A DNA stretch of 64,000 bases from Leucoraja ocellata (taxonomy: Eukaryota): contig JAWMAR010000070.1 of the NCBI GenBank assembly GCA_036785375.1, positions 4,278,001 to 4,342,000 of the forward strand. Direction: 5' to 3'. This document shows, piece after piece, positions 1 through 64,000 of this stretch. A program made the position numbers and the translations under genes. A model generated the notes under the pieces. The model searched no databases. It was not told the origin of the DNA and worked only from the letters and a program-made list of their open reading frames with translations. Within the stretch, counting starts at the first letter, position 1. Every line of letters starts with the position of its first letter.

Positions 1-301
1 GAGGAAGTTCTAGCCCGGAAGCTGGCCTACACCAGCAATGGGAAATCTGTGGCTGGAGCCCAGCAACCAAGTATTGACAAATGGGCCATAATTCCATCAT
101 TTTAATCTTGATAACTTAATTAAATAACGTGCATGGATATCAGGGTGTCGGGGGTTTGGGGAGAAGGCAGGAGAATGGGGTGAAGAGGGGAAGATACATC
201 AGCCATGATTGAATGGTCTATTTCTGCTTCTATCACTTGTGATTTTATGAACCACCCCACCCCCACTTCCTCTTCATCTCCCCATTCCCTTCACTACTTA
301 C

Positions 302-622
302 CAGTGCCGTTGATTTTCACCAGGAAATTGCAGGGCACGTCACTGCTGGAGATGGACACGTTGACCATTTCACTAGATTTTGTTCCATTATTATTTGAGG
401 CTGTGCAATAATATTGATGGTGCTGGTGTTTGAAGGATTGACAATGTAGATCCAGGGCATTGTTGTCGGAGATCTTTGAATCCCCAGATGGGGTCTTTTC
501 ATACCAGCTGTAGTTAATGGGAAGGGATCCCCAGACCGATTCACAGGACACTGACACTGAGCTCCCGAGACAGGAGACATTGTCTGGTGACAGAAATCCA
601 AGCACAGGAACAGACACGGGTT
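302..622 (-). CDS. Gene A C2-type Ig domain, type b (gene continues beyond the left edge)
   Basis: Close paralog of 45923-46243; 321 nt, phase 1-1. Confidence 0.88.
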
Positions 623-2393
623 CTGTGGGAAAGGAGCAAACAGTCAGACAGTGAGTGAACATCTCGCCAATATCCATCATCTCTGTATCTTAGCCAGAGC
701 CGACAGGTTGGAATCTGACCCATCCATCCACATAGAGTCATAGAGTGATAGAGCGTAGAAACGGGCCCTTCTGTCTAACTAGCCCGCACTGACCAACATG
801 CCCAATCTACACTAGTTCCACCTGCCCATGCTTGGCCTTTAAACCTCTAAACTTATCTTATTCAAGTACCTGTTCAAACTTTCTTAAATGTTGCGACAGT
901 ACCTGCCATAACTACTAACGACGGCTGGTCGTTTCATATACCTACCAACCTTAGTGTGAAAACGTTACTCCCCTGTTTCTTGTTAAATCAACCCCCGACC
1001 CCGTCATTTTAAAACTATGTCCTCTGGTTCTCGATTCCCCTACTCTGGGCAAAAGTCTCTGCATTTACTCGATCTATTCCTCGTATGATTTTGTACCTGC
1101 CAGAAGATCATCCCTCATCCTCCTGCGCTCCAAGAAATAAAGTCCTAGACTGCTCAACCCCTCACTATAGGTCGGGCCCTCAAGTCATTGCAACATCCTT
1201 GTAAGTCTTTCCTGTACCCTATTCAACTTGACAGGATATTTCCTTTAACATGGTGATTAAAACTGAACACAAATCAGACAAATCATCAGACACATCTTGG
1301 ATTCTCTTTTACATTTCAGGAATTGCCAGCAGGAAAGGGGAGCATCGTTCATGCAACACCGCCAGATATTTAAAGCAACAAGGAAGCTACCCATTTGTCT
1401 AATCAAAATCAAACTGTGTATGCAGGAGTGCAATAATGAAGCAAATGGACAATGACACTCAAGTACAGATGAGGACAATGTCAGTTACTCAGATGTTACA
1501 TTTCCAAGCGACAGCCAAATTGCCCGTCAGAAAGCTCCTTCTCCTCATAATCCATTTACCAAATTTACACTTCTCTGTGTCTCTCCATCCTCCTAGCTGC
1601 CAGAACTACCATGTCTGGCAGAGAGTGGTGAATTTCTGGGTGAATTTCACACAGAGAGTGGTGAATCTCTGGAACTCTCTGCCACAGAGGTAGTTGAGGC
1701 CAGTTCATTAGCTATATTTAAGGGGGAATTAGATGTGGCCTTTGTGCCTAAAGGGGTATGGAGAGAAGGCAGGTACAGGATACTGAGCTCAATGATCAGC
1801 CATGATCATATCGAATGGCGGTGCAGGCTTAAAGGGCCGAATGGCCTACTCCTGCACATATTTTCAATGTTTCTATGTCTATGTCTGCCACTGTGCCAGT
1901 ACACTGCTACACCATCTCCCTTTGCTTTACAATTCCAGCATCTGCAGTTAATTTTCTTTTAATCTGAATCTCTGCCACAATTCTACAATACCAACATTCA
2001 AATTCCTCATTAGTGCAACGGTATCACGATTAACAACTTTTGTAATTTCCTTGTATCAAATTGTTGATAGTGATACTGTTGCACTAATGAGGTGTGTGAA
2101 TGGCGGTATTGTAGAATTGTGTGTAGGGGAATGGGGAAGTGGAATAACATAGAACTAGTGTGACCAGTGATCGCTAGTCGGTGTGGACACGGTGGGCCGA
2201 AGGATCCGTTTCCATGTTGCATTTGTAAACTACAACTAAATATCCCGTTGAACCTTTTCTGTAACCTCTCCAAACCTTCCACATCTTTTGTTTTATAAAG
2301 CGGGGACCAGAACTGTGCACCAGACTCCCACCTAACAAATGGTTTGTGCGGATGCCAAAGTGGGGACATAAAGTCCCTCATTGAGAAACCTAC

Positions 2394-2711
2394 CTTCTGA
2401 TACTTGGAGATGTACTTTAAATGTTGGTTCGCCAGATGTAGTAATTCCACATCTGTACCATCCTGTATCTCCAGAGTGAAGATCCTCCACAGTCACTGTA
2501 AATATTCCTCGTGCCGGGTTATCTGTGATTGACGCTCTTCCGCTCTGTCCATGTTTACCATTTGTTTCCACTACATGTGTACACTGGCGACTTGTCTCAC
2601 GGCACCAGTATTTTGTGTGTGAGCGGTACACTGCTGCATAGTGACAATCGATTGTGATCGCTCTTCCCACAATTCCTCTTACTTTGCTCTCCGCCCACAG
2701 TGCACCTGAAA
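2394..2711 (-). CDS. Gene A V-type Ig domain 2
   Basis: VSGALW...DCHY...KYWCRETSRQC...GDTGWYRC; 318 nt. Confidence 0.9.
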
Positions 2712-4015
2712 CTGGAAACATATTTCGTAAATTGAAGAGCAATATTAGCCTTTCACAAACATACACATTATAGTATACATCAATGTGTACAGGGGAGTCC
2801 GCACAATCATTTCCCTAACTGTGTTGAATTCCACCTAGATTGCGACGAGAGACAGACGCCGTCCCTCACCATCCGCACAGGTCGTTCCAAAGCGCTTCCC
2901 AGCCTGTTGCAATTGGAAGGCGCTGTCTAGGGAGTCTCTGCATCAGCGGGGGAGGTTGGGGATGGGGTGTCTATCAAGCGCGATTCTGGGTCATGACAGA
3001 CCAAGCACAAGTGTTCAGCAAAATGTGGCCTACGCCAGTGCTTCTTAAACTGGTGAATGGTTCACCCAAGGGAGAATGAGATTATTTTGGGGTGAATTAG
3101 TTAATTCATGTTTTTTTTTTGCTCATGTGACAAAATAATGTATCTATAAAATTATACAAAAGGGAGAATAAGATGAATATTACCAAAAAAACATAAGGAC
3201 ATTTAGTAGAGGTTGAAGGAAATTTTGTGATAAAGACTCAAGGGTGAATGACACTGAAATAGTTTAAGATGCACTGTCCTTGGCTGCACTTGTTCTCACT
3301 GATGTAAACCATTCACACTCTCTTCTGGCTTCCAATCTGAGCGTCTCCACACCTACCGGGAGTTTCATTCCAAAATTATCTTTGAAAAAAGTAAGGGTTA
3401 TACTTGATGGAGTGACGGCCAAGTAGATACCAAATTAATTTTGTGAGATTACTGGAGTTCCAGTGATTCTCACAAATTAACGAAGTTAAAATCATGAACA
3501 TGATCATGAAATTGTACATTAGACAGGTCTAAAGAAGAGTTTCGGCCCGAAACCTGGCCTTCGCTCCATAGATGCTTCTGCACCCGCTGAGTTTCTCCAG
3601 CATTTTTGTATACCATGAAATTATACATCCCTATTTATAAATGATGATGGATCAAATATAATTAATTTGGTTGCATTCTCTGTCTCAAAGTGACTGTGAG
3701 ATCTTTAACGGCAGCCAGAAAATCATTTTTAAGGCAGAAGGCAGAAATTGATGGAATGCTCTCAACCCGTTGTGATAAGTGCAGGTCTTTCTCTCCTTTT
3801 GAAGCTCAACACCTCCCAGGTGAAAGCAACAGGCAATTATTTGCCAGTCCCACAAACAAACTCCCACATTTTACACCATGAGCTCACGGTGGCTGCAATG
3901 ATGCCGCCTGCAAATACCTAGAAACCCACGACCATCACCACAAGGTGAAAAGCAGCAGCTCCAAGAACACGAGAGGAATTATGAAACAATATTCCCACGG
4001 GAAAATAACACTCAC

Positions 4016-4336
4016 CTGTATTGTTCATTTCTGTCACATAACTGCACGTTCCTGCTCCTTTGAAGACTTTCACGTTGAGTATTTCACTGTATTTTGGCAC
4101 ACGATTATTTGAGGCTGTGCAGTAATATTGACGATGTTGACCTCCGAGGATTTCGCAACTCAGATCCAGTTGATTGTTATACAAGATCGGTGTCCACCCA
4201 TGCTCGTTCTTCTCAAACCATGCGTAATTGATGGGAAGGGTTCCACGGACAGACTCACAGGACACTGACACTGAGCCTCCGAGACGTGAGGCATTTGCTG
4301 GTGACAGATATCTGAGCACAGGAGCAGACACGGGTT
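4016..4336 (-). CDS. Gene A C2-type Ig domain, type a
   Basis: EPVSAPVL...CESVRGTLPINYAWF...QYYCTASN; 321 nt, phase 1-1. Confidence 0.88.
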
Positions 4337-5499
4337 CTGTGGGAATGGAGCAAACATCCAGTCACCTGTATGAACAGTTAAACACCCAACACATGCTAAA
4401 TCTCAGCAGCCCTTTATCTCAGCCCGAACCGTCCGGTTGACATCTCACCGGCTCATCTACACCTCTGTGAGTGTGCGAAGCCCAGAAACTGAAGAAGGTT
4501 AGAGTTATAGAGAACCGAAAGATGCCCATCACAACAGCTCATTCATGCCGACCAACATGTCTTTCTAGGCCATTTCCATATGTCCACGTTTCTCCTTTAT
4601 CACTCGCAATGATCCCAATCTACTCAAGTCCAAAATGTATTTTAACTGCTATTATTCTAACTGCCTCAACAACTTCCTCTGGCAGCAGGTTCCATATAAA
4701 TATCACCCAATGTGTGGACAATGTTGTCCCTCAGAACAGAAGTTGGGATGTTATGTTTCAGTTGTACATATGTTGTTGAGGTCGAACTTGGGCGAATTGT
4801 GTTCAGCTTCGGCCACTCATCTGTACGAAACATGCCATTACAGTAAGTGACACCTTACTATTCCCTCCTCTTTAAATAGTTCCCATTACCTCTGTCCTCC
4901 ACTTTCTCATCCCACACAATGTGGGAAAATGAACATGCTTCTCGTGATTGATATATTTCTATAAGTTCCTCGCTCAATCATTTCCACACCAAGGAATGAA
5001 GTCTGAGTTTGCCCAATCGCTCCCTGCGTCAATCCCATCCTGTCCAGGCAGCGTCGCCCTAAAACCTTTCTGCACGCTGTCCACCTCAACGGCACTCTTC
5101 TTGGAGCTGAGGGACTAAAGCTGAACACAATTCCCAAAGTGTGGACTCAACATCTGCACGTCTGAAGCAGATTATCTCAGATTATAATTAAATTGGAGCA
5201 GGAGCAGGCAGCATCTCTCGAGAGAAGGAATGGGTGACGTTTCGAGTCGTGACCCTTCTTCAGCCTGAGAGCCGCGAGGAAGGGAGACAGAAGATAAAAG
5301 AAAGGATAAGGTGTGAAAACAAGTGATCAAGGTGAAAATGTAAAAGGAAAATGTAGACTCGATAATTGTCAGCTGAAGGGAAAGTGCCAACGAGGCAAAC
5401 AATCAGCCAAATATATCAAAATGTCTTTGAAACTAATGGGGGGGGGGGGGGGGGGAGAGGAGTAAAGCAAGGGTTACTTGAAGTTAGAGCTCAATATTC

Positions 5500-5985
5500 A
5501 ACCAAGTGGAGGCGGTCCAGGACAGAAAGATCAGTTTGGGAATGGGAGGGGGTATTGAAGTGTTTAGCAATCAGGAAGTAGCGTAGGCCGAGGCAGAGTG
5601 AGCAGAGTTGATCAGCGAAACGATCGCCGAGTCTGGCTTGGCCTAGACGACATATTGGAGTTCACACCTGGAACAGTGGATATAGTAGACGAGTTTGGAG
5701 GAGATACAAGTGAACTTCTGCCTCACCCGAAATACTAATTGATACTCGAGCTCGTATCAGAGGGGGGACGTGTATGGACAGGTGTTGCATCCGCTGCAGT
5801 TGCTGGGGAAGGGTTGGTTTGGGTGGGAAAGGACGAGTTGACCAGGGAGTTGCGGAGGGAACGGTCACTTCGGAAAGCAAAAAGCGGTGGAGATGGAAAG
5901 ATGTGGCTAGTTGTGGGATCCCGTTGTAGGTGGCGAAAATGTCGGAGGATTATATGCTGTGTGCGACGGCTGATGGGGTGAAAGA
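5500..5985 (-). mobile_element. Degenerate Penelope-like fragment
   Basis: Similar to 13860-14340. Confidence 0.65.
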
Positions 5986-6570
5986 TTAGTTTATTCTGCT
6001 TACCACCAGGGAAATGTCGAGGTGGAGAGGCTGGCTGGCTGCCGGGCGGTGGGTGGACAGTGGCTGCTGGGGGTGGGGGCGCATTGACGGGGCAGAGGGA
6101 GTGAAAGAGAGCGCGCGGGTAGGGAGGGAGTGACTAATCCCTGAGGTGGGGTCGGGGAGCGGGCTAACCTGCCCCGGGAGGACTGAACGCAGTCTGTTGA
6201 GCTCTGGGGACTGATGCCATGTTTATGATTCACCGGGTATTCAGACCGCGAGCAACACTTTTTTTCTCACTGATCTGTCGGATTATGAGTTTGAGTGGGA
6301 ATGCAAACCTCTGACAGGGTGACATTTCATACAGTTCAGAGGCAGGGAAATGTATTGAGTGTCCCACTTGACGTGGGTGGCAGTTCAGTGGGACAGAGCC
6401 CGCACTGGGTGAGAGCAACATGAGTGGGGTTTCCCGACCCCCGCCCGCTCCCCGCAGGTCTCTGCACTGCTGCGGACCCTCGGGATATCGGTGCTGCCCT
6501 GACCCTTCCCGGAGAAAACATGGATCAGGCATTTCAGTGGAGACGTCAAGTCAATCGCTGCGAAACGTAC

Positions 6571-6888
6571 CGTCAGATACTCGGAGTTGTACGATAAATG
6601 GAATGGCGGCAGATGTTGTAATTCCACATCTGTACCACCCTGCATCTCCATAGTGAAGATCCTCCACAGTCACAGTAAATGTTCCTCGTGTCGAGTTATC
6701 TGTGATTGACACTCTTCCACTCCGTCCGTGTTGCCCATTAGTTTCCACTAATACTGTACATTGGCGACTCCTCCCACGGCACCAGTATTTTGTGTGTGAG
6801 CTGTACTCTGTTGCATAGTGACAATCGATTGTGATCGCACTTCCCACAACTCCTCTTATATCCCCCTCTCCCCACACTGAACCTGAAA
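6571..6888 (-). CDS. Gene A V-type Ig domain 1 (CD300/pIgR-like)
   Basis: DCHY, KYWCRGRSRQC, GDAGWYRC; 318 nt, phase 1-1. Confidence 0.9.
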
Positions 6889-8278
6889 CTGAGAGGAGAA
6901 ACTTTCAGATGGCGAGCAAATGAACTGTTTAACGGAAATAGATACATTTCGAAGATTACATGAAAGATAACTTAAATAGTTCCATGATGTGTCATATTGC
7001 TTCACGGCCAATGTCTCCGGTCTGAAGTGCAGACAGTGCTGTTATTGTACCAGTTGTGTCAGTGTTCTGTCCCCGGGTCAGTACAATTTGGATTCACTTC
7101 CCACTCCAGATCCCTGAGCAGAAACTGGGCTGGGATCGCAGTGCGGTACTGAGGGAGCGCGGCAGTGTTGCAGGAGCTGCCTTTCAACAATCCCAGGCCG
7201 TGCCCGGCCTCTCACCCTACAGAAAGACCCCACTTTGCTATTTAATTGGCGGTGCCGCCGGCTGCGCTGCCAACATTCATCTCTCAACCGTCACTGGGCC
7301 GGACCCGTGTTTAGACATTCACCGCCTTTACAACGCCCTGACTGAGGGCAGAGGACGGACGGGTTACAATTTAGCGGGTCCCTTACTGGAGAGCGTTACT
7401 AGCGTGAAAACGCACACCGCCAGATTCAGGGACAGTTTCATCCCAGCTGTTATCAGGCATCTCAATCATCCTACCACAAACAGAGAGCGGTGCTGAACTC
7501 CCATCTACCTCTCTGATGACCCTCGGACTACCCTTGATCGGTCTTTGCTGACTTAACCTTACACTAAACGTTACTTCCTTTTCATGTATATATGCACTGT
7601 AAGATGATCGATAACAATCATGGATTGTCTTTCTGCTGGCTGAGTTAGCTCGCAACAAAAACACTCTACCTCTGTACACGTGACAATAAACTACACTGAA
7701 TTTGGAACCCGCTGGTCATCTGGGACAGGTTCTATTCCCAGTGACCCCGGCTCGCCTTGGACCTTTCAGCACGACTGTGCCGCGGATTGGAGAGAGGGTG
7801 GAGAGAGAGTTGGGAGTGGGTGGATAGAGAGAGGACCGTTGTTCAGTTTTAGACTCCGGGGAATTGTTGGGATGATTTGGACCAATGCAAGGAATATTTG
7901 AACTGACACAATGAGTCCACAATCGTGACTTCTACCTCAGTTGTGAACACATTTTGTTAGTGTAGAATTAACTTCCTGGTGATGTTAGAACCTCTATCCT
8001 TCGGTCCAGGTGTCTTGGAGTATCTGCTCCAAATACATTCGCTATTTTATGCCTATAAACTACCATCAGGATGCAATTAGACCACGTGTTAACGGTGGTT
8101 AAACTACGAACAAAGTCTAAATATTCAAATGTGAATTCAGATCCATCACCACAATGCACTGAGCTCCATCTCGCCCATTACATGTCTACACACACTTAAC
8201 CATCTCTGCTGTGGAAAGGGTGCACGGGACCCCAACTAATATTGATCATTGGAATATCAGGATCTGACTTTCACTCAC

Positions 8279-8315
8279 CCGGCAGCAAGGAGATGAGAAG
8301 AATGGGAATCCACAT
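8279..8315 (-). CDS. Gene A exon 1, signal peptide MWIPILLISLLP
   Basis: 37 nt, G|GTGAGT donor, paralogous to the other leader exons. Confidence 0.85.
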
Positions 8316-11042
8316 TGTTTTATCCACAGTGACAAAACCAGCACTTTTCTGTCTGTCGCTCAGCTCTGAGCTTTCAGAGACAACCGCGTCTCTCAAATAG
8401 CAATGACTTAGAAGGGAACAGGACGTCAGATCGTGAACCACAGCGAGCCAGCAGCAGCTCGACACGATGTAGTGTGAAAGGCTCAGGGTTATATTTAGCA
8501 AATGGTTGGGTCAGATGATCACAGAGTCATACGTCACGGAAACAGGCCCATCTCCCCAACGCGTTAGACCAATATGCTCATCTAAGTTAGTCAAATTTGC
8601 CCACGCTCGACCCATATCTCCCCAAACCTTCCCTATCCATGGACCTGGCCAAGTGCCCGGATCATTCCCATTTGATGATTTTGTAAGTGGACCGGCAGAC
8701 CAAAAACATGGAACTTTTGTTTTGGCATATTGCTGAAGTGATTCACTTAGTGAAGTTAAAGCAAGGTAGAATATGCACGGTGAATTGAATTGTTAACTTG
8801 TCTTCTTCACAAGTGCTAATAAATTATCAGAGTTGTGGTCATGTACATTCCATTGGTTGATTCTAGACATCTGCTTGCAACGATTTCATTCTGTAGGCAA
8901 CTAGTTGCATTATAATATGACTTAATATCTGCTGCGGGCTATCGTTCTGGATGTGTTACTTTCAGGGAAACAGTACAGTTTATTCGGGTTGTGTCCGTCA
9001 GTGGCATTGTTGTGTATCACGTGGTATCGGTGTAACACACTGATGTGTCCGCCACTGATGTTAGCTGAGCGCTGGCGACCCTCAGTAAATGATCTTTTGT
9101 TGGGAGTTATTTCCTGTTTACTTGCCCAACTAAAAACACTGCAGAGGGGAACCGACGATGCACCAAAACAATTTAATCCTGTCTTCATTCGCCATTGACC
9201 CATGACTTCTGCAAACACTGCTCAGCAATCAGTGTTACACCGAGCTGCTCGCAAGATGCGGTTCAGAGATACGAATCTACACACTCTTGTTTCAGCAGCG
9301 CGAGCAAAGTGTCAGCACTGCAGAACAATTCAGTATAAATGGAGAAGTGACTGTTTGATCATATTAGATTCAAGTACATTGCAAGTCAGCACCCACTGCT
9401 AAACACAACAGTGGCATCGACCCGAAATGTCACCCGTTCTTTCCCTCGAGTGATGCCGCCCTTCCCGCGGAGTTGCTCCAGTATTTGTGTATATCTGTGG
9501 CATCTCAGACCATTTATCTCTCATTATCTGAGAGGCACTTTGGGATGTCCTGCAGTGGGGAAATGATCAACTCAAGATCATCCCTCCCATTGGACCATTA
9601 ACAAGCTCCATTTGAACGGGCCAGGCAGCATCAATGTGACCACAGAATCTGCAAGTATCTCTGGCTATTCAGCACCCCTCTGATATCCCTGACCTGGGGG
9701 TTTGTGAGTTCAAAGCCGCCTCTGGTCTGATTCCCGCGTCTCCCCGCTTACTGTGTGGATAATATTTATCTTTGTCAGTGGGACATTTCAGCAATCTTTG
9801 AATCTTTCCGAACTTTATGGTGTTTACTCTGTTATTGCAGGTCACCATTTTGTATTCGCAAACAACATCCTTCAAAGTTCTTTCATGGGCGGGGCTACAG
9901 TCACGAGTCAGACTAAGGAAAGCAACACAATGTATTTGCAGTTTCACACCCGCGCTTTGCAAGCTGCAACTGAACCATTTTGTTCTGCACAAGAATAGAC
10001 GTTCCACTAGTTTAGTTTGGTTTAGTTTAGCTTGAGTTTGGAGATACAGCGAAGAAAACGGCCCTTCGGCCCACCGAGTCCACACTGACCAGCAATCCCG
10101 CACATTACACGCACACTGGGGACGATTTACATTTATAGCATGCCAATTGCGTGTGTGGTGGGGGGGGGGGGGGGGGGGGGGTTGTTGGATTGAGAGGGAA
10201 TGCAAGGGTTACTTGAAGTCAGAGAAGTCAACGTTCACACCGCTGGGATGTAACCAGCCCAAGCGAAATATGAGGTGCAGTTTCTCAAATTTGTGCGGCA
10301 ACTTACTCTGACAATGGAGCATGCCCAGGACAGTAATGTCAGTGTGGGAATGGAAGGGGGGAGTTACCGTGGTTAGCGACCGGGAGATCAGGTAGGGGCG
10401 GACTCAACGGAGGTGTTCAGCAAAACGATCGCCGAGAAGCGAGAACAATCGCAGGCTCAGCAATCGTTTCGCTGAACACCGCCCCCAGTCTGCCTACCCT
10501 ACCTGATCTATCTACTGATGCCGCCTGCCACTCTGAGTTACCCCAGCAATTTATGTCTATCTTCAGTTTAAACCAGCATCTGCAGTTCCTTCCTACCTAA
10601 AAATTAGTTGCATATCGGCAATGAAATCTGTACATGTTGGATGTGCTTAGCACGCCAGTCAGCGTCTGTGCAGAGAAAAATAAGGCTAATAGTCAGAACA
10701 ATGCCGTTGCATATGTTTGGTCTGATGGGATAGCATAGTCTGAAAGATTAATTGAATGTCTTCCCAAATCGCCTTTAATGTTTGGCAACAAGAGGAATAT
10801 CCAGCAGTCTAATCAAAACAAATTAGACAAACTGTTTATTGACAACAGCCATTTATTAAGAAGCACTCTGTTGCATTATTATTCATTAATCTGTGAAATA
10901 AAAATCCAGGAAATTGTATGCATATAATATAGTTTAACAGAGGATAAAACTCTGAAGCAGCAGAAACCACGCAAGGGTTAAAACAATAGTTCGAAGCTGA
11001 CGAAAAAACCTTGAAGAGGTGGCAAAATTAAGATGGTGCAAG

Positions 11043-11100
11043 CTAGGAGTCTTCATTATAATTCGTGGGTCGAGTGGCGAGGTTCTGTGTCATCGCGTCT
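11043..11100 (-). CDS. Gene C terminal exon DAMTQNLATRPTNYNEDS*
   Basis: TCTTTTGCAG acceptor; both differences from 21971-22028 are synonymous in this frame; AATAAA downstream near 10835-10840. Confidence 0.6.
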
Positions 11101-11271
11101 CTGCAAAAGACAATGTGAAGTCATCAGACAGACTGACAGTGGGAACCGCGCTTTATTTGTCCCGGCAACTCCCAACACATTGCTGTCTGCAAGATGCTAA
11201 CCCACGAATTAGTTAATCCAATGCCAACGAACCCACACCGGGCACAGAAATCCACCCTGCACGCGTACAAC

Positions 11272-11294
11272 CTGACAGAACCTCGTGATATCAT
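11272..11294 (-). CDS. Gene C probable micro-exon MISRGSV(R)
   Basis: 23 nt phase 0->2, bridging the TM exon to the frame of the last exon that shows only synonymous change; donor AG|GTTGTA is weak. Confidence 0.45.
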
Positions 11295-11746
11295 CTACAT
11301 AGAGATTTGGTTTAACTTCAGGATATGAAAACTGCACGATTTTTGTTTCTATCGATGGACAGGATATATGAAAGCATTATTGGAAAACCGTTTGGAAACA
11401 CTCGGCGAAGAGAAGGGATTGCTTTGGGCGAATCCCTTCTGGTGAATCTATGGATTTCATTGCCACAGGAGGCTGTGGAGGCCAAGTTAATTCACACCGG
11501 AGATGCTGCCTGTCCCGCTGCGCTACTCCAGCATTTTTGTATCTGTCCAAATTAATTGATATTTTTTAAGGCGGAGATTTTCATTTTCTTGATAAATAAG
11601 GATGTCAATGGTTACGGGGAGAAGGCAGGTGAATGTGATCGAGTGAAGGATAGGTCAGCCGTGATTGGGGGCCGATTAGATATGATGGGCTGAATGGCCT
11701 AATTCTGCTCCTATAATTTATGAACATGATGACAATAAAACCCTAC

Positions 11747-11837
11747 CTTAGAGCCTCTTGTGAGCACCGCGGTTGAGATACTCCAGATCACAAGCAGGAG
11801 AAAGAACATCCAGCGCCCCACTTCCCATGAGATGTAA
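11747..11837 (-). CDS. Gene C transmembrane exon with charged Arg, YISWEVGRWMFFLLLVIWSISTAVLTRGSK
   Basis: TTTGCCCAG acceptor, AAG|GTAGG donor, 91 nt phase 2->0; hydrophobic segment with Arg near its outer end. Confidence 0.78.
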
Positions 11838-11905
11838 CTGGGCAAACGGCAAGAAATACGGAGTCAATGGGAGGAAACGAGACGGTTAATCTTTGAAGCA
11901 TTTAC

Positions 11906-11971
11906 CTGTTATTTGCTTCATAATCTTGGTGACGCGGAGCGCGGCGAAGCGGCAGCGTCAGTGGAGACCAT
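11906..11971 (-). CDS. Gene C probable membrane-proximal exon WSPLTLPLRRAPRHQDYEANN
   Basis: 66 nt, phase 2-2, AG|GTAAAT donor; differs from 22828-22893 by 2 synonymous and 1 replacement change; AAG acceptor is weak. Confidence 0.55.
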
Positions 11972-13537
11972 CTTTGTAAACGAACGGGTGTTGGACTGGG
12001 GGGGAGGCGGGGGGGGGGGGGGGACAATATATGATAACCAATTGTTGACCTCATTGCTGGGGCATGGCTACAAGACTGGGATTGAGAGACTACGCGGTTA
12101 AATGGATTTAGAGAATACAGATAAATAAGTCATGAGTTGGGACAGTGAATACAAAACAGATGGACACAAAATGTTGGAGAAACACAGCGGGAGTGGCAGC
12201 ATCCGGGTCGAGACCCTTCTTCAGACCGAGAGTCACGGGAGAGGGAAACTGTGGATATGGAAGGATACAGAGAACAGTGTGATACCCTGGAAGAAAGAAA
12301 ATGCAGCTGCAAGGAAGTTTATAATAAAATCCATTTGGATAGACAGGAATAATAAAAACGGATCAATTCCAATAATGGAAGGGAGATGGGGCAATAAAAT
12401 GGAAACAGATGAGGCCAATTAATAAAATAAAATTAAAAAATGATTATGCTTAATGTCACACCCTGGATACTACGTGGATCAACGCGGTAGGTGTGTGGAT
12501 GGAGGAATTGTGTTCGAAAAATCGGTTAAAGATTCGCTCATAACGGCGTGGCTTTCATGAACATTTGCTAACGCAAGTATAACACAAGAGTGTGATAGAA
12601 AGTCAGATATATTTCAGTTGTGATAAGATAAACAACAAAGTGTTCTCACTTTCATGACTATATTATGATTGAATATTTAATGGTTTCAAGTATCAACGAG
12701 TAAGAGAGAGTCAGTTAACTCATTTTGCTGTATTCGGTCTGATTCAAGACAATTTTCTCACATTCTGCGCCAGCGATTTTATGGTGTATGGCCCCATCAA
12801 TGACAAGGTGTTGCCACAAAGTGATATCAAGGGGAGTGTGGCGTAGCCCATCATTCATAAAGCATTTCCCTATCAGCACCACACAAGTGCAAGTCACAGC
12901 AAAGCTAAACTGGAAGACTAGGGTTTGGGAACTGTATTAAACTCACAGCATGGGATGAGGTGAGTGATGTAGCAATCATGTTGAATACTGCAGGGAGCGC
13001 TCTCTGAAGAGGCATCAAATGGAAGAACTTGTTCTTATCATCCAAGCATGTACACAACACAATGAGATGTAAACCAGTGCGATTCCCCCTCTGATGAGTT
13101 AACTAATAACTAGTTTGTAAGTTATATTTATTTTATTAAACAATATTTAATAGATACATTTATATTTCGTGTCAGGCTTGAAACTTGTACAACAATTGGT
13201 TATGCTTCGTGACATTTAGGTTAATTGGATCAAAGACCCTTAGAGAAACACAGTATAGAAACAGACCATTTCCGTCAACTGCATTCACATGATTCCTGTG
13301 CCAATTCTATTTTTATTTCTCCCACTTGCTCATCAACTACCACCCCCACCCCCACCCCCACCCCCCCCCCCCCCCTTCCCCCATTCTTCACAGATTCAGC
13401 CACTCTCCTGTACACACGGGGCAATTTACAACTGGCTCATCTTTGGGAGCTGGGGGGAAACTGAGCACTTGAATGAAACCAACACAATTAAAGGCAAAAC
13501 ATGCAGACCACGCACAGACAGCATCCATTAAACCTAT

Positions 13538-14711
13538 GGTTACACAAAAAAGCTGGAGAAACTCAGCGGGTGCAGCAGCATCTATGGAGCGAAGGAAATA
13601 GGCAACGTTTCGGGCCGAAACCCTTCTTCAGACTGATCGGGGGCGGGGTGGGTGGGGACAAGAAAGGGAAAAGGAGGAGTAGCCCGAAGGCTGGGGGATG
13701 GGAGGAGACAGCAGGGGGGGCTGAGGAAGGGGAGGAGACAGCAAGGACTAACAAAATTGGGAGAATTCGATGTTCATGCCCACGGGGTGCAGACTCCAAA
13801 CGGAATATGAGGTGCTGTTCCTCCAATTTCCGGTGCTGCTCGCTGTGGCCATGGAGGAGACCCAGGACAGAGAGGTCGGAGACGGAGTGGGAGGGGGAGT
13901 TGAAGTGCTGAGCCACCGGGAGGTCAGCTTGGTTATTGCGGACCGAGCGGAGGTGTTCGGCGAAACGATCGCCCAACCTCCGCTTGGTCTCACCGATATA
14001 GATCTGCTGACATCTAGAGCAGCGGACGCAATAGATGAGGTTGGAAGAGATGCAGGTAAACCTCTGTCGCACCTGGAACGATTGCTTGGGTCCTTGAACG
14101 GAGTCGAGGGGGGAGGTAAAGGGACAAGTGTTGCATCTCTTGCGGTTGCAAGGGAAAGTGCCCGGGGAGGGGGTGGACCGAGAGGGAAGGGAAGAATTGA
14201 CAAGGGAGTTATGGAGGGAGCGGTCTTTGCGGAAGACAGATATGGGGGGAGATGGGAAGATGTGGCGAGTGGTGGGGTCACGTTGGAGGTGGCAAACTGA
14301 CGGAGGATTACTTTTTGTATGTGACGGCTGGTGGGGTGAAAGGTGAGGACTAGGGGGACTCGCCCCTTGTTGCGAGTGCGGGGATGGGGAGAGAGAGCAG
14401 TGTTGCGGGGTATGGAAGAGGACCCTGGTGCGAGCCTCAGTTATGGTGGAGGAGGGAACCCCCGTTCCCTGAATAGTGAGGACATTTCAGATGTCCTGGT
14501 GTGGAACGCCTCATCCGTGGAGCAGATGCGGCGTAGACGGAGGAATTGGGAGTAGGGGATGGAGTCCTTACAGGAAGCAGGGTGGGAAGAAGTGTAGTCC
14601 AGATAGCCATGGTAGTCAGTGGGTTTATAGTGTATGTCGGTCAGAAGTCTATCACCTGCAATGGAGATAGTGAGGTCAAGGAATGGTAGGGAAGTGTCGG
14701 AAATGGTCCAG
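13538..14711 (-). mobile_element. Penelope-like element 3' part (RT end + GIY-YIG endonuclease)
   Basis: LPFLDLTISI...YKPTD; NLIYCVRCSRCQQIYIGETKRRLGDRFAEH. Confidence 0.88.
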
Positions 14712-14894
14712 GACATTAAACCTATGTCGTGGCGTTGTGAGACTGTGTTTCTATAGGCTTTGCCACTGTGCATTCAGATCAATACTCTCACGCATTTAAT
14801 GCCAGTGAAAGGAAGGCACAACTTCCCCCAATTACAGCATTCCCAATCAAAACACCAGCAATTAGTACATTTCATTGGAAACAGAGCATTTTAC

Positions 14895-14943
14895 CTTGCA
14901 GAGTAATTGGATGGTATCGAATTTTCACAAGAATATTCATGAC
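14895..14943 (-). CDS. Gene C stalk exon (G)HEYSCENSIPSNYSA(R)
   Basis: 49 nt, same splice sites and phases as 44602-44650. Confidence 0.7.
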
Positions 14944-15025
14944 CTGTTGGAACAAGGAAATAAAAGTCAGTTTCACTGCTTTTCTCTTGCAGTTGAGCAA
15001 GGAGGTATGATTTTCCGATGCAAGG

Positions 15026-15311
15026 ATAGCAGTAAAATAATTAGTCCAAGTCAGCATGGATTTATGAAAGGAAAATCATGCCTGACTATCTTCTGGAATT
15101 TTTCGAGGATGTGGCAAGTAAAATGGACGAAGGTGAGCCAGTGAATGTGGTGTATCTAGACTTCAAGAAATCCTTTGATAAGGTTCCGCACGGGAGACTG
15201 GTGACTAAATTGAGAGCGCATGGAAGGGTGTTGACGTGGATAGGAAATTGGTTGACAGACAGGAAGCAAAGAATAGGAGTGAACGGGTCCTTTTAAGAAT
15301 GGCGGGAAGTG
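15026..15311 (+). mobile_element. Shorter copy of the same CR1 fragment after gene C V
   Basis: Matches 58462-58745. Confidence 0.8.
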
Positions 15312-15353
15312 GCGAGTCAGTGGAGACGACAAGTCAATCGCTGCGAAACGTAC

Positions 15354-15672
15354 CGCCAGATACAAGGAGTTCTACGGTAAACATTGGGAGGCCGTTAGAT
15401 GGTTGTAATTCCACATCTGTACCACCCTGTATCGCAAGAGAGAAGATCCTCCCACAGTCACAGTAAAATATTCCTCGTGCCCGGTTATCTTTGACACTCT
15501 TCCTCTCCTTCCGCGTAGCCCAATTGTTTCCACCATATCTGTACATTGGCGATTCTGCACACGGCACAGTATTTTGTATGTGAGCGGTACTCTGCTGCAT
15601 AGTGACAATCGATTGTAATCGCACTTCCCACAAATCCTCTTACATACATCTCTCCCCACACTGCACCTGAAA
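15354..15672 (-). pseudogene. Gene C V-type Ig exon, frameshifted (pseudogene or consensus errors)
   Basis: Near copy of 58789-59109 but 319 nt, with five indels (-1, -4, +1, +1, +1); splice sites intact. Confidence 0.75.
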
Positions 15673-15954
15673 CTGAAGGGGAGAAACTTTCAGATGGAGA
15701 GCAAATGAACAGTTTAGTGAAAATAGATACATTTTGAAGATTACATGAAAGAAAACTTAATTAGTTCCATGATGTGTCATGTTGCTTCACGGCCAATGTC
15801 TCCGTCTGAAGTGCAGGCAGTGCTGTTATTGTACCAGTTCTGTCCCCGGGTCAGTACAATTTGTGTTCACTTCCCACTCCAGATCCCTGAACAGAAACTG
15901 GGCTGGGATCGCAGTGCGGTACTGAGGGAGCGCGGCAGTGTTGCAGGAGCTCTG

Positions 15955-16470
15955 CAGCCCGGATCATCACCCGCACCAGATCATCGGACCACATCACACC
16001 CATCCTCACTCAGCTCCACTGGCTCCTGTGCACCACCGGATTAACTACAAGATTTTACTGCTGACCTTCAAAGCCCTACACCACCTTGCTCCCCAATACC
16101 TCTCTGACCTGCTGCTACCATACACTCCTTCCCGGTCACTTCGTTCCTCCTCAGCTGTAACTTTAACTGTCCCCACACTTAGACTCAGCACCATGGTTGC
16201 CAGAGCCTTCAGCTGCTCTGCCCCACGTCTCTGGAACACTCTCCCACCTCCCTTCCGTCACCTGGACACTATCGATCAATTCAAATCACAACTCAAAACA
16301 CACCTGTTTAGATTAGCATACCCGACATAACTTCCACCATGTTCACCCTGATTTTAATGACTTAAAATATTTTGTGTATTTTTTGTTTTTTGTTTTTTGG
16401 CAACTTAATTTTAATATTGATAATTGTATTGTGATTTTATGTCCTGTAAGGTGTCCTTGGGTGTCCAGAG
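15955..16470 (+). mobile_element. L2-clade LINE 3' fragment in intron 1 of gene C
   Basis: HITP.L.QLHWL...RINYKILLLTFKALHHLAPQYLSDLL...RAFS..APRLWN...FKSQLKTHLF. Confidence 0.85.
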
Positions 16471-18084
16471 NNNNNNNNNNNNNNNNNNNNNNNNNNNNNN
16501 NNNNNNNNNNNNNNNNNNNNNNNNNNNNNNNNNNNNNNNNNNNNNNNNNNNNNNNNNNNNNNNNNNNNNNNNNNNNNNNNNNNNNNNNNNNNNNNNNNNC
16601 GTTCCATGATGTGTCATATTGCTTCACGGCCAATGTCTCCGGTCTGAAGTGCAGGCAGTGCTGTTATTGTACCAGTTATGTCAGTGTTCTGTCCCCGGGT
16701 CAGTACAATATGGGTTCACTTCCCACTCCAGATCCCTGAGCAGACACTGGGCTGGGATCGCAGTGCGGCACTGAGGGAGCGCGGCAGTGTTGCAGGAGCT
16801 GCCTTTCAACAATCCCAGGCGGTGCCCGGCCTCTCACCTCACAGAAAGACCCCACTTTGCTATTTAATTGCGGTGCCGCCGGCTATACTGCCAACATTCA
16901 TCTCTCAACCGACACTGGGCCGGATCCGTGTTTTTTATAATTATCAAATAATTTATTCAATTAATAAAAATAATATTTACACTACAATAAAACAAGAACC
17001 CAGCACCATAATACAAGACAAACAAATATACTAAATAAACTACTATACAACTATGTTACAATACTTGTCAAGGGTGCATTCAACCACAGGCGGTGACCAG
17101 ATGTCCCGGAAATCCCCCATGTGCCCGTGGACAGCGCCTGGTCCTTCTCGAGTCCCACCCGGACGCGGAGAGCCGACCCGTGTTTAGACATTCACCGCCG
17201 CCAATGCTTTCCAACGCCCTGACTGAGGACAGAGGACGAGTTACAATAAAGCGGGTCCATTAACGGAGAGCGTTAGTAGCGTGACAACGCACACCGCCAG
17301 ATTCGGGAATGTTTCTTCCCAGCTGTTATCAGACATCGGAATCATCCTCCCATAACCAGGGAGCAGTGCTGAACTATCTACCTTTTTGGTGACGCTCGGA
17401 CTACCCTTGATCGGACTTTGCTGGCCTTACCTTACACTAAACTTTATTTCCCATTCGTGTATGTAAGATGATCGATTGTAATCATGTATCTGGCAGGTTA
17501 GCACGCAGCAAAATGCTTTCTCTGTACCTCGGTACACGCGACAATAAACTGAAGTTGGATTTCAGCACGATTGGGGCCGCGGATCCGAGAGCGGATGGAG
17601 AGAGTTGGTGGTGGGTGGATAGAGCGAGGACAGTGGTTCAGTCCCAGACGCCGGGAATTGTTGGGTTTCCGACAGAGTTGAGATGGACAAATGCAGGGAA
17701 TATTTGAACTGACACAATGAGTCCACAATCCTGACTTCCACCTCAGTTGTAAACACATGTTGTTAGTGTAGAATTAACTTCCTGGTGATGTTAGAACCTC
17801 TATCCTTCGGTCCACGTGTCTTGGAGTATCTGTTCCAAATACATTCGTTATTTTATGCCTATAATCTATCATCAGGATGCAATTAGACCGCGTGTTAGCG
17901 GTGGTTAAACTACGAACATTGTCTAGATATTCAAATGTGGTTTCAGATCCATCCACACAATGCACTGGGTTCCATCTCCCCCATTACATGTCTACACACA
18001 CTTAACCATCTCTGCTGTGGAAAGGGTGCACGGGACCCCAAATAACATTGATCATTGGAATATCAGGATCTGGCTTTCACTCAC

Positions 18085-18121
18085 CCGGCAGCGAGGAGAT
18101 GAGAAGAATGGGAATCCACAT
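18085..18121 (-). CDS. Gene C exon 1, signal peptide MWIPILLISSLP
   Basis: 37 nt leader exon with G|GTGAGT donor. Confidence 0.8.
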
Positions 18122-18199
18122 TGTTTTATCCACAGTGACAAGGCCAGCACTTTTCTGTCTGTCACTCAGCTCTGAGCTCTCAGATACAACCGCGTCTCT

Positions 18200-18305
18200 C
18201 AAATAGTAATGACTTAGAAGGGAACAGGAAGTCAGATCGTGAACCACAGCGAGCCAGTAGCAGCTCGACACGATGTAGCGTGAAAGGCTCAGGGTTATAT
18301 TTAGC
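18200..18305 (-). promoter_or_regulatory. Putative proximal promoter with ETS (ACTTCCTG) and RUNX (TGTGGTT) sites
   Basis: Motifs 105-130 nt upstream of the ATG; block conserved before all four leaders; no transcript data. Confidence 0.4.
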
Positions 18306-20154
18306 AAATGGTTGGGTCAGATGATCACAGAGTCATACGTCACGGAAACAGGCCCATCTCCCCAACTCGTTAGACCAATATGCTCATCAAAGTTAGTCAA
18401 ATTTGCCCACGCTCGACCCATATCTCCCCAAACCTTCCCTATCCATGGACCTGGCCAGTGCCCGTTACATGTTGTTATTGCAGCTGCTTCAGCCACTTCG
18501 TCAAGTGTGATGTATCCGTAAGGATGGAGCGGTGCGTTATCTCCGTACTCAGAGTCTGTTAACACTGAACTGTGGTGGAAATATTGACAGACATAAAAAA
18601 TGCAGGAGCAACTCTGCGGGCCCGTCAGCACCTCGGAGAAAATGGATAGATGGCGTTTAGGGTCGGGACCCTTCGTGTAAACAATGATACGTTGTATAAA
18701 ATATGACACAAGAGTAAAAATTAGGTTCCACTGCGCCGTTTTGTACTGTATTAACTTCAAATAAAATAAACACACAAAAAAAGAGTAAAAACGTCTAAGA
18801 TGTGTACACTTCCGGATCATTCCCTCTTGATGATTTTGTAAGTGGACCGGCAGACCAAAAACGTGGAACTTTCGTTTTGGCATATTGCTGAAGTGATACA
18901 CTTAGTGAAGTTAAAGCAAGGTAGAATATGCACGGTGAATTGAATTGTTAACTTGTCTTCTTCACAAGTGCTAATAAATAATCAGAGTTGTGGTCATGTA
19001 CATTCCATTGGTTGATTCTGGACATCTGCGTGCAACGATTTCATTCTGCAGGCAACTAGTTGCATTATAATATGACTTAATATCTGCTGCGGGCTATCGT
19101 TCTGGATGTGTTACTTTCAGGGCAACAGTGCAGTTTATTCGGGTTGTGTACGTCAATGGCATTATTGTGAATCACGTGGTATCGGTGTAACACACTGATG
19201 TGTCCGCCACTGATGTTAGCTGAGCGTTGGCGACCCTCAGTAAAGGATATTTTATTCGGAGTTATTTCCTGTTTACTTGCCCAACTAAAAACACTGCAGA
19301 GAGGAACCGACGATGCAGTAAAACAATTTAATCCTGTCTTCATTCGCCATTGTCCCATGACTTCTGCAAACACTGCTCAGCAATCAGTGTTACACCGAGC
19401 TGCTCGCAAGATGCGGTTCAGAGATACGAATCTACACACTCTTGTTTCAGCAGCGCGAGCAAAGTGTCAGCACTGCAGAACAATTCAGTATAAATGGAGA
19501 AGTGACTGTTTGAACATATTAGGATTAAAGTACATTGCAAGTCAGCACTCACCGCTAAACACAACAGTGGCATCGACCCGAAATGCCACCCGTTCTTTCC
19601 CTCGAGTGATGCCGCCCTTCCCGCGGAGTTGCTCCAGTATTTTGTGTATATCTGTGGCATCTCAGACCATTTATCTCTCATGATCTGAGAGGCACTTTGG
19701 GATGTCCTGCAGTGGGGAAATGATCCAACTCAAGATCATTCCTCCCATTAGACCATTAACAAGATCAATGTGAAGGGCCAGGCAGCATCAATGTGACCAC
19801 AGAATCTGCAAGTATCTCTGGCTATTCAGCACCCTCCCTGACCTGGGGGTTTGTGAGTTCAAAGCAGCCTCTGGTCTCATTTCCGCGTCTCCCCGCTTAC
19901 TGTGTGGATAATATTTATCTTTGTCAGTGGGACATTTCAGCAATCTTTGAATCTTTCCGAACTTTATGGCGGTTACTCCGTTATTGCAGGTCACCATTTT
20001 GTATTCGCAAACAACCTCCTTCATAGTTCTTTCATGGGCGGGGCTACAGTCACGAGTCAGACTAAGGAAAGCAACACAATGTATTGCAGTTTCACACCCC
20101 GCGCTTTGCAAGCTGCAACTCAACAATTTTGTTCTGCACAAGAATAGACTTTCC

Positions 20155-20460
20155 TCTAGTTTAGTTTAGTTTAGTTTAGTTTGAAGATACTGCGAGGAAA
20201 CTGGCCCTTCCGCCCACCGAGTCCACACTGACCAGCAATCCCCGCACATCACACTACCCCCCACACACAGGGGACGATTTACATTTATAGCAAGCCAATT
20301 AACCAACCGACATGTACGTCCTTGGAGATCTCGGAGAAAACACGATGTTATGGGGAGAACGTACAAACTCCGCACAGACAGCTCCCGCAGTCGGGATCGA
20401 ACCCGGGTCTTCGGCGCTGCAAGCGTTGTAAGGCAGCATCTCTACCGTTGCACCACATTG
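20155..20460 (-). mobile_element. tRNA-derived SINE with (CTAAA)n tail
   Basis: B-box GGTTCGATCC on the minus strand; relatives at 63637-63940, 42498-42830, 33700-33950, 37265-37515, 39770-39960, 44830-45095. Confidence 0.7.
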
Positions 20461-21970
20461 GCCATTGTTTGTAGTCCTTTAACTCCTTTGCACGGTGGCA
20501 AAATGAACAACTCGTTGCAGCATTAAAATGTTTATCAATATTACGGTACTCAAAAGACGCGAACGTGGTGTGATATATAACTCGTGTGAAAGGGTTGATT
20601 ACTGGTTGACGTGGACTCGGTGGGCCAAATGGTCTGTATCCATGCTGTATCTTTCAATTACTTAATCCAAAAAAAATTGTTAGAAACATAGAAACATAGA
20701 AAATAGGTGCAGGAGTAGGCCATTCGGCCCATCGAGCTTGCACCGCCATTCAATATGATCATGGCTGATCATCCAACTCAGTATCCTGTACCTGCCTTCT
20801 CTCCATACCCCCTGATCCCTTTAGCCATGTACAACATGCTGGAGTAACTCAGCGGGACAGGTAGCATATCTGGATGAAAGGAATGGGTGACGTTTCGGGT
20901 CGAGACCCTTCTTCAGGTTAAAGTCAGGGAGAGGGTTAAGGAATAGTAAGGTGTGAAAACGGGACAAAGGGTTTGCAGATCAAAGGAAATGCAGAATAGG
21001 TCATTGTTAGCTGGGAGAAGGTAACAATAAAGTAATTAGAGATAAAACGTAGTCGGAGACCGTCAGTCTGATCGGATAACTGGGAAGGGGGGGGGGGGGG
21101 GGGGGGTGTTGGATTGAGAGGGAATGCAAGGGTTACTTGTAGTTAGATAAGTCACCGTTCACACCGCTGGGATGTAACCAACCCAAGCGAAAAATGAGGT
21201 GCAGTTCCTCCAATTTGTGCGGCAACTTACTCTGACAATGGAGCATGCCCAGGACAGGAATGTCAGTGTGGGAATGGGAGGGAGGAGTTACCGTGTTTAG
21301 CGACCGGGATATCAGGTAGGGGTGGACTCAACGGAGGTGTTCAGCAAAACGATCGCCGAGAAGCGAGAACAATCGCAGGCTCAGCAATCGTTTCGCTGAA
21401 CACCGCCCCCCAGTCTGCCTACCCCTACCTGATCTATCTACTGCTGCCGCCTGCCACGCTGAGTTACCCCAGCAATTTATGTCTATCTTCAGTTTAAACC
21501 AGCATCTGCAGTCCCTTCCTACCTAAAAATTAGTTGCATATCGGCAATGAAATCTGCACATGTTGGATGTGCTTAGCGCGTCAGTCAGCGTCTGTGCAGA
21601 GAAAAATAAGGCTAATAGTCAGAACAATGCCGTTGCATAATTTGGGTCTGATGGGATAGCATAGTCTGAAAGATTAATTGAATGCCTTCCCAAATCGCCT
21701 TTAATGTATGGCAACAAGAGGAATATCCAGCAGTCTAATCAAAACAATTAGACAAACCGTTTATTGACAACAACCATTTATTAAGAAGCATTCTGTTGCA
21801 TTATTATTCATTAATCTGTGAAAAATAAATCCAGGAAATTGTATGCATATAATATAGTTTAACAGAGGATAAAACTCTGAAGCAGCAGAAACCACGCAAA
21901 GGTTAAAACAGTAGTTCGAAGCTGACGAAAGAAACCTTGGAAGAGGTGGCAAAAATTAAGATGGTGCAAG

Positions 21971-22028
21971 CTAGGAGTCTTCATTGTAATTGGTGGGTCG
22001 AGTGGCGAGGTTCTGTGTCATCGCGTCT
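21971..22028 (-). CDS. Gene D terminal exon, short tail without ITIM
   Basis: Paralog of 11043-11100. Confidence 0.6.
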
Positions 22029-22199
22029 CTGCAAAAGACAAGGTGAAGTGATCAGACAGACTGACAGTGGGAACCACGGTTTATTTGTCCCTGCCACTCC
22101 CAACACATTGTTGTCTGCAAGATGCTAACCCACGAATTAGTTAATCCAATGCCAACGAACCCACACCGGGCACAGAAATCCACTCTGCACGCGTACAAC

Positions 22200-22222
22200 C
22201 TGACAGAACCTCGTGATATCAT
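22200..22222 (-). CDS. Gene D probable micro-exon
   Basis: Identical to 11272-11294. Confidence 0.45.
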
Positions 22223-22668
22223 CTACATAGAGATTTGGTTTAACCTCAGGATATGAAAACGTGCACGATTTTTGTTTCTATCGATGCACATGATATATGA
22301 AAGCATTAATGGAAACCGTTTGGAAACGCGAAGAGAAGGGATTGCTTTGGGCGAATCCCTTCTGGTGAATCTATGGATTTCATTGCCACAGGAGGCTGTG
22401 AAGGCCAAGTTAATTCACACCGGAGATGCTGCCAGATCCGCTGAGCTACTCCAGCATTTTTGTATCTGTCCAAATTAATTGATGCTTTAAGGCGGAGATT
22501 TTCATTTTCTTGATAAATAAGGATGTCAATGGTTACGGGGAGAAGGCAGGTGAATGGGATCGAGAGAGAAGGATAGATCATACGTGATTGGGGGCCGATT
22601 AGATATGATGGGCTGAATGGCCTAATTCTGCTCCTATAATTTATGAACATGATGACAATAAAACCTAC

Positions 22669-22759
22669 CTTAGAGCCTCTTGTGAACACCGCGGTTGAGA
22701 TACTCCAGATCACAAGCAGGAGAAAAAACATCCAGCGCCCCACTTCCCATGAGATATAA
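22669..22759 (-). CDS. Gene D transmembrane exon with Arg, YISWEVGRWMFFLLLVIWSISTAVFTRGSK
   Basis: Paralog of 11747-11837; visible in ORF 22306..22767. Confidence 0.78.
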
Positions 22760-22827
22760 CTGGGCAAAGGGCAAGAAATACGGAGTCAATGGGAGGAAAC
22801 GAGACGGTTAATCTTTGAAGCATTTAC

Positions 22828-22893
22828 CTGTTATTTGCTTCATAATCTTGATGAAGTGGAGCGCGGCGAAGCGGCAGCGTCAGTGGAGACCAT
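22828..22893 (-). CDS. Gene D probable membrane-proximal exon
   Basis: Paralog of 11906-11971, open frame. Confidence 0.55.
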
Positions 22894-24185
22894 CTTTGTA
22901 AAAGAACGGGTGTTGGATAGGGGGGAAGCGGGCGGGGGACAACCTATGATCACCGATTGTTGACGTCATTGCTGGGGCATGGCTACAAGACTGGGAATGA
23001 GAGACTACGCGGTTAAATGGATTCAGAGAAGACAGATAAATAAGTCATGAGTTGGGGCAGTGAATACAAAACCGATGGACACAAAATGTTGCAGTAACAG
23101 CGGGAGTGGCAGCATCTCTCTGGAGAGAAGGAATGTGTGAAGTTCCGTGTCGAGACCCTTCTTCAGACCAAGAGTCACGGGAGAGGGAAACTGTGGATGT
23201 GGAAGGATGCAAAGAACAGTGTGATACCCTGGAAGAAAGAAAATGCAGCTGCAAGGAAGTTTATAATAAAATCCATTTGGATAGGAATAATAAAAACGGA
23301 TCAATTCCAATAATGGAAGGGAGATGGGCAATAAAAATGGAAACAGATGAGGCCAATTAATAAAATTAATTAAAAAGTGATTATGCTTAATGTCACACCC
23401 TGGATACTTCGTGGATCAACGCGGTAGGTGTGTGGATGGAGGAATTGTGTTCGAAAAATCGGTTAAAGATTCGCTCATAACAGCGTGGCTTTCATGAACA
23501 TTTGCTAACGCAAGTATAACACAAGAGTGTGATAGAAAGTCAGATATATTTCAATTGTGATAAGATAAACAACAAAGTGTTCTCACTTTCATGACTATAT
23601 TATGATTGAATATTTAATGGTTTCAAGTATCAACGAGTAAGAGAGAGTCAGTTAACTCATTTTGCTGTATTCGGTCTGATTCAAGACAATTTTCTCACAT
23701 TCTGCGCCAGCGATTTTATGGTGTATGGCCCCATCAATGGCAAGGTGTTGCCACAAGTGATATCAAGGGGAGTGTGGCGTAGCCCATCATTCATAAGGCA
23801 TTTCCCTATCAGCACCACACAAGTGCAAGTCACAGCAAAGCTAAACTGGAAGACTAGGGTTTGGGAACTATATTAAACTCACAGCATGGGATGAGGTGAG
23901 TGATGTGGCAATCATGTTGAATACTGCAGGGAGCGCTCTCTGAAGAGCATCAAATGGAAGAACTTGTTCTTATCATCCAAGCATGNNNNNNNNNNNNNNN
24001 NNNNNNNNNNNNNNNNNNNNNNNNNNNNNNNNNNNNNNNNNNNNNNNNNNNNNNNNNNNNNNNNNNNNNNNNNNNNNNNNNNNNNNNNNNNNNNNNNNNN
24101 NNNNNNNNNNNNNNNNNNNNNNNNNNNNNNNNNNNNNNNNNNNNNNNNNNNNNNNNNNNNNNNNNNNNNNNNNNNNNNNNNNNNN

Positions 24186-24993
24186 TCAGAACACTACAAA
24201 CCCACTGACTCCCATGGCTATCACTCGCCACATCTCCCCATCTCCCGCCATATCTGCCTTCCGCAAAGACCGCTCCCTCCATAACTCCCTTGTCAATTCT
24301 TCCCTTCCCTCTCGTACCACCCCCTCCCCGGGCACTTTCCCTTGCAACCGCAAGAGATGCAACACTTGTCCCTTTACCTCCCCCCTCGACTCCGTTCAAG
24401 GACCCAAGCAATCGTTCCAGGTGCGACAGAGGTTTACCTGCATCTCTTCCAACCTCATCTATTGAGTCCGCTGCTCTAGATGTCAGCAGATCTATATCGG
24501 TGAGACCAAGCGGAGGTTGGGCGATCGTTTCGCCGAACACCTCCGCTCGGTCCGCAATAACCAAGCTGACCTCCCGGTGGCTCAGCACTTCAACTCCCCC
24601 TCCCACTCCGTCTCCGACCTCTCTGTCCTGGGTCTCCTCCATGGCCACAGCGAGCAGCACCGGAAATTGGAGGAACAGCACCTCATATTCCGTTTGGGGA
24701 GTCTGCACCCCGGGGGCATGAACATCGAATTCTCCCAATTTTGTTAGTCCTTGCTGTCTCCTCCCCTTCCTCAGCCCCCCTGCTGTCTCCTCCCATCCCC
24801 CAGCCTTCGGGCTACTCCTCCTTTTCCCTTTCTTGTCCCAGCCCACCCCCGTCCCCGATCAGTCTGAAGAAGGGTTTCGGCCCGAAACGTTGCCTATTTC
24901 CTTCGCTCCATAGATGCTGCTGCACCCGCTGAGTTTCTCCAGCTTTTTTGTGTAACCTTCGATTCTCCAGCATCTGCAGTTCCCTCTTAAACA
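24186..24993 (+). mobile_element. Penelope-like element 3' part, abutting an N-gap
   Basis: Near-identical reverse copy of 13538-14280, including GIY-YIG. Confidence 0.88.
24864..24891 (+). ncRNA. Minimal hammerhead-ribozyme-like motif in a Penelope terminal repeat
   Basis: CTGAAGA-(A)GGG-loop-CCC-GAAAC-GTT; copies at 5236-5263, 13604-13631, 20889-20916, 52615-52642 (minus) and 40229-40257, 34582-34609 (plus). Confidence 0.5.
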
Positions 24994-25139
24994 CTGTTAT
25001 TGTACCAGTTCTGTCGGTGTTCTGTCCCCGGGTCAGTACAATTTGTGTTCACTTCCCACTCCAGATCCCTGAACAGAAACTGGGCTGGGATCGCAGTGCG
25101 GTACTGAGGGAGCGCGGCAGTGTTGCAGGAGCTCTGCAG

Positions 25140-25539
25140 CCCGGATCATCACCCGCACCAGATCATCGGACCACATCACACCCATCCTCACTCAGCTCCA
25201 CTGGCTCCCTGTGCACCACCGGATTAACTACAAGATTTTACTGCTGACCTTCAAAGCCCTACACCACCTTGCTCCCCAATACCTCTCTGACCTGCTGCTA
25301 CCATACACTCCTTCCCGGTCACTTCGTTCCTCCTCAGCTGTAATTTTAACTGTCCCCACACTTAGACTCAGCACCATGGTTGCCAGAGCCTTCAGCTGCT
25401 CTGCCCCACGTCTCTGGAACACTCTCCCACCTCCCTTCCGTCACCAGGACACTATCGATCAATTCAAATCACAACTCAAAACACACCTGTTTAGATTAGC
25501 ATACCCGACATAACTTCCACCATGTTCACCCTGATTTTA
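25140..25539 (+). mobile_element. Same L2 fragment in gene D intron 1, interrupted by the DIRS element
   Basis: Paralog of 15955-16358; resumes at 28090. Confidence 0.85.
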
Positions 25540-28089
25540 CTTCGGAGTCACGTGAGTGACTACGTAAAGAAGCCCGCCCCAGGACGCATTGCGGCATGGA
25601 GGTAGGTGGGTCTGGTTCCTACCTGCATATAGAGCGCTTTCCTGGACTATCTTGGGTTTCATATTAATTCAGTCCACGTAACTATAATGTTGCCAAGAGA
25701 CAACATAGTTGAATTGGCACAAACAAGCAACAAATTAATGGTCAACAAACTACCAACTACTCGACAAGTAACAGAGTAATTGAGAAAAATGGTAGCATTT
25801 CTGTCTACATGATTCAGATCTTAGTATCAAAAACAACATATAGGTTGTCATTGAGCATCTCATGAAGTTACCCACTGAAGTAATATCAGAAAGACAGTGG
25901 TGGGGTTACCACTTATACTGGGCATTAATTATCTAAAAAATGTTCGGGTGAATTTTATGGGTTTTAAAGCACTTGCATGTACGGGTATAAATAGACTACA
26001 CTACGGAGGTAGCCTATATTAACCATATGGGCAGCATAAAGTCGGTATCATATGACAAGTTGGTCAAAACAATTTGGCAATGGTATGTCCAAAGATGTAT
26101 TTGACTATCAGCAACTTACCTGCCAGGTAAGCAAAATACAGTGACAGACACCAGGTCACATAAATTTAAGGACAACATCAATTAGATGTTTTTCATATAA
26201 AGTTTTAACAAAACTATCAAGCTATATGACGCACCAGATATTAATGCATTTCATTGTCTCTGTACTGCACACTGACAATGACAATTAAAATTGAATGTGA
26301 ATCTGATATCGATTATCTGCATCAACGCTATATCACCAGGTGTTTGGGGATGTCCTATGTATGTCGCGGGGGAAACCAGACCCTGGGGCAGTGGAATCTT
26401 CATTGAAAATTTCTCTGGGACAGATAGTTACCAGCAGAAAGCTCGTCAGCTATATATATTAACTTTTCAGACCTATAGGTCATGTTGTCATTCAAGAATG
26501 TATTTATAATATCGATAGACAAATGCGTTTCGCGCTGCATTGGTGAAATTAATTCTATGTATTTCTTCCCTTCTGCCTCACCAATCGAGGACAACGCACA
26601 GTACAAAGGATTCTGCTTCAGGTATTTGATAGTACCTGACGGACTTACGCACCCATGGTTCTCTATACGCCATGACATGGTTGTTGAAACTTCGATGATA
26701 TTTCCCAGTACCCAGAATTATTAACAATCGGAGCCGGGCACAAGTCATCTGTGCCATGGGACAATCAAGCTCCTGAGTTGCAGATTCTGCACAAGCCTCA
26801 TCTGGGACTGGGATTGTTATACTGAACCATCGACACCATGTCAGCATCCTTCTGAACATCCACTGGACTACAACACTTGTCCAGCATCAAGAGAAGTACT
26901 GCAAGGATACAGGGATAACCTACTCATCTGATACAGTTACTACGAACTGGAATTCCTGGAGAACCTTCATCACGATGAAGGATTCGGCTACAGTACCATC
27001 AGCACAGCTAGAATTGCCCTGCCTGTTGTTTCAAAACAGCTACAGGACAACAGGCCATGGGGTCACTGGCTGGTGGTAAATCTTTGAAGGGTATTAAAAC
27101 TCTAAACCCCTAGACCAGGTACACCCATATATGGGATGTCACAGTGGTGCAACCATACCTCAGGGGATACCCACCAGCCAGATCCCTCAACCTGAACCTT
27201 CTATGCACTAAACACATATGTTGAAGGCACACGGAGCAGCACAGAGGGTCCAGTCACTACTCCTATTTACAACTGGACACCATGCTCTTAGCTTCAGACC
27301 AGATCTCTATCATTGTCCAGGAAATGGTCAAACCAGACCAGGAACACCTTATCCAGTCATAAAATCCGGGCTTACCCGCCAGAAAACACGGTAATGTGCC
27401 ATGACCCTATTACCTTACATAGACACAACCTAATTATTCGAGGGAGATGGACGTGCCTATAAACCACATCCTGGCTACAGCAGAATGGTGGGGGTAAAAC
27501 GTTCAGAGAAATAATTTATTATAAACTGTTGACAAAACCTGTTTTTATTTGCAGGAAAGATTCCAATCTGCAAATATTTAAATTAGCCAAGGGGAGCATT
27601 TAAATTTCTTCATTGTTATTGTAAAAATGCCATTGTTTTTCTATAACAGATTCATTGGTTGATTATGATAACACGCTTCCTCCCTCAAAGGCTTCGGCAG
27701 CGAGTGATATAAAGCTGTTACACGGTTTGAAATCACAGAAGCTTTGAAATCTTCACGTAGTCACTCACGTGACTCCGAAGTAAAATAGTAAGATTAAACG
27801 AGAATTTACCAGTTTGAAGTTTGATCTGTATTTTATGAGGAGTTATGAGGGATTACGTGCCCTCCGCTCCCACCCTCATTATATGGATCAAACTGATAAA
27901 TTGATGTCTCTTTGTCTTTACTATGTTACTTCAAATACTTGTGTCTATCTGTGATTCCACACCGCTGCTTTGAAGTATGCCGCAATGCGTCCTGGGGCGG
28001 GCTTCTTCACGTAATCCCTCATCGTAACTCCTCATAAAATACAGATCAAACTTCAAACTGGTAAGTTCTCGTTTAATCTTACTATTTTA
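25540..28089 (+). mobile_element. DIRS1-like tyrosine-recombinase retrotransposon, internally deleted and degenerate
   Basis: ITRs (25561-25597 / 27977-28013); internal complementary region 27751-27859; RNase H remnant (IDYTTEVAYINHMG...IWQW...LSATYLPGKQNTVTD), MTase-like LIVPD..THPWF and YR remnant (EFLENLHHDEGFGYSTISTAR); absent from paralogous sites near 16355 and 59805. Confidence 0.88.
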
Positions 28090-30027
28090 ATGACAAAATA
28101 TTTTGTGTATTTTTTTGTTTTTTGTTTTTTGGCAACTTAATTTTAAAATTGATAATTGTATTGTGATTTTATGTCCTGTAAGGTGTCCTTGGGTGTCCAG
28201 AGNNNNNNNNNNNNNNNNNNNNNNNNNNNNNNNNNNNNNNNNNNNNNNNNNNNNNNNNNNNNNNNNNNNNNNNNNNNNNNNNNNNNNNNNNNNNNNNNNN
28301 NNNNNNNNNNNNNNNNNNNNNNNNNNNNNNNNNNNATTTGATGATTTTAAAAAACACGGTTCCTGCCCAGTGTCGGTTGAGAGATGAATGTTGGCAGCGT
28401 AGCCGACGGCATCGCCAATGNNNNNNNNNNNNNNNNNNNNNNNNNNNNNNNNNNNNNNNNNNNNNNNNNNNNNNNNNNNNNNNNNNNNNNNNNNNNNNNN
28501 NNNNNNNNNNNNNNNNNNNNNNNNNNNNNNNNNNNNNNNNNNNNNNNNNCGTTCCATGATGTGTCATATTGCTTCACGGCCAATGTCTCCGCTCTGAAGT
28601 GCAGGCAGTGCTGTTATTGTACCAGTTGTGTCAGTGTTCTGTCCCCGGTTCAGTACAATTTGGGTCCAGAAACTGGGCTGGGATCGCAGTGCGGTACTGA
28701 GGGAGCGCGGCAGTGTTGCAGGAGCTGCCTTTCAACAATCCCAGGCGGTGCCCGGCCTCGCACCCCACAGAAAGACCCCACTTGGCTATTTCATTGGCGA
28801 TGCCGTCGGCTACGCTGCCAACATTCATCTCTCAACCGACACTGGGCAGGAACCGTGTTTTTTAAAATCATCAAATAATTTATTCAATTATTAAAAATAA
28901 TATTTACACTACAATAAAATAAGAACCCAGCACCATAATACAATACAAACAAATATTCTAAATAAACTACTATACAACTATGTTACAATACTTGTCAAGG
29001 GTGTATTCAACCACAGGCGGTGCCCAGATGTCCCGGAAATCCCCCAGGTGCCCGTGGACAGCGCCTGGTCCTTCTCGAGACCCACCCGGACGCGGAAAGC
29101 CGACCCGTGTTTAGACATTCACCGCCGCCAATGCTTTCCAACGCCCTGACTATGGACAGAGGACGGACGAGATAAAATAAAGCGGGTCCATTAACGGAGA
29201 GCGTTAGTGGCGTGACAACGCACACCGCCAGATTCGACGAATGTTTCTTCCCAGCTGTTATCAGACATCGGAATCATCCTCCCATAACCAGAGAGCAGTG
29301 CTGAACTATCTACCTCTTTGGGGACCCTCGGACTACCCTTGATCGGACTTTGCTGGCCTTACCTTACACTAAACGTTATTTCCCATTCATGTATCTATGC
29401 GCTGTAAGAGGATCGACTGTAATCATGTATCCGGCAGGTTAGCACGCAACAAAATGCTTTTCTCTGTAACTCTGTACACGTGACAATAAACTGAAGTCGG
29501 ATTTCAGCACGACTGGGCCGCGGATCCGAGAGCGGATGGAGAGAGAGTTGGGGTGGGTGGATAGAGCGAGGACAGTGGTTCAGTCTCAGACTCCGGGGAA
29601 TTGTTGGGTTTGCGACAGAGTTGAGATGGACAAATGCAGGGAATATTTGAACTGACACAATGAGTCCACAATCCTGACTTCCACCTCAGTTGTAAACACA
29701 TTTTGTTAGTGTAGAATTAACTTCCTGGTGATGTTAGAACCTCTGTCCTTCGATCCAGGTGTCTTGGAATATCTGCTCCAAATACATTCGCTATTTTATG
29801 CCTATAAACTACCATCAGGATGCAATTAGACCACGTGTTAACGGTGGTCAAACTACGAACATTGTCTAGATATTCAAATGTGATTTCAGATCCATCACCA
29901 CAATGCACTGAGTTCCATCTCCCCCATTACATGTCTACACACACTTAACCATCTCTGCTGTAGAAAGGGTGCACGGGACCCCAACTAACATTGATCATTG
30001 GAATATCAGGATCTGGCTTTCACTCAC

Positions 30028-30064
30028 CCGGCAGCGAGGCGATGAGAAGAATGGGAATCCACAT
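30028..30064 (-). CDS. Gene D exon 1, signal peptide MWIPILLIASLP
   Basis: 37 nt leader exon with G|GTGAGT donor. Confidence 0.8.
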
Positions 30065-32341
30065 TGTTTTATCCACAGTGACGAGACCAGCACTTGACTG
30101 TCTGTCGCTCAGCTCTGAGCTTTCAGAGACAACCGCGTCTCTCAAATAGCAATGACTTAGAAGGGAACAGGAAGTAAGATCGTGAACCACAGCGAGCCAG
30201 CAGCAGCTCGACACGATGTAGTGTGAAAGGCTCAGGGTTATATTTAGCAAATGGTTGGGTCAGATGATCACAGAATCATACGTCACGGAAACAGGCCCTT
30301 CTCCCCAAATCGTTAGACCAATATGCTCATCTAAGTTAGTCAAATTTGCCCACGCTCGACCCATATCTCCCCAAACCTTCCCTGGCCAAGTGCCCGTTCC
30401 ATGTTGTTATTGCAGCTGCTTCAGCCACTTCGTCAAGTGTGATGTATCCGTCAGGATGGACCGGCGGTTATCTCCGTACTCAGAGATTCCGATTCAGATT
30501 CAGATTCAGATTCAATTTTAATTGTCATTGTCAGTGTACAGTACAGAGACAACGAAATGCATTTATCATCTCCCTGGAAGAGCGACATAGCAAACTGTTA
30601 GCACTGAACTGTGGTGGAAATATTGACAGACAAAAAAATGCAGGGGCAACTCTGCGGGCCCGTCAGCACCTCTGGAGAAAATGGATAGATGACGTTTCGG
30701 GTCGGGACCCTTCGTGTAAACAATGATACGTGTATAAAATATGACAATTAGAAGAGTAAAAATTAGGTTCCACTGTACTGTTTTGTACTGTATTAACTTC
30801 TAATAAAATAAACAAAAAAAAAAGAAGAGTAAAACGTCTAAGTTGTGTACACTTCCGGATCATTCCCATTTGATGATTTTGTAAGTGGACCGGCAGACCA
30901 AAAACATGGACCTTTTGTTTTGGAATATTGCTGAAGTGATACACTTAGTGAAGTTAAGGCAAGGTAGAATATGCACGGTGAATTGAATTGTTAACTTGTC
31001 TTCTTCACAAGTGCTAATAAATTATCAGAGTTTGTGGTCATGTACATTCCATTGGTTGATTTTGTACATCTGCTTGCAACGATTTCATTCTGTAGGCAAC
31101 TAGTTGTATTATAATATGACTTAATATCTGCTGCGGGCTATCGTTCTGGGTGTGTTACTTTCAGGGGAACAGTGCAGTTTATTCGGGTTGTGTCCGTCAG
31201 TGGCATTGTTGTGTATCACGTGGTATGGGTGTAACACACTGATGTGTCCGCCACTGATGTTAGCTGAGCGCTGGCAACCCTCAGTAAATTATCTTTTGTT
31301 CGGAGCTATTTCCTGTTTACTTGCCCAACTAAAAACACTGCAGAGGGGAACCGACGATGCAGCAAAACAATTTAATCCTGTCTTCATTCGCCATTGACCC
31401 ATGACTTCTGCAAACACTGCTCAGCAATCAGTGTTACACCGAGCTGCTCGCAAGATGCGGTTCAGAGATACGAATCTACAGACTCTTGTTTCAGCAGCGC
31501 GAGCAAAGTGTCAGCACTGCAGAACAATTCAGTGTAAAGGGAGAAATGACTGTTTGATCATATTAGATTCAAGTACATTGCAAGTCAGCACTCACCGCTA
31601 AACACAACAGTGGCATCGACCCGAAATGTCACCCGTTCTTTCCCTCGAGTGATGCCGCCCTTCCCGCGGAGTTGCTCCAGTATTTTGTGTATATCTGTGC
31701 ATCTCAGACCATTTATCTCTCATTATCTGAGAGGCACTTTGGGATGTCCTGCAGTGGGGAAATGATCCAACTCAAGATCATTCCTCCCATTAGACCATGA
31801 ACAAGCTCTATTTGAACGGGCCAGGCAGCATCAATGTGACCACAGAATCTGCAAGTATCTCTGGCTATTCAGCACCCCTCCCTGACCTGGGGGTTTGTGA
31901 GTTCAAAGCCGCCTCTGGTCTCATTCCCGCGTCTCCCCGCTTACTGTGTGGATAATATTTATCTTTGTCAGTGGGACATTTCAGCAATCTTTGAATCTTT
32001 CCGAACTTTATGGCGGTTACTCCGTTATTGCAGGTCACCATTTTGTATTCGCAAACAACATCCTTCAAAGTTCTTTCATGGGCGGGGCTACAGTCACGAG
32101 TCAGACTAAGGAAAGCAACACAATGTATTTGCAGTTTCACACCCCGCGCTTTGCAAGCTGCAACTCAACCATTTTGTTCTGCACAAGAATAGACTTTCCT
32201 CTAGTTTGGTTTAGTTTAGCTTAGTTTGGAGATACAGCGAAGAAAACGGCCCTTCGGCCCACCGAGTCCACACTGACCAGCAATCCCCGCACATTACACG
32301 CACACTGGGGACGATTTACATTTATAGCATGCCAACTGCGT

Positions 32342-32377
<36 letters not shown>

Positions 32378-32387
32378 GCCCTGACCC

Positions 32388-32596
32388 TATTCCTCGTGCC
32401 GGGTTATCTGTGATTGACACTCTTCCGCTCAGTCCATGTTCCCCATTTGTTTCTATTACATGTGTACACTGGCGACTTGTCCCAGGGCACCAGTATTTTG
32501 TGTGTGAGCGGTACACTGCTGCATAGTGACAATCGATTTTGATCGCTCTTCCCACAACCCCTCTTACTTTGCTCTCAGCCCACAGTGCACCTGAAA
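32388..32596 (-). pseudogene. Orphan truncated V exon (first ~70 codons of the internal-V type)
   Basis: VSGALWAESKV...KYWCPGTSRQC...DNPARGI, then breaks into a poly-G tract; upstream intron 32597-33250 matches 2712-3520 and 50606-51480. Confidence 0.85.
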
Positions 32597-34444
32597 CTGA
32601 AGGAAACATATTTCATCAATTGAAGAGCAAAATTAACCTTTCACAAATATATACATTATAGTATACATCAATGTGTACAGGGGAATCCGCCCAATCATTT
32701 TCGTAACCTGTGTTGAATTCCACCTAGATTGCGATGAGAGACAGATACTGTACACCGTCCCTTACCACCTGCTTCCAAAGCGCTCCCCAGCCAATGTGGG
32801 TGTGAATGGTGAAAAATGATGCATTGAAAATGGAGCCTGTTGCAATTGGACGGCGCTGTCTAGGGAGTCTTGGTGAGTTGCTGCAGTGCATCGTGCAGAT
32901 GGTGCAAACTGCTGCTGCTCTGCATCAGCGGGGGAGGTTGAGGATGGGGTGTCTATCAAGCGCGATTCTGGGTCATGACAGACGAGCACAAGTGTTCAGC
33001 GAAACTGTGGCCTAGGCTTTGCTTGGCCTCGCTGATGTAAACCATTCACACTCGCTTCTGGACTTCCCCGTCTCCACACCTACTGGGAGCTACATTTCAA
33101 AACTCACTTTGACAAAAGTAACGGGTTTACTTTATGGAGTGACGGGGAGGCCGATTCACTTTAATTTTGAGAGATTATTCAGGTTCCTCCAGAGATTCAC
33201 ACAAATTAATAAGTTTTTAATCCTGCCATGATCGTGAAATTGTTTTTAATCCTGCCATGATCATGAAACCCATGCGTACACAAGCAGACCGTACAAACTC
33301 CATACAGACAGCACCCAAGGTCAGGATCGAACCCGGGACTCGGATGCTGTGAGGCAGCGGCTCTACCTGTTGTGCCAATGTGTGATTGTCTCAGATATCT
33401 TTCAACTTTCCTTGCAGGCAAGAACACGGATTGAACCCTGGTTAGCAGCATGGGAGCTGCATGCTTGCAAACCGGCAAGCTAAGTGCAGAGTTACGTCTA
33501 TGGTACTTCCTCCCCGATGGTTTTGCAAGCCGACTGTGAACACCCTTTCTTGTGTGTTGGTGATAAGGGCTCCCCGGTCAGATACTTTTTTCGTTGCGTT
33601 TTGTTGCACAACCACAGAGCTCCACAAGGCAGCTGTGCTCTGGACAAAACTGTTATCCATCTACTTCTGCAGTGTGCAATTGGCAAGGAAACGTTATAGA
33701 TACAACATGGAAACAGGCTCTTCGGCTCACCGAATCTGCGCCAACCAGTGTTCACCCCGGATACAATTTACTGTGCAATTTAACCTACAAACCTGTCTGA
33801 CTTTGGTGTGTGGGAGGAAACCGGAACACCGCGAGAAAACCCACGCGGACACAATGAGAACGTACAAACTCCATATAGACAGCAGCCGAGATCAGCATTG
33901 AACCTGGGTCTCAGGCGCTGTTAGACAGCAACACTACAGCTGTACCACTTTGTTCCACCTACTGACTTGCCAGGGCAATGTGTTCCCCCTGAGCTAACAT
34001 TCTTATATCTTCATATTTTCCAGCATCTGCAGTTCCTTCTTAAACATTCTTATACTCTGCATGTTCTTGCTGAATTCTTGAGAACCAGAGGACATATGTT
34101 TAAGGTGAGGGGAAAAGATTTAATAGGAACCTGAGGGAAGCTGAACAGGATAGGTTTACAGAGATATGAGCCAAATGTCTTTAGTCAGAGGGTGGGGAGT
34201 TTGTGGAATTTATTTCAACAAGCAACTGTGGAAGCCTATTCGATGGATATTTTTTAGGCAGAGATTGACAGATTCCTGATTAGTGTGGGAGTCAGGGGCT
34301 ATGGGGAGAAGGCAGGTGAATGGAGGTGAATGTAGATCAGCCACGATTGAATGGCGGAGTAGAGTTGATGCGCCGAAAGGCCAAATTCTGCACTTAGAAC
34401 TTATGAACCTATAAACATTGTGTTTAAGAAGGAATTGCAGATGC

Positions 34445-34668
34445 TGGAAAATCGGAGGTACTCAAAAATGCTGGAGAAACTCAATGGGTGCGGCAGTATC
34501 TATGGAGCAAAGAAAATAGGCAACTTTTCGGGCCAAAACCCTTCTTCAGATCAGTCTGAAGAAGGGTTTATTCAGATCAGTCTGAAGAAGGGTTTAGGCC
34601 CGAAACGTTGCCTATTTCCTTCGCTCCATAGATGCTGCTGCACCCGCTGAGCTTCTCCAGCATTTTTG
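34445..34668. repeat. Penelope pLTR-derived inverted repeat (foldback, ~100-bp arms)
   Basis: 34445-34550 is the reverse complement of 34578-34668; similar structure at 39093-39268. Confidence 0.75.
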
Positions 34669-36174
34669 TGAGGTTATGAACATTGATGGTTTGTGGGTTT
34701 CTGCTGCAGTCATATTCTGAGAAAAGTAACACCAGCCCGAAGTAAGTTCCTGACCTGAAATGTCGCTTGCCCATCTCGTTTCAGAGATGATGTTTGACCC
34801 ACTATAGTGGGGTTTTTTTTGTTTTGCTCAACTGCTCATATTAACAGGAAGCACGTTGACCACAGCAATATGCTGCTCACACATTTGACTCAGGCCACAA
34901 TAGTTATTTCCATCACACGTTGGCCTTTGATGTGTTTGTACATTGACTGGAAATGTGTTAAAAACAAATAAATGTGTATTGTAGGGTGCACAAATTAATG
35001 TACAAATATGTCAGGCCCCATTCAGGCCTTCATAACTACACTATGCATTAAACTCATAGCTTATCCTTCATATCAATATCCAGTACTATTTATATTTCCA
35101 TAAATCCCGTAATATCTAAGAAACAATTGTTCCCAGGCTAGATTGCATTGGAGTCATAGAATGCAGGAACAGGCCCTTCGGCCAAACTTATCCCTCCTCA
35201 CTGCGTCTGGACAATTGAGCCAAGGAAAACCTCATCCCTTCACCTGCACTCTCCTGCTCAGTAAGAACTTTGCATATTTTGAACAAAGTACCGCTATAGT
35301 TGAGAAGAGGACATGTAGCAATGCTGCTAAGACCAGAATTTCCAAATCGAACTTTCTTCTCCTACAGAAATTGTAATTTTTGGAAGGGTTTCTGTGGTCA
35401 TGACAGTTGAACCTTCTTGGTTTAGGATCTCACCCAGAAATTTGCAGTTCAGGCAGTGATGTACTCTACCAGTTGGCACTGTGGTGCTCGTAGGTCATGT
35501 GCTCATGTACTGGGGAGGGACGTTGTAGACGGGAAATTTTCACGTGGACTCCGGGCTTGTTTTCAGAAAAAAATGTTTTATTACGAATTGGCCAACTTTG
35601 TTTACACATGTCATGGGGAAGATGCCCTCAGATACAAAACATTCATTGCCTTTTACACAACCACATCTGCATTACCTTCCTTCCCTAACTTTACCTTGCA
35701 TTCTCAGTGAGTAGAAAATATAAAGGAATTCATGTATATTACTCTGTTGTGGTGCTGCAAGTACATACTGCATGACAATAAAACACACTTGACTCACTTG
35801 TTGCCTTCTAATAGGCTATACAATCTGTGAATATTTCTGCAGTTCCACGCTACATTACTCCCCTCCATCTCCACTTGGCTGTGCAGTATCTAGGGATGGG
35901 CTCACTTAGGGTCATTTTCTTTGCAACTGGTCACTGAGGCAGGTAAAATCCAGTCTAGATCAAGTTTCAGTGAGACCCCTTACCCAGGCTTGAGGATTAT
36001 TTTACATCTTGGGCTTATCTGCCTTAGTCCACTATCCACTTGAACCCATGTTCTTGCTTGACCCATTGCCCCTTTACGGACTTGTACCCACAATATTTTG
36101 ACCCAAAGACAATGAGTTGTGGTGTGCTTAGACAGACGCTTGCAAGGAATTACGATGGGAATGTTCAATTATTA

Positions 36175-36865
36175 TCTTAATTTACACTCTTCTTCGTCTG
36201 AATGTTCAATTAACCTACCCTTTGTCGATTATAACGATGTTTCTCTTACCTCTGACTCTTGTGGATCTCGGCAAGGAACCAGAATATCCTCAGTCGAGGG
36301 GTTTCCTGGGAACTCTATCGGGAGTTCAGACTTAATGGATCCGATAGTGCACTTTTCACTCCCCTCGAGGTACCGGCCAGACAGCAGCCGCTTACTCAGT
36401 CGAAGGAGATGGTCCCAGTGAGATCCTGCCGACTACGCCAATGTTAAATTTCTATCCGCGCTATCAAACAACAAACCCCATTGGTCACTTTAAGAATGTA
36501 ACAATTCCTCTTTATTACGCATGCGGGAATGGGAGAGCGTCCACGAGTTTGGTTACATTACAGTTGCCCTCGCGGTCCCACTCAATTATTCTTTGCACAG
36601 GCAGTATACTTATACATGAGTAGCACGGGTCTAGCTAATCACACAATCAACACATTTCTGCACCGGTTCTGATTGTTTAGAACAGATGTGTTTTTCTCTG
36701 CAGTACAACTTGGTATCGGGACTCTTCACTTTTTAGTCACAATACCTTTTGCAGTTCTGCAAAACCATTCATTAGTTAGCAATTCTAAGTAAGTAAAGCA
36801 GGCTCACCACGTGCAACAAGCAATCTGTTATGTGCACATTGACTCTTAAACCCCCATCCTCATCA
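36175..36865 (-). mobile_element. Endogenous retrovirus / LTR-element 5' fragment: LTR (36442-36865), tRNA-Ser PBS and leader
   Basis: TG...CA ends, TATAAG near 36614, AATAAA at 36511-36516, PBS TGGCGTAGTCGGCAGGAT 1 nt after the LTR. Confidence 0.8.
36423..36440 (-). promoter_or_regulatory. Primer-binding site complementary to the tRNA-Ser 3' end
   Basis: Plus strand ATCCTGCCGACTACGCCA equals the last 18 nt of vertebrate tRNA-Ser including CCA. Confidence 0.88.
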
Positions 36866-39369
36866 GCACATGTTTACAAACCGGCAAGCAAACTACTGAC
36901 TTAAGTCTATGGTACTTCCTCCCTGATGGTTTTGCAAGCCGACTGTGAACATCCTTCCTTGGGTGTTATAAACAAAAGACAATATGTGTAGGAGTAGACC
37001 TTTCGCCCTTCGAGCCAGCACCGCCATACAATGCGATCATGGCTGATCATCCCCAATCAGTACCATGTTCCTACCTTCTCCCCATATCCCCTAACTCTGC
37101 TATCTTTAAGAGCCCCATCAAGTTGGTGTGAAGGGCTGCCCAGTCAGATCCTATTAGCGTCGCGTGTGTTGCACAACCACGGAGTTCCACAAGGCAGATG
37201 TGCCCTGGACAAGACCATTATCCATCTCCTTCTGCTGTGCGCAATTGACAAGAACATTTTATGGATACAGCATGGAAACGGGCTCTTCGGCCCACCTTGA
37301 CCGCGCCAACCAGTGTTCACCGGTATACACTTTACTGTGCAAATTAACCTACAAACCTGTATGTCTTTGGAGCGTGGGAGGAAATTGGAGCACCCAGTGA
37401 AAACTCTTGCTGACACAGGGGGAATGTACAAACTCCATACAGACAGCACCCGAGGTCAGCATCAAACTTGGGTCTACGGCACTGTAAGACAGCAACTCTA
37501 CCGCTGTGCCACTGTGTTCTATATGAAACCCACTGACCTGCCAGGGTGAGGTGCTCTCCCTGAGCTAACATTTTTATACTCTACATGTTCTTGCTGAATG
37601 TTTGAGGACCAGAGGACATAGTTTAAGAACCAGAGGACATGGGTTTAAGGTGAGGGGGGCAGATTTAATAGCAACCTGAGGGAACCTGGACAGGATAGAT
37701 TAACAGTGATATGGGCCAAATTTCTTTCGTCTGGTGAATCTGTGGAATTTATTTTAACAGACGGTTGTGGAAGCCAATCCAATGGATATATCTGAGACAG
37801 AGATTGACAATTCCTGATCAGTGTGGATGTCAGGGGCTAGAAGGCAGGAGAATGGGGATGGGAGGGAAAGATAGATCAGCCATGATTGAATTGTGGAGTA
37901 GACTTGAATGGCCGAAAGTTCTAATTCTGCACTAAAAACTTACTAACCTATGCATATTGTATGTTTGTGGGTTTCAGCGACAGTCATATTCTGAGAAAAG
38001 TAACACCTATCTGAAGTAGGGTCCTGACCTGAAATGACATCTGCCCATTTCCATTCAGAGGTGTTGCTTGACCCACTGAAGTGTTTTTTTTTGTTTAGCT
38101 CAACTGCTCATATTAACAGGAAGCACGTTGACCACAGCAAGATGCAGCTCACACATTTGACGCAGACCACAACATTTCTTTCCATCGCACGATGGCCTTT
38201 GATGTGTTTGTACATTGACTGGAAATGTGTTCAAAACAACTTAATATGTATTGTTGGGTGATCAACTTAATGAACAAATATGTCAGGCCCCACCACTACA
38301 CGATGCATTAAAATCATAGCTTATCTTTTATCATGTCAATATCCAGTACTAGTTTTATTTCCGTGAATCCTTTAATATTTAAGAAACAATTGTTCCCAGG
38401 CTAGATTGTATTCGAGTCATTGATCCATACAACGAAGAAACAGGCCCTTTGGCCCAAATTACCCCTCCTCAGTGCGAGCCATGGAAAACCTAATCCCTTC
38501 ACCTGCACTCTCCTGCTCTGTAAGAACTTTGTATATTTCGAACAGAGTACCTCCTCTAGAGTTGAGAAGACGTGCTGTAGCATTTCCAATTGAACTTACT
38601 TCTGCTTCATCTTGGGCTTATCTGCTTTGGCCCACTATCCACTTGAATCCATTTCTTGCTTGATCCATTGCCCTTTTACGGACTTGAACCCACAATATTT
38701 TGGCCCAGAGACAATGGGGTGTGATGTGTTTAGGCTGACCCTTCCAAGGAATGATGATGGGAGGGTTGGGGAATTTTTGGGTGGGGGGAATGAGGGTGGA
38801 TATGACACGAATGGGAACCAATGCATGATCTAGGCTCACTCATTATACTAGCGGATGAAAGAGATCGTACACGTGAGTGTAATTCGTAAGGTCATTAGTG
38901 ATAGGAGCAGACAATTTGACCCATCAAGGCTACTCCACCATTGAATCGTCGCTGATTTACCTCTCCTTCCTAACACCACTCCCCTGCCTTCTCCCCATCA
39001 CCCCTTATTCATGATGAATTGAACGAAACCGCTCAGAAGGTGTTTGACAAACTAAAGCTATAAAAAGATGCCGGTTTATCCAAAGACGAACCCAAAATGC
39101 TGGAGTAACTCAGATGGTCAAGAAATATCCCTGGTGAAAATTGATGGGTAACATTTTGGGTCAGGACCTTTCTACAGACCATCTGAACATGGGTCCCAAC
39201 TTCAAACATCACCTGTCTATTTTCTCCAGAGATGCTGCCTGACCTGTTGAGTTACTCCAGCATTTTGTGTTCATCATTGAAAACGTATAGGACATATTAA
39301 AGCAATGTAATCTGAACAGAGTGGTAAAGCAAGTGTTGCCAAAAACTCACACCGAATTAAAAATCTCTC

Positions 39370-39636
39370 CTAAGAAACGACAGAGGCATAGATTGACTCA
39401 GTGTTCTCTGGAGTCACAGTAGAGTGGGGTTTCCGAATGCCCTTTGGGCAGTTGCTGTGAAAATTGACATCTGCGTACACGACAGCGTTTTCAGCCGCAT
39501 GCTGCCTTGATCTTGACTTCCTTTGACAATTCACCACTGCATACGTGATTCCACCTTCATTGTTATCCAAATGGTCACCTGCCCTGTTGTTTTCCAGATT
39601 TGAATCAACGTGGTTCCCTTCCAACACTGCCATTTC
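39370..39636 (-). CDS. Gene B terminal exon with three ITIMs
   Basis: ITYAVV, VVYADV and SIYASV match (I/V/L/S)xYxx(L/V); phase-0 acceptor TTTCAG|GAA; TAG stop. Confidence 0.88.
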   Translation of the reverse strand, partial: EMAVLEGNHVDSNLENNRAGDHLDNNEGGITYAVVNCQRKSRSRQHAAENAVVYADVNFHSNCPKGIRKPHSTVTPENTESIYASVVS

Positions 39637-42600
39637 CTGAAATATAACAAAATCCCATTTTACAACCTAATAGATTTGACAGGTCCTCAACAGATGTCTA
39701 TTACAAAGTAGGTCTCAAACTGTTCAGTGTACAGAACAAGCCATGGCTGCTGTTTACAACACAAAGATAGCGCAGCACGGTGGAGCAGCGGTAGAGTTGC
39801 TGCCTGACAGCGCCTACAACAGGTTTGTATTTTAGGTTAATTGGTTTGGTTTAATTGCAAATTTCCCCTAGTGTGTGTAGGATAGTGTTCGTGTGCGGGG
39901 TCACCAGTCGGCGTGGGCTCGGTGGGCCAAAGGGCGTGTTTCTGCGCTGGATCTCTCAACTGGAGTGGACTGGTGTTGCTAAACGGCCGGTGTAAACACA
40001 GATAATTCAATATTATATATTCTTCAACACTCAGAAAATGTATATTTCACATTGTTACCTGGGTTTCATCGTTGTCTTCACCGTGTGATGTATTGTACTT
40101 GGATTCTGGAAAATATGTTGTCGATAGGGCCATATCAGGAACAGGTTTAAACATCATTCATTTATATATTTCATTCCGTGTTCCATGTACCTTCTATATC
40201 TCGTGTTCCCCTTTCCCCTGACTCTCAATCTGAAGAAGGGTCTCGACTCGAAACGCCACCTGTTCCTTTTCAAGAGTCAAGGGAGTTTTATTGTCATATG
40301 TCCCAGATAGAACAATGACAATCTTACTTGCTGCAGCACAATAGAATATGTAAACATAGTACATAACGGGAGAGAAAAAAAAGTTCAGTGTGTATATATA
40401 CACATACACACATACTCAATCTGTTTATTTTATCCAGCTAAGCTGAGAACTACTATATTTGATGATTTTCTGTTGCGCTGCTGGCAAAATGTCGCTTCTG
40501 ACCCGCTAATTGCTAGAGCATTTAATGTTTATCTTCAGTATTAGCCACCATGTGCAGTTCCATCCAACACACAAACATCTACATGTTTTGTGCAAGACTT
40601 TATATTTAGGAGAACCCCAAAAGTACTTCAGTATATTTGCACGTACAGAGTAAGTGTATGCCCTCTTGTTCTGGTTACTCTACGTAATGTTCAGAATGGA
40701 TCATATTCCCTGTGCTCTACCCATTCCACCCTAAAGCTACCTAAACCTACCTGGTCTCCCTGTTGCTCAACACTTTAACTCCACCTCCCATTCCCACACT
40801 AACTATTCTGTCCTGGGCCTCATCCGGATGTTAGACTAACTGGTCTGTAATTCCCCGTTTTCTCTCTCGCTCTCTTTTTAAAAAGTGGGGTTACATTAGC
40901 TACCCTCCAATCCTCAGTAACTACTCCAGAATCTAAAGAGTTTTGAAAAATTATCACTAATGCATCCACAATTTCTTGGGCTACTTCCTTAAGTACTCTG
41001 GCATGCAGCCTCCTATCTTGCCCAGGGAATTTATCGGCCTTTAATCCATTCAATTTACCAAACACCACTTCCCGGCTAATCTGGATTTCACTCAGTTCCT
41101 CCATCTCATTTGACCTCTGGTCCCCTGCTATTTCCGGCAGATTATTTATGTCTTCCTTAGTGAAGACAGAACCAAAGTAGTTATTCAATTGGTCTGCCAT
41201 GTCCTTGTTCCCCATGATCAATTCACCTGTTTCTGACTGCAAGGGACCTACATTTGTTTTAACTAATCTTTTTCTCTTCACATATCTATAAACACTTTTG
41301 CGGTCAGTTTTTATGTTCCCTGCCAGTTTTCTTTCATAATCTATTTTCCCTTTCCTAATTAAGCCCTTTGTCCTCCTCTGTGGACTCTGAATTTCTCCCT
41401 CTCCTCTTGTATGCTGCTTTTTCTGGCTAATTGGTATGCTTATTCTTTTGTTTTGATACTATCCCTGATTTCAGCTCTGTGAACCTTCAAGTTTTCATCG
41501 GCAGCGGAGATAGTTGGCAGCTACAAGTTCATGGGCGTTCACATCTTGGATTACCTGCCCAGGCTAGACTTGCCCGGCCTCAACTACCTCCTCTGGCAGC
41601 TCCTGCCATATACCCACCGCCCTCTGTGTGATGCAGGTATGTCGTGCGTTTTCTATGTCCCTGTGAGGCTGCAGGCGTGATCTTCATTGTAACTGTACTT
41701 CAACGTGCTTGTTCATTTGACAATTAGCACGACTTAACCTGATTCGAAATACAATAGCAAAACACAAAAGCATATTCTAACAGCTGAGAGGATGAGAGTA
41801 TCTATGTAAATCTTACTTCTACCTAACCTCTTAGTTCTCATGCATCTCTGCTATTTCACACTCAGTTTCTGTACAATTATGTTAAAATAACATTTTATGT
41901 CACCGAGTCACCATGATAGCATCAAACATGATAGCATTATTGATCATTCATGCTTCCTCCTACTCTTTATTACTTTAATGCAGGGCATTTGTTGATTAGA
42001 ACAGGATAAAATCTCTTGACATTCTGTAAGGAGCTGAGACATGTATTTTGAAATTATTTAAGATAAATCAGAAACTCACCCTTGGTTTTACGCTTTTGGT
42101 ACCAAAAGAAGGCAATGATGAGAATCAGGAAAAGCACAGTGACACCAGACGCAACTATGTAAATGATCCTGTTGGACAGAAAATAGGGAAGGGTGAGACA
42201 TGGCTCATCATTGATTCTTGGCCTTCAGTAAAGAACAAAAGTCAAACATTTATATGGCACCTTTCATGATTTTTATGAAGTGTGCAGCAAAGGAAATGAG
42301 GTGTAGAGTCTGTTTCAGTGGGCAATGCAGCAGCTAATCTGCTCACAGTAAGGTGACATTGACCAACGATCGTGCAACTGGTTGAAGAGCAATTGGGTTC
42401 AACCATTAAGGAACCCTCCCTTCTCCTTCACTAAAAATGCATGGGAAATGTTACACTTTTATAGCAATGATTAGTTGAGTTGAGTTCAGCTGAGTTTGGT
42501 TTAGTTTAGTTTAGTTTAAGTTAGTTTAATTTATTTTATTTTAGAGATACAACATGGAAACAGGACTTTCCGACCACCAAATCTGCGTCGACCAGCAATC

Positions 42601-45600
42601 ACCATATATTATATCTACCCGAAACATTAGAGACAATTTACAGAAGCCAATTAACCTACAAACCTGCACGTCTTTGGAATGCGGGAAAAAACGGGAACAT
42701 CTGGAGAACACCCACGTGGTCACTGAGAGAACGAACAAACAAACTCTGTACAGACAGCAACCGTAGTCAGGATCGATCACAAGTTTCTGGGGCAGTAAGG
42801 CAGCAACTACATCGCTGTCCGACCATGCCACAGTTATTGGAGTTTTCATATCTGACAGATAGCACGCTACCCTCCCTCAGTACTGCAAAGGTATGGTACC
42901 CGATTTACCCTAATATTTGCAGCTATCCTTGAAACCACCACTTTGTGAACACGGTTCTACAACCCTGTTCCAACCTCGGCGGACAGAACACTACGCCAAA
43001 GAGAAAACAATGCACTTCTTTCAACAAATCTCACCCCAATGCCATTTACATCTCCATCTCCACCAACATTGGTTTGGACAGTGACTGTTCGTTTAGGGTT
43101 GTCTGGAATATGGAACATCTACAACATATCCAGAAGGCGGCTCACCTTGACCATCTCAAGGTCAGCAGTGTGACATAACGTGCCTACCACACAGGGTCAC
43201 GTTCTAGGTGGAGACACTTCCTGCTGTTGGAGTGACTGACATTGAGACTTTGACAAACTCCGCAAGTTGGTGTTTTAGCCCATAATTCACTATGCATTTT
43301 CCTATCAGTACCACACCAGAGCAGGTCACAGCAAGGCAACGCAGCAATAGTTGTGTTTGGCAACTATGCTCATCTCACACCATGGGATGAGGTTAGTGAT
43401 GGAGAACTCATGGTGAAACCACAGAGAACGCCCTATAGAAACATGGAAACATGGAAAATAGGTGCAGGAGGATGCCATTCGGCCCTTTGAGTCAGCTCCG
43501 CCATCCATTGTGATAATGGCTGATCGTCCCCAATCAATAACACCTGCCTGCCTTCTCCCCATATCCCTTGATTCCACCAGCCCCTAGAGCTCTATCTAAC
43601 AAGAGAGGGTTAGATACTTGACGCCGTACGTCACGCTCGAAATGCCCGCGGACTTCGCTCGAACTTCACGTCACTCACTCGACCTCCGCGCAGCCCCCGC
43701 GTCCAGTTTGGTCGCGCTTGCCGCTTGTAGGTCGCATGCTGGTGGGACCGCCCCTCCACATCAGCAAGACAAAATGGTGACTGGACGATCGTTTCACTGA
43801 ACACATACGCTCAGTCCGCCTGGGATTATATGATCTCCCAGTTGCTAAACTATTTAACTCCCCCTCCCATTCCCACACTGACTGTTCTATTCTGGGCTTT
43901 CTCCATTGCCAGAATGAGGCCGAATGGAACTTGGAGGAACAGCGCCACACATTTCGCTTGGGCATCTTACCGCCAAGCAGCATGAATATTGATTTCTATA
44001 ACTTCAAATAACCCTTGCATCCCCTCTCTCTCCGTCCCTCCCCCACCCTAGTCATTGTACGAATTTCACTGTTGTCTTGTAGTGTTTCATTGTCTGTACA
44101 ACTCGTTTTCTCCTAGCCCACAGCTAACTATGGATCGTTTCATTCATCATCGTTACTTTTGTTGCATATCTTTCATTCAATGTTTTATATCTTTCTATAT
44201 CACCGTCGATATCGCTCTCGTTTCCCTTTCCCCTGACTCTCACTCTGAAGAAGGGTCTCAACCTAAAACGTCACCTATACCTTTTCTCCAAAGATGCTGT
44301 CTGACCCGACGAGTTACTCCAGTTGTTTGTATCTATATTCAGTTTAAACCAGCATCTGCAGTTCCTTCCAACACAATGAAAGTCGAAATTTGCAGAACAC
44401 ACATAGATGGCACCTAAGTTCAGAGTCTTGGCGTTGTGAGGCTGTGGTTCCACTGGCTGTGTCTGTGCATTCAGATCAATAATCTCTCGGGCCTTTAATG
44501 CCAGTGAACGGAAGACACAACTTTCTCCCAATTGAAGTCATCCCAATCAAAACACCAGCAATTAGTACATGGCACCTTTCATTGGAATCAGAGTAGTTTA
44601 CCTTGATAAAGCATTGGATCCTTTCGAAGTTTCACAAGAATATTCAAGTCCTGTTAGAACAAGGAAATAAAAATCAGTTTCACTGATTTTCACTTGCAGT
44701 TGAAGAAGAGAGCATGCTTGTCCGATGTAAGGAGTTTATAGGTTTAATAGACAGGGCAATGTTTCTCCAGTGTAATTTGCAGCAAATGGGAGATGCTTGC
44801 ACAACTCAGGTACAACTCAGGTCGCCAACATTAGGGCGGCATAGCGGTAGAGTTGCTGCCTTGCAGCGCCAGAGACCCGGGTTCAATCCTGACTACGGGT
44901 ACAATCTGCACTGACTTCGTATGTTCTCCCTGTGACCGCGTGGGTTTTATTCAAATGCTCCGGTTTTCTCCCACATTCTAAAGTCGTGCAGGTTTTGAGG
45001 TTAACTGCCTTCTGTAAATTGTCCCTAGTGAGTAGGATGGAATTGGTGCACCGGTTAAAGGCAGTTGCTTCCACCTGGATTTCTAAACCAAACTAAAGGA
45101 GGTGATTTTATGCGAGGGATAGTGCCTGGGATGAAACATTACAGTTCGAAGGAGAAGGCTGGATAGATGGGGATTTTAATCCATATAGGAAAAGAAGGGG
45201 GAACCTATTACCGGTGTGTAAAGCTACGAGGAACATAGATAGTGTATTTTGTGGGAAATCAGCACAGCAGATGTACGAAGAAGTGGAGAACATAGGGTTG
45301 GGTTAAGGAGTAGAATATTTGGAGGGTATCTGAGCAAGAAGTATTTTTAAGCTTAGATAGTGGAGGCACTTGGATTGTCAACTCTGAGAAGATTGTGGAT
45401 GATGGGCAGGTAAAATGGATTAGTATCGATGGTACTGAATGGTCAACATTAACACAGTGGACCAAAGCTGATAGGAGTTAATTCTATGAGGTAACTGCGG
45501 CCACATTTACTGATAATTTCTGTTCCTAACCCATATTTGAGTGTCGGTCATGTGGAGATGATGGAAAGTGAAAATGCTTGGACTGATGTCACTGCAAACC

Positions 45601-48600
45601 TATTTTCAAGCTGTGTAAACATAAGAGGCAGTTCTAACAGGGAAGCTGGCCTACACCAGCAATGGGAAATCTGTGGCTGGAGCCCAGCAACCAAGTATTG
45701 ACAAATGGACCATAATATTATCATTTTAATCTTGATGTTAATTAAAGAACGTGCATGGATTTCAGGGTGTCGGGGTTATGGGGAGAAGGCAAGAGAATGG
45801 GGTGAAGAGGGGAAGAGACATCAGCCATGATTGAATGGTCTATTACTGCTTCTATCACTTGTGATCCTATGAACCACCCCACCGCACTTCCCCTTCTTCT
45901 CCTCATTCCCTCCACTACTTACCAGTGCCGTTGATTTTCACCAGGAAACTACAGGGCACGTCACTGCTGGAGATGGACACGTTGACCATTTCACTGGATT
46001 TTGATCCTTTATTATTTGAGGCTGTGCAATAATATTGATGGTGCTGGTGTTTGAAGGATTGACAATGTAGATCCAGGGCATTGTTGTCTGAGATCTTTGA
46101 ATCCCCTGATGGGATCTTTTCATACCAGCCGTAGTTAATGGGAAGGGATCCCCGGACCGACTCACAAGAAACTGTCGCTGAGCCCCCGAGACAAGAGACA
46201 TCGGCTGGTGACAGAAACCCAAGCACAGGAACAGACACGGGTTCTGTGGGAAAGGAGCAAACAGTCAGACAATGGGTGAACATCTGAAAATCAAACACTC
46301 GCCAATATCCACCATCTCTGTATCTTCGCTAGAGCCGCCAGGTTGGAATCTCACCCATCCATCTGCACAGAGTCATAGAGGCATATAGTGTAGAAGCAGG
46401 CCCTTCGATCTAATTTGCCCCCGCTGACCAACATGCCCATCCACACTAGTTCCACCTGCCCTTGCTTAGCCCATAAGCCTCCAGACGCAAGAGACTGTTT
46501 ATTTACTCGATCTATTCGTCGCGTGATTTTGTAGCTGCCGTAAGATCATCCCTCATCTTCCTGCTCACCCAGAAATAAAGTCCTAGTCTGCTCAATCCCT
46601 CCCTGGAGTTCAGGCACTCAAGTCATGGCAGCATCATTGTAAATCTTCTCTGCACCCAATCTTACTTGATAGCATCTTTCCTATAACATGGTGATGAATA
46701 CTGACCACAGAGCAGACATATCATCACACAATCTTCGATTCTCTTTTACATTTCAGGAATTGCCAGCAGGAAAAAGGGAGCATTGTTTATTTAACTGTCG
46801 GACCCATCCCATCTACATAGATTCGTAGAGTCATACAGTAGAAACCTCGGCCTAACTTGCCCGCGGGAACCAACACGCCAAATGTACACTAGTTCCACCT
46901 GTCCTTTCTTGGCCCTTAACCCTCTAAACATATCCTATTCATGTAACTGTCCAATATTTTCTGAAATGTTACGTTAGTACCAGCCATAACTACTTCCGTC
47001 GGCATTTCGTTTCATGGACCTACCAACCTTTGTGTAAACACGTTACTCGCCAGGTTCCTGTTAAATCATTCCCTCCTGATATGAAAACTATGTCCTCTGG
47101 TTCCCGATTGCCCTACTCTGGGCAAAAGACTGTGTATTTACTCGATCTATTCCTCGCGTGATTTTTGTGATTTAAAAAAAAATTAATAAATATTTTCATT
47201 AGAATCAATGCACAGTAGTATAAACGGTGTTTTACATATTACATTTAGTGTAAAACTTCTTGTTTTAAATGTATTAATAGAAAAGTAACAGAAGCAAAAA
47301 AGAGAAGGAGAAAGTTAAGTAAAGTAGTGATATTGATAGTTCGTGAAAGAATAGATAGAAAGAACCCGTAAAGATATAAAGCCGTAAAAAAAACGTGACC
47401 CCCCCACCGAAAACTAAATACATTAATTAGTAAATAGAAATAAAAAATAGAGAATAAAATAAAATAATAAGAAAACAAAACAGAAAAAGAATAAAAGGGA
47501 GAAGGGATATGCCTGCTTCATGTCTTTCCACACCCCTCACCCAGTTCTGAAACAGTTAATTTCCAGGGTTATGTTGCACCATATACCTGGAATAAGTCGA
47601 TAAAAGAGACCAAATCTTTAGCAATTGGTCTGCTTTACATGCTAGGACGAATCTCATATCTTGGAGGTGTAACATTTCAGACATGCTTGAAATCCACATT
47701 TTAAGCGTGGGGGTGGGTTCGTTGTTCCAGAATTTGAGTATACGTTTTTTTAGAAACATAGAAACATAGAAACATAGAAATTAGGTGCAGGAGTAGGCCA
47801 TTCGGCCCTTCGAGCCTGCACCGCCATTCAATATGATCATGGCTGATCATCCAACTCAGTATCCCGTACCTGCCTTCTCTCCATACCCCCTGATCCCCTT
47901 AGCCACAAGGGCCACATCTAACTCCCTCTTAAATATAGCCAATGAACTGGCCTCAACTACCCTCTGTGGCAGAGAGTTCCAGAGATTCACCACTCTCTGT
48001 GTGAAAAAAGTTCTCCTCATCTCGGTTTTAAAGGATTTCCCCCTTATCCTTAAGCTGTGACCCCTTGTCCTAGACTTCCCCAACATCGGGAACAATCTTC
48101 CTGCATCTAGCCTGTCCAACCCCTTAAGAATTTTTTAAGTTTCTATAAGATCCCCTCTCAATCTCCTAAATTCTAGAGAGTATAAACCAAGTCTATCCAG
48201 TCTTTCTTCATAAGACAGTCCTGACATCCCAGGAATCAGTCTGGTGAACCTTCTCTGCACTCCCTCTATGGCAATAATATCCTTCCTCAGATTTGGAGAC
48301 CAAAACTGCACGCAATACTCCAGGTGTGGTCTCACCAAGACCCTGTACAACTGCAGTAGAACCTCTCTGCTCCTATACTCAAATCCTCTTGCTATGAAAG
48401 CCAACATACCATTCGCTTTCTTTACTGCCTGCTGCACCTGCATGCCTACCTTCAATGACTGGTGTACCATGACACCCAGGCCTCGCTGCATCTCCCCCTT
48501 TGCCAATCGGCCACCGTTTAGATAATAATCTGCTTTCCCGTTTTTGCCACCAAAATGGATAACCTCACATTTATCCACATTAAACTGCATCTGCCAAACA

Positions 48601-51600
48601 TTTGCCCACTCACCCAGCCTATCCAAGTCACCTTGCAGTCTCCTAGCATCCTCCTCACACCTAACACTGCCCCCCAGCTTAGTGTAATCCGCAAACTTGG
48701 AGATATTGCCTTCAATTCCCTCATCCAGATCATTAATATATATTGTAAATAGCTGGGGTCTCAGTACTGAGCCTTGCGGTACCCCACTAGTCACTGCCTG
48801 CCATTGTGAAAAGGACCCGTTTACTCCTACTCTTTGCTTCCTGTTTGCCAGCCAGTTCTCTATCCACATCAATACTGAACCCCCAATGCCATGTGCTTTA
48901 AGTTTGTATACTAATCTCTTATGTGGGACCTTGTCGAAAGCCTTCTGGAAGTCCAGATACACCACATCCACTGGTTCTCCCCTATCCACGCTACTAGTTA
49001 CATCCTCGAAAAATTCTATAAGATTTGTCAGACATGATTTACCTTTCGTAAATCCATGCTGACTTTGTCCAATGATTTCACCACTTTCCAAATGTGCTGC
49101 TATCCCATCTTTAATAACTGACTCTAGCAGTTTCCCCACTACCGATGTTAGGCTAACTGGTCTGTAATTCCCTGTTTTCTCTCTCCCTCCCTTCTTAAAA
49201 AGTGGGGTTACGTTTGCTACCCGCCAATCCTCTGGAAATACTCCAGAATCTAAAGAGTTTTGAAAGATTATTACTAATGCATCCACTATTTCTGGAGCTA
49301 CTTCCTTAAGTACTCTGGGATGCAGCCTATCTGGCCCTGGGGATTTATCGGCCTTTAATCCATTCAATTTACCTAACACCACTTCCCGGCTAACCTGGAT
49401 TTCACTCAATTCCTCCACCTCCTTTGACCCGCGGGCCCCTGCTATATCGGGCCCCTGCTATATGTTATCAAGCCATGGTTAAGGAGAGAATTTTGGAACG
49501 AAATCAGCTTAGAGCCGGCTTCCATTGTTCCAAAAATAATCAATTCAGTGTTGGGGTACAATTTTATTTTAAACTCGCAGGATTTTTTTACCTGCAATAA
49601 AATCACCCCTCATCCTCCTGCGCTCCAAGGTATAAAGGCCTAATCTGCTCAACCCCTCCCTGTATACCAGGCCCTCAAGTCATCGCAACATCCTTGTAAA
49701 TCATCTCTGCTCCTTCTCCTCACAATCCATTTACCAGATTTAGACATATCTGTGTCTCTCCATCCTCCCAGTTGCCAGAACTACCATGTCTGGCACTGGA
49801 CCAGTACACAGCAGCACCATCTCTCTTTGTTTTACAATTCCAGCATCTGCAGTTAATCTTCTTTTAATCTGAAACTCTGCTTTTAATCTGAACATTCAAA
49901 TGCCTCATTAGTACAACAGTATCAACAACTTTTTAATTTCCTTGCATAAAATTGTTGATGGCGATACTGTTGCAATATTAAGGTGTGTGAATGGCGGTAT
50001 TGTAGAATAGTGTGTAGGGAGCGAATGGGAAAGTGGAATAACATAGAACTGGTGTGACCGGTGATCGCTAGGTGGTGTGGACTCGGTGGGCCGAAGGATC
50101 CGTTTCCATGTTACATTTGTAAACTATTACTAAATATCCGGGCGAACATTTTTATGTAAACTCTACAAACCGTTCACATATTTTGTTTTATAAAGCGGGG
50201 ACCAGACCTGTGCACCAGACTCCCACCTAACAAATGTTTTGCCCGTTGCCAAAGTGGAGACATCAAGTCACTCATTGAGAAACCTACCTTCAGATACTTG
50301 GAGATATACTTTAAATGTTGGTTCGCCAGGTGTAGTAATTCCACAGCTGTACCATCCTGTATCTCCAGAGTGAAGATCCTCCACAGTCACAGTAAATATT
50401 CCTCGTGCCGGGTTATCTGTGATTGACACTCTTCCGTTCTGTCCATGTTTCCCATTTGTTTCACCTACATGTGTACACTGGCGACTTGTCCCAGGGCACC
50501 AGTATTTTGTGTGTGAGCGGTACACTGCTGCATAGTGACAATCGATTGTGATCGCTCTTCCCACAACCCCTCTTACTTCGCTCTCCGCCCACAGTGCACC
50601 TGCAACTGAAGGAAACATCTTTGATAAATTGAAGAGCAAAATTAGCCTTTCACAAACATATACGTTAGAGTATAATGTACAGGGGAGTCTGCCCACTCTA
50701 TTTCTTAACTCTGTTGAATTCCACCTAGATTGCGATGAGATACAGATACTGTACATCGTCCCTCACCATCTGCACAGGTCGTTCCAAAGCGCTTCCCAGC
50801 CAATGTGGGTATGAATGGTGAAGAATGATGTATTGAAGATGGAGCCTGTTGCAATTGGAAGGCGCTGTCTAGGGAGTCTTGGTCAGTTGCTGCAGTGCAT
50901 CGTGCAGATGGTGCAAACTGCTGCTGCTCGGTATCAGCGGGCGAGGTTGAGGATGGGGTGTCTATCATGCGCGACTCTGGATCATGACAAACCAAACACA
51001 AGTGTTCGGCGTAATTGTAGCCTAGGCCAGTGCTTCTTAAACTGATGAATGGTTCATCCAAGGGCGAATAAAATTATTTTGGGGTAAATTAGTTAATTTA
51101 TGTTTTTTGCTCATGTGACAAAATCAATTATCTATAAAATTATGCACAAAGGAAAATACGATGATAATAGCCAAAAGAACATAAGAACATTTAGTGGAGG
51201 GTGAATTAAATTTTGTAATAAAGACTCAAGGGTGAATGACACTGTAATAGTTTAAGAAGAACTGGCCTTGTATAAAATTGGTCTCGCTGATGTAAACCAT
51301 TCACACCCTCTTCTGGTCTCCACACCTACAGGGAAGTTCTTTTCAATATTATCTTTGACAAAAGTAAGGGTTATACTTGATGGCGTGACGGCCAAGTAGA
51401 TTCCAATTTAATTTTGTGAGATTACTGGAGTTTAACACAAATTAACAGAGTTAAAATCATTAACATGATCATGAAATTGTACATCCTCGTTTATAACTGA
51501 TGATGGATCCAAACAGAATGGATTTGGTTTATTTCTCTGTCTCAAAGTGCGGCAGCCAGAAAATAATTTTGATGGAATGCACTCAACCCTCAGGTATTTC

Positions 51601-54600
51601 TCTCATTTGCTGACATTTCTCACCACCTCCCAGGTGAAAGCAACAGGCAATCATTTACCAGTCCCCCAAACAAACTCTCGCATTTTACACCATGAGCTCC
51701 CGGTGGCTGCAATGATGCCGTCTGCAAATAACGAGAAATCCATGAACACAAGGTGAATGAATAGCAGCAGGTTCAGGGACACGAGAAGAACACTCACCTG
51801 CATTGTTCATTTCTGTCACATAACTGCACGTTCCTGCTCCTTTGAAGACTTTCACGTTGAGTATTTCACTGGATTTTGTCCCACGATTATTTGTGGCTCT
51901 GCAGTAATATTGACGGTGTTGGCCTTCGAGGATTTCACAACTCAGATCCAGTTGATTGCCAGACACGGTCGTTGAAACCCAATGCTCGTTCTTCTTAAAC
52001 CATGTGTAATGGATGGGAAGGGATCCACGGACAGACTCACACGACACTGACACTGAGCCTCCGCGACGTGAGGCATTTGCTGGTGACAGATATCTGAGCA
52101 CAGGAGCAGACACGGGTTCTGTGGGAATGGAGCAAACATTCAGTCACCTGTATGAACAGTTAAAAACCAAACACATGCTAAATCTCAGCAGCCCTTTATC
52201 TCAGCCCGAACCGTCCGGTTGATATCTCACCGGCTCATCTACATCTCTGTGAGTGTGCGAAGCCCAGAAACCGAAGAAGGTTAGAGTTATAGAGAACCGA
52301 AAGATGCCCATCACAACAGCTCATTCATGCCGACCAACATGTCTTTCTGGGCCATTTCCATATGTCCACGTTTCTCCCTTATCACTCGCAATGATCCCAA
52401 TCTACGCAAATATCAAAAAAATATTTTTAAATGCTGCTTTTCTAACTGCCTTAACACCTTCCCCTGGCAGCAGGTTCCATATACATATCACCCAATGTGT
52501 GGAAAATGTTGTCCCTCAGAACATATGTTGGGATGTTACGTCCTTTTAAGATAGACACAAAATGCAGGAGTAACTCGGCGGATTAGGCAGCATCTTTCGA
52601 GAGAAGTCGTAGGTGACGTTTCGAATCGTGACCCTTCTTCAGCCTGAGAATCACGAGAAAGGGAGACAGAAGAGAAATGGAAGGGTAAGGTGTGAAAACA
52701 AGTGATCAAAGGTGAAAATGTTTTTAAAAAATGTAGAATGGATCATTGTCAGCTGAAGGGAAGGCATACATAGAAACATAGAAACATAGAAATTAGGTGC
52801 AGGAGTAGGCCATTCGGCCTTCGAGCTTGCACCGCCATTCAATATGATCATGGCTGATCATCCAACTCAGTATCCCGTACCTGCCTTCTCTCCATACCCC
52901 CTGATCCCCTTAGCCACAAGGGCCACATCTAACTCCCTCTTAAATATAGCCAATGAACTGGCCTCAACTACCCTCTGTGGCAGAGAGTTCCAGAGATTCA
53001 CCACTCTCTGCGTGAAAAAAGTTCTTCTCATCTCGGTTTTAAAGGATTTCCCTTTTATCCTTAAGCCGTGACCCCTTGTCCTGGACTTCCCTAACATCGG
53101 GAACAATCTTCCTGCATCTAGCCTGTCCAACCTCTTAAGAATTTTGTAAGTTTCTATAAGATCCCCTCTCAATCTTCTAAATTCTAGAGAGTATAAACCA
53201 AGTCTATCCAGTCTTTCTTCATAAGACAGTCCTGACATCCCAGGAATCAGTCTGGTGAACCGTCTGTGCACTCCCTCTATGGCAATAATGTCCTTCCTCA
53301 GATTTGGAGACCAAAACTGTACGCAATACTCCAGGTGTGGTCTCACCAAGACCCTGTACAACTGCAGTAGAACCTCTCTGCTCCTATACTCAAATCCTTT
53401 TGCAATGAAAGCTAACATACCATTCGCTTTCTTTACTGCCTGCTGCACCTGCATGCCTACCTTCAATGACTGGTGTACCATGACACCCAGGTCTCGCTGC
53501 ATCTCCCCCTTTCCCAATCGGCCACCATTTAGATAATAGTCTGCTTTCCTGTTTTTGCCACCAAAATGGATAACCTCACATTTATCCACATTATACTGCA
53601 TCTGCCAAACATTTGCCCACTCACCCAGCCTATCCAAGTCACCCTGCAGTCTCCTAGCATCCTCCTCACAGCTAACACTGCCCCCCAGCTTAGTGTCATC
53701 CGCAAACTTGGAGATATTGCCTTCAATTCCCTCATCCAGATCATTAATATATATTGTAAATAGCTGGGGTCCCAGTACTGAGCCTTGCGGTACCCCACTA
53801 GTCACTGCCTGCCATTGTGAAAAGGACCCGTTTACTCCTACTCTTTGCTTCCTGTTTGCCAGCCAGTTCTCTATCCACATCAATACTGAACCCCCAATGC
53901 CTTTTGCTTTAAGTTTGTATACTAATTTCTTATGTGGGACCTTGTCGAAAGCCTTCTGGAAGTCCAGATACACCACATCCACTGGTTCTCCCCTATCCAC
54001 GCTACTAGTTACATCCTCGAAAAATTCTATAAGATTCGTCAGACATGATTTACCTTTCGTAAATCCATGCTGACTTTGTCCAATGATTTCACCACTTTCC
54101 AAATGTGCTGCTATCCCATCTTTAATAACTGACTCTAGCAGTTTCCCCACTACCGATGTTAGACTAACTGGTCTGTAATTCCCCATTTTCTCTCTCCCTC
54201 CCTTCTTAAAAAGTGGGGTTACGTTTGCTACCCGCCAATCTTCAGGAACTACTCCAGAATCTAAAGAGTTTTGAAAGATTATTACTAATGCATCCACTAT
54301 TTCTGGAGCTACTTCCTTAAGTACTCTGGGATGCAACCTATCTGGCCCTGGGGATTTATCGGCCTTTAATCCATTCAATTTACCCAACACCACTTCCCGG
54401 CTAACCTGGATTTCACTCAATTCCTCCAACTCCTTTGACCCGCGGTCCCCTGCTATTTCCGGCAAATTATTTATGTCTTCCTTAGTGAAGACGGAACCAA
54501 AGTAGTTATTCAATTGGTCCGCCATATCCTTGTTCCCCATGATCAACTCCCCTGTTTCTGACTGCAAGGGACCTACATTTGTTTTAACTAATCTCTTTCC

Positions 54601-57600
54601 TTTCACATATCTATAAAAACTTTTGCAGTCAGTTTTTATGTTTCCTGCCAGTTTTCTTTCATAATCTATTTTTCCTTTCCTAATTAAGCCCTTTGTCCTC
54701 CTCTGCTGGTCTTTGAATTTCTCCCAGTCCTCCGGTATGCTGCTTTTTCTGGCTAATTTGTACGCATCATCCTTCGCTTTGATACTATCCCTGATTTCCC
54801 TTGTTATCCATGGATGTACTACCTTCCCTGATTTATTCTTTTGCCAAACTGGGATGAACAATTTTTGTAGTTCATCCATGCAGTCTTTAAATGTCTTCCA
54901 TTGCATATCTACCGTCAACCCTTTTAGAATTAATTGCCAGTCAATCTTGGCCAATTCACGTCTCATACCCTCAAAGTTACCTTTCTTTAAGTTCAGAACC
55001 ATTGTTTCTGAATTAACAATGTCACTCTCCATCCTAATGAAGAACTCAACCATATTATGGTCACTCTTGCCCAAGGGGGCACGTACAACAAGATTGCTAA
55101 CTAACCCTTCCTCATTACTCAATACCCAGTCTAAAATAGCCTGCTCTCTCGTTGGTTCCTCTACATGTTGATTTAGATAACTATCCCGCATACATTCCAA
55201 GAAATCCTCTTCCTCAGCACCCCTGCCAATTTGATTCGCCCAATCTATATGTAGATTGAAGTCACCCATTATAACCGTTTTGCCTTTGTCGCACGCATTT
55301 CTAATTTCCTGTTTGATACCATCTCCAACTTCACTACTACTGTTAGGTGGCCTGTACACAACACCCACCAGCGTTTTCTGCCCGTTAGTGTTTCGCAGCT
55401 CTACCCATACCGATTCCACATCCTCCAAACTAATGTCCTTCCTTTCCATTGCATTAATCCCCTCTCTAATCAGTATCGCCACCCCACCTCCTTTTCCTTT
55501 CTGTCTATCCCTCCTGAATATTGAATATCCCTGGATGTTCAGCTCCCAGCCTTGGTCACCCTGGAGCCATGTCTCCGTGATCCCAACTATATCATAGTCA
55601 TTAATAGCTATCTGCACATTCAACTCATCCACCTTATTACGAATGCTCCTTGCATTGAGACACAAAGCCTTCAGGCTTGTTTTTACAACACTCTTACCCC
55701 TTACACAATTATGTTGAAAAGTGGCCCTTTTTGATTTTTGCCCTGGTTTTGTCTGCCTGCCACTTTTACTTTTCACCTTGCTACCTATTTCTTCTACCCT
55801 CATTTTACACTCTTCGGTCTCTACGCTCACACATTTAAGAAACCCTTTCCCTTTAACTCCATCCTCCACTGTCCCATTCAACACCCCACCCCCCTTATTC
55901 AGTTTAAAGCCACCCGTGTAGCAGTGGCAAACCTGCCTGCCAGAATGCTGGTCCCACAACTGTTAAGATGCAATCCGTCCCTTTTGTACAGTTCCCCCTT
56001 ACCCCAAAACAGATCCCAGTGATCTAAGAATCTAAATCCCTGCCCCGTGCACCAGATCCTCAGCCACACGTCCAGGTCCCGTATCTCCCTGTTCCTGCTC
56101 TCGCCAGCACGGGGAACTGGAAGCAAACCGGAGATAACAACCCTGGAGGTCCTGCTTTTCAACATTTTTCCGAGCTCTCTAAAGTCACGTTGCAGAATAT
56201 TCATCCCCTTCTTTCCGACATCGTTTGTGCCGACATGCACTACCACTTCCGGATGTTCACCTTCGCCCTTGAGGATTTTCTGCACTCTGTCCGTGACATC
56301 CTGGATCCTGGCACCGGGAAGGCAGCACACCATCCTCGCATCCCGTCTGTTGCCGCAGAAACCCCTGTCCGTACCTCTCACGATGGAGTCTCCCACTACA
56401 ATGGCCTTGCCTGCCTTAGGCCTTTTTGGTTTTGGCTCAACAGCCCTATTCGCATCACAGGCCAGTCCGCCGCTCACGTCTTCTGTCCCAACAGCTTCTA
56501 AGCGGATGAACCTGTTTACAAGAGGTACATCACCCGGGGACGTTGGCATTCCATGCTTCCCTCCCTTTCTCACTGTCTCCCACCTTCTCTCTTCCAGTAC
56601 CTTAGGTGTAACAATCGTACTGTAGGACTTGTCGAGGAACGACTCCGTTTCTCGTACGAACCGGAGGTCATCCACTTGCTCCTCCAGTTCCCCAACACGG
56701 CCCTTCAGGAGCTCTACCTGGATGCATTTTTCGCATTTGTAGCAGCCAGAGGCACCAGCGGTGTCCTTGACCTCCCACATACTGCAAGCATCGCACTAAA
56801 TCAGCTTGCCTGACATCTCCTTCTTTCGTCTCCCTCTCAAGCGTATTGCGTGGTCTCCTCTCCGAAGACTCTCGAGCCAAAGACTCACACTTTTCTCACA
56901 GGGCACTTCACTCACTGCCGCTCGCAAAGAGCTGTCCTGCTTAAATTGACTGATAAATTGCCTGATTTACCAATTTACACAGCCAATTCCTCAGTTTTCA
57001 ACTGTTTTCACCCCTCTCCTCACACTTGGGCTAGAGCCAATCAGTGGTATCTCTTGCTAATCTGTTGCTGCTGTTGTTCCTCCCAAATCTACAGCAGTAC
57101 TGAACAAAGACGGTGCGTCCTTGGCCTTTTAACTGTTTTCAACTGTTTTCAACTGTTTTCACCCCTCTCCTCACACTTGGGCTAGAGCCAATCAGTGGTA
57201 TATCTTGCTAATCTGTTGCTGCTGTTGTTCCTCCCAAATCTACAGCAGTACTGAACAAAGACGGTGCGTCCTTGGCCTTTTAACTGTTTTCAACTGTTTT
57301 CACCCCTCTCCTCACACTTGGGCTAGAGCCAATCACACTTGGGCTGCGGAGCCTCGGGATATCGGTGCTGCCCTGACCCTTCCCGGAGAGAACATAGATA
57401 AGGCATTTCAGTGGAGACGTCAAGTCAAGCGCTGCGAAACGTACCGTCAGATACTTGGAGATGTACGTTAAATATTGGACGGTCGCCAGGTGTAGTAATT
57501 CCACAGCTGTACCATCCTGTATCTCCAGAGTGAAGATCCTCCACAGTCACAGCAAATATTCTTAGTACCGGTATATCTGTGATTGACACTCTTCCACTAC

Positions 57601-59941
57601 GTCCGTGTTGCCCATTTGCTTCCACTAAAACTGTACACGAGCGATTCCTCCCACGGCACCAGTATTTTGTGTGTGAGCTGTACTCTGCTGCATAGTGACA
57701 ATCGATTGTGATCGCTCTTCCCACAACTCCTCTTACAACCGTCTCTGCCCACACTGCATCTGAAACTGAGGGGAGAAACTTTCAGATGGACCAGTTGACC
57801 AGGGAGTGACGGAGGGAACGGTGTCTTCGGAAAGCGGTGGAAAAGGAAAGGTGTGGCTAGTTATCTGGTTATGGGATCCCGTTGGAGGTGGCGAAAATGT
57901 TGGATGATTATATGTTGTGTGCGACGGCTGATGGGGTGAAAGATTAGTTTATTCTGCTTACCACCGGGGAAATGTCCGGGTGGAGAGGCTGGCTGGCTGC
58001 CGGGCGGTGGGTGGACAGTGGCTGTTGGGGGTGGGGGCCCATTGACGGGGCAGAGGGAGAGAGAGAAAGAGCGCGGGATGGGGAGGGAATGACTGATCGC
58101 TGAGGTGGGAGCGGGAAGCGGTATGAACTGCACCGGGAGGACTGATGAGCTCTGGGGGCTGATATTTTTTTTAACTCTCCGGGTATTCAGACCGCGAGCA
58201 ACACTTGTTCCTCACTGTGGGATTATAAGTTTGAGTCTGAATGCAAACTTCTGACGGGTGACATTTCATACAGTTCAGAGGAAGGGAAATGCGCTGAGTA
58301 TTCCACTTGAAGTGAAAAGTGAAGTGAAAGTGAAGTTAAATCCCACTTTTCAAGAAAGGAGCAAGAGAGAAAACGGGAAATTACACACCAGTTAGCCTGA
58401 CTTCGGTGGCGAGAAAGATGCCGGAGTCAATTATTAAAGAGGTAATAATGGGGCATTTGGAGAGCAGTAAAATAATTAGTCCAAGTCAGCATGGATTTAT
58501 GAAAGGAAAATCATGCCTGACTATCTTCTGGAATTTTTCGAGGAGGTGGCAAGTAAAATGGACGAAGGTGAGCCAGTGAATGTAGTGTATCTAGACTTCA
58601 AGAAATCCTTTGATAAGGTTCCGCACGGGAGACTGGTGACTAAATTGAGAGCGCATGGAAGGGTGTTGACGTGGATAGGAAATTGGTTGGCAGACAGGAA
58701 GCAAAGAGTAGGAGTGAACGGGTCCTTTTCTGAATGGCGGGAAGTGGCGAGTCAGTGGAGACGACAAGTCAATCGCTGCGAAACGTACCGTCAGATACAA
58801 GGAGTTCTACGGTAAACATTGGGAGGCCGTTAGATGTTGTAATTCCACATCTGTACCATCCTGTATCGCCAGAGAGAAGATCCTCCACAGTCACAGTAAA
58901 TATTCCTCGTGCCCGGTTATCTGTGATTGACACTCTTCCACTCCTTCCGCGTAGCCAAATTGTTTCCACCATATCTGTACATTGGCGATTCTGCACACGG
59001 CACCAGTATTTTGTGTGTGAGCGGTACTCTGCTGCATAGTGACAATCGATTGTAATCGCACTTCCCACAACTCCTCTTACATACATCTCTCCCCACACTG
59101 CACCTGAAACTGAAGGGGAGAAACTTTCAGATGGAGAGCAAATGAACAGTTTAGTGGAAATAGATACATTTTGAAGATTACATGAAAGAAAACTTAAATA
59201 GTTCCATGATGTGTCATATTGCTTCACGGCCAATGTCTCCGGTCTGAAGTGCAGGCAGTGCTGTCATTGTACCAGTTCTGTCGGTGTTCTGTCCCCGGGT
59301 CAGTACAATTTGTGTTCACTTCCCACTCCAGATCCCTGAACAGAAACTGGGCTGGGATCGCAGTGCGGTACTGAGGGAGCGCGGCAGTGTTGCAGGAGCT
59401 CTGCAGCCCGGATCATCACCCGCACCAGATCATCGGCCCACATCACACCCATCCTCACTCAGCTCCACTGGCTCCCTGTGCACCACCGGATTAACTACAA
59501 GATTTTACTGCTGACCTTCAAAGCCCTACACCACCTTGCTCCCCAATACCTCTCTGACCTGCTGCTACCATACACTCCTTCCCGGTCACTTCGTTCCTCC
59601 TCAGCTGCAATTTTAACTGTCCCCACATTTAGACTCAGCAGAATGGTTGCCAGAGCCTTTGGCTGCTCTGCCCCACGTCTCTGGAACACTCTCCCACCTC
59701 CCTTCCGTCACCTGGACACTATCGATCAATTCAAATCACAACTCAAAACACACCTGTTTAGATTAGCATACCCGACATAACTTCCACCATGTTCACCCTG
59801 ATTTTAATGACTTAAAATATTTTGTGTGTTTTTTTGTTTTTTGTTTTTTGGCAACTTAATTTTAATATTGATAATTGTATTGTGATTTTATGTCCTGTAA
59901 GGTGTCCTTGGGTGTCCAGAGAGGCGCCAGCAAATAAAATG

Positions 59942-60022
<81 letters not shown>

Positions 60023-61585
60023 ATGAAAGAAAACTTAAATCGTTCCATGATGTGTCATATTGCTTCACGGCCAATGTCTCCGGTCTGAAGTGCAGGCAGT
60101 GCTGTTATTGTACCAGTTGTGTCAGTGTTCTGTCCCCGGTTCAGTACAATTTGGGTTCACTTCCCACTCCAGATCCCTGAGCAGAAACTGGGCTGGGATC
60201 GCAGTGCGGTACTGAGGGAGCGCGGCAGTGTTGCAGGAGCTGCCTTTCAACAATCCGAGGCGGTGCCCGGCCTCTCACCCCACAGAAAGACCCCACTTTG
60301 CTATTTCATTGGCGGTGCCGCCGGCTGCGCTGCCAACATTCATCTCTCAACCGACACTGGGCAGGACCCGTGTTTTTTTAAATTATCAAATCATTTATTC
60401 AATTATTAAAAATAGTATTTACACTACAATAAAACAAGAACCCAGCACCATAATACAAGACAAACAAATATACTAAATAAACTACTATACAACTATGTTA
60501 CAATGCTTGTCAAGGATGTACTCAACCACAGGCGGTGCCCAGATATCCCGGAAATCCCCCAGGTGCCCGTGGACAGCGCCTGGTCCTTCTCGAGTCCCAC
60601 ACGGACGCGGAAAGCCGACCCGTGTTTAGACATTCACCGCCGACAATGCTTTCCAACGCCCTGACTGAGAACAGAGGACGGACGAGTTACGGGTCCATTA
60701 ACGGAGAGCGGGTCCATTAACGGAGAGCGTTTGTAGCGTCACAACGCACACCGCCAGATTCGGGGAATGTTTCTTCCCAGCTGTTATCAGACATCGGAAT
60801 CATCCTCCCATAACCAGAGAGCAGTGCTGAACTATCTACCTCTTTGGTGACCCTCGGACTACCCTTGATCGGACTTTGCTGGCCTTACCTTACACTAAAC
60901 TTTATTTCCCATTCATGTATGTAAGATGATCGATTGTAATCATGTATCTGGCAGGTTAGCACGCAACATAAAGCTTTTCTCTGTACCTCGGTACACGTGA
61001 CAATAAACTGAACTTGGATTTCAGCACGACTGGGCCGCGGATCCGATAGCGGATGGAGAGAGAGTTGGCGGTGGGTGGATAGAGCGAGGACAGTGGTTCA
61101 GTCTCAGACTCCGGGGAATTGTTGGGTTTGCGACAGAGTTGAGATGGACAAATGCAGGGAATATTTGAACTGACACAACGAGTCCACAATCCTGACTTCC
61201 ACCTCAGTTGTAAACACATTTTGTTAGTGTAGAATTAACTTCCTGCTGATGTTGGAACCTCTGTCCTTCGGTCCAGGTGTCTTGGAGTATCTGCTCCAAA
61301 TACATTCGCTATTTAATGCCTATATATGCCTATCATCAGGATGCAATTAGACCTAGTGTTAGCGGTGGTTAAACTACGAACATAGTCTAGATATTCAAAT
61401 GTGATTTCAGATCCGTCACCACAATGCACTGAGTTCCATCTCCCCCATTACATGTCTACACACACTTAACCATCTCTGCTGTAGAAAGGGTGCACGGGAC
61501 CCCAACCTACATTGATCATTGGAATATCAAGATCTGGCTTTCACTCACCCGGCAGCGAGGCGATGAGAAGAAGGGGAATCCACAT
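39370..61585 (-). CDS. Gene B (whole span): inhibitory MDIR-like / CD300-pIgR-like receptor, L-V-V-C2-V-C2-stalk-TM-cytoplasmic tail with 3 ITIMs, 696 aa
   Basis: Exons 61549-61585, 58789-59109, 57445-57765, 51798-52118, 50288-50605, 45923-46243, 44602-44650, 42080-42168, 40059-40105, 39370-39636. All introns GT-AG, phases compatible, total 2091 nt = 696 aa + stop. Confidence 0.85.
40059..40105 (-). CDS. Gene B cytoplasmic exon ESKYNTSHGEDNDETQ
   Basis: TTTTCCAG acceptor, CAG|GTAAC donor, 47 nt phase 1->0. Confidence 0.72.
40822..41470 (-). mobile_element. CR1 internal fragment
   Basis: ORF 40820..41281 matches CR1 ORF2 (KRLVKTNVGPLQSE...NYRPVSL). Confidence 0.88.
42080..42168 (-). CDS. Gene B transmembrane exon IIYIVASGVTVLFLILIIAFFWYQKRKTK
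   Basis: Uncharged hydrophobic run followed by basic stop-transfer residues; phase 2->1 fits flanking exons; G|GTGAGT donor. Confidence 0.85.
43775..44372 (+). mobile_element. Degenerate Penelope-like 3' fragment
   Basis: RFTEHIRS...LEEQ...FRLG followed by the typical pLTR tail. Confidence 0.65.
44602..44650 (-). CDS. Gene B stalk exon (G)LEYSCETSKGSNALS(R)
   Basis: Polypyrimidine-CAG acceptor, AG|GTAAAC donor, 49 nt phase 1->2; conserved paralog at 14895-14943. Confidence 0.75.
45923..46243 (-). CDS. Gene B C2-type Ig domain (FCRL-like), type b
   Basis: EPVSVPVL...VSCESVRGSLPINYGWY...QYYCTASN...SEMVNVSI; 321 nt, donor G|GTAAGT. Confidence 0.88.
47165..49592 (-). mobile_element. L1/Tx1-type 3' fragment split by the CR1 insertion (47165-47750 and 49463-49592)
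   Basis: KRILKFWNNEPTPTLKMW...LHLQDMRF...KIW resembles an L1 ORF2 C-terminus; reading continues on the far side (PNTELIIFG). Confidence 0.6.
47751..49447 (-). mobile_element. 5'-truncated CR1 copy of the same family (RT portion)
   Basis: 427 aa ORF nearly identical to the ORF2 C-terminal half; FADY instead of FADD; same 3' tail. Confidence 0.92.
50288..50605 (-). CDS. Gene B V-type Ig domain 3
   Basis: VAGALW...DCHY...KYWCPGTSRQC...GDTGWYSC; 318 nt, phase 1-1. Confidence 0.9.
51798..52118 (-). CDS. Gene B C2-type Ig domain (FCRL-like), type a
   Basis: EPVSAPVL...VSCESVRGSLPIHYTWF...QYYCRATN...SEILNVKV; 321 nt, phase 1-1. Confidence 0.88.
52867..55959 (-). CDS. CR1 ORF2: APE endonuclease + reverse transcriptase (1030 aa ORF; true start uncertain)
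   Basis: LNARS, GITETWL, GVVYRPP, MGDFN, SDH; NYRPVSL, QHGF, YLDFQKAFDKV, GVPQGSVLGP, FADD; uninterrupted. Confidence 0.93.
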   Translation of the reverse strand: MWDQHSGRQVCHCYTGGFKLNKGGGVLNGTVEDGVKGKGFLKCVSVETEECKMRVEEIGSKVKSKSGRQTKPGQKSKRATFQHNCVRGKSVVKTSLKALCLNARSIRNKVDELNVQIAINDYDIVGITETWLQGDQGWELNIQGYSIFRRDRQKGKGGGVAILIREGINAMERKDISLEDVESVWVELRNTNGQKTLVGVVYRPPNSSSEVGDGIKQEIRNACDKGKTVIMGDFNLHIDWANQIGRGAEEEDFLECMRDSYLNQHVEEPTREQAILDWVLSNEEGLVSNLVVRAPLGKSDHNMVEFFIRMESDIVNSETMVLNLKKGNFEGMRRELAKIDWQLILKGLTVDMQWKTFKDCMDELQKLFIPVWQKNKSGKVVHPWITREIRDSIKAKDDAYKLARKSSIPEDWEKFKDQQRRTKGLIRKGKIDYERKLAGNIKTDCKSFYRYVKGKRLVKTNVGPLQSETGELIMGNKDMADQLNNYFGSVFTKEDINNLPEIAGDRGSKELEELSEIQVSREVVLGKLNGLKADKSPGPDRLHPRVLKEVAPEIVDALVIIFQNSLDSGVVPEDWRVANVTPLFKKGGREKMGNYRPVSLTSVVGKLLESVIKDGIAAHLESGEIIGQSQHGFTKGKSCLTNLIEFFEDVTSSVDRGEPVDVVYLDFQKAFDKVPHKKLVYKLKAKGIGGSVLMWIENWLANRKQRVGVNGSFSQWQAVTSGVPQGSVLGPQLFTIYINDLDEGIEGNISKFADDTKLGGSVSCEEDARRLQGDLDRLGEWANVWQMQYNVDKCEVIHFGGKNRKADYYLNGGRLGKGEMQRDLGVMVHQSLKVGMQVQQAVKKANGMLAFIAKGFEYRSREVLLQLYRVLVRPHLEYCVQFWSPNLRKDIIAIEGVHRRFTRLIPGMSGLSYEERLDRLGLYSLEFRRLRGDLIETYKILKRLDRLDAGRLFPMLGKSRTRGHGLRIKGKSFKTEMRRTFFTQRVVNLWNSLPQRVVEASSLAIFKRELDVALVAKGIRGYGEKAGTGY
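55899..56816 (-). CDS. CR1 ORF1, zinc-finger + SGNH/GDSL esterase-like; TAG at codon 7
   Basis: GDSIVR, CLPGA, VHVGTND, DGLHLN motifs; reads MSGKLI*CDACSMWEV...CEKC. Confidence 0.85.
56995..57343. repeat. ~150-bp tandem repeat (two copies plus a partial) in the CR1 5' UTR
   Basis: Repeated cacccctctcctcacacttgggctagagccaatca... units. Confidence 0.85.
57445..57765 (-). CDS. Gene B V-type Ig domain 2
   Basis: Same V motifs (DCHY, KYWC..C, GDTGWYSC); 321 nt, open frame, phase 1-1. Confidence 0.85.
58340..58745 (+). mobile_element. CR1 RT fragment in the intron after gene B V1
   Basis: SQHGF...VVYLDFKKSFDKVPH. Confidence 0.8.
58789..59109 (-). CDS. Gene B V-type Ig domain 1 (CD300/pIgR-like)
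   Basis: ITIDCHY...KYWC-x6-C...RVSITD...FTVTVEDL..GDTGWYRC; 321 nt, phase 1-1, AG/GT borders. Confidence 0.9.
59410..59942 (+). mobile_element. Same L2 fragment in gene B intron 1
   Basis: ORF 59478..59780; ends in AATAAA followed by (TAT)n. Confidence 0.85.
59943..60021. repeat. (TAT)n microsatellite, tail of the L2 element
   Basis: About 26 perfect units; the paralogous positions are N-gaps (16471-16599, 28203-28549). Confidence 0.95.
61549..61585 (-). CDS. Gene B exon 1, signal peptide MWIPLLLIASLP
   Basis: ATG, hydrophobic 12 codons, phase-1 donor G|GTGAGT; four paralogous copies in the window. Confidence 0.85.
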
Positions 61586-63636
61586 TGTTTTATCCACAGT
61601 GACAAAATCAGCACTTGTCTGTCTGTCGCTCAGCTCTGAGCTTTCAGATACAACCGCATCTCTCAAATAGCAATGACTTAGAAGGGAACAGGACGTCAGA
61701 TCGTGAACCACAGCGAGCCAGTAGCAGCTCGACACGATGTAGTGTGAAAGGCTCAGGGTTATATTTAGCAAATGGTTGGGTCAGATGATCACAGAGTCAT
61801 ACGTCACGGAAACAGGCCCATCTCCCCAACTCGTTAGACCAATATGCTCATCTAAGTTAGTCAAATTTGCCCACGCTCGACCCATATCTCCCCAAACCTT
61901 CCCTATCCATGGACCTGGCCAAATGCCCGTTCCATGTTGTTATTGCAGCTGCTTCAGCCACTTCGTCAAGTGTGATGTATCCGTAAGGATGGAGCGGCAG
62001 TTATCTCTGTACTGAGAGTCTGTTAACACTGAACTGTGGTGGAAATATTGACAGACAAAAAAAATGCAGGAGCAACTCTGCGGGCCCGTCAGCACCTCTG
62101 GAGAAAATGGATAGATGACGTTTCGGGTCGGGACCCTTCGTGTAAACAATGATACGTTGTATAAAATATGACATTTACAAGAGTAAAAATTAGGTTCCAC
62201 TGCGCCGTTTTGTACTGTATTAACTTCTAATAAAATAAACAAAAAAAAAAAAAGAGTAAAAACGTCTAAGATGTGTACACTTCCGGATCATTCTCTCTTG
62301 ATGATTTTGTAAGTGGACCGGCAGACCAAAAACATGGAACTTTTGTTTTGGAATATTGCTGAAGTGATACACTTAGTGAAGTTAAAGCAAGTTAGAATAT
62401 ACATGGTGAATTGAATTGTTAACTTGTCTTCTTCACAAGTGCTAATAAATTATCAGAGTTGTGGTCATGTACATTCCATTGGTTGATTTTGTACATCTGC
62501 TTGCAACGATTTCATTCTGTAGGCAACTAGTTGTATTATAATATGACTTAATATCTGCTGCGGGCTATCGTTCTGGGTGTGTTACTTTCAGGGGAACAGT
62601 GCAGTTTATTCGGGTTGTGTCCGTCAGTGGCATTGTTGTGTATCACGTGGTATGGATGTAACACACTGATGTGTCCGCCACTGATGTTAGCTGAGCGCTG
62701 GCAACCCTCAGTAAATTATCTTTTGTTCGGAGCTATTTCCTGTTTACTTGCCCAACTAAAAACACTGCAGAGAGGAACCGACGATGCAGTGAAACAATGT
62801 AATCCTGTCTTCATTCGCCATTGACCCATGACTTCTGCAAACACTGCTCAGCAATCAGTGTTAGACCGAGCTGCTCGCAAGATGCGGTTCAGAGATACGA
62901 ATCTACACACTCTTGTTTCAGCAGCGCGAGCAAAGTGTCAGCACTGCAGAACAATTCAGTGTAAAGGGAGAAATGACTGTTTGATCATATTAGATTCAAG
63001 TACATTGCAAATCAGCACCCACTGCTAAACACAACAGTGACATCGACCCGAAATGCCACCCGTTCTTTCCCTCGAGTGATGCCGCCCTTCCCGCGGAGTT
63101 GCTCCAGTATTTTGTGTATATCTGTGGCATCTCAGACCATTTATCTCTCATGATCTGAGAGGCACTTTGGGATGTCCTGCAGTGGGGAAATGATCCAACT
63201 CAAGATCATTCCTCCCATTAGACCATTAACAAGCTCAATTTGAACGGGCCAGGCAGCATCAATGTGACCACAGAATCTGCAAGTATCTCTGGCTATTCAG
63301 CACCCCTCGGATATCCCTGACCTGGGGGGTTGTGAGTTCAAAGCAGCCTCTGGTCTCATTTCCGCGTCTCCCCGCTTACTGTGTGGATAATATTTATCTT
63401 TGTCAGTGGGACATTTCAGCAATCTTTGAATCTTTCCGAACTTTATGGCGGTTACTCCGTTATTGCAGGTCACCATTTTGTATTCGCAAACAACCTCCTT
63501 CATAGTTCTTTCATGGGCGGGGCTACAGTCACGAGTCAGACTAAGGAAAGAAACACAATGTATTTGCAGTTTCACACCCCGCGCTTTGCAAGCTGCAACT
63601 CACCAATTTTGTTCTGCACAAGAATAGACTTTCCTC

Positions 63637-63940
63637 TAGTTTAGTTTAGTTTAGTTTAGTTTGAAGATACTGCGAGGAAACTGGCCCTTCCGCCCACCGA
63701 GTCCACACTGACCAGCAATCCCCGCACATCACACTACCCCACACACACTGGGGACGATTTACATTTATAGCAAGCCAATTAACCAACCGACATGTACGTC
63801 CTTGGAGATCTCGGAGAAAACACGATGTTATGGGGAGAACGTACAAACTCCGCACAGACAGCTCCCGCAGTCGGGATCGAACCCGGGTCTTCGGCGCTGC
63901 AAGCGTTGTAAGGCAGCATCTCTACCGTTGCACCACATTG
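63637..63940 (-). mobile_element. tRNA-derived SINE, paralog of 20155-20460
   Basis: Near-identical sequence. Confidence 0.7.
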
Positions 63941-64000
63941 GCCATTGTTTGTAGTCCTTTAACTCCTTTGCACGGTGGCAAAATGAACAACTCGTTGCAG

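What the first reader, a model, noticed from the sequence alone, without database searches (positions are those of the whole stretch)
11043..61585. Paired inhibitory/activating receptor system sharing one N-terminal V domain
Seen: gene B has an uncharged TM and three ITIMs, while genes C and D have a TM with Arg (EVGRWMFF) and a ~26-aa tail lacking ITIMs. Gene C's leader, intron 1 (same L2 insertion), V exon and following CR1 fragment are near copies of gene B's, so the same binding domain is wired to opposite signalling modules. Known: an Arg near the outer end of the TM marks FcR-gamma-coupled activating receptors (FcalphaRI, OSCAR, LILRA), and skate MDIRs include charged-TM and ITIM forms. 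Inference: a KIR/LILR/CD300-style paired locus in a cartilaginous fish, with the activating exons mostly invisible in the ORF track.
Basis: partly seen in the sequence, partly recalled or inferred. Interest (0 to 1): 0.85.

Follow-up and report, generated by a model that had tools for sequence, protein, structure and literature searches.

The report
Skate MDIR paired receptor gene cluster
This stretch of a skate-like genome carries genes of an already described immune-receptor family (MDIR): one intact inhibitory gene and two young copies of its activating counterpart that look damaged or incomplete as assembled, so the pairing is real but not new.

Summary
All genes lie on the minus strand.

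- **Gene B (61585-39370):** ten open, phase-compatible exons. They encode V-V-C2-V-C2, a stalk, an uncharged TM and a tail with three ITIMs. This is the architecture of clearnose-skate MDIR3 (P0178).
- **Arg-TM exons (11747-11837 and 22669-22759):** with their tail exons they match the 3' module of the activating MDIR5 (P0196), 87-90% in the TM. The G-R-W..F.LL motif occurs in 25 of 205 fetched elasmobranch proteins.
- **Copy 3 (18121-11056):** its promoter, leader, intron 1 and V exon are 95-97% identical to gene B's. That block is joined at 15024-15026 to an MDIR5-type stalk. Its V exon carries five indels that break the frame.
- **Copy 2 (30064-21981):** no V or stalk exon is assembled. A 200-N gap and an inverted retroelement piece lie where they should be.

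As assembled, the window therefore holds no intact activating gene.

Verdict: these are new members of a known paired family (MDIR) and of modest interest. First-stage notes of this scan (unchecked) report similar Arg-TM modules elsewhere on this genome piece.

The parts
61549..61585 (-). Gene B leader exon (MWIPLLLIASLP, ends in phase 1)
   Evidence: one of 4 matches of the leader pattern in the window, 0 expected by chance
58789..59109 (-). Gene B V1 exon (321 nt, phase 1-1), CD300/pIgR-type V domain
   Evidence: V-set 1.8e-10; pIgR 6.8e-49, CLM-1 8.5e-18
57445..57765 (-). Gene B V2 exon (321 nt)
   Evidence: (V-set 1.1e-11)
51798..52118 (-). Gene B C2a exon (321 nt)
   Evidence: (Ig_2, Ig_C17orf99)
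50288..50605 (-). Gene B V3 exon (318 nt)
   Evidence: (V-set 1e-12)
45923..46243 (-). Gene B C2b exon (321 nt), FCRL5-like C2 domain
   Evidence: FCRL5 3.1e-46
44602..44650 (-). Gene B stalk exon (49 nt, LEYSCETSKGSNALS, ends in phase 2)
   Evidence: 93% to Amblyraja radiata P0181/P0182
42080..42168 (-). Gene B TM exon (89 nt), no charged residue in the helix, followed by KRKTK
40059..40105 (-). Gene B small cytoplasmic exon (47 nt, SKYNTSHGEDNDETQ)
   Evidence: bridges phase 1 of the TM exon to phase 0 of the last exon
39370..39636 (-). Gene B last exon with three ITIMs (ITYAVV, VVYADV, SIYASV) and the stop
   Evidence: 78% to MDIR3 (P0178), 96% to A. radiata P0182
32388..32609 (-). Truncated V3-type exon remnant at the upstream edge of the copy-2 unit
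30028..30064 (-). Copy 2 leader exon
23986..24185 (.). 200-N gap where copy 2's V and stalk exons would be expected; flanks are not colinear with copy 3
22669..22759 (-). Copy 2 Arg-TM exon (91 nt)
   Evidence: 90% to MDIR5 P0196; tblastn E 1.7e-12
21981..22028 (-). Copy 2 tail exon (RRDDTEPRHSTHQLQ*)
18085..18121 (-). Copy 3 leader exon
15354..15672 (-). Copy 3 V exon. Splice sites are kept. It has 7 substitutions (2 silent, 5 replacement) and 5 indels against gene B's V1, and the frame is broken as assembled.
15024..15026 (-). Junction: homology to gene B's V1 block ends here, and homology to the intron upstream of a stalk exon begins
14895..14943 (-). Copy 3 stalk exon (49 nt, HEYSCENSIPSNYSA), MDIR5 type, ends in phase 2 as the TM exon needs
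   Evidence: 80% to MDIR5
11747..11837 (-). Copy 3 Arg-TM exon (91 nt)
   Evidence: 87% to MDIR5
11056..11100 (-). Copy 3 tail exon (RRDDTEPRHSTHEL*)
302..8315 (-). Copy 4: leader 8315-8279, V 6888-6571, C2a 4336-4016, V3 2711-2394, C2b 622-302, all open. Its 3' end lies beyond the window.

Best explanation
The window is a piece of a skate-type MDIR (modular domain immune-type receptor) cluster on the minus strand.

**Gene B.** It is an intact MDIR3-type inhibitory receptor: a leader, five Ig domains (V-V-C2-V-C2), a stalk, an uncharged TM and a tail with three ITIMs. By inference from how ITIM receptors work, ligand binding leads to phosphorylation of the ITIM tyrosines. These then recruit SH2 phosphatases, which damp signalling.

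**Copies 2 and 3.** Downstream lie two tandem units of about 11 kb. Each joins a copy of the shared promoter-leader-intron 1 module to the MDIR5-type activating 3' module: a TM exon with Arg near the outer end and a Tyr-free tail. Copy 3 also keeps the V1-type exon and an MDIR5-type stalk exon.

**How such a receptor would work.** By inference, the buried Arg pairs with an acidic residue in the TM of an ITAM-bearing adaptor. The adaptor is not identified.

**Origin of copy 3.** A deletion or recombination joined the intron after V1 to the intron before the stalk exon, at 15024-15026. The unit was then duplicated in tandem.

**Status.** As assembled, neither copy can make a receptor. Copy 3's V exon is frameshifted, and copy 2 lacks its V and stalk exons. 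My best reading is that these two are young, decaying members of a birth-and-death family whose working activating genes lie elsewhere in the cluster.

**Shown:** exon anatomy, phases, homology to the named MDIR3 and MDIR5 sequences, and the duplication structure.
**Inferred:** signalling, the adaptor, the order of events and pseudogene status.
For: - All ten gene B exons are open and their phases fit.
- P0178 is named Modular domain immune-type receptor 3 of Rostroraja eglanteria. It has the same V-V-C2-V-C2-stalk-TM-3 ITIM order, and its best-matching stretches are 72-90% identical to the Ig exons and 78% to the tail exon.
- P0196 (MDIR5) ends in a stalk, Arg-TM and tail that match copy 3's exons at 80%, 87% and 71%, and copy 2's TM and tail at 90% and 67%. 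Its continuous sequence confirms the stalk-to-TM and TM-to-tail junctions that I inferred from the splice phases.
- 25 of 205 fetched elasmobranch proteins carry G-R-W..F.LL. All 25 have Arg although the pattern allowed Lys. Four fetched proteins, three of them named as shark proteins, carry a V-I-R-W variant.
- Duplication structure.
- Copy 3's V exon has 5 indels and 7 substitutions (2 silent, 5 replacement). Its substitution rate equals that of the flanks: 7 in the exon against 19 in about 1,000 nt of flank.
- The five other full-length V exons in the window are intact. A neighbouring paralogous stretch is 99.4% identical over 521 columns. General base-level error therefore looks low.
- Copy 2 shows no V or stalk hit on either strand.
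Against:
- 5 of the 8 indels between copy 3 and gene B fall in the exon, which is a quarter of the aligned length (binomial p = 0.027). Four of them are one-base changes in short runs of one letter. That pattern also fits local consensus errors where many V-exon paralogs confuse an assembler. The indel-to-substitution contrast of exon against flank is not significant (Fisher p = 0.098).
- Copy 2's missing exons could lie in the 200-N gap.
- All splice sites, the leaders and the TM and tail frames of both copies are intact. That is what a working gene would show.
Confidence: 0.65

Rival explanations
1. Copy 3, and perhaps copy 2, are working single-V activating receptors whose V domain is nearly that of the inhibitory gene B. 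On this view the five indels are assembly errors, and copy 2's V and stalk exons sit in the gap.
For: - Leader, splice sites, stalk, TM and tail are intact in copy 3.
- The indels cluster in the most paralog-rich 319 nt (p = 0.027), and four of five are one-base run-length changes.
- By a rough motif count, about 7 of the 25 Arg-TM proteins have a single V domain (P0098, P0121, P0152, P0153, P0154, P0155, P0159).
- A V domain joined directly to an EYS-type stalk occurs in P0011.
Against: - The sequence as given reads into a stop after the first indel.
- Replacement changes outnumber silent ones 5 to 2, and the exon's substitution rate equals the flank rate, so no constraint is visible since the duplication.
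- The other five full-length V exons are clean.
- Copy 2's right gap flank is inverted relative to copy 3. A simple hidden exon does not explain that.
Confidence: 0.3
2. Copies 2 and 3 are not two loci. They are one locus written twice, a false tandem duplication of two divergent haplotypes in a gap-rich scaffold.
For: - The two units are colinear and sit side by side, with N gaps at the same homologous place in intron 1.
- One stretch is 99.4% identical.
Against: - Most of the units differ by 3-7.5% (92.5-97.3% identity).
- Copy 2 has about 2.5 kb between 25539 and 28084 that copy 3 lacks.
- Copy 2 also has the inverted retroelement piece and lacks 14271-15823.
- Copy 4's upstream edge abuts copy 3's 3' module exactly as copy 3's abuts copy 2's. 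This fits a real tandem array.
Confidence: 0.07
3. The Arg-TM and tail exons are orphan or alternative 3' exons. They would be reached by read-through splicing from gene B's stalk exon, so that one gene yields both inhibitory and activating forms.
For: - Gene B's stalk exon ends in phase 2, which the Arg-TM exon accepts.
- One RefSeq model (P0020) runs an Arg-TM segment on into a second receptor with ITIM-like motifs.
Against: - Each Arg-TM module has its own copy of the promoter-leader unit upstream.
- MDIR5 carries its own leader and ectodomain.
- Splicing would have to skip gene B's own TM exon, tail and terminal exon over about 22 kb.
- P0020 looks like an annotation fusion.
Confidence: 0.03

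Closest known systems
MDIR3 and MDIR5 of the clearnose skate Rostroraja (Raja) eglanteria (P0178, P0196). The family was described by Cannon et al. 2006, Immunogenetics 58:362, a paper I could not read; it is cited from the reference list of PMC3031540.
   Same: - Gene B has the MDIR3 domain order, stalk, uncharged TM, small cytoplasmic exon and the same three ITIMs.
- The stalk, Arg-TM and tail exons match the MDIR5 C-terminus at 67-90%.
[quoted passage not shown]
   Different: - This is another species. The best matches to gene B among the fetched proteins are Amblyraja radiata models, at 93-96% in stalk, small exon and tail.
- Copy 3 is a single-V form with the short MDIR5 stalk, whereas MDIR5 itself is V-C2-V-C2.
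- Copy 3's V exon is broken as assembled.
Mammalian CD300/CMRF35 family
   Same: - V domain of the same type. CLM-1/CD300f and CD300a structures match V1 at about 1e-16 to 1e-18, and the KYWC motif is present.
- The family likewise mixes ITIM members with charged-TM members (recalled; PMC3031540 passages).
   Different: - CD300 proteins have one V domain and no C2 domains. Gene B has five Ig domains, including FCRL5-like C2.
- The charged residue in activating CD300 members is mostly Lys or Glu, from recall.
- Orthology and synteny were not tested.
Polymeric Ig receptor (pIgR)
   Same: It is the best solved match to V1 (6.8e-49 summed over four V domains). RefSeq names many relatives 'polymeric immunoglobulin receptor-like'.
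   Different: pIgR has only V-type domains, no interleaved C2, and neither an ITIM tail nor an Arg-TM form. The name is an automatic label.
FcR-gamma-coupled activating receptors of the LRC (Fc-alpha-RI, CHIR-AB1, LILRA, OSCAR) and KIR/LILR-type paired loci
   Same: - A positively charged TM residue and a short tail without motifs. PMC4016189 (passages read) says such a residue in Fc-alpha-RI and CHIR-AB1 mediates binding to the gamma chain or DAP12.
- Pairing arose by shuffling of 3' modules.
   Different: - The Ig domains are unrelated C2 types.
- No adaptor was examined here.
[quoted passage not shown] The partner in elasmobranchs is therefore open.

Membership tests
MDIR (modular domain immune-type receptors) | CD300/pIgR-like V domains with the YWC motif and a second Cys pair | tested here: met
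   Pfam V-set for the 4 V exons scanned. PDB matches to pIgR, CLM-1 and CD300a. KYWC and the Cys residues are visible in the translations.
MDIR (modular domain immune-type receptors) | Modular mix of V and C2 exons, all phase 1-1 | tested here: met
   Exon lengths are 318 or 321 nt with phase-1 acceptors and donors. C2 exons match FCRL5.
MDIR (modular domain immune-type receptors) | Close sequence relationship to the named MDIR sequences | tested here: met
   P0178 (MDIR3) and P0196 (MDIR5) were found. Per-exon identities are 67-91% with E down to 7e-70. No phylogeny was built.
MDIR (modular domain immune-type receptors) | Members carry either ITIMs or a charged TM | tested here: met
   Three ITIMs in gene B. 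Arg-TM exons in copies 2 and 3.
MDIR (modular domain immune-type receptors) | Transcribed and spliced in immune tissues | not testable with these tools
No RNA holder is on record.
Paired receptors (near-identical ectodomain, opposite signalling) | An intact activating partner with an ectodomain like the inhibitory one | tested here: inconclusive
   The V block is 96.7% identical in DNA. The activating copy's V exon has 5 frame-breaking indels, and the other copy has no V exon assembled.
ITAM-adaptor-coupled activating receptors (FcR-gamma / DAP12 type) | Basic residue inside the TM helix and a short tail without signalling motifs | tested here: met
   Arg is the 8th codon-aligned residue of the TM exon, and the tail is Tyr-free. 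Arg is kept in 25 of 25 motif-bearing relatives.
ITAM-adaptor-coupled activating receptors (FcR-gamma / DAP12 type) | Physical and functional dependence on an adaptor with a TM Asp | not testable with these tools
CD300/CMRF35 family proper | Single V domain ectodomain | tested here: not met
   Gene B has V-V-C2-V-C2 and copy 4 has V-C2-V-C2. Only copy 3 is single-V.

The most novel reading that the evidence does not exclude
The window catches the very recent birth of a single-V activating receptor. On this reading, a deletion at 15024-15026 fused the inhibitory MDIR3-type gene's promoter, leader and first V exon (about 2% diverged) to the ancient elasmobranch Arg-TM module. The new unit was then duplicated in tandem. 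If the five indels are assembly errors, the skate has a working activating partner whose V domain differs from the inhibitory gene's by only five residues. That would be a clean, datable example of how paired receptors arise, in the oldest jawed-vertebrate lineage. Its adaptor is unknown, because the gamma chain is said to start with bony fish.
Probability: 0.3. Interest if true: 0.5.

Novelty: new member of a known kind. Interest (0 to 1): 0.3.

Why it matters
Paired inhibitory and activating receptors are a recurring design in vertebrate innate immunity. MDIRs show that the design already exists in cartilaginous fish.

This window adds genomic detail to a family that, as far as I could see, is known from named sequences:
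- the exon map of an MDIR3-type gene;
- the exon map of the MDIR5-type activating module;
- a precise recombination junction that made a single-V form;
- signs of rapid birth and death, namely tandem duplication, a truncated V exon, frameshifts and an inversion.

The Arg-TM module is conserved across skates, rays and sharks. That makes the identity of its signalling partner in elasmobranchs a concrete, testable question. None of this changes the existing picture of the family.

Tried and rejected
- **Direct splicing of the V (or leader) exon to the Arg-TM exon.** It is out of frame and gives VTSHGKWGAGC.. followed by a stop. Two RefSeq models, P0004 and P0005, end in exactly this way. I rejected it as the main form.
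- **A 90-nt or 19-nt exon ending at 11906 (copy 2: 22828) just upstream of the TM exon as the stalk.** The longer acceptors have the wrong phase, and my copy-3 end coordinate was off by one. MDIR5 and P0054 show that the EYSC-type stalk exon joins the TM exon directly, so I dropped it.
- **Homology between the 3' half of copies 2 and 3 and the 3' half of gene B.** I found only repeat fragments plus the stalk region at 81%.
- **Inverted V or stalk exons in copy 2.** There were no plus-strand hits.
- **Species identification from runs.** No run held half of the words, and the organisms are coded.
- **Literature.** Searches found only PMC3031540 mentioning MDIRs in the held library. Cannon et al. 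2006 (PMC3701310) and PMC2823954 are not held. What that paper and its supplements say about gene structure, TM residues or expression was therefore not seen and may bear on novelty.
- **Reading frame for gene B's TM exon.** It was one base off.
- **Exon bounds.** They were slightly wide (15340-15673 instead of 15354-15672). All counted changes lie inside the true exon.
- **Joined spliced model.** None was searched, folded or typed.

Full report
**What is in the window.** The window is vertebrate DNA at about 45% G+C, with four N runs. On the minus strand it carries many Ig-domain exons. A 24-letter leader pattern occurs four times, at 61585, 30064, 18121 and 8315, where chance predicts none. 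That defines four transcription units, which I call gene B, copy 2, copy 3 and copy 4. A self-comparison shows that the block holding promoter, leader and intron 1 is present four times at 92-96% identity. In addition, 1-10148 is a paralogous image of 45625-63780.

**Gene B.** I mapped ten exons using splice sites, phases and relatives found later as guides:
- leader 61585-61549;
- V1 59109-58789;
- V2 57765-57445;
- C2a 52118-51798;
- V3 50605-50288;
- C2b 46243-45923;
- stalk 44650-44602;
- TM 42168-42080;
- a 47-nt cytoplasmic exon 40105-40059;
- last exon 39636-39370.

All ten are open, and the phases chain as 1, 1, 1, 1, 1, 1, 2, 1, 0. The TM helix has no charged residue. The last exon holds ITYAVV, VVYADV and SIYASV. 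The V exons score as V-set and match pIgR and CD300/CLM-1 structures. The C2 exons match FCRL5.

**The Arg-TM modules.** The exons at 11837-11747 and 22759-22669 have clean acceptors and donors. They translate to YISWEVGRWMFFLLLVIWSISTAV(L/F)TRGSK. Each is followed, about 650 nt downstream, by a phase-0 exon encoding RRDDTEPRHSTHEL* or RRDDTEPRHSTHQLQ*. The tail after the helix is therefore 19-20 residues with no Tyr. The 2.9-kb blocks around these exons are 94.5% identical. They are not homologous to gene B's 3' half.

**What they are.**
- A search of 1.84 billion representatives with V1 gave 2,434 hits.
- Of the best 150, 8 carried a VGRW-type TM, and 17 had two or more ITIM-like motifs near the C-terminus.
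- Ten of them that I looked up by name are RefSeq models from skates and rays: Rhinoraja, Leucoraja, Amblyraja, Hemitrygon and Mobula.
- A further search returned two named sequences of the clearnose skate: MDIR3 (P0178, 701 aa) and MDIR5 (P0196, 501 aa).
- MDIR3 has exactly gene B's order, V-V-C2-V-C2, then stalk, uncharged TM, small exon and three ITIMs. Its best-matching stretches are 72-90% identical to the Ig exons and 78% to the tail exon.
- MDIR5 ends in a stalk, an Arg-TM and a tail. These match copy 3's stalk exon (14943-14895, 80%), the TM exons (87% and 90%) and the tail exons (71% and 67%).
- MDIR5 is one continuous protein sequence, so it confirms the two junctions that I had inferred from phases alone.
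- Across all 205 fetched proteins, 25 carry G-R-W..F.LL. All 25 have Arg although the pattern allowed Lys. Four proteins, three of them named as shark proteins, carry a V-I-R-W variant.
- The module is therefore old and conserved in elasmobranchs.
- PMC3031540 (passages read) already describes skate MDIRs as multigene families of activating and inhibitory receptors related to CD300, TREM, FCAR and pIgR.

**Copy 3.**
- Its leader (18121-18085), intron 1, V exon and the LINE fragment after it are near copies of gene B's, at 95.3% and 96.7%.
- That homology stops at 15024. From 15026, the sequence matches the intron upstream of gene B's stalk exon at only 81%.
- The stalk exon itself is of the MDIR5 type.
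- This is a recombination junction that removed the other four Ig exons. It agrees with an earlier first-stage note on this window.
- The V exon (15672-15354) keeps both splice sites.
- It differs from V1 by 7 substitutions, 2 silent and 5 replacement.
- It also has 5 indels of -1, -4, +1, +1 and +1, so the frame runs into a stop.
- The exon's substitution rate equals the flank rate. Indels are over-represented in the exon (5 of 8; p = 0.027), while the indel-to-substitution contrast is not significant (p = 0.098).
- I cannot tell real decay from local assembly error. The five other full-length V exons are clean, and a 99.4% identical paralogous stretch lies next door. Both lean towards real mutations.

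**Copy 2.**
- Leader, TM and tail exons are intact.
- Nothing between 20600 and 28200 matches a V or stalk exon on either strand.
- The equivalent of copy 3's 14271-15823 is missing.
- The retroelement piece 13538-14271 appears inverted at 24957-24222, next to the 200-N gap at 23986-24185. That piece has a weak GIY-YIG match.
- This gap is the one that matters, because continuity across it is not established.
- The other three gaps lie in intron 1 of copies 2 and 3, and their flanks are colinear with gene B.
- I filled no gap.

**Expression.** No listed run holds half of the words, and none is on record as an RNA holder.

**Mechanism.**
- For gene B, inhibitory signalling by ITIM phosphorylation and phosphatase recruitment is inferred from the motifs. 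All three motifs are also present in MDIR3.
- For the Arg-TM module, pairing with an acidic TM residue of an ITAM adaptor is inferred by analogy. PMC4016189 (passages read) describes this for Fc-alpha-RI and CHIR-AB1.
[quoted passage not shown] The partner in elasmobranchs is therefore an open point that I could not test.

**Verdict.**
- The system belongs to the known MDIR family.
- The new elements are the exon maps, the junction that made a single-V form, and evidence of fast turnover.
- First-stage notes of this scan (unchecked) report similar Arg-TM modules from 300 kb before to 500 kb beyond this window on the same genome piece. That fits a large cluster in which working activating genes may lie elsewhere.

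Noticed in passing
window 52867-56780 (minus) and 47756-49452: A full-length LINE sits in gene B's V2-C2a intron. It has a 1,030-aa ORF2 (endonuclease plus reverse transcriptase) and a 293-aa ORF1 with a GDSL esterase domain. A truncated copy that is 97.3% identical lies in the V3-C2b intron. The element looks young and possibly active.
   Followed up: partly
window 32388-32609 and 10133-10205: A V3-type exon is cut off at 32388, at the edge of the copy-2 unit. The translated ORFs at this edge and at the matching edge of copy 4 both show a run of prolines. The tandem duplication may have broken an older gene at a low-complexity tract.
   Followed up: partly
window 13563-14773 (minus) and 24222-24957: A retroelement fragment with a weak GIY-YIG match (E 7.7e-4, below the Pfam cut-off), perhaps Penelope-like. 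It lies in copy 3's stalk-TM intron and, inverted, in copy 2.
   Followed up: partly
P0004 (Leucoraja erinacea) and P0005 (Amblyraja radiata): Two RefSeq models splice a C2 exon straight to the Arg-TM exon. This reads it out of frame (VTSHGKWGAGC.. then stop). It is either an annotation error or a stalk-skipped, TM-less isoform.
   Followed up: no
P0054 and P0020: P0054 fuses a TRIM69-like N-terminus to an MDIR5-like C-terminus. P0020 runs an Arg-TM segment on into a second receptor with ITIM-like motifs. Both look like merged neighbouring genes in automatic annotation.
   Followed up: no
window 59103/59109, 57759/57765, 50599/50605, 6882/6888, 2705/2711: Every V exon has two in-frame acceptors six bases apart. 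Relatives appear to use the upstream one.
   Followed up: no
window 302-8315: Copy 4 has the V-C2-V-C2 ectodomain of MDIR5, with all exons open. Its TM and tail lie beyond the window, so its signalling type is unknown.
   Followed up: partly
window 25540-28083: About 2.5 kb in copy 2's intron 1 has no counterpart in copy 3 or gene B. I did not characterise it.
   Followed up: no

Follow-up and report, generated by a model that had tools for sequence, protein, structure and literature searches.

The gene spans positions 61585 to 39370 of the window, the 64-kb stretch of Leucoraja ocellata DNA that was analyzed here. Ten exons on the minus strand join, by predicted splicing, into a single open frame of 696 aa, coding in order for a leader, five Ig domains (V-V-C2-V-C2), a short stalk, a transmembrane (TM) segment, and three ITIM-like motifs. 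Its residues were compared exon by exon with those of MDIR3 of the clearnose skate (ABC86797.1). Exon 1 (61549 to 61585) starts with the ATG at 61585 and encodes a leader peptide, 10 of whose 12 residues are identical in MDIR3. The V1 exon (58789 to 59109), with an alternative AG 6 nt downstream, codes for a CD300/pIgR-type V domain (Pfam V-set, 1.8e-10; 70/107 residues identical), followed by the V2 exon (57445 to 57765; V-set, 1.1e-11; 77/107). The C2 domain specified by the C2a exon (51798 to 52118; 86/107) has an additional Cys in its E strand and a C-terminal extension that contains a Cys. V3 (50288 to 50605; V-set, 1e-12; 95/106) had CD300f, CD300c, and CD300a as its top single-domain PDB matches (E ∼1e-17), and C2b (45923 to 46243; 89/107) is the membrane-proximal C2 domain. 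While all three V exons were thus recognized as V-set by Pfam (E 1e-10 to 1e-12), C2a matched Ig_C17orf99 and Ig_2 above cutoff, and C2b gave only subcutoff matches to Ig_3/Ig_2.

Downstream of the Ig exons lie a 49-nt stalk exon with one Cys (44602 to 44650; 11/16), a TM exon whose hydrophobic span lacks charged residues (42080 to 42168; 24/30), and two cytoplasmic exons. The first of these (40059 to 40105) shares 10 of 16 residues with MDIR3, and the second (39370 to 39636) carries the stop codon and the motifs ITYAVV, VVYADV, and SIYASV, the same three as in MDIR3. Every one of the five Ig exons has phase 1-1 AG/GT ends, and together with the leader, stalk, TM, and tail exons they form a stop-free joined frame. 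Its length is 690 aa, or 696 aa with the upstream AG at each V exon, which is the AG choice of MDIR3. The V-V-C2-V-C2 ectodomain proposed in the preliminary description was therefore recovered, as five Ig exons on one strand with matching phases and an open frame. A candidate exon at 43102 to 43050 was rejected, as its phases did not fit and it had no counterpart in MDIR3. Of four sequencing runs compared, three look genomic and the presumed RNA run covers only repeats; the contigs compared contained no splice joints, which counts neither for nor against the predicted splicing. The window as a whole is heavily duplicated and contains orphan leaders and broken V exons.

Identity and genomic setting

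Over its whole length, the predicted product shares 543 of 694 paired residues (78.2%) with clearnose skate MDIR3, in the same domain order and at a similar size (696 versus 701 aa). Because this identity with a deposited protein runs from end to end, the V-V-C2-V-C2 match is far beyond chance. V1 (65%), the lowest of all Ig domains, and V2 (72%) were the most divergent, with 80 to 90% identity in the others. Judged by its sequence, the gene is this skate's MDIR3 counterpart; it adds one more MDIR3-type receptor to an orphan family that was reportedly described by Cannon et al. in 2006. The preliminary description had named an earlier account of this same architecture as grounds for refuting it, and V-V-C2-V-C2 had indeed already been deposited as MDIR3. 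Our use of the name MDIR follows database names and PMC3031540, where the skate MDIR3 accession cited agrees with the matched entry. The 120 homologs listed were all named from cartilaginous fish, with V-C (31), V-C-V-C (26), V-C-V-C-V-C (14), and V-V-C-V-C (6) dominating. In the C2 tree, the C2 domains of the gene fell inside an MDIR clade of 13 rows (support 100/95) that includes MDIR3, MDIR5, shark, ray, and Callorhinchus sequences.

The gene lies within a cluster of ∼0.8 Mb. Thirty copies of the stalk exon were found on its contig (C70), and 76 of 80 C2 matches in the genome fell between 3.87 and 4.69 Mb of it. MDIR5-type TM exons occur in the window at 22761 to 22669 and ∼11830 to 11747. 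Some database models from the cluster are fused, e.g., P0041 with TRIM domains. Direct neighbors of the cluster are GNAI-type, AHCY-like, GST-mu, and AMP deaminase genes. In tetrapods, PIGR is positioned between the IL10 family and C1orf116/YOD1/PFKFB2. The skate cluster shares its contig with an IL10-family/PFKFB block, 3.3 Mb away, and no pIgR-like exon was found at this block, the expected PIGR slot. Neither IL10 nor TBK1_CCD1 was detected by genome search, yet an IL10-family exon exists on C70; because the IL10 search missed it, negative genome searches carry little weight here. The teleost pigr neighbor DAD1 was rejected as a linked marker, as it lies on C14. The human CD300 locus is linked to 17q25 markers; matches to NHERF, GGA, NUP85, and Tweety were located on C20, C48, and C519 and none on C70 (the RAB37-GPRC5C interval was not among the regions located). 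No V exon was present in 200 kb beside NHERF on C20, where gene order differs and the CD300 slot falls outside the stretch. In the skate, C123 carries C2-only PECAM-like genes, and C20 harbors a domain of the C17orf99 type.

Features of the V and C2 domains

The second disulfide of the V domains, KYWC-x6-C, was present in all three V exons, as the preliminary description had stated, and, across the family, in 238 of 275 V domains. PDB sequence comparison placed CD300f, CD300c, and CD300a first among their relatives and pIgR D1 next, with per-domain scores of 109 bits for CD300 versus 72 to 79 bits for pIgR D1. In the 275 family V domains, the spacing from the B-strand Cys to the C-strand Trp was 12 residues in 234, 13 in 37, and 14 in none (4 were gapped). 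The 14-residue loop of the pIgR-D1/FCAMR type was thus found in 0 of 271, and it was present in the controls (sheep pIgR D1, bird pIgR D1, and both FCAMR domains; the set had no FCMR). Of the 275 family V domains, a single one has the CD300-type lipid-binding motif W-L-x-D, and by these sequences lipid binding of the CD300 kind is not supported for MDIR V domains.

Both C2 exons had FCRL5 as their best PDB sequence match. As had been suggested, the likeness was to membrane-proximal domains: the FCRL5 repeats from D3/D4 onward matched, and D1/D2 gave ∼0 bits. In trees from an alignment of ∼92 columns without mammalian PECAM1/MILR1 rows, the MDIR C2 domains formed their own clade beside FCRL and skate PECAM-like domains. 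FCRL was united with the skate PECAM-like rows, with MDIR outside (95/80; 94/83), though the top pairwise scores went to FCRL. An MDIR+FCRL grouping was not rejected (AU p = 0.069); two different AU tests gave identical numbers (16.32, p 0.0689) and were counted as one doubtful result. In these trees, the skate PECAM-like domains are closer to FCRL than the MDIR C2 domains are. For this reason, we prefer the label FCRL-D5/PECAM-type to the earlier "FCRL-type"; as resemblances, the assignments of V to the vicinity of CD300/pIgR and of C2 to that of the FCRL5 repeats stand. A skate PECAM-like control domain also had FCRL5 as its first match.

An extra Cys pair, with pairing predicted from sequence, characterized 251 of 264 family C2 domains. 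Obligatory pairing of an A'-strand Cys with the stalk-exon Cys was rejected, as 100 of 264 were discordant; the two were associated (counts 76/70/30/88; Fisher p 1.5e-5, among related sequences). The extra Cys pair and the IL10-family/PFKFB linkage were both absent from the literature searched, which excluded the 2006 founding paper and most subscription papers. One of five C2 models was confident, and in the predicted fold of a 593-aa homolog the C2 domains had pLDDT values of <50. The predicted fold is a C2-type Ig, with CD22 D3 on top (Z 9.2, rmsd 2.2, 81 aligned), nearly tied with CEACAM6 (8.7) and ahead of FCRLA D2 (7.6). Foldseek returned no match at E <= 0.001, and Atlas matches, at 0.93 to 0.95, were to clusters of generic Ig, C17orf99, and FCRL2. 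FCRL did not stand out in the fold searches as the closest fold.

Origin and possible function

Most probably, the intact MDIR3 counterpart codes for a type I membrane receptor with five Ig domains and a tail bearing three ITIM-like motifs. In a paired-receptor cluster it likely takes the inhibitory role, and its outer V domains likely bind a nonantibody surface ligand, although the class of this ligand can only be guessed. The family may have arisen when a phase-1 V-C2 exon module was duplicated in tandem and shuffled. The fast-changing V1 and V2 would bind ligand, with the C2 units as disulfide-stiffened spacers. CD300a and CD300f tails are phosphorylated and then recruit SHP/SHIP; ligand binding might trigger the same steps here, and MDIR5-type paralogs with near-identical ectodomains could supply the opposing signal.

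That the chimera is an artefact, the reader or a misassembly having stitched together exons from neighboring duplicated genes, is scarcely credible: the heavy duplication, orphan leaders, and broken V exons of the window and plainly fused models such as P0041 would fit it, but all exons follow the order of MDIR3 of another skate over its full length, all junction phases are compatible, and no internal stop interrupts the frame. The V-C2 hybrid could also be a relic, left by an ancestral gnathostome gene that later split into V-only (PIGR/CD300) and C2-only (FCRL) families. Its presence in both elasmobranchs and a holocephalan, Callorhinchus, agrees with this, as does the position of MDIR C2 outside the FCRL plus PECAM-like group, expected of an old lineage, and a V+C2 ancestor of this kind is one of two options raised in PMC4016189. 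However, among the best 150 of 1,098 representative matches, no protein from outside the cartilaginous fish had both a strong MDIR-type V and this C2. The skate also has separate PECAM-like (C2-only) and C17orf99-type loci; the C2 lineages were thus already distinct, and a chondrichthyan-specific exon shuffle accounts for the data equally well. We therefore regard the relic as doubtful.

The preliminary description had also raised the possibility of Ig binding, and both supports of that argument were lost, as the V domains lack the 14-residue loop and the C2 domains do not match FCRL5 D1/D2. In PMC12757038, IgG binding by FCRL5 maps to D1-D3. Judged from sequence, the Ig-receptor idea is weak, and an inhibitory receptor for the Fc of elasmobranch IgM, IgW, or IgNAR, acting through a surface other than the pIgR D1 loop, appears unlikely. 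Such a receptor would fill a gap, as PIGR, FCRL, and classical Fc receptors are lacking in cartilaginous fish according to a 2014 survey (PMC4016189) and a 2026 review (PMC13337447), the latter asking how these animals then opsonize and transport antibody. MDIR V exons were moreover the best matches in the genome to bird pIgR D1 (E 7e-12, 35% identity), 146 of 150 scored matches lay on C70/C1141, and the contig is shared with the IL10-family/PFKFB block. Against this stand, besides the missing loop and FCRL5 D1/D2 match, the higher per-domain scores of CD300; ∼30 diversifying copies would also be less expected of a conserved Fc receptor than of paired receptors for pathogen or self. Improbable, too, is the broader proposal that the cluster represents the cartilaginous-fish branch of the PIGR/FCMR/FCAMR lineage (same chromosome segment, PIGR slot seemingly empty), with some members binding skate IgM/IgW/IgNAR by a pre-pIgR-D1 mechanism; if true, MDIRs would be the Fc receptors that sharks and skates have seemed to lack. 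The intact gene model makes an antibody-binding test easy to perform.

Comparison with known receptors

The probably inhibitory MDIR3-type receptor favored here is closest to clearnose skate MDIR3 (UniRef100_A0S0E9), with which it has V-V-C2-V-C2, stalk, uncharged TM, and three Tyr motifs in common; it differs in species and in V1 and V2 (only 65% and 72% identical). MDIR5 (P0039; 364/493 paired residues identical) and Callorhinchus MDIR2 (P0257) use the same V and C2 modules, but in the orders V-C-V-C or V-C. In contrast to the uncharged TM and ITIM-like tail of the MDIR3 type, Lys/Arg occupies the outer end of the MDIR5 TM, and the MDIR5 tail is short and lacks an ITIM. Mammalian CD300a and CD300f resemble the gene in their V domains (best per-domain PDB match, second disulfide), ITIM tail, and paired-receptor layout. 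The CD300 ectodomain, however, is a single V domain without C2, whereas the skate gene has five Ig domains including two C2 and lacks W-L-x-D, and the MDIR cluster is not on a contig with the NHERF/GGA/NUP85/Tweety markers. With pIgR, FCAMR, and FCMR it shares V-type domains with a second disulfide and a contig with the IL10-family/PFKFB block, but it has no D1-type 14-residue loop, contains C2 domains, lies 3.3 Mb from the expected slot, and carries an inhibitory-type tail. FCRL5 and PECAM1/MILR1-type proteins have the motif PVS-P-L...GSLPI-Y...YYC-A-N in common with the MDIR C2 domains, whose top PDB matches are FCRL5 repeats; the MDIR domains differ by the extra Cys pair and tail strand, a separate clade, and the lack of an FCRL5 D1/D2 match. 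FCRL ectodomains, described in PMC4016189 as all-C2 with D1, D2, and D3 types, contrast with the three V domains encoded here.

An intact gene of the MDIR family

The region carries a single ten-exon gene on the minus strand, the Leucoraja ocellata counterpart of MDIR3. Its leader exon (61585-61549) is followed by V1 (59109-58789), V2 (57765-57445), C2a (52118-51798), V3 (50605-50288) and C2b (46243-45923), and then by a stalk exon (44650-44602), a transmembrane (TM) exon (42168-42080) and two tail exons (40105-40059 and 39636-39370). Every intron has GT-AG ends, and the joined frame, free of internal stops, encodes a product of 696 amino acids with the tail motifs ITYAVV, VVYADV and SIYASV. 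All five immunoglobulin (Ig) exons are of phase 1-1; the V exons gave Pfam V-set matches, C2a matched Ig_C17orf99 and Ig_2 above the cut-off, and the Pfam Ig matches of C2b were weaker than those of C2a. The gene is real and intact, and the V-V-C2-V-C2 ectodomain proposed in the preliminary description is borne out by the five phase 1-1 exons, their one stop-free frame and the V-set calls. LINE-type retroelement copies lie in introns at 47756-49457 and 52768-56795 (minus strand), with open frames as long as 440 and 298 amino acids.

A protein search with C2b returned 128 proteins out of 251 candidates. Among the 120 matches listed, the names were all from sharks, skates and rays, two being named MDIR3 and MDIR5, and the architectures included V-C (31), V-C-V-C (26), V-C-V-C-V-C (14) and V-V-C-V-C (6). 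The V-C members present in Callorhinchus include one that is named MDIR2. Clearnose skate MDIR3 (ABC86797.1) has the same V-V-C-V-C order and tail motifs as the gene, with 543 of 694 paired residues identical in an exon-by-exon comparison; four Amblyraja models of this order were 71-86% identical to the gene. The exact architecture, prior description of which the preliminary description listed as a refutation, is that of the deposited MDIR3, and the gene is a further member of the already known MDIR family. The founding MDIR paper, by Cannon et al. in 2006, reportedly also remarks on likeness to FcR homologs. PMC3031540 gives accession ABC86797.1 for skate MDIR3 and describes the MDIRs as a multigene family of activating and inhibitory receptors with likeness to CD300, TREM, FCAR and pIgR; in the literature searched, MDIR as a receptor name turned up in PMC3031540 only.

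The MDIR cluster and its surroundings

The window covers positions 4278001-4342000 of contig C70. Within the genome, 76 of 80 C2 matches fell within 3.87-4.69 Mb of the same contig, and every one of the 150 V matches scored, out of 215 candidates, lay on C70 or contig C1141. C70 also holds 30 copies of the stalk exon (nine at 89-100%, 20 at 83-86% and one split). Several neighbouring features lie on the minus strand of the window. A second gene start (leader-V-C2-V-C2, 8330-287) has open exons and continues past the window edge, and a stalk exon 99% like that of the gene is found just past the edge (C70:4276924-4277074). Two TM exons of the MDIR5 type, with a basic residue at the outer end (22761-22669 and about 11830-11747), are paired with short ITIM-less tail exons (near 22031-21984 and 11103-11059); these two sets likely encode activating partners. 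In one broken copy, an MDIR5-type stalk exon comes after a leader and a frameshifted V1 (18136-14882); further broken copies are an orphan leader (30079-30013) and a V3 exon truncated to roughly its first two thirds (32605-32388).

Outside the cluster contigs, an MDIR-type C2 exon (67% identity) occurs at C236:212200-212457. Distal V-only genes at C70:4.71-4.94 Mb begin with three CD300-like single V exons and continue with V exons in tandem from which the second disulfide has been lost; C3751 and C4569 carry a different type of tandem V exon, which lacks the second disulfide.

The cluster is flanked on the left by the first exon of a G-alpha-i gene, at 3.855 Mb, and by a CCD48 gene, and on the right by AHCY-like, GST-mu and AMP deaminase genes, together spanning C70:3.85-5.08 Mb; we take these flanks to be the human 1p13.3 block. 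At C70:8.1-8.33 Mb, RA/SARAH, SUI1, two kinase, IL10-family and 6PF2K genes follow in order, presumably the RASSF5-EIF2D-DYRK3-MAPKAPK2-IL10-PFKFB2 block, which in human contains PIGR, FCMR and FCAMR. No V exon scored above 10 bits in the 400 kb around the IL10-family/PFKFB block (pIgR/FCAMR controls, 33-76), a stretch with five 200-N gaps, one between the IL10-family exon and PFKFB; genome searches may moreover overlook short exons (the IL10-family exon on C70 was missed). Contig C1929 carries SARG and OTU1, and no V exon was found within the 156 of its 186 kb examined. Linkage of the MDIR cluster to the IL10-family/PFKFB block, 3.3 Mb apart, is suggestive only.

Affinities of the C2 domains

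The likeness of the C2 domains to membrane-proximal FCRL domains, suggested earlier, held in part. The top PDB match of the C2 exons was FCRL5, via repeats from residue 268 on (best 37 bits), the first two FCRL5 domains scoring about 0 bits; a control C2 domain from skate contig C123 likewise found FCRL5 first. The trees gave a separate MDIR clade. Of 78 rows, 20 were removed because they were near-duplicates or represented other types of domain; in the tree of the remaining 58, the MDIR C2 domains formed one clade (support, 100/95), sister to FCRL and skate PECAM-like rows (95/80), with the CD22-like rows separate (96/84). Most of the CD22-like rows, and five of the FCRL ones, are unnamed entries labelled in this analysis. 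A 27-row tree agreed. Contrary to the trees, raw pairwise scores of MDIR C2 were 125-131 with FCRL versus 90-94 with skate PECAM-like domains, and an AU test did not reject an MDIR+FCRL grouping. An extra cysteine pair (E strand and tail), which presumably forms a disulfide, was present in 251 of 264 MDIR C2 domains, and 37 of 45 non-MDIR rows had just two cysteines. One C2 structure model was confident (pLDDT, 81.5), with an extra strand at 98-103; the other four had pLDDT values of 34-46.

At C123:2.12-2.21 Mb, two PECAM-like genes lie in opposite orientations, and database homologs of the C2 gene there are named PECAM-like or FCRL5. They adjoin HECT, DEAD-box, RRM and RhoGDI genes; going by this gene order, we take this to be the PECAM1/MILR1 locus. 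A gene at C20:10.76 Mb has a C17orf99-type C2 exon and then two small Ig exons.

Candidate function and known relatives

Judged from its predicted anatomy, the gene product is most likely an inhibitory paired receptor. Binding of the ligand, predicted to be something other than Ig, would fall to the outer V domains, which evolve fast; the C2 modules may set reach and rigidity, the ITIM-like tail would recruit phosphatases, and the MDIR5-type paralogs would signal in the opposite direction. V1 and V2 are the Ig domains least conserved relative to MDIR3. Binding of Ig Fc, raised in the preliminary description, appears improbable. In the skate genome, the best matches of bird pIgR D1 were indeed MDIR exons (146 of 150 scored, out of 181 candidates). 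From the B-strand Cys to the C-strand Trp, the pIgR D1 loop of both sheep and bird is 14 residues long, as is that of two FCAMR domains, and this pIgR-type loop carries polymeric-Ig binding; a loop of 14 residues occurred in none of 275 family V domains (12 residues in 234, 13 in 37, and four gapped). For FCRL5, PMC12757038 locates IgG binding to D1-D3.

It is also rather doubtful that the V-C2 hybrid is a relic of a V+C2 ancestor, which PMC4016189 names as an unresolved option. When 1.84 billion representatives were searched with a C2 profile, 1,098 matched; among the best 150 of these, non-family domains reached at most 49 bits (lungfish myelin-protein-like, 49; FCRL-type, 48), and no non-family protein combined an MDIR-type C2 with a strong MDIR-type V.

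The putative inhibitory receptor has its nearest per-domain V likeness in CD300, above pIgR D1: V3 scored 68 bits with CD300 versus 45-52 with pIgR D1, and a 7-exon V profile gave 109 for CD300, 72-79 for pIgR D1, 51 for FCMR and 45 for TREM2. The CD300-type motif W-L-x-D was present in just 1 of 275 family V domains. The pIgR D1 and FCAMR domains have the longer loop. FCRL5 resembles the MDIR C2 domains in its later repeats but not in D1 and D2.
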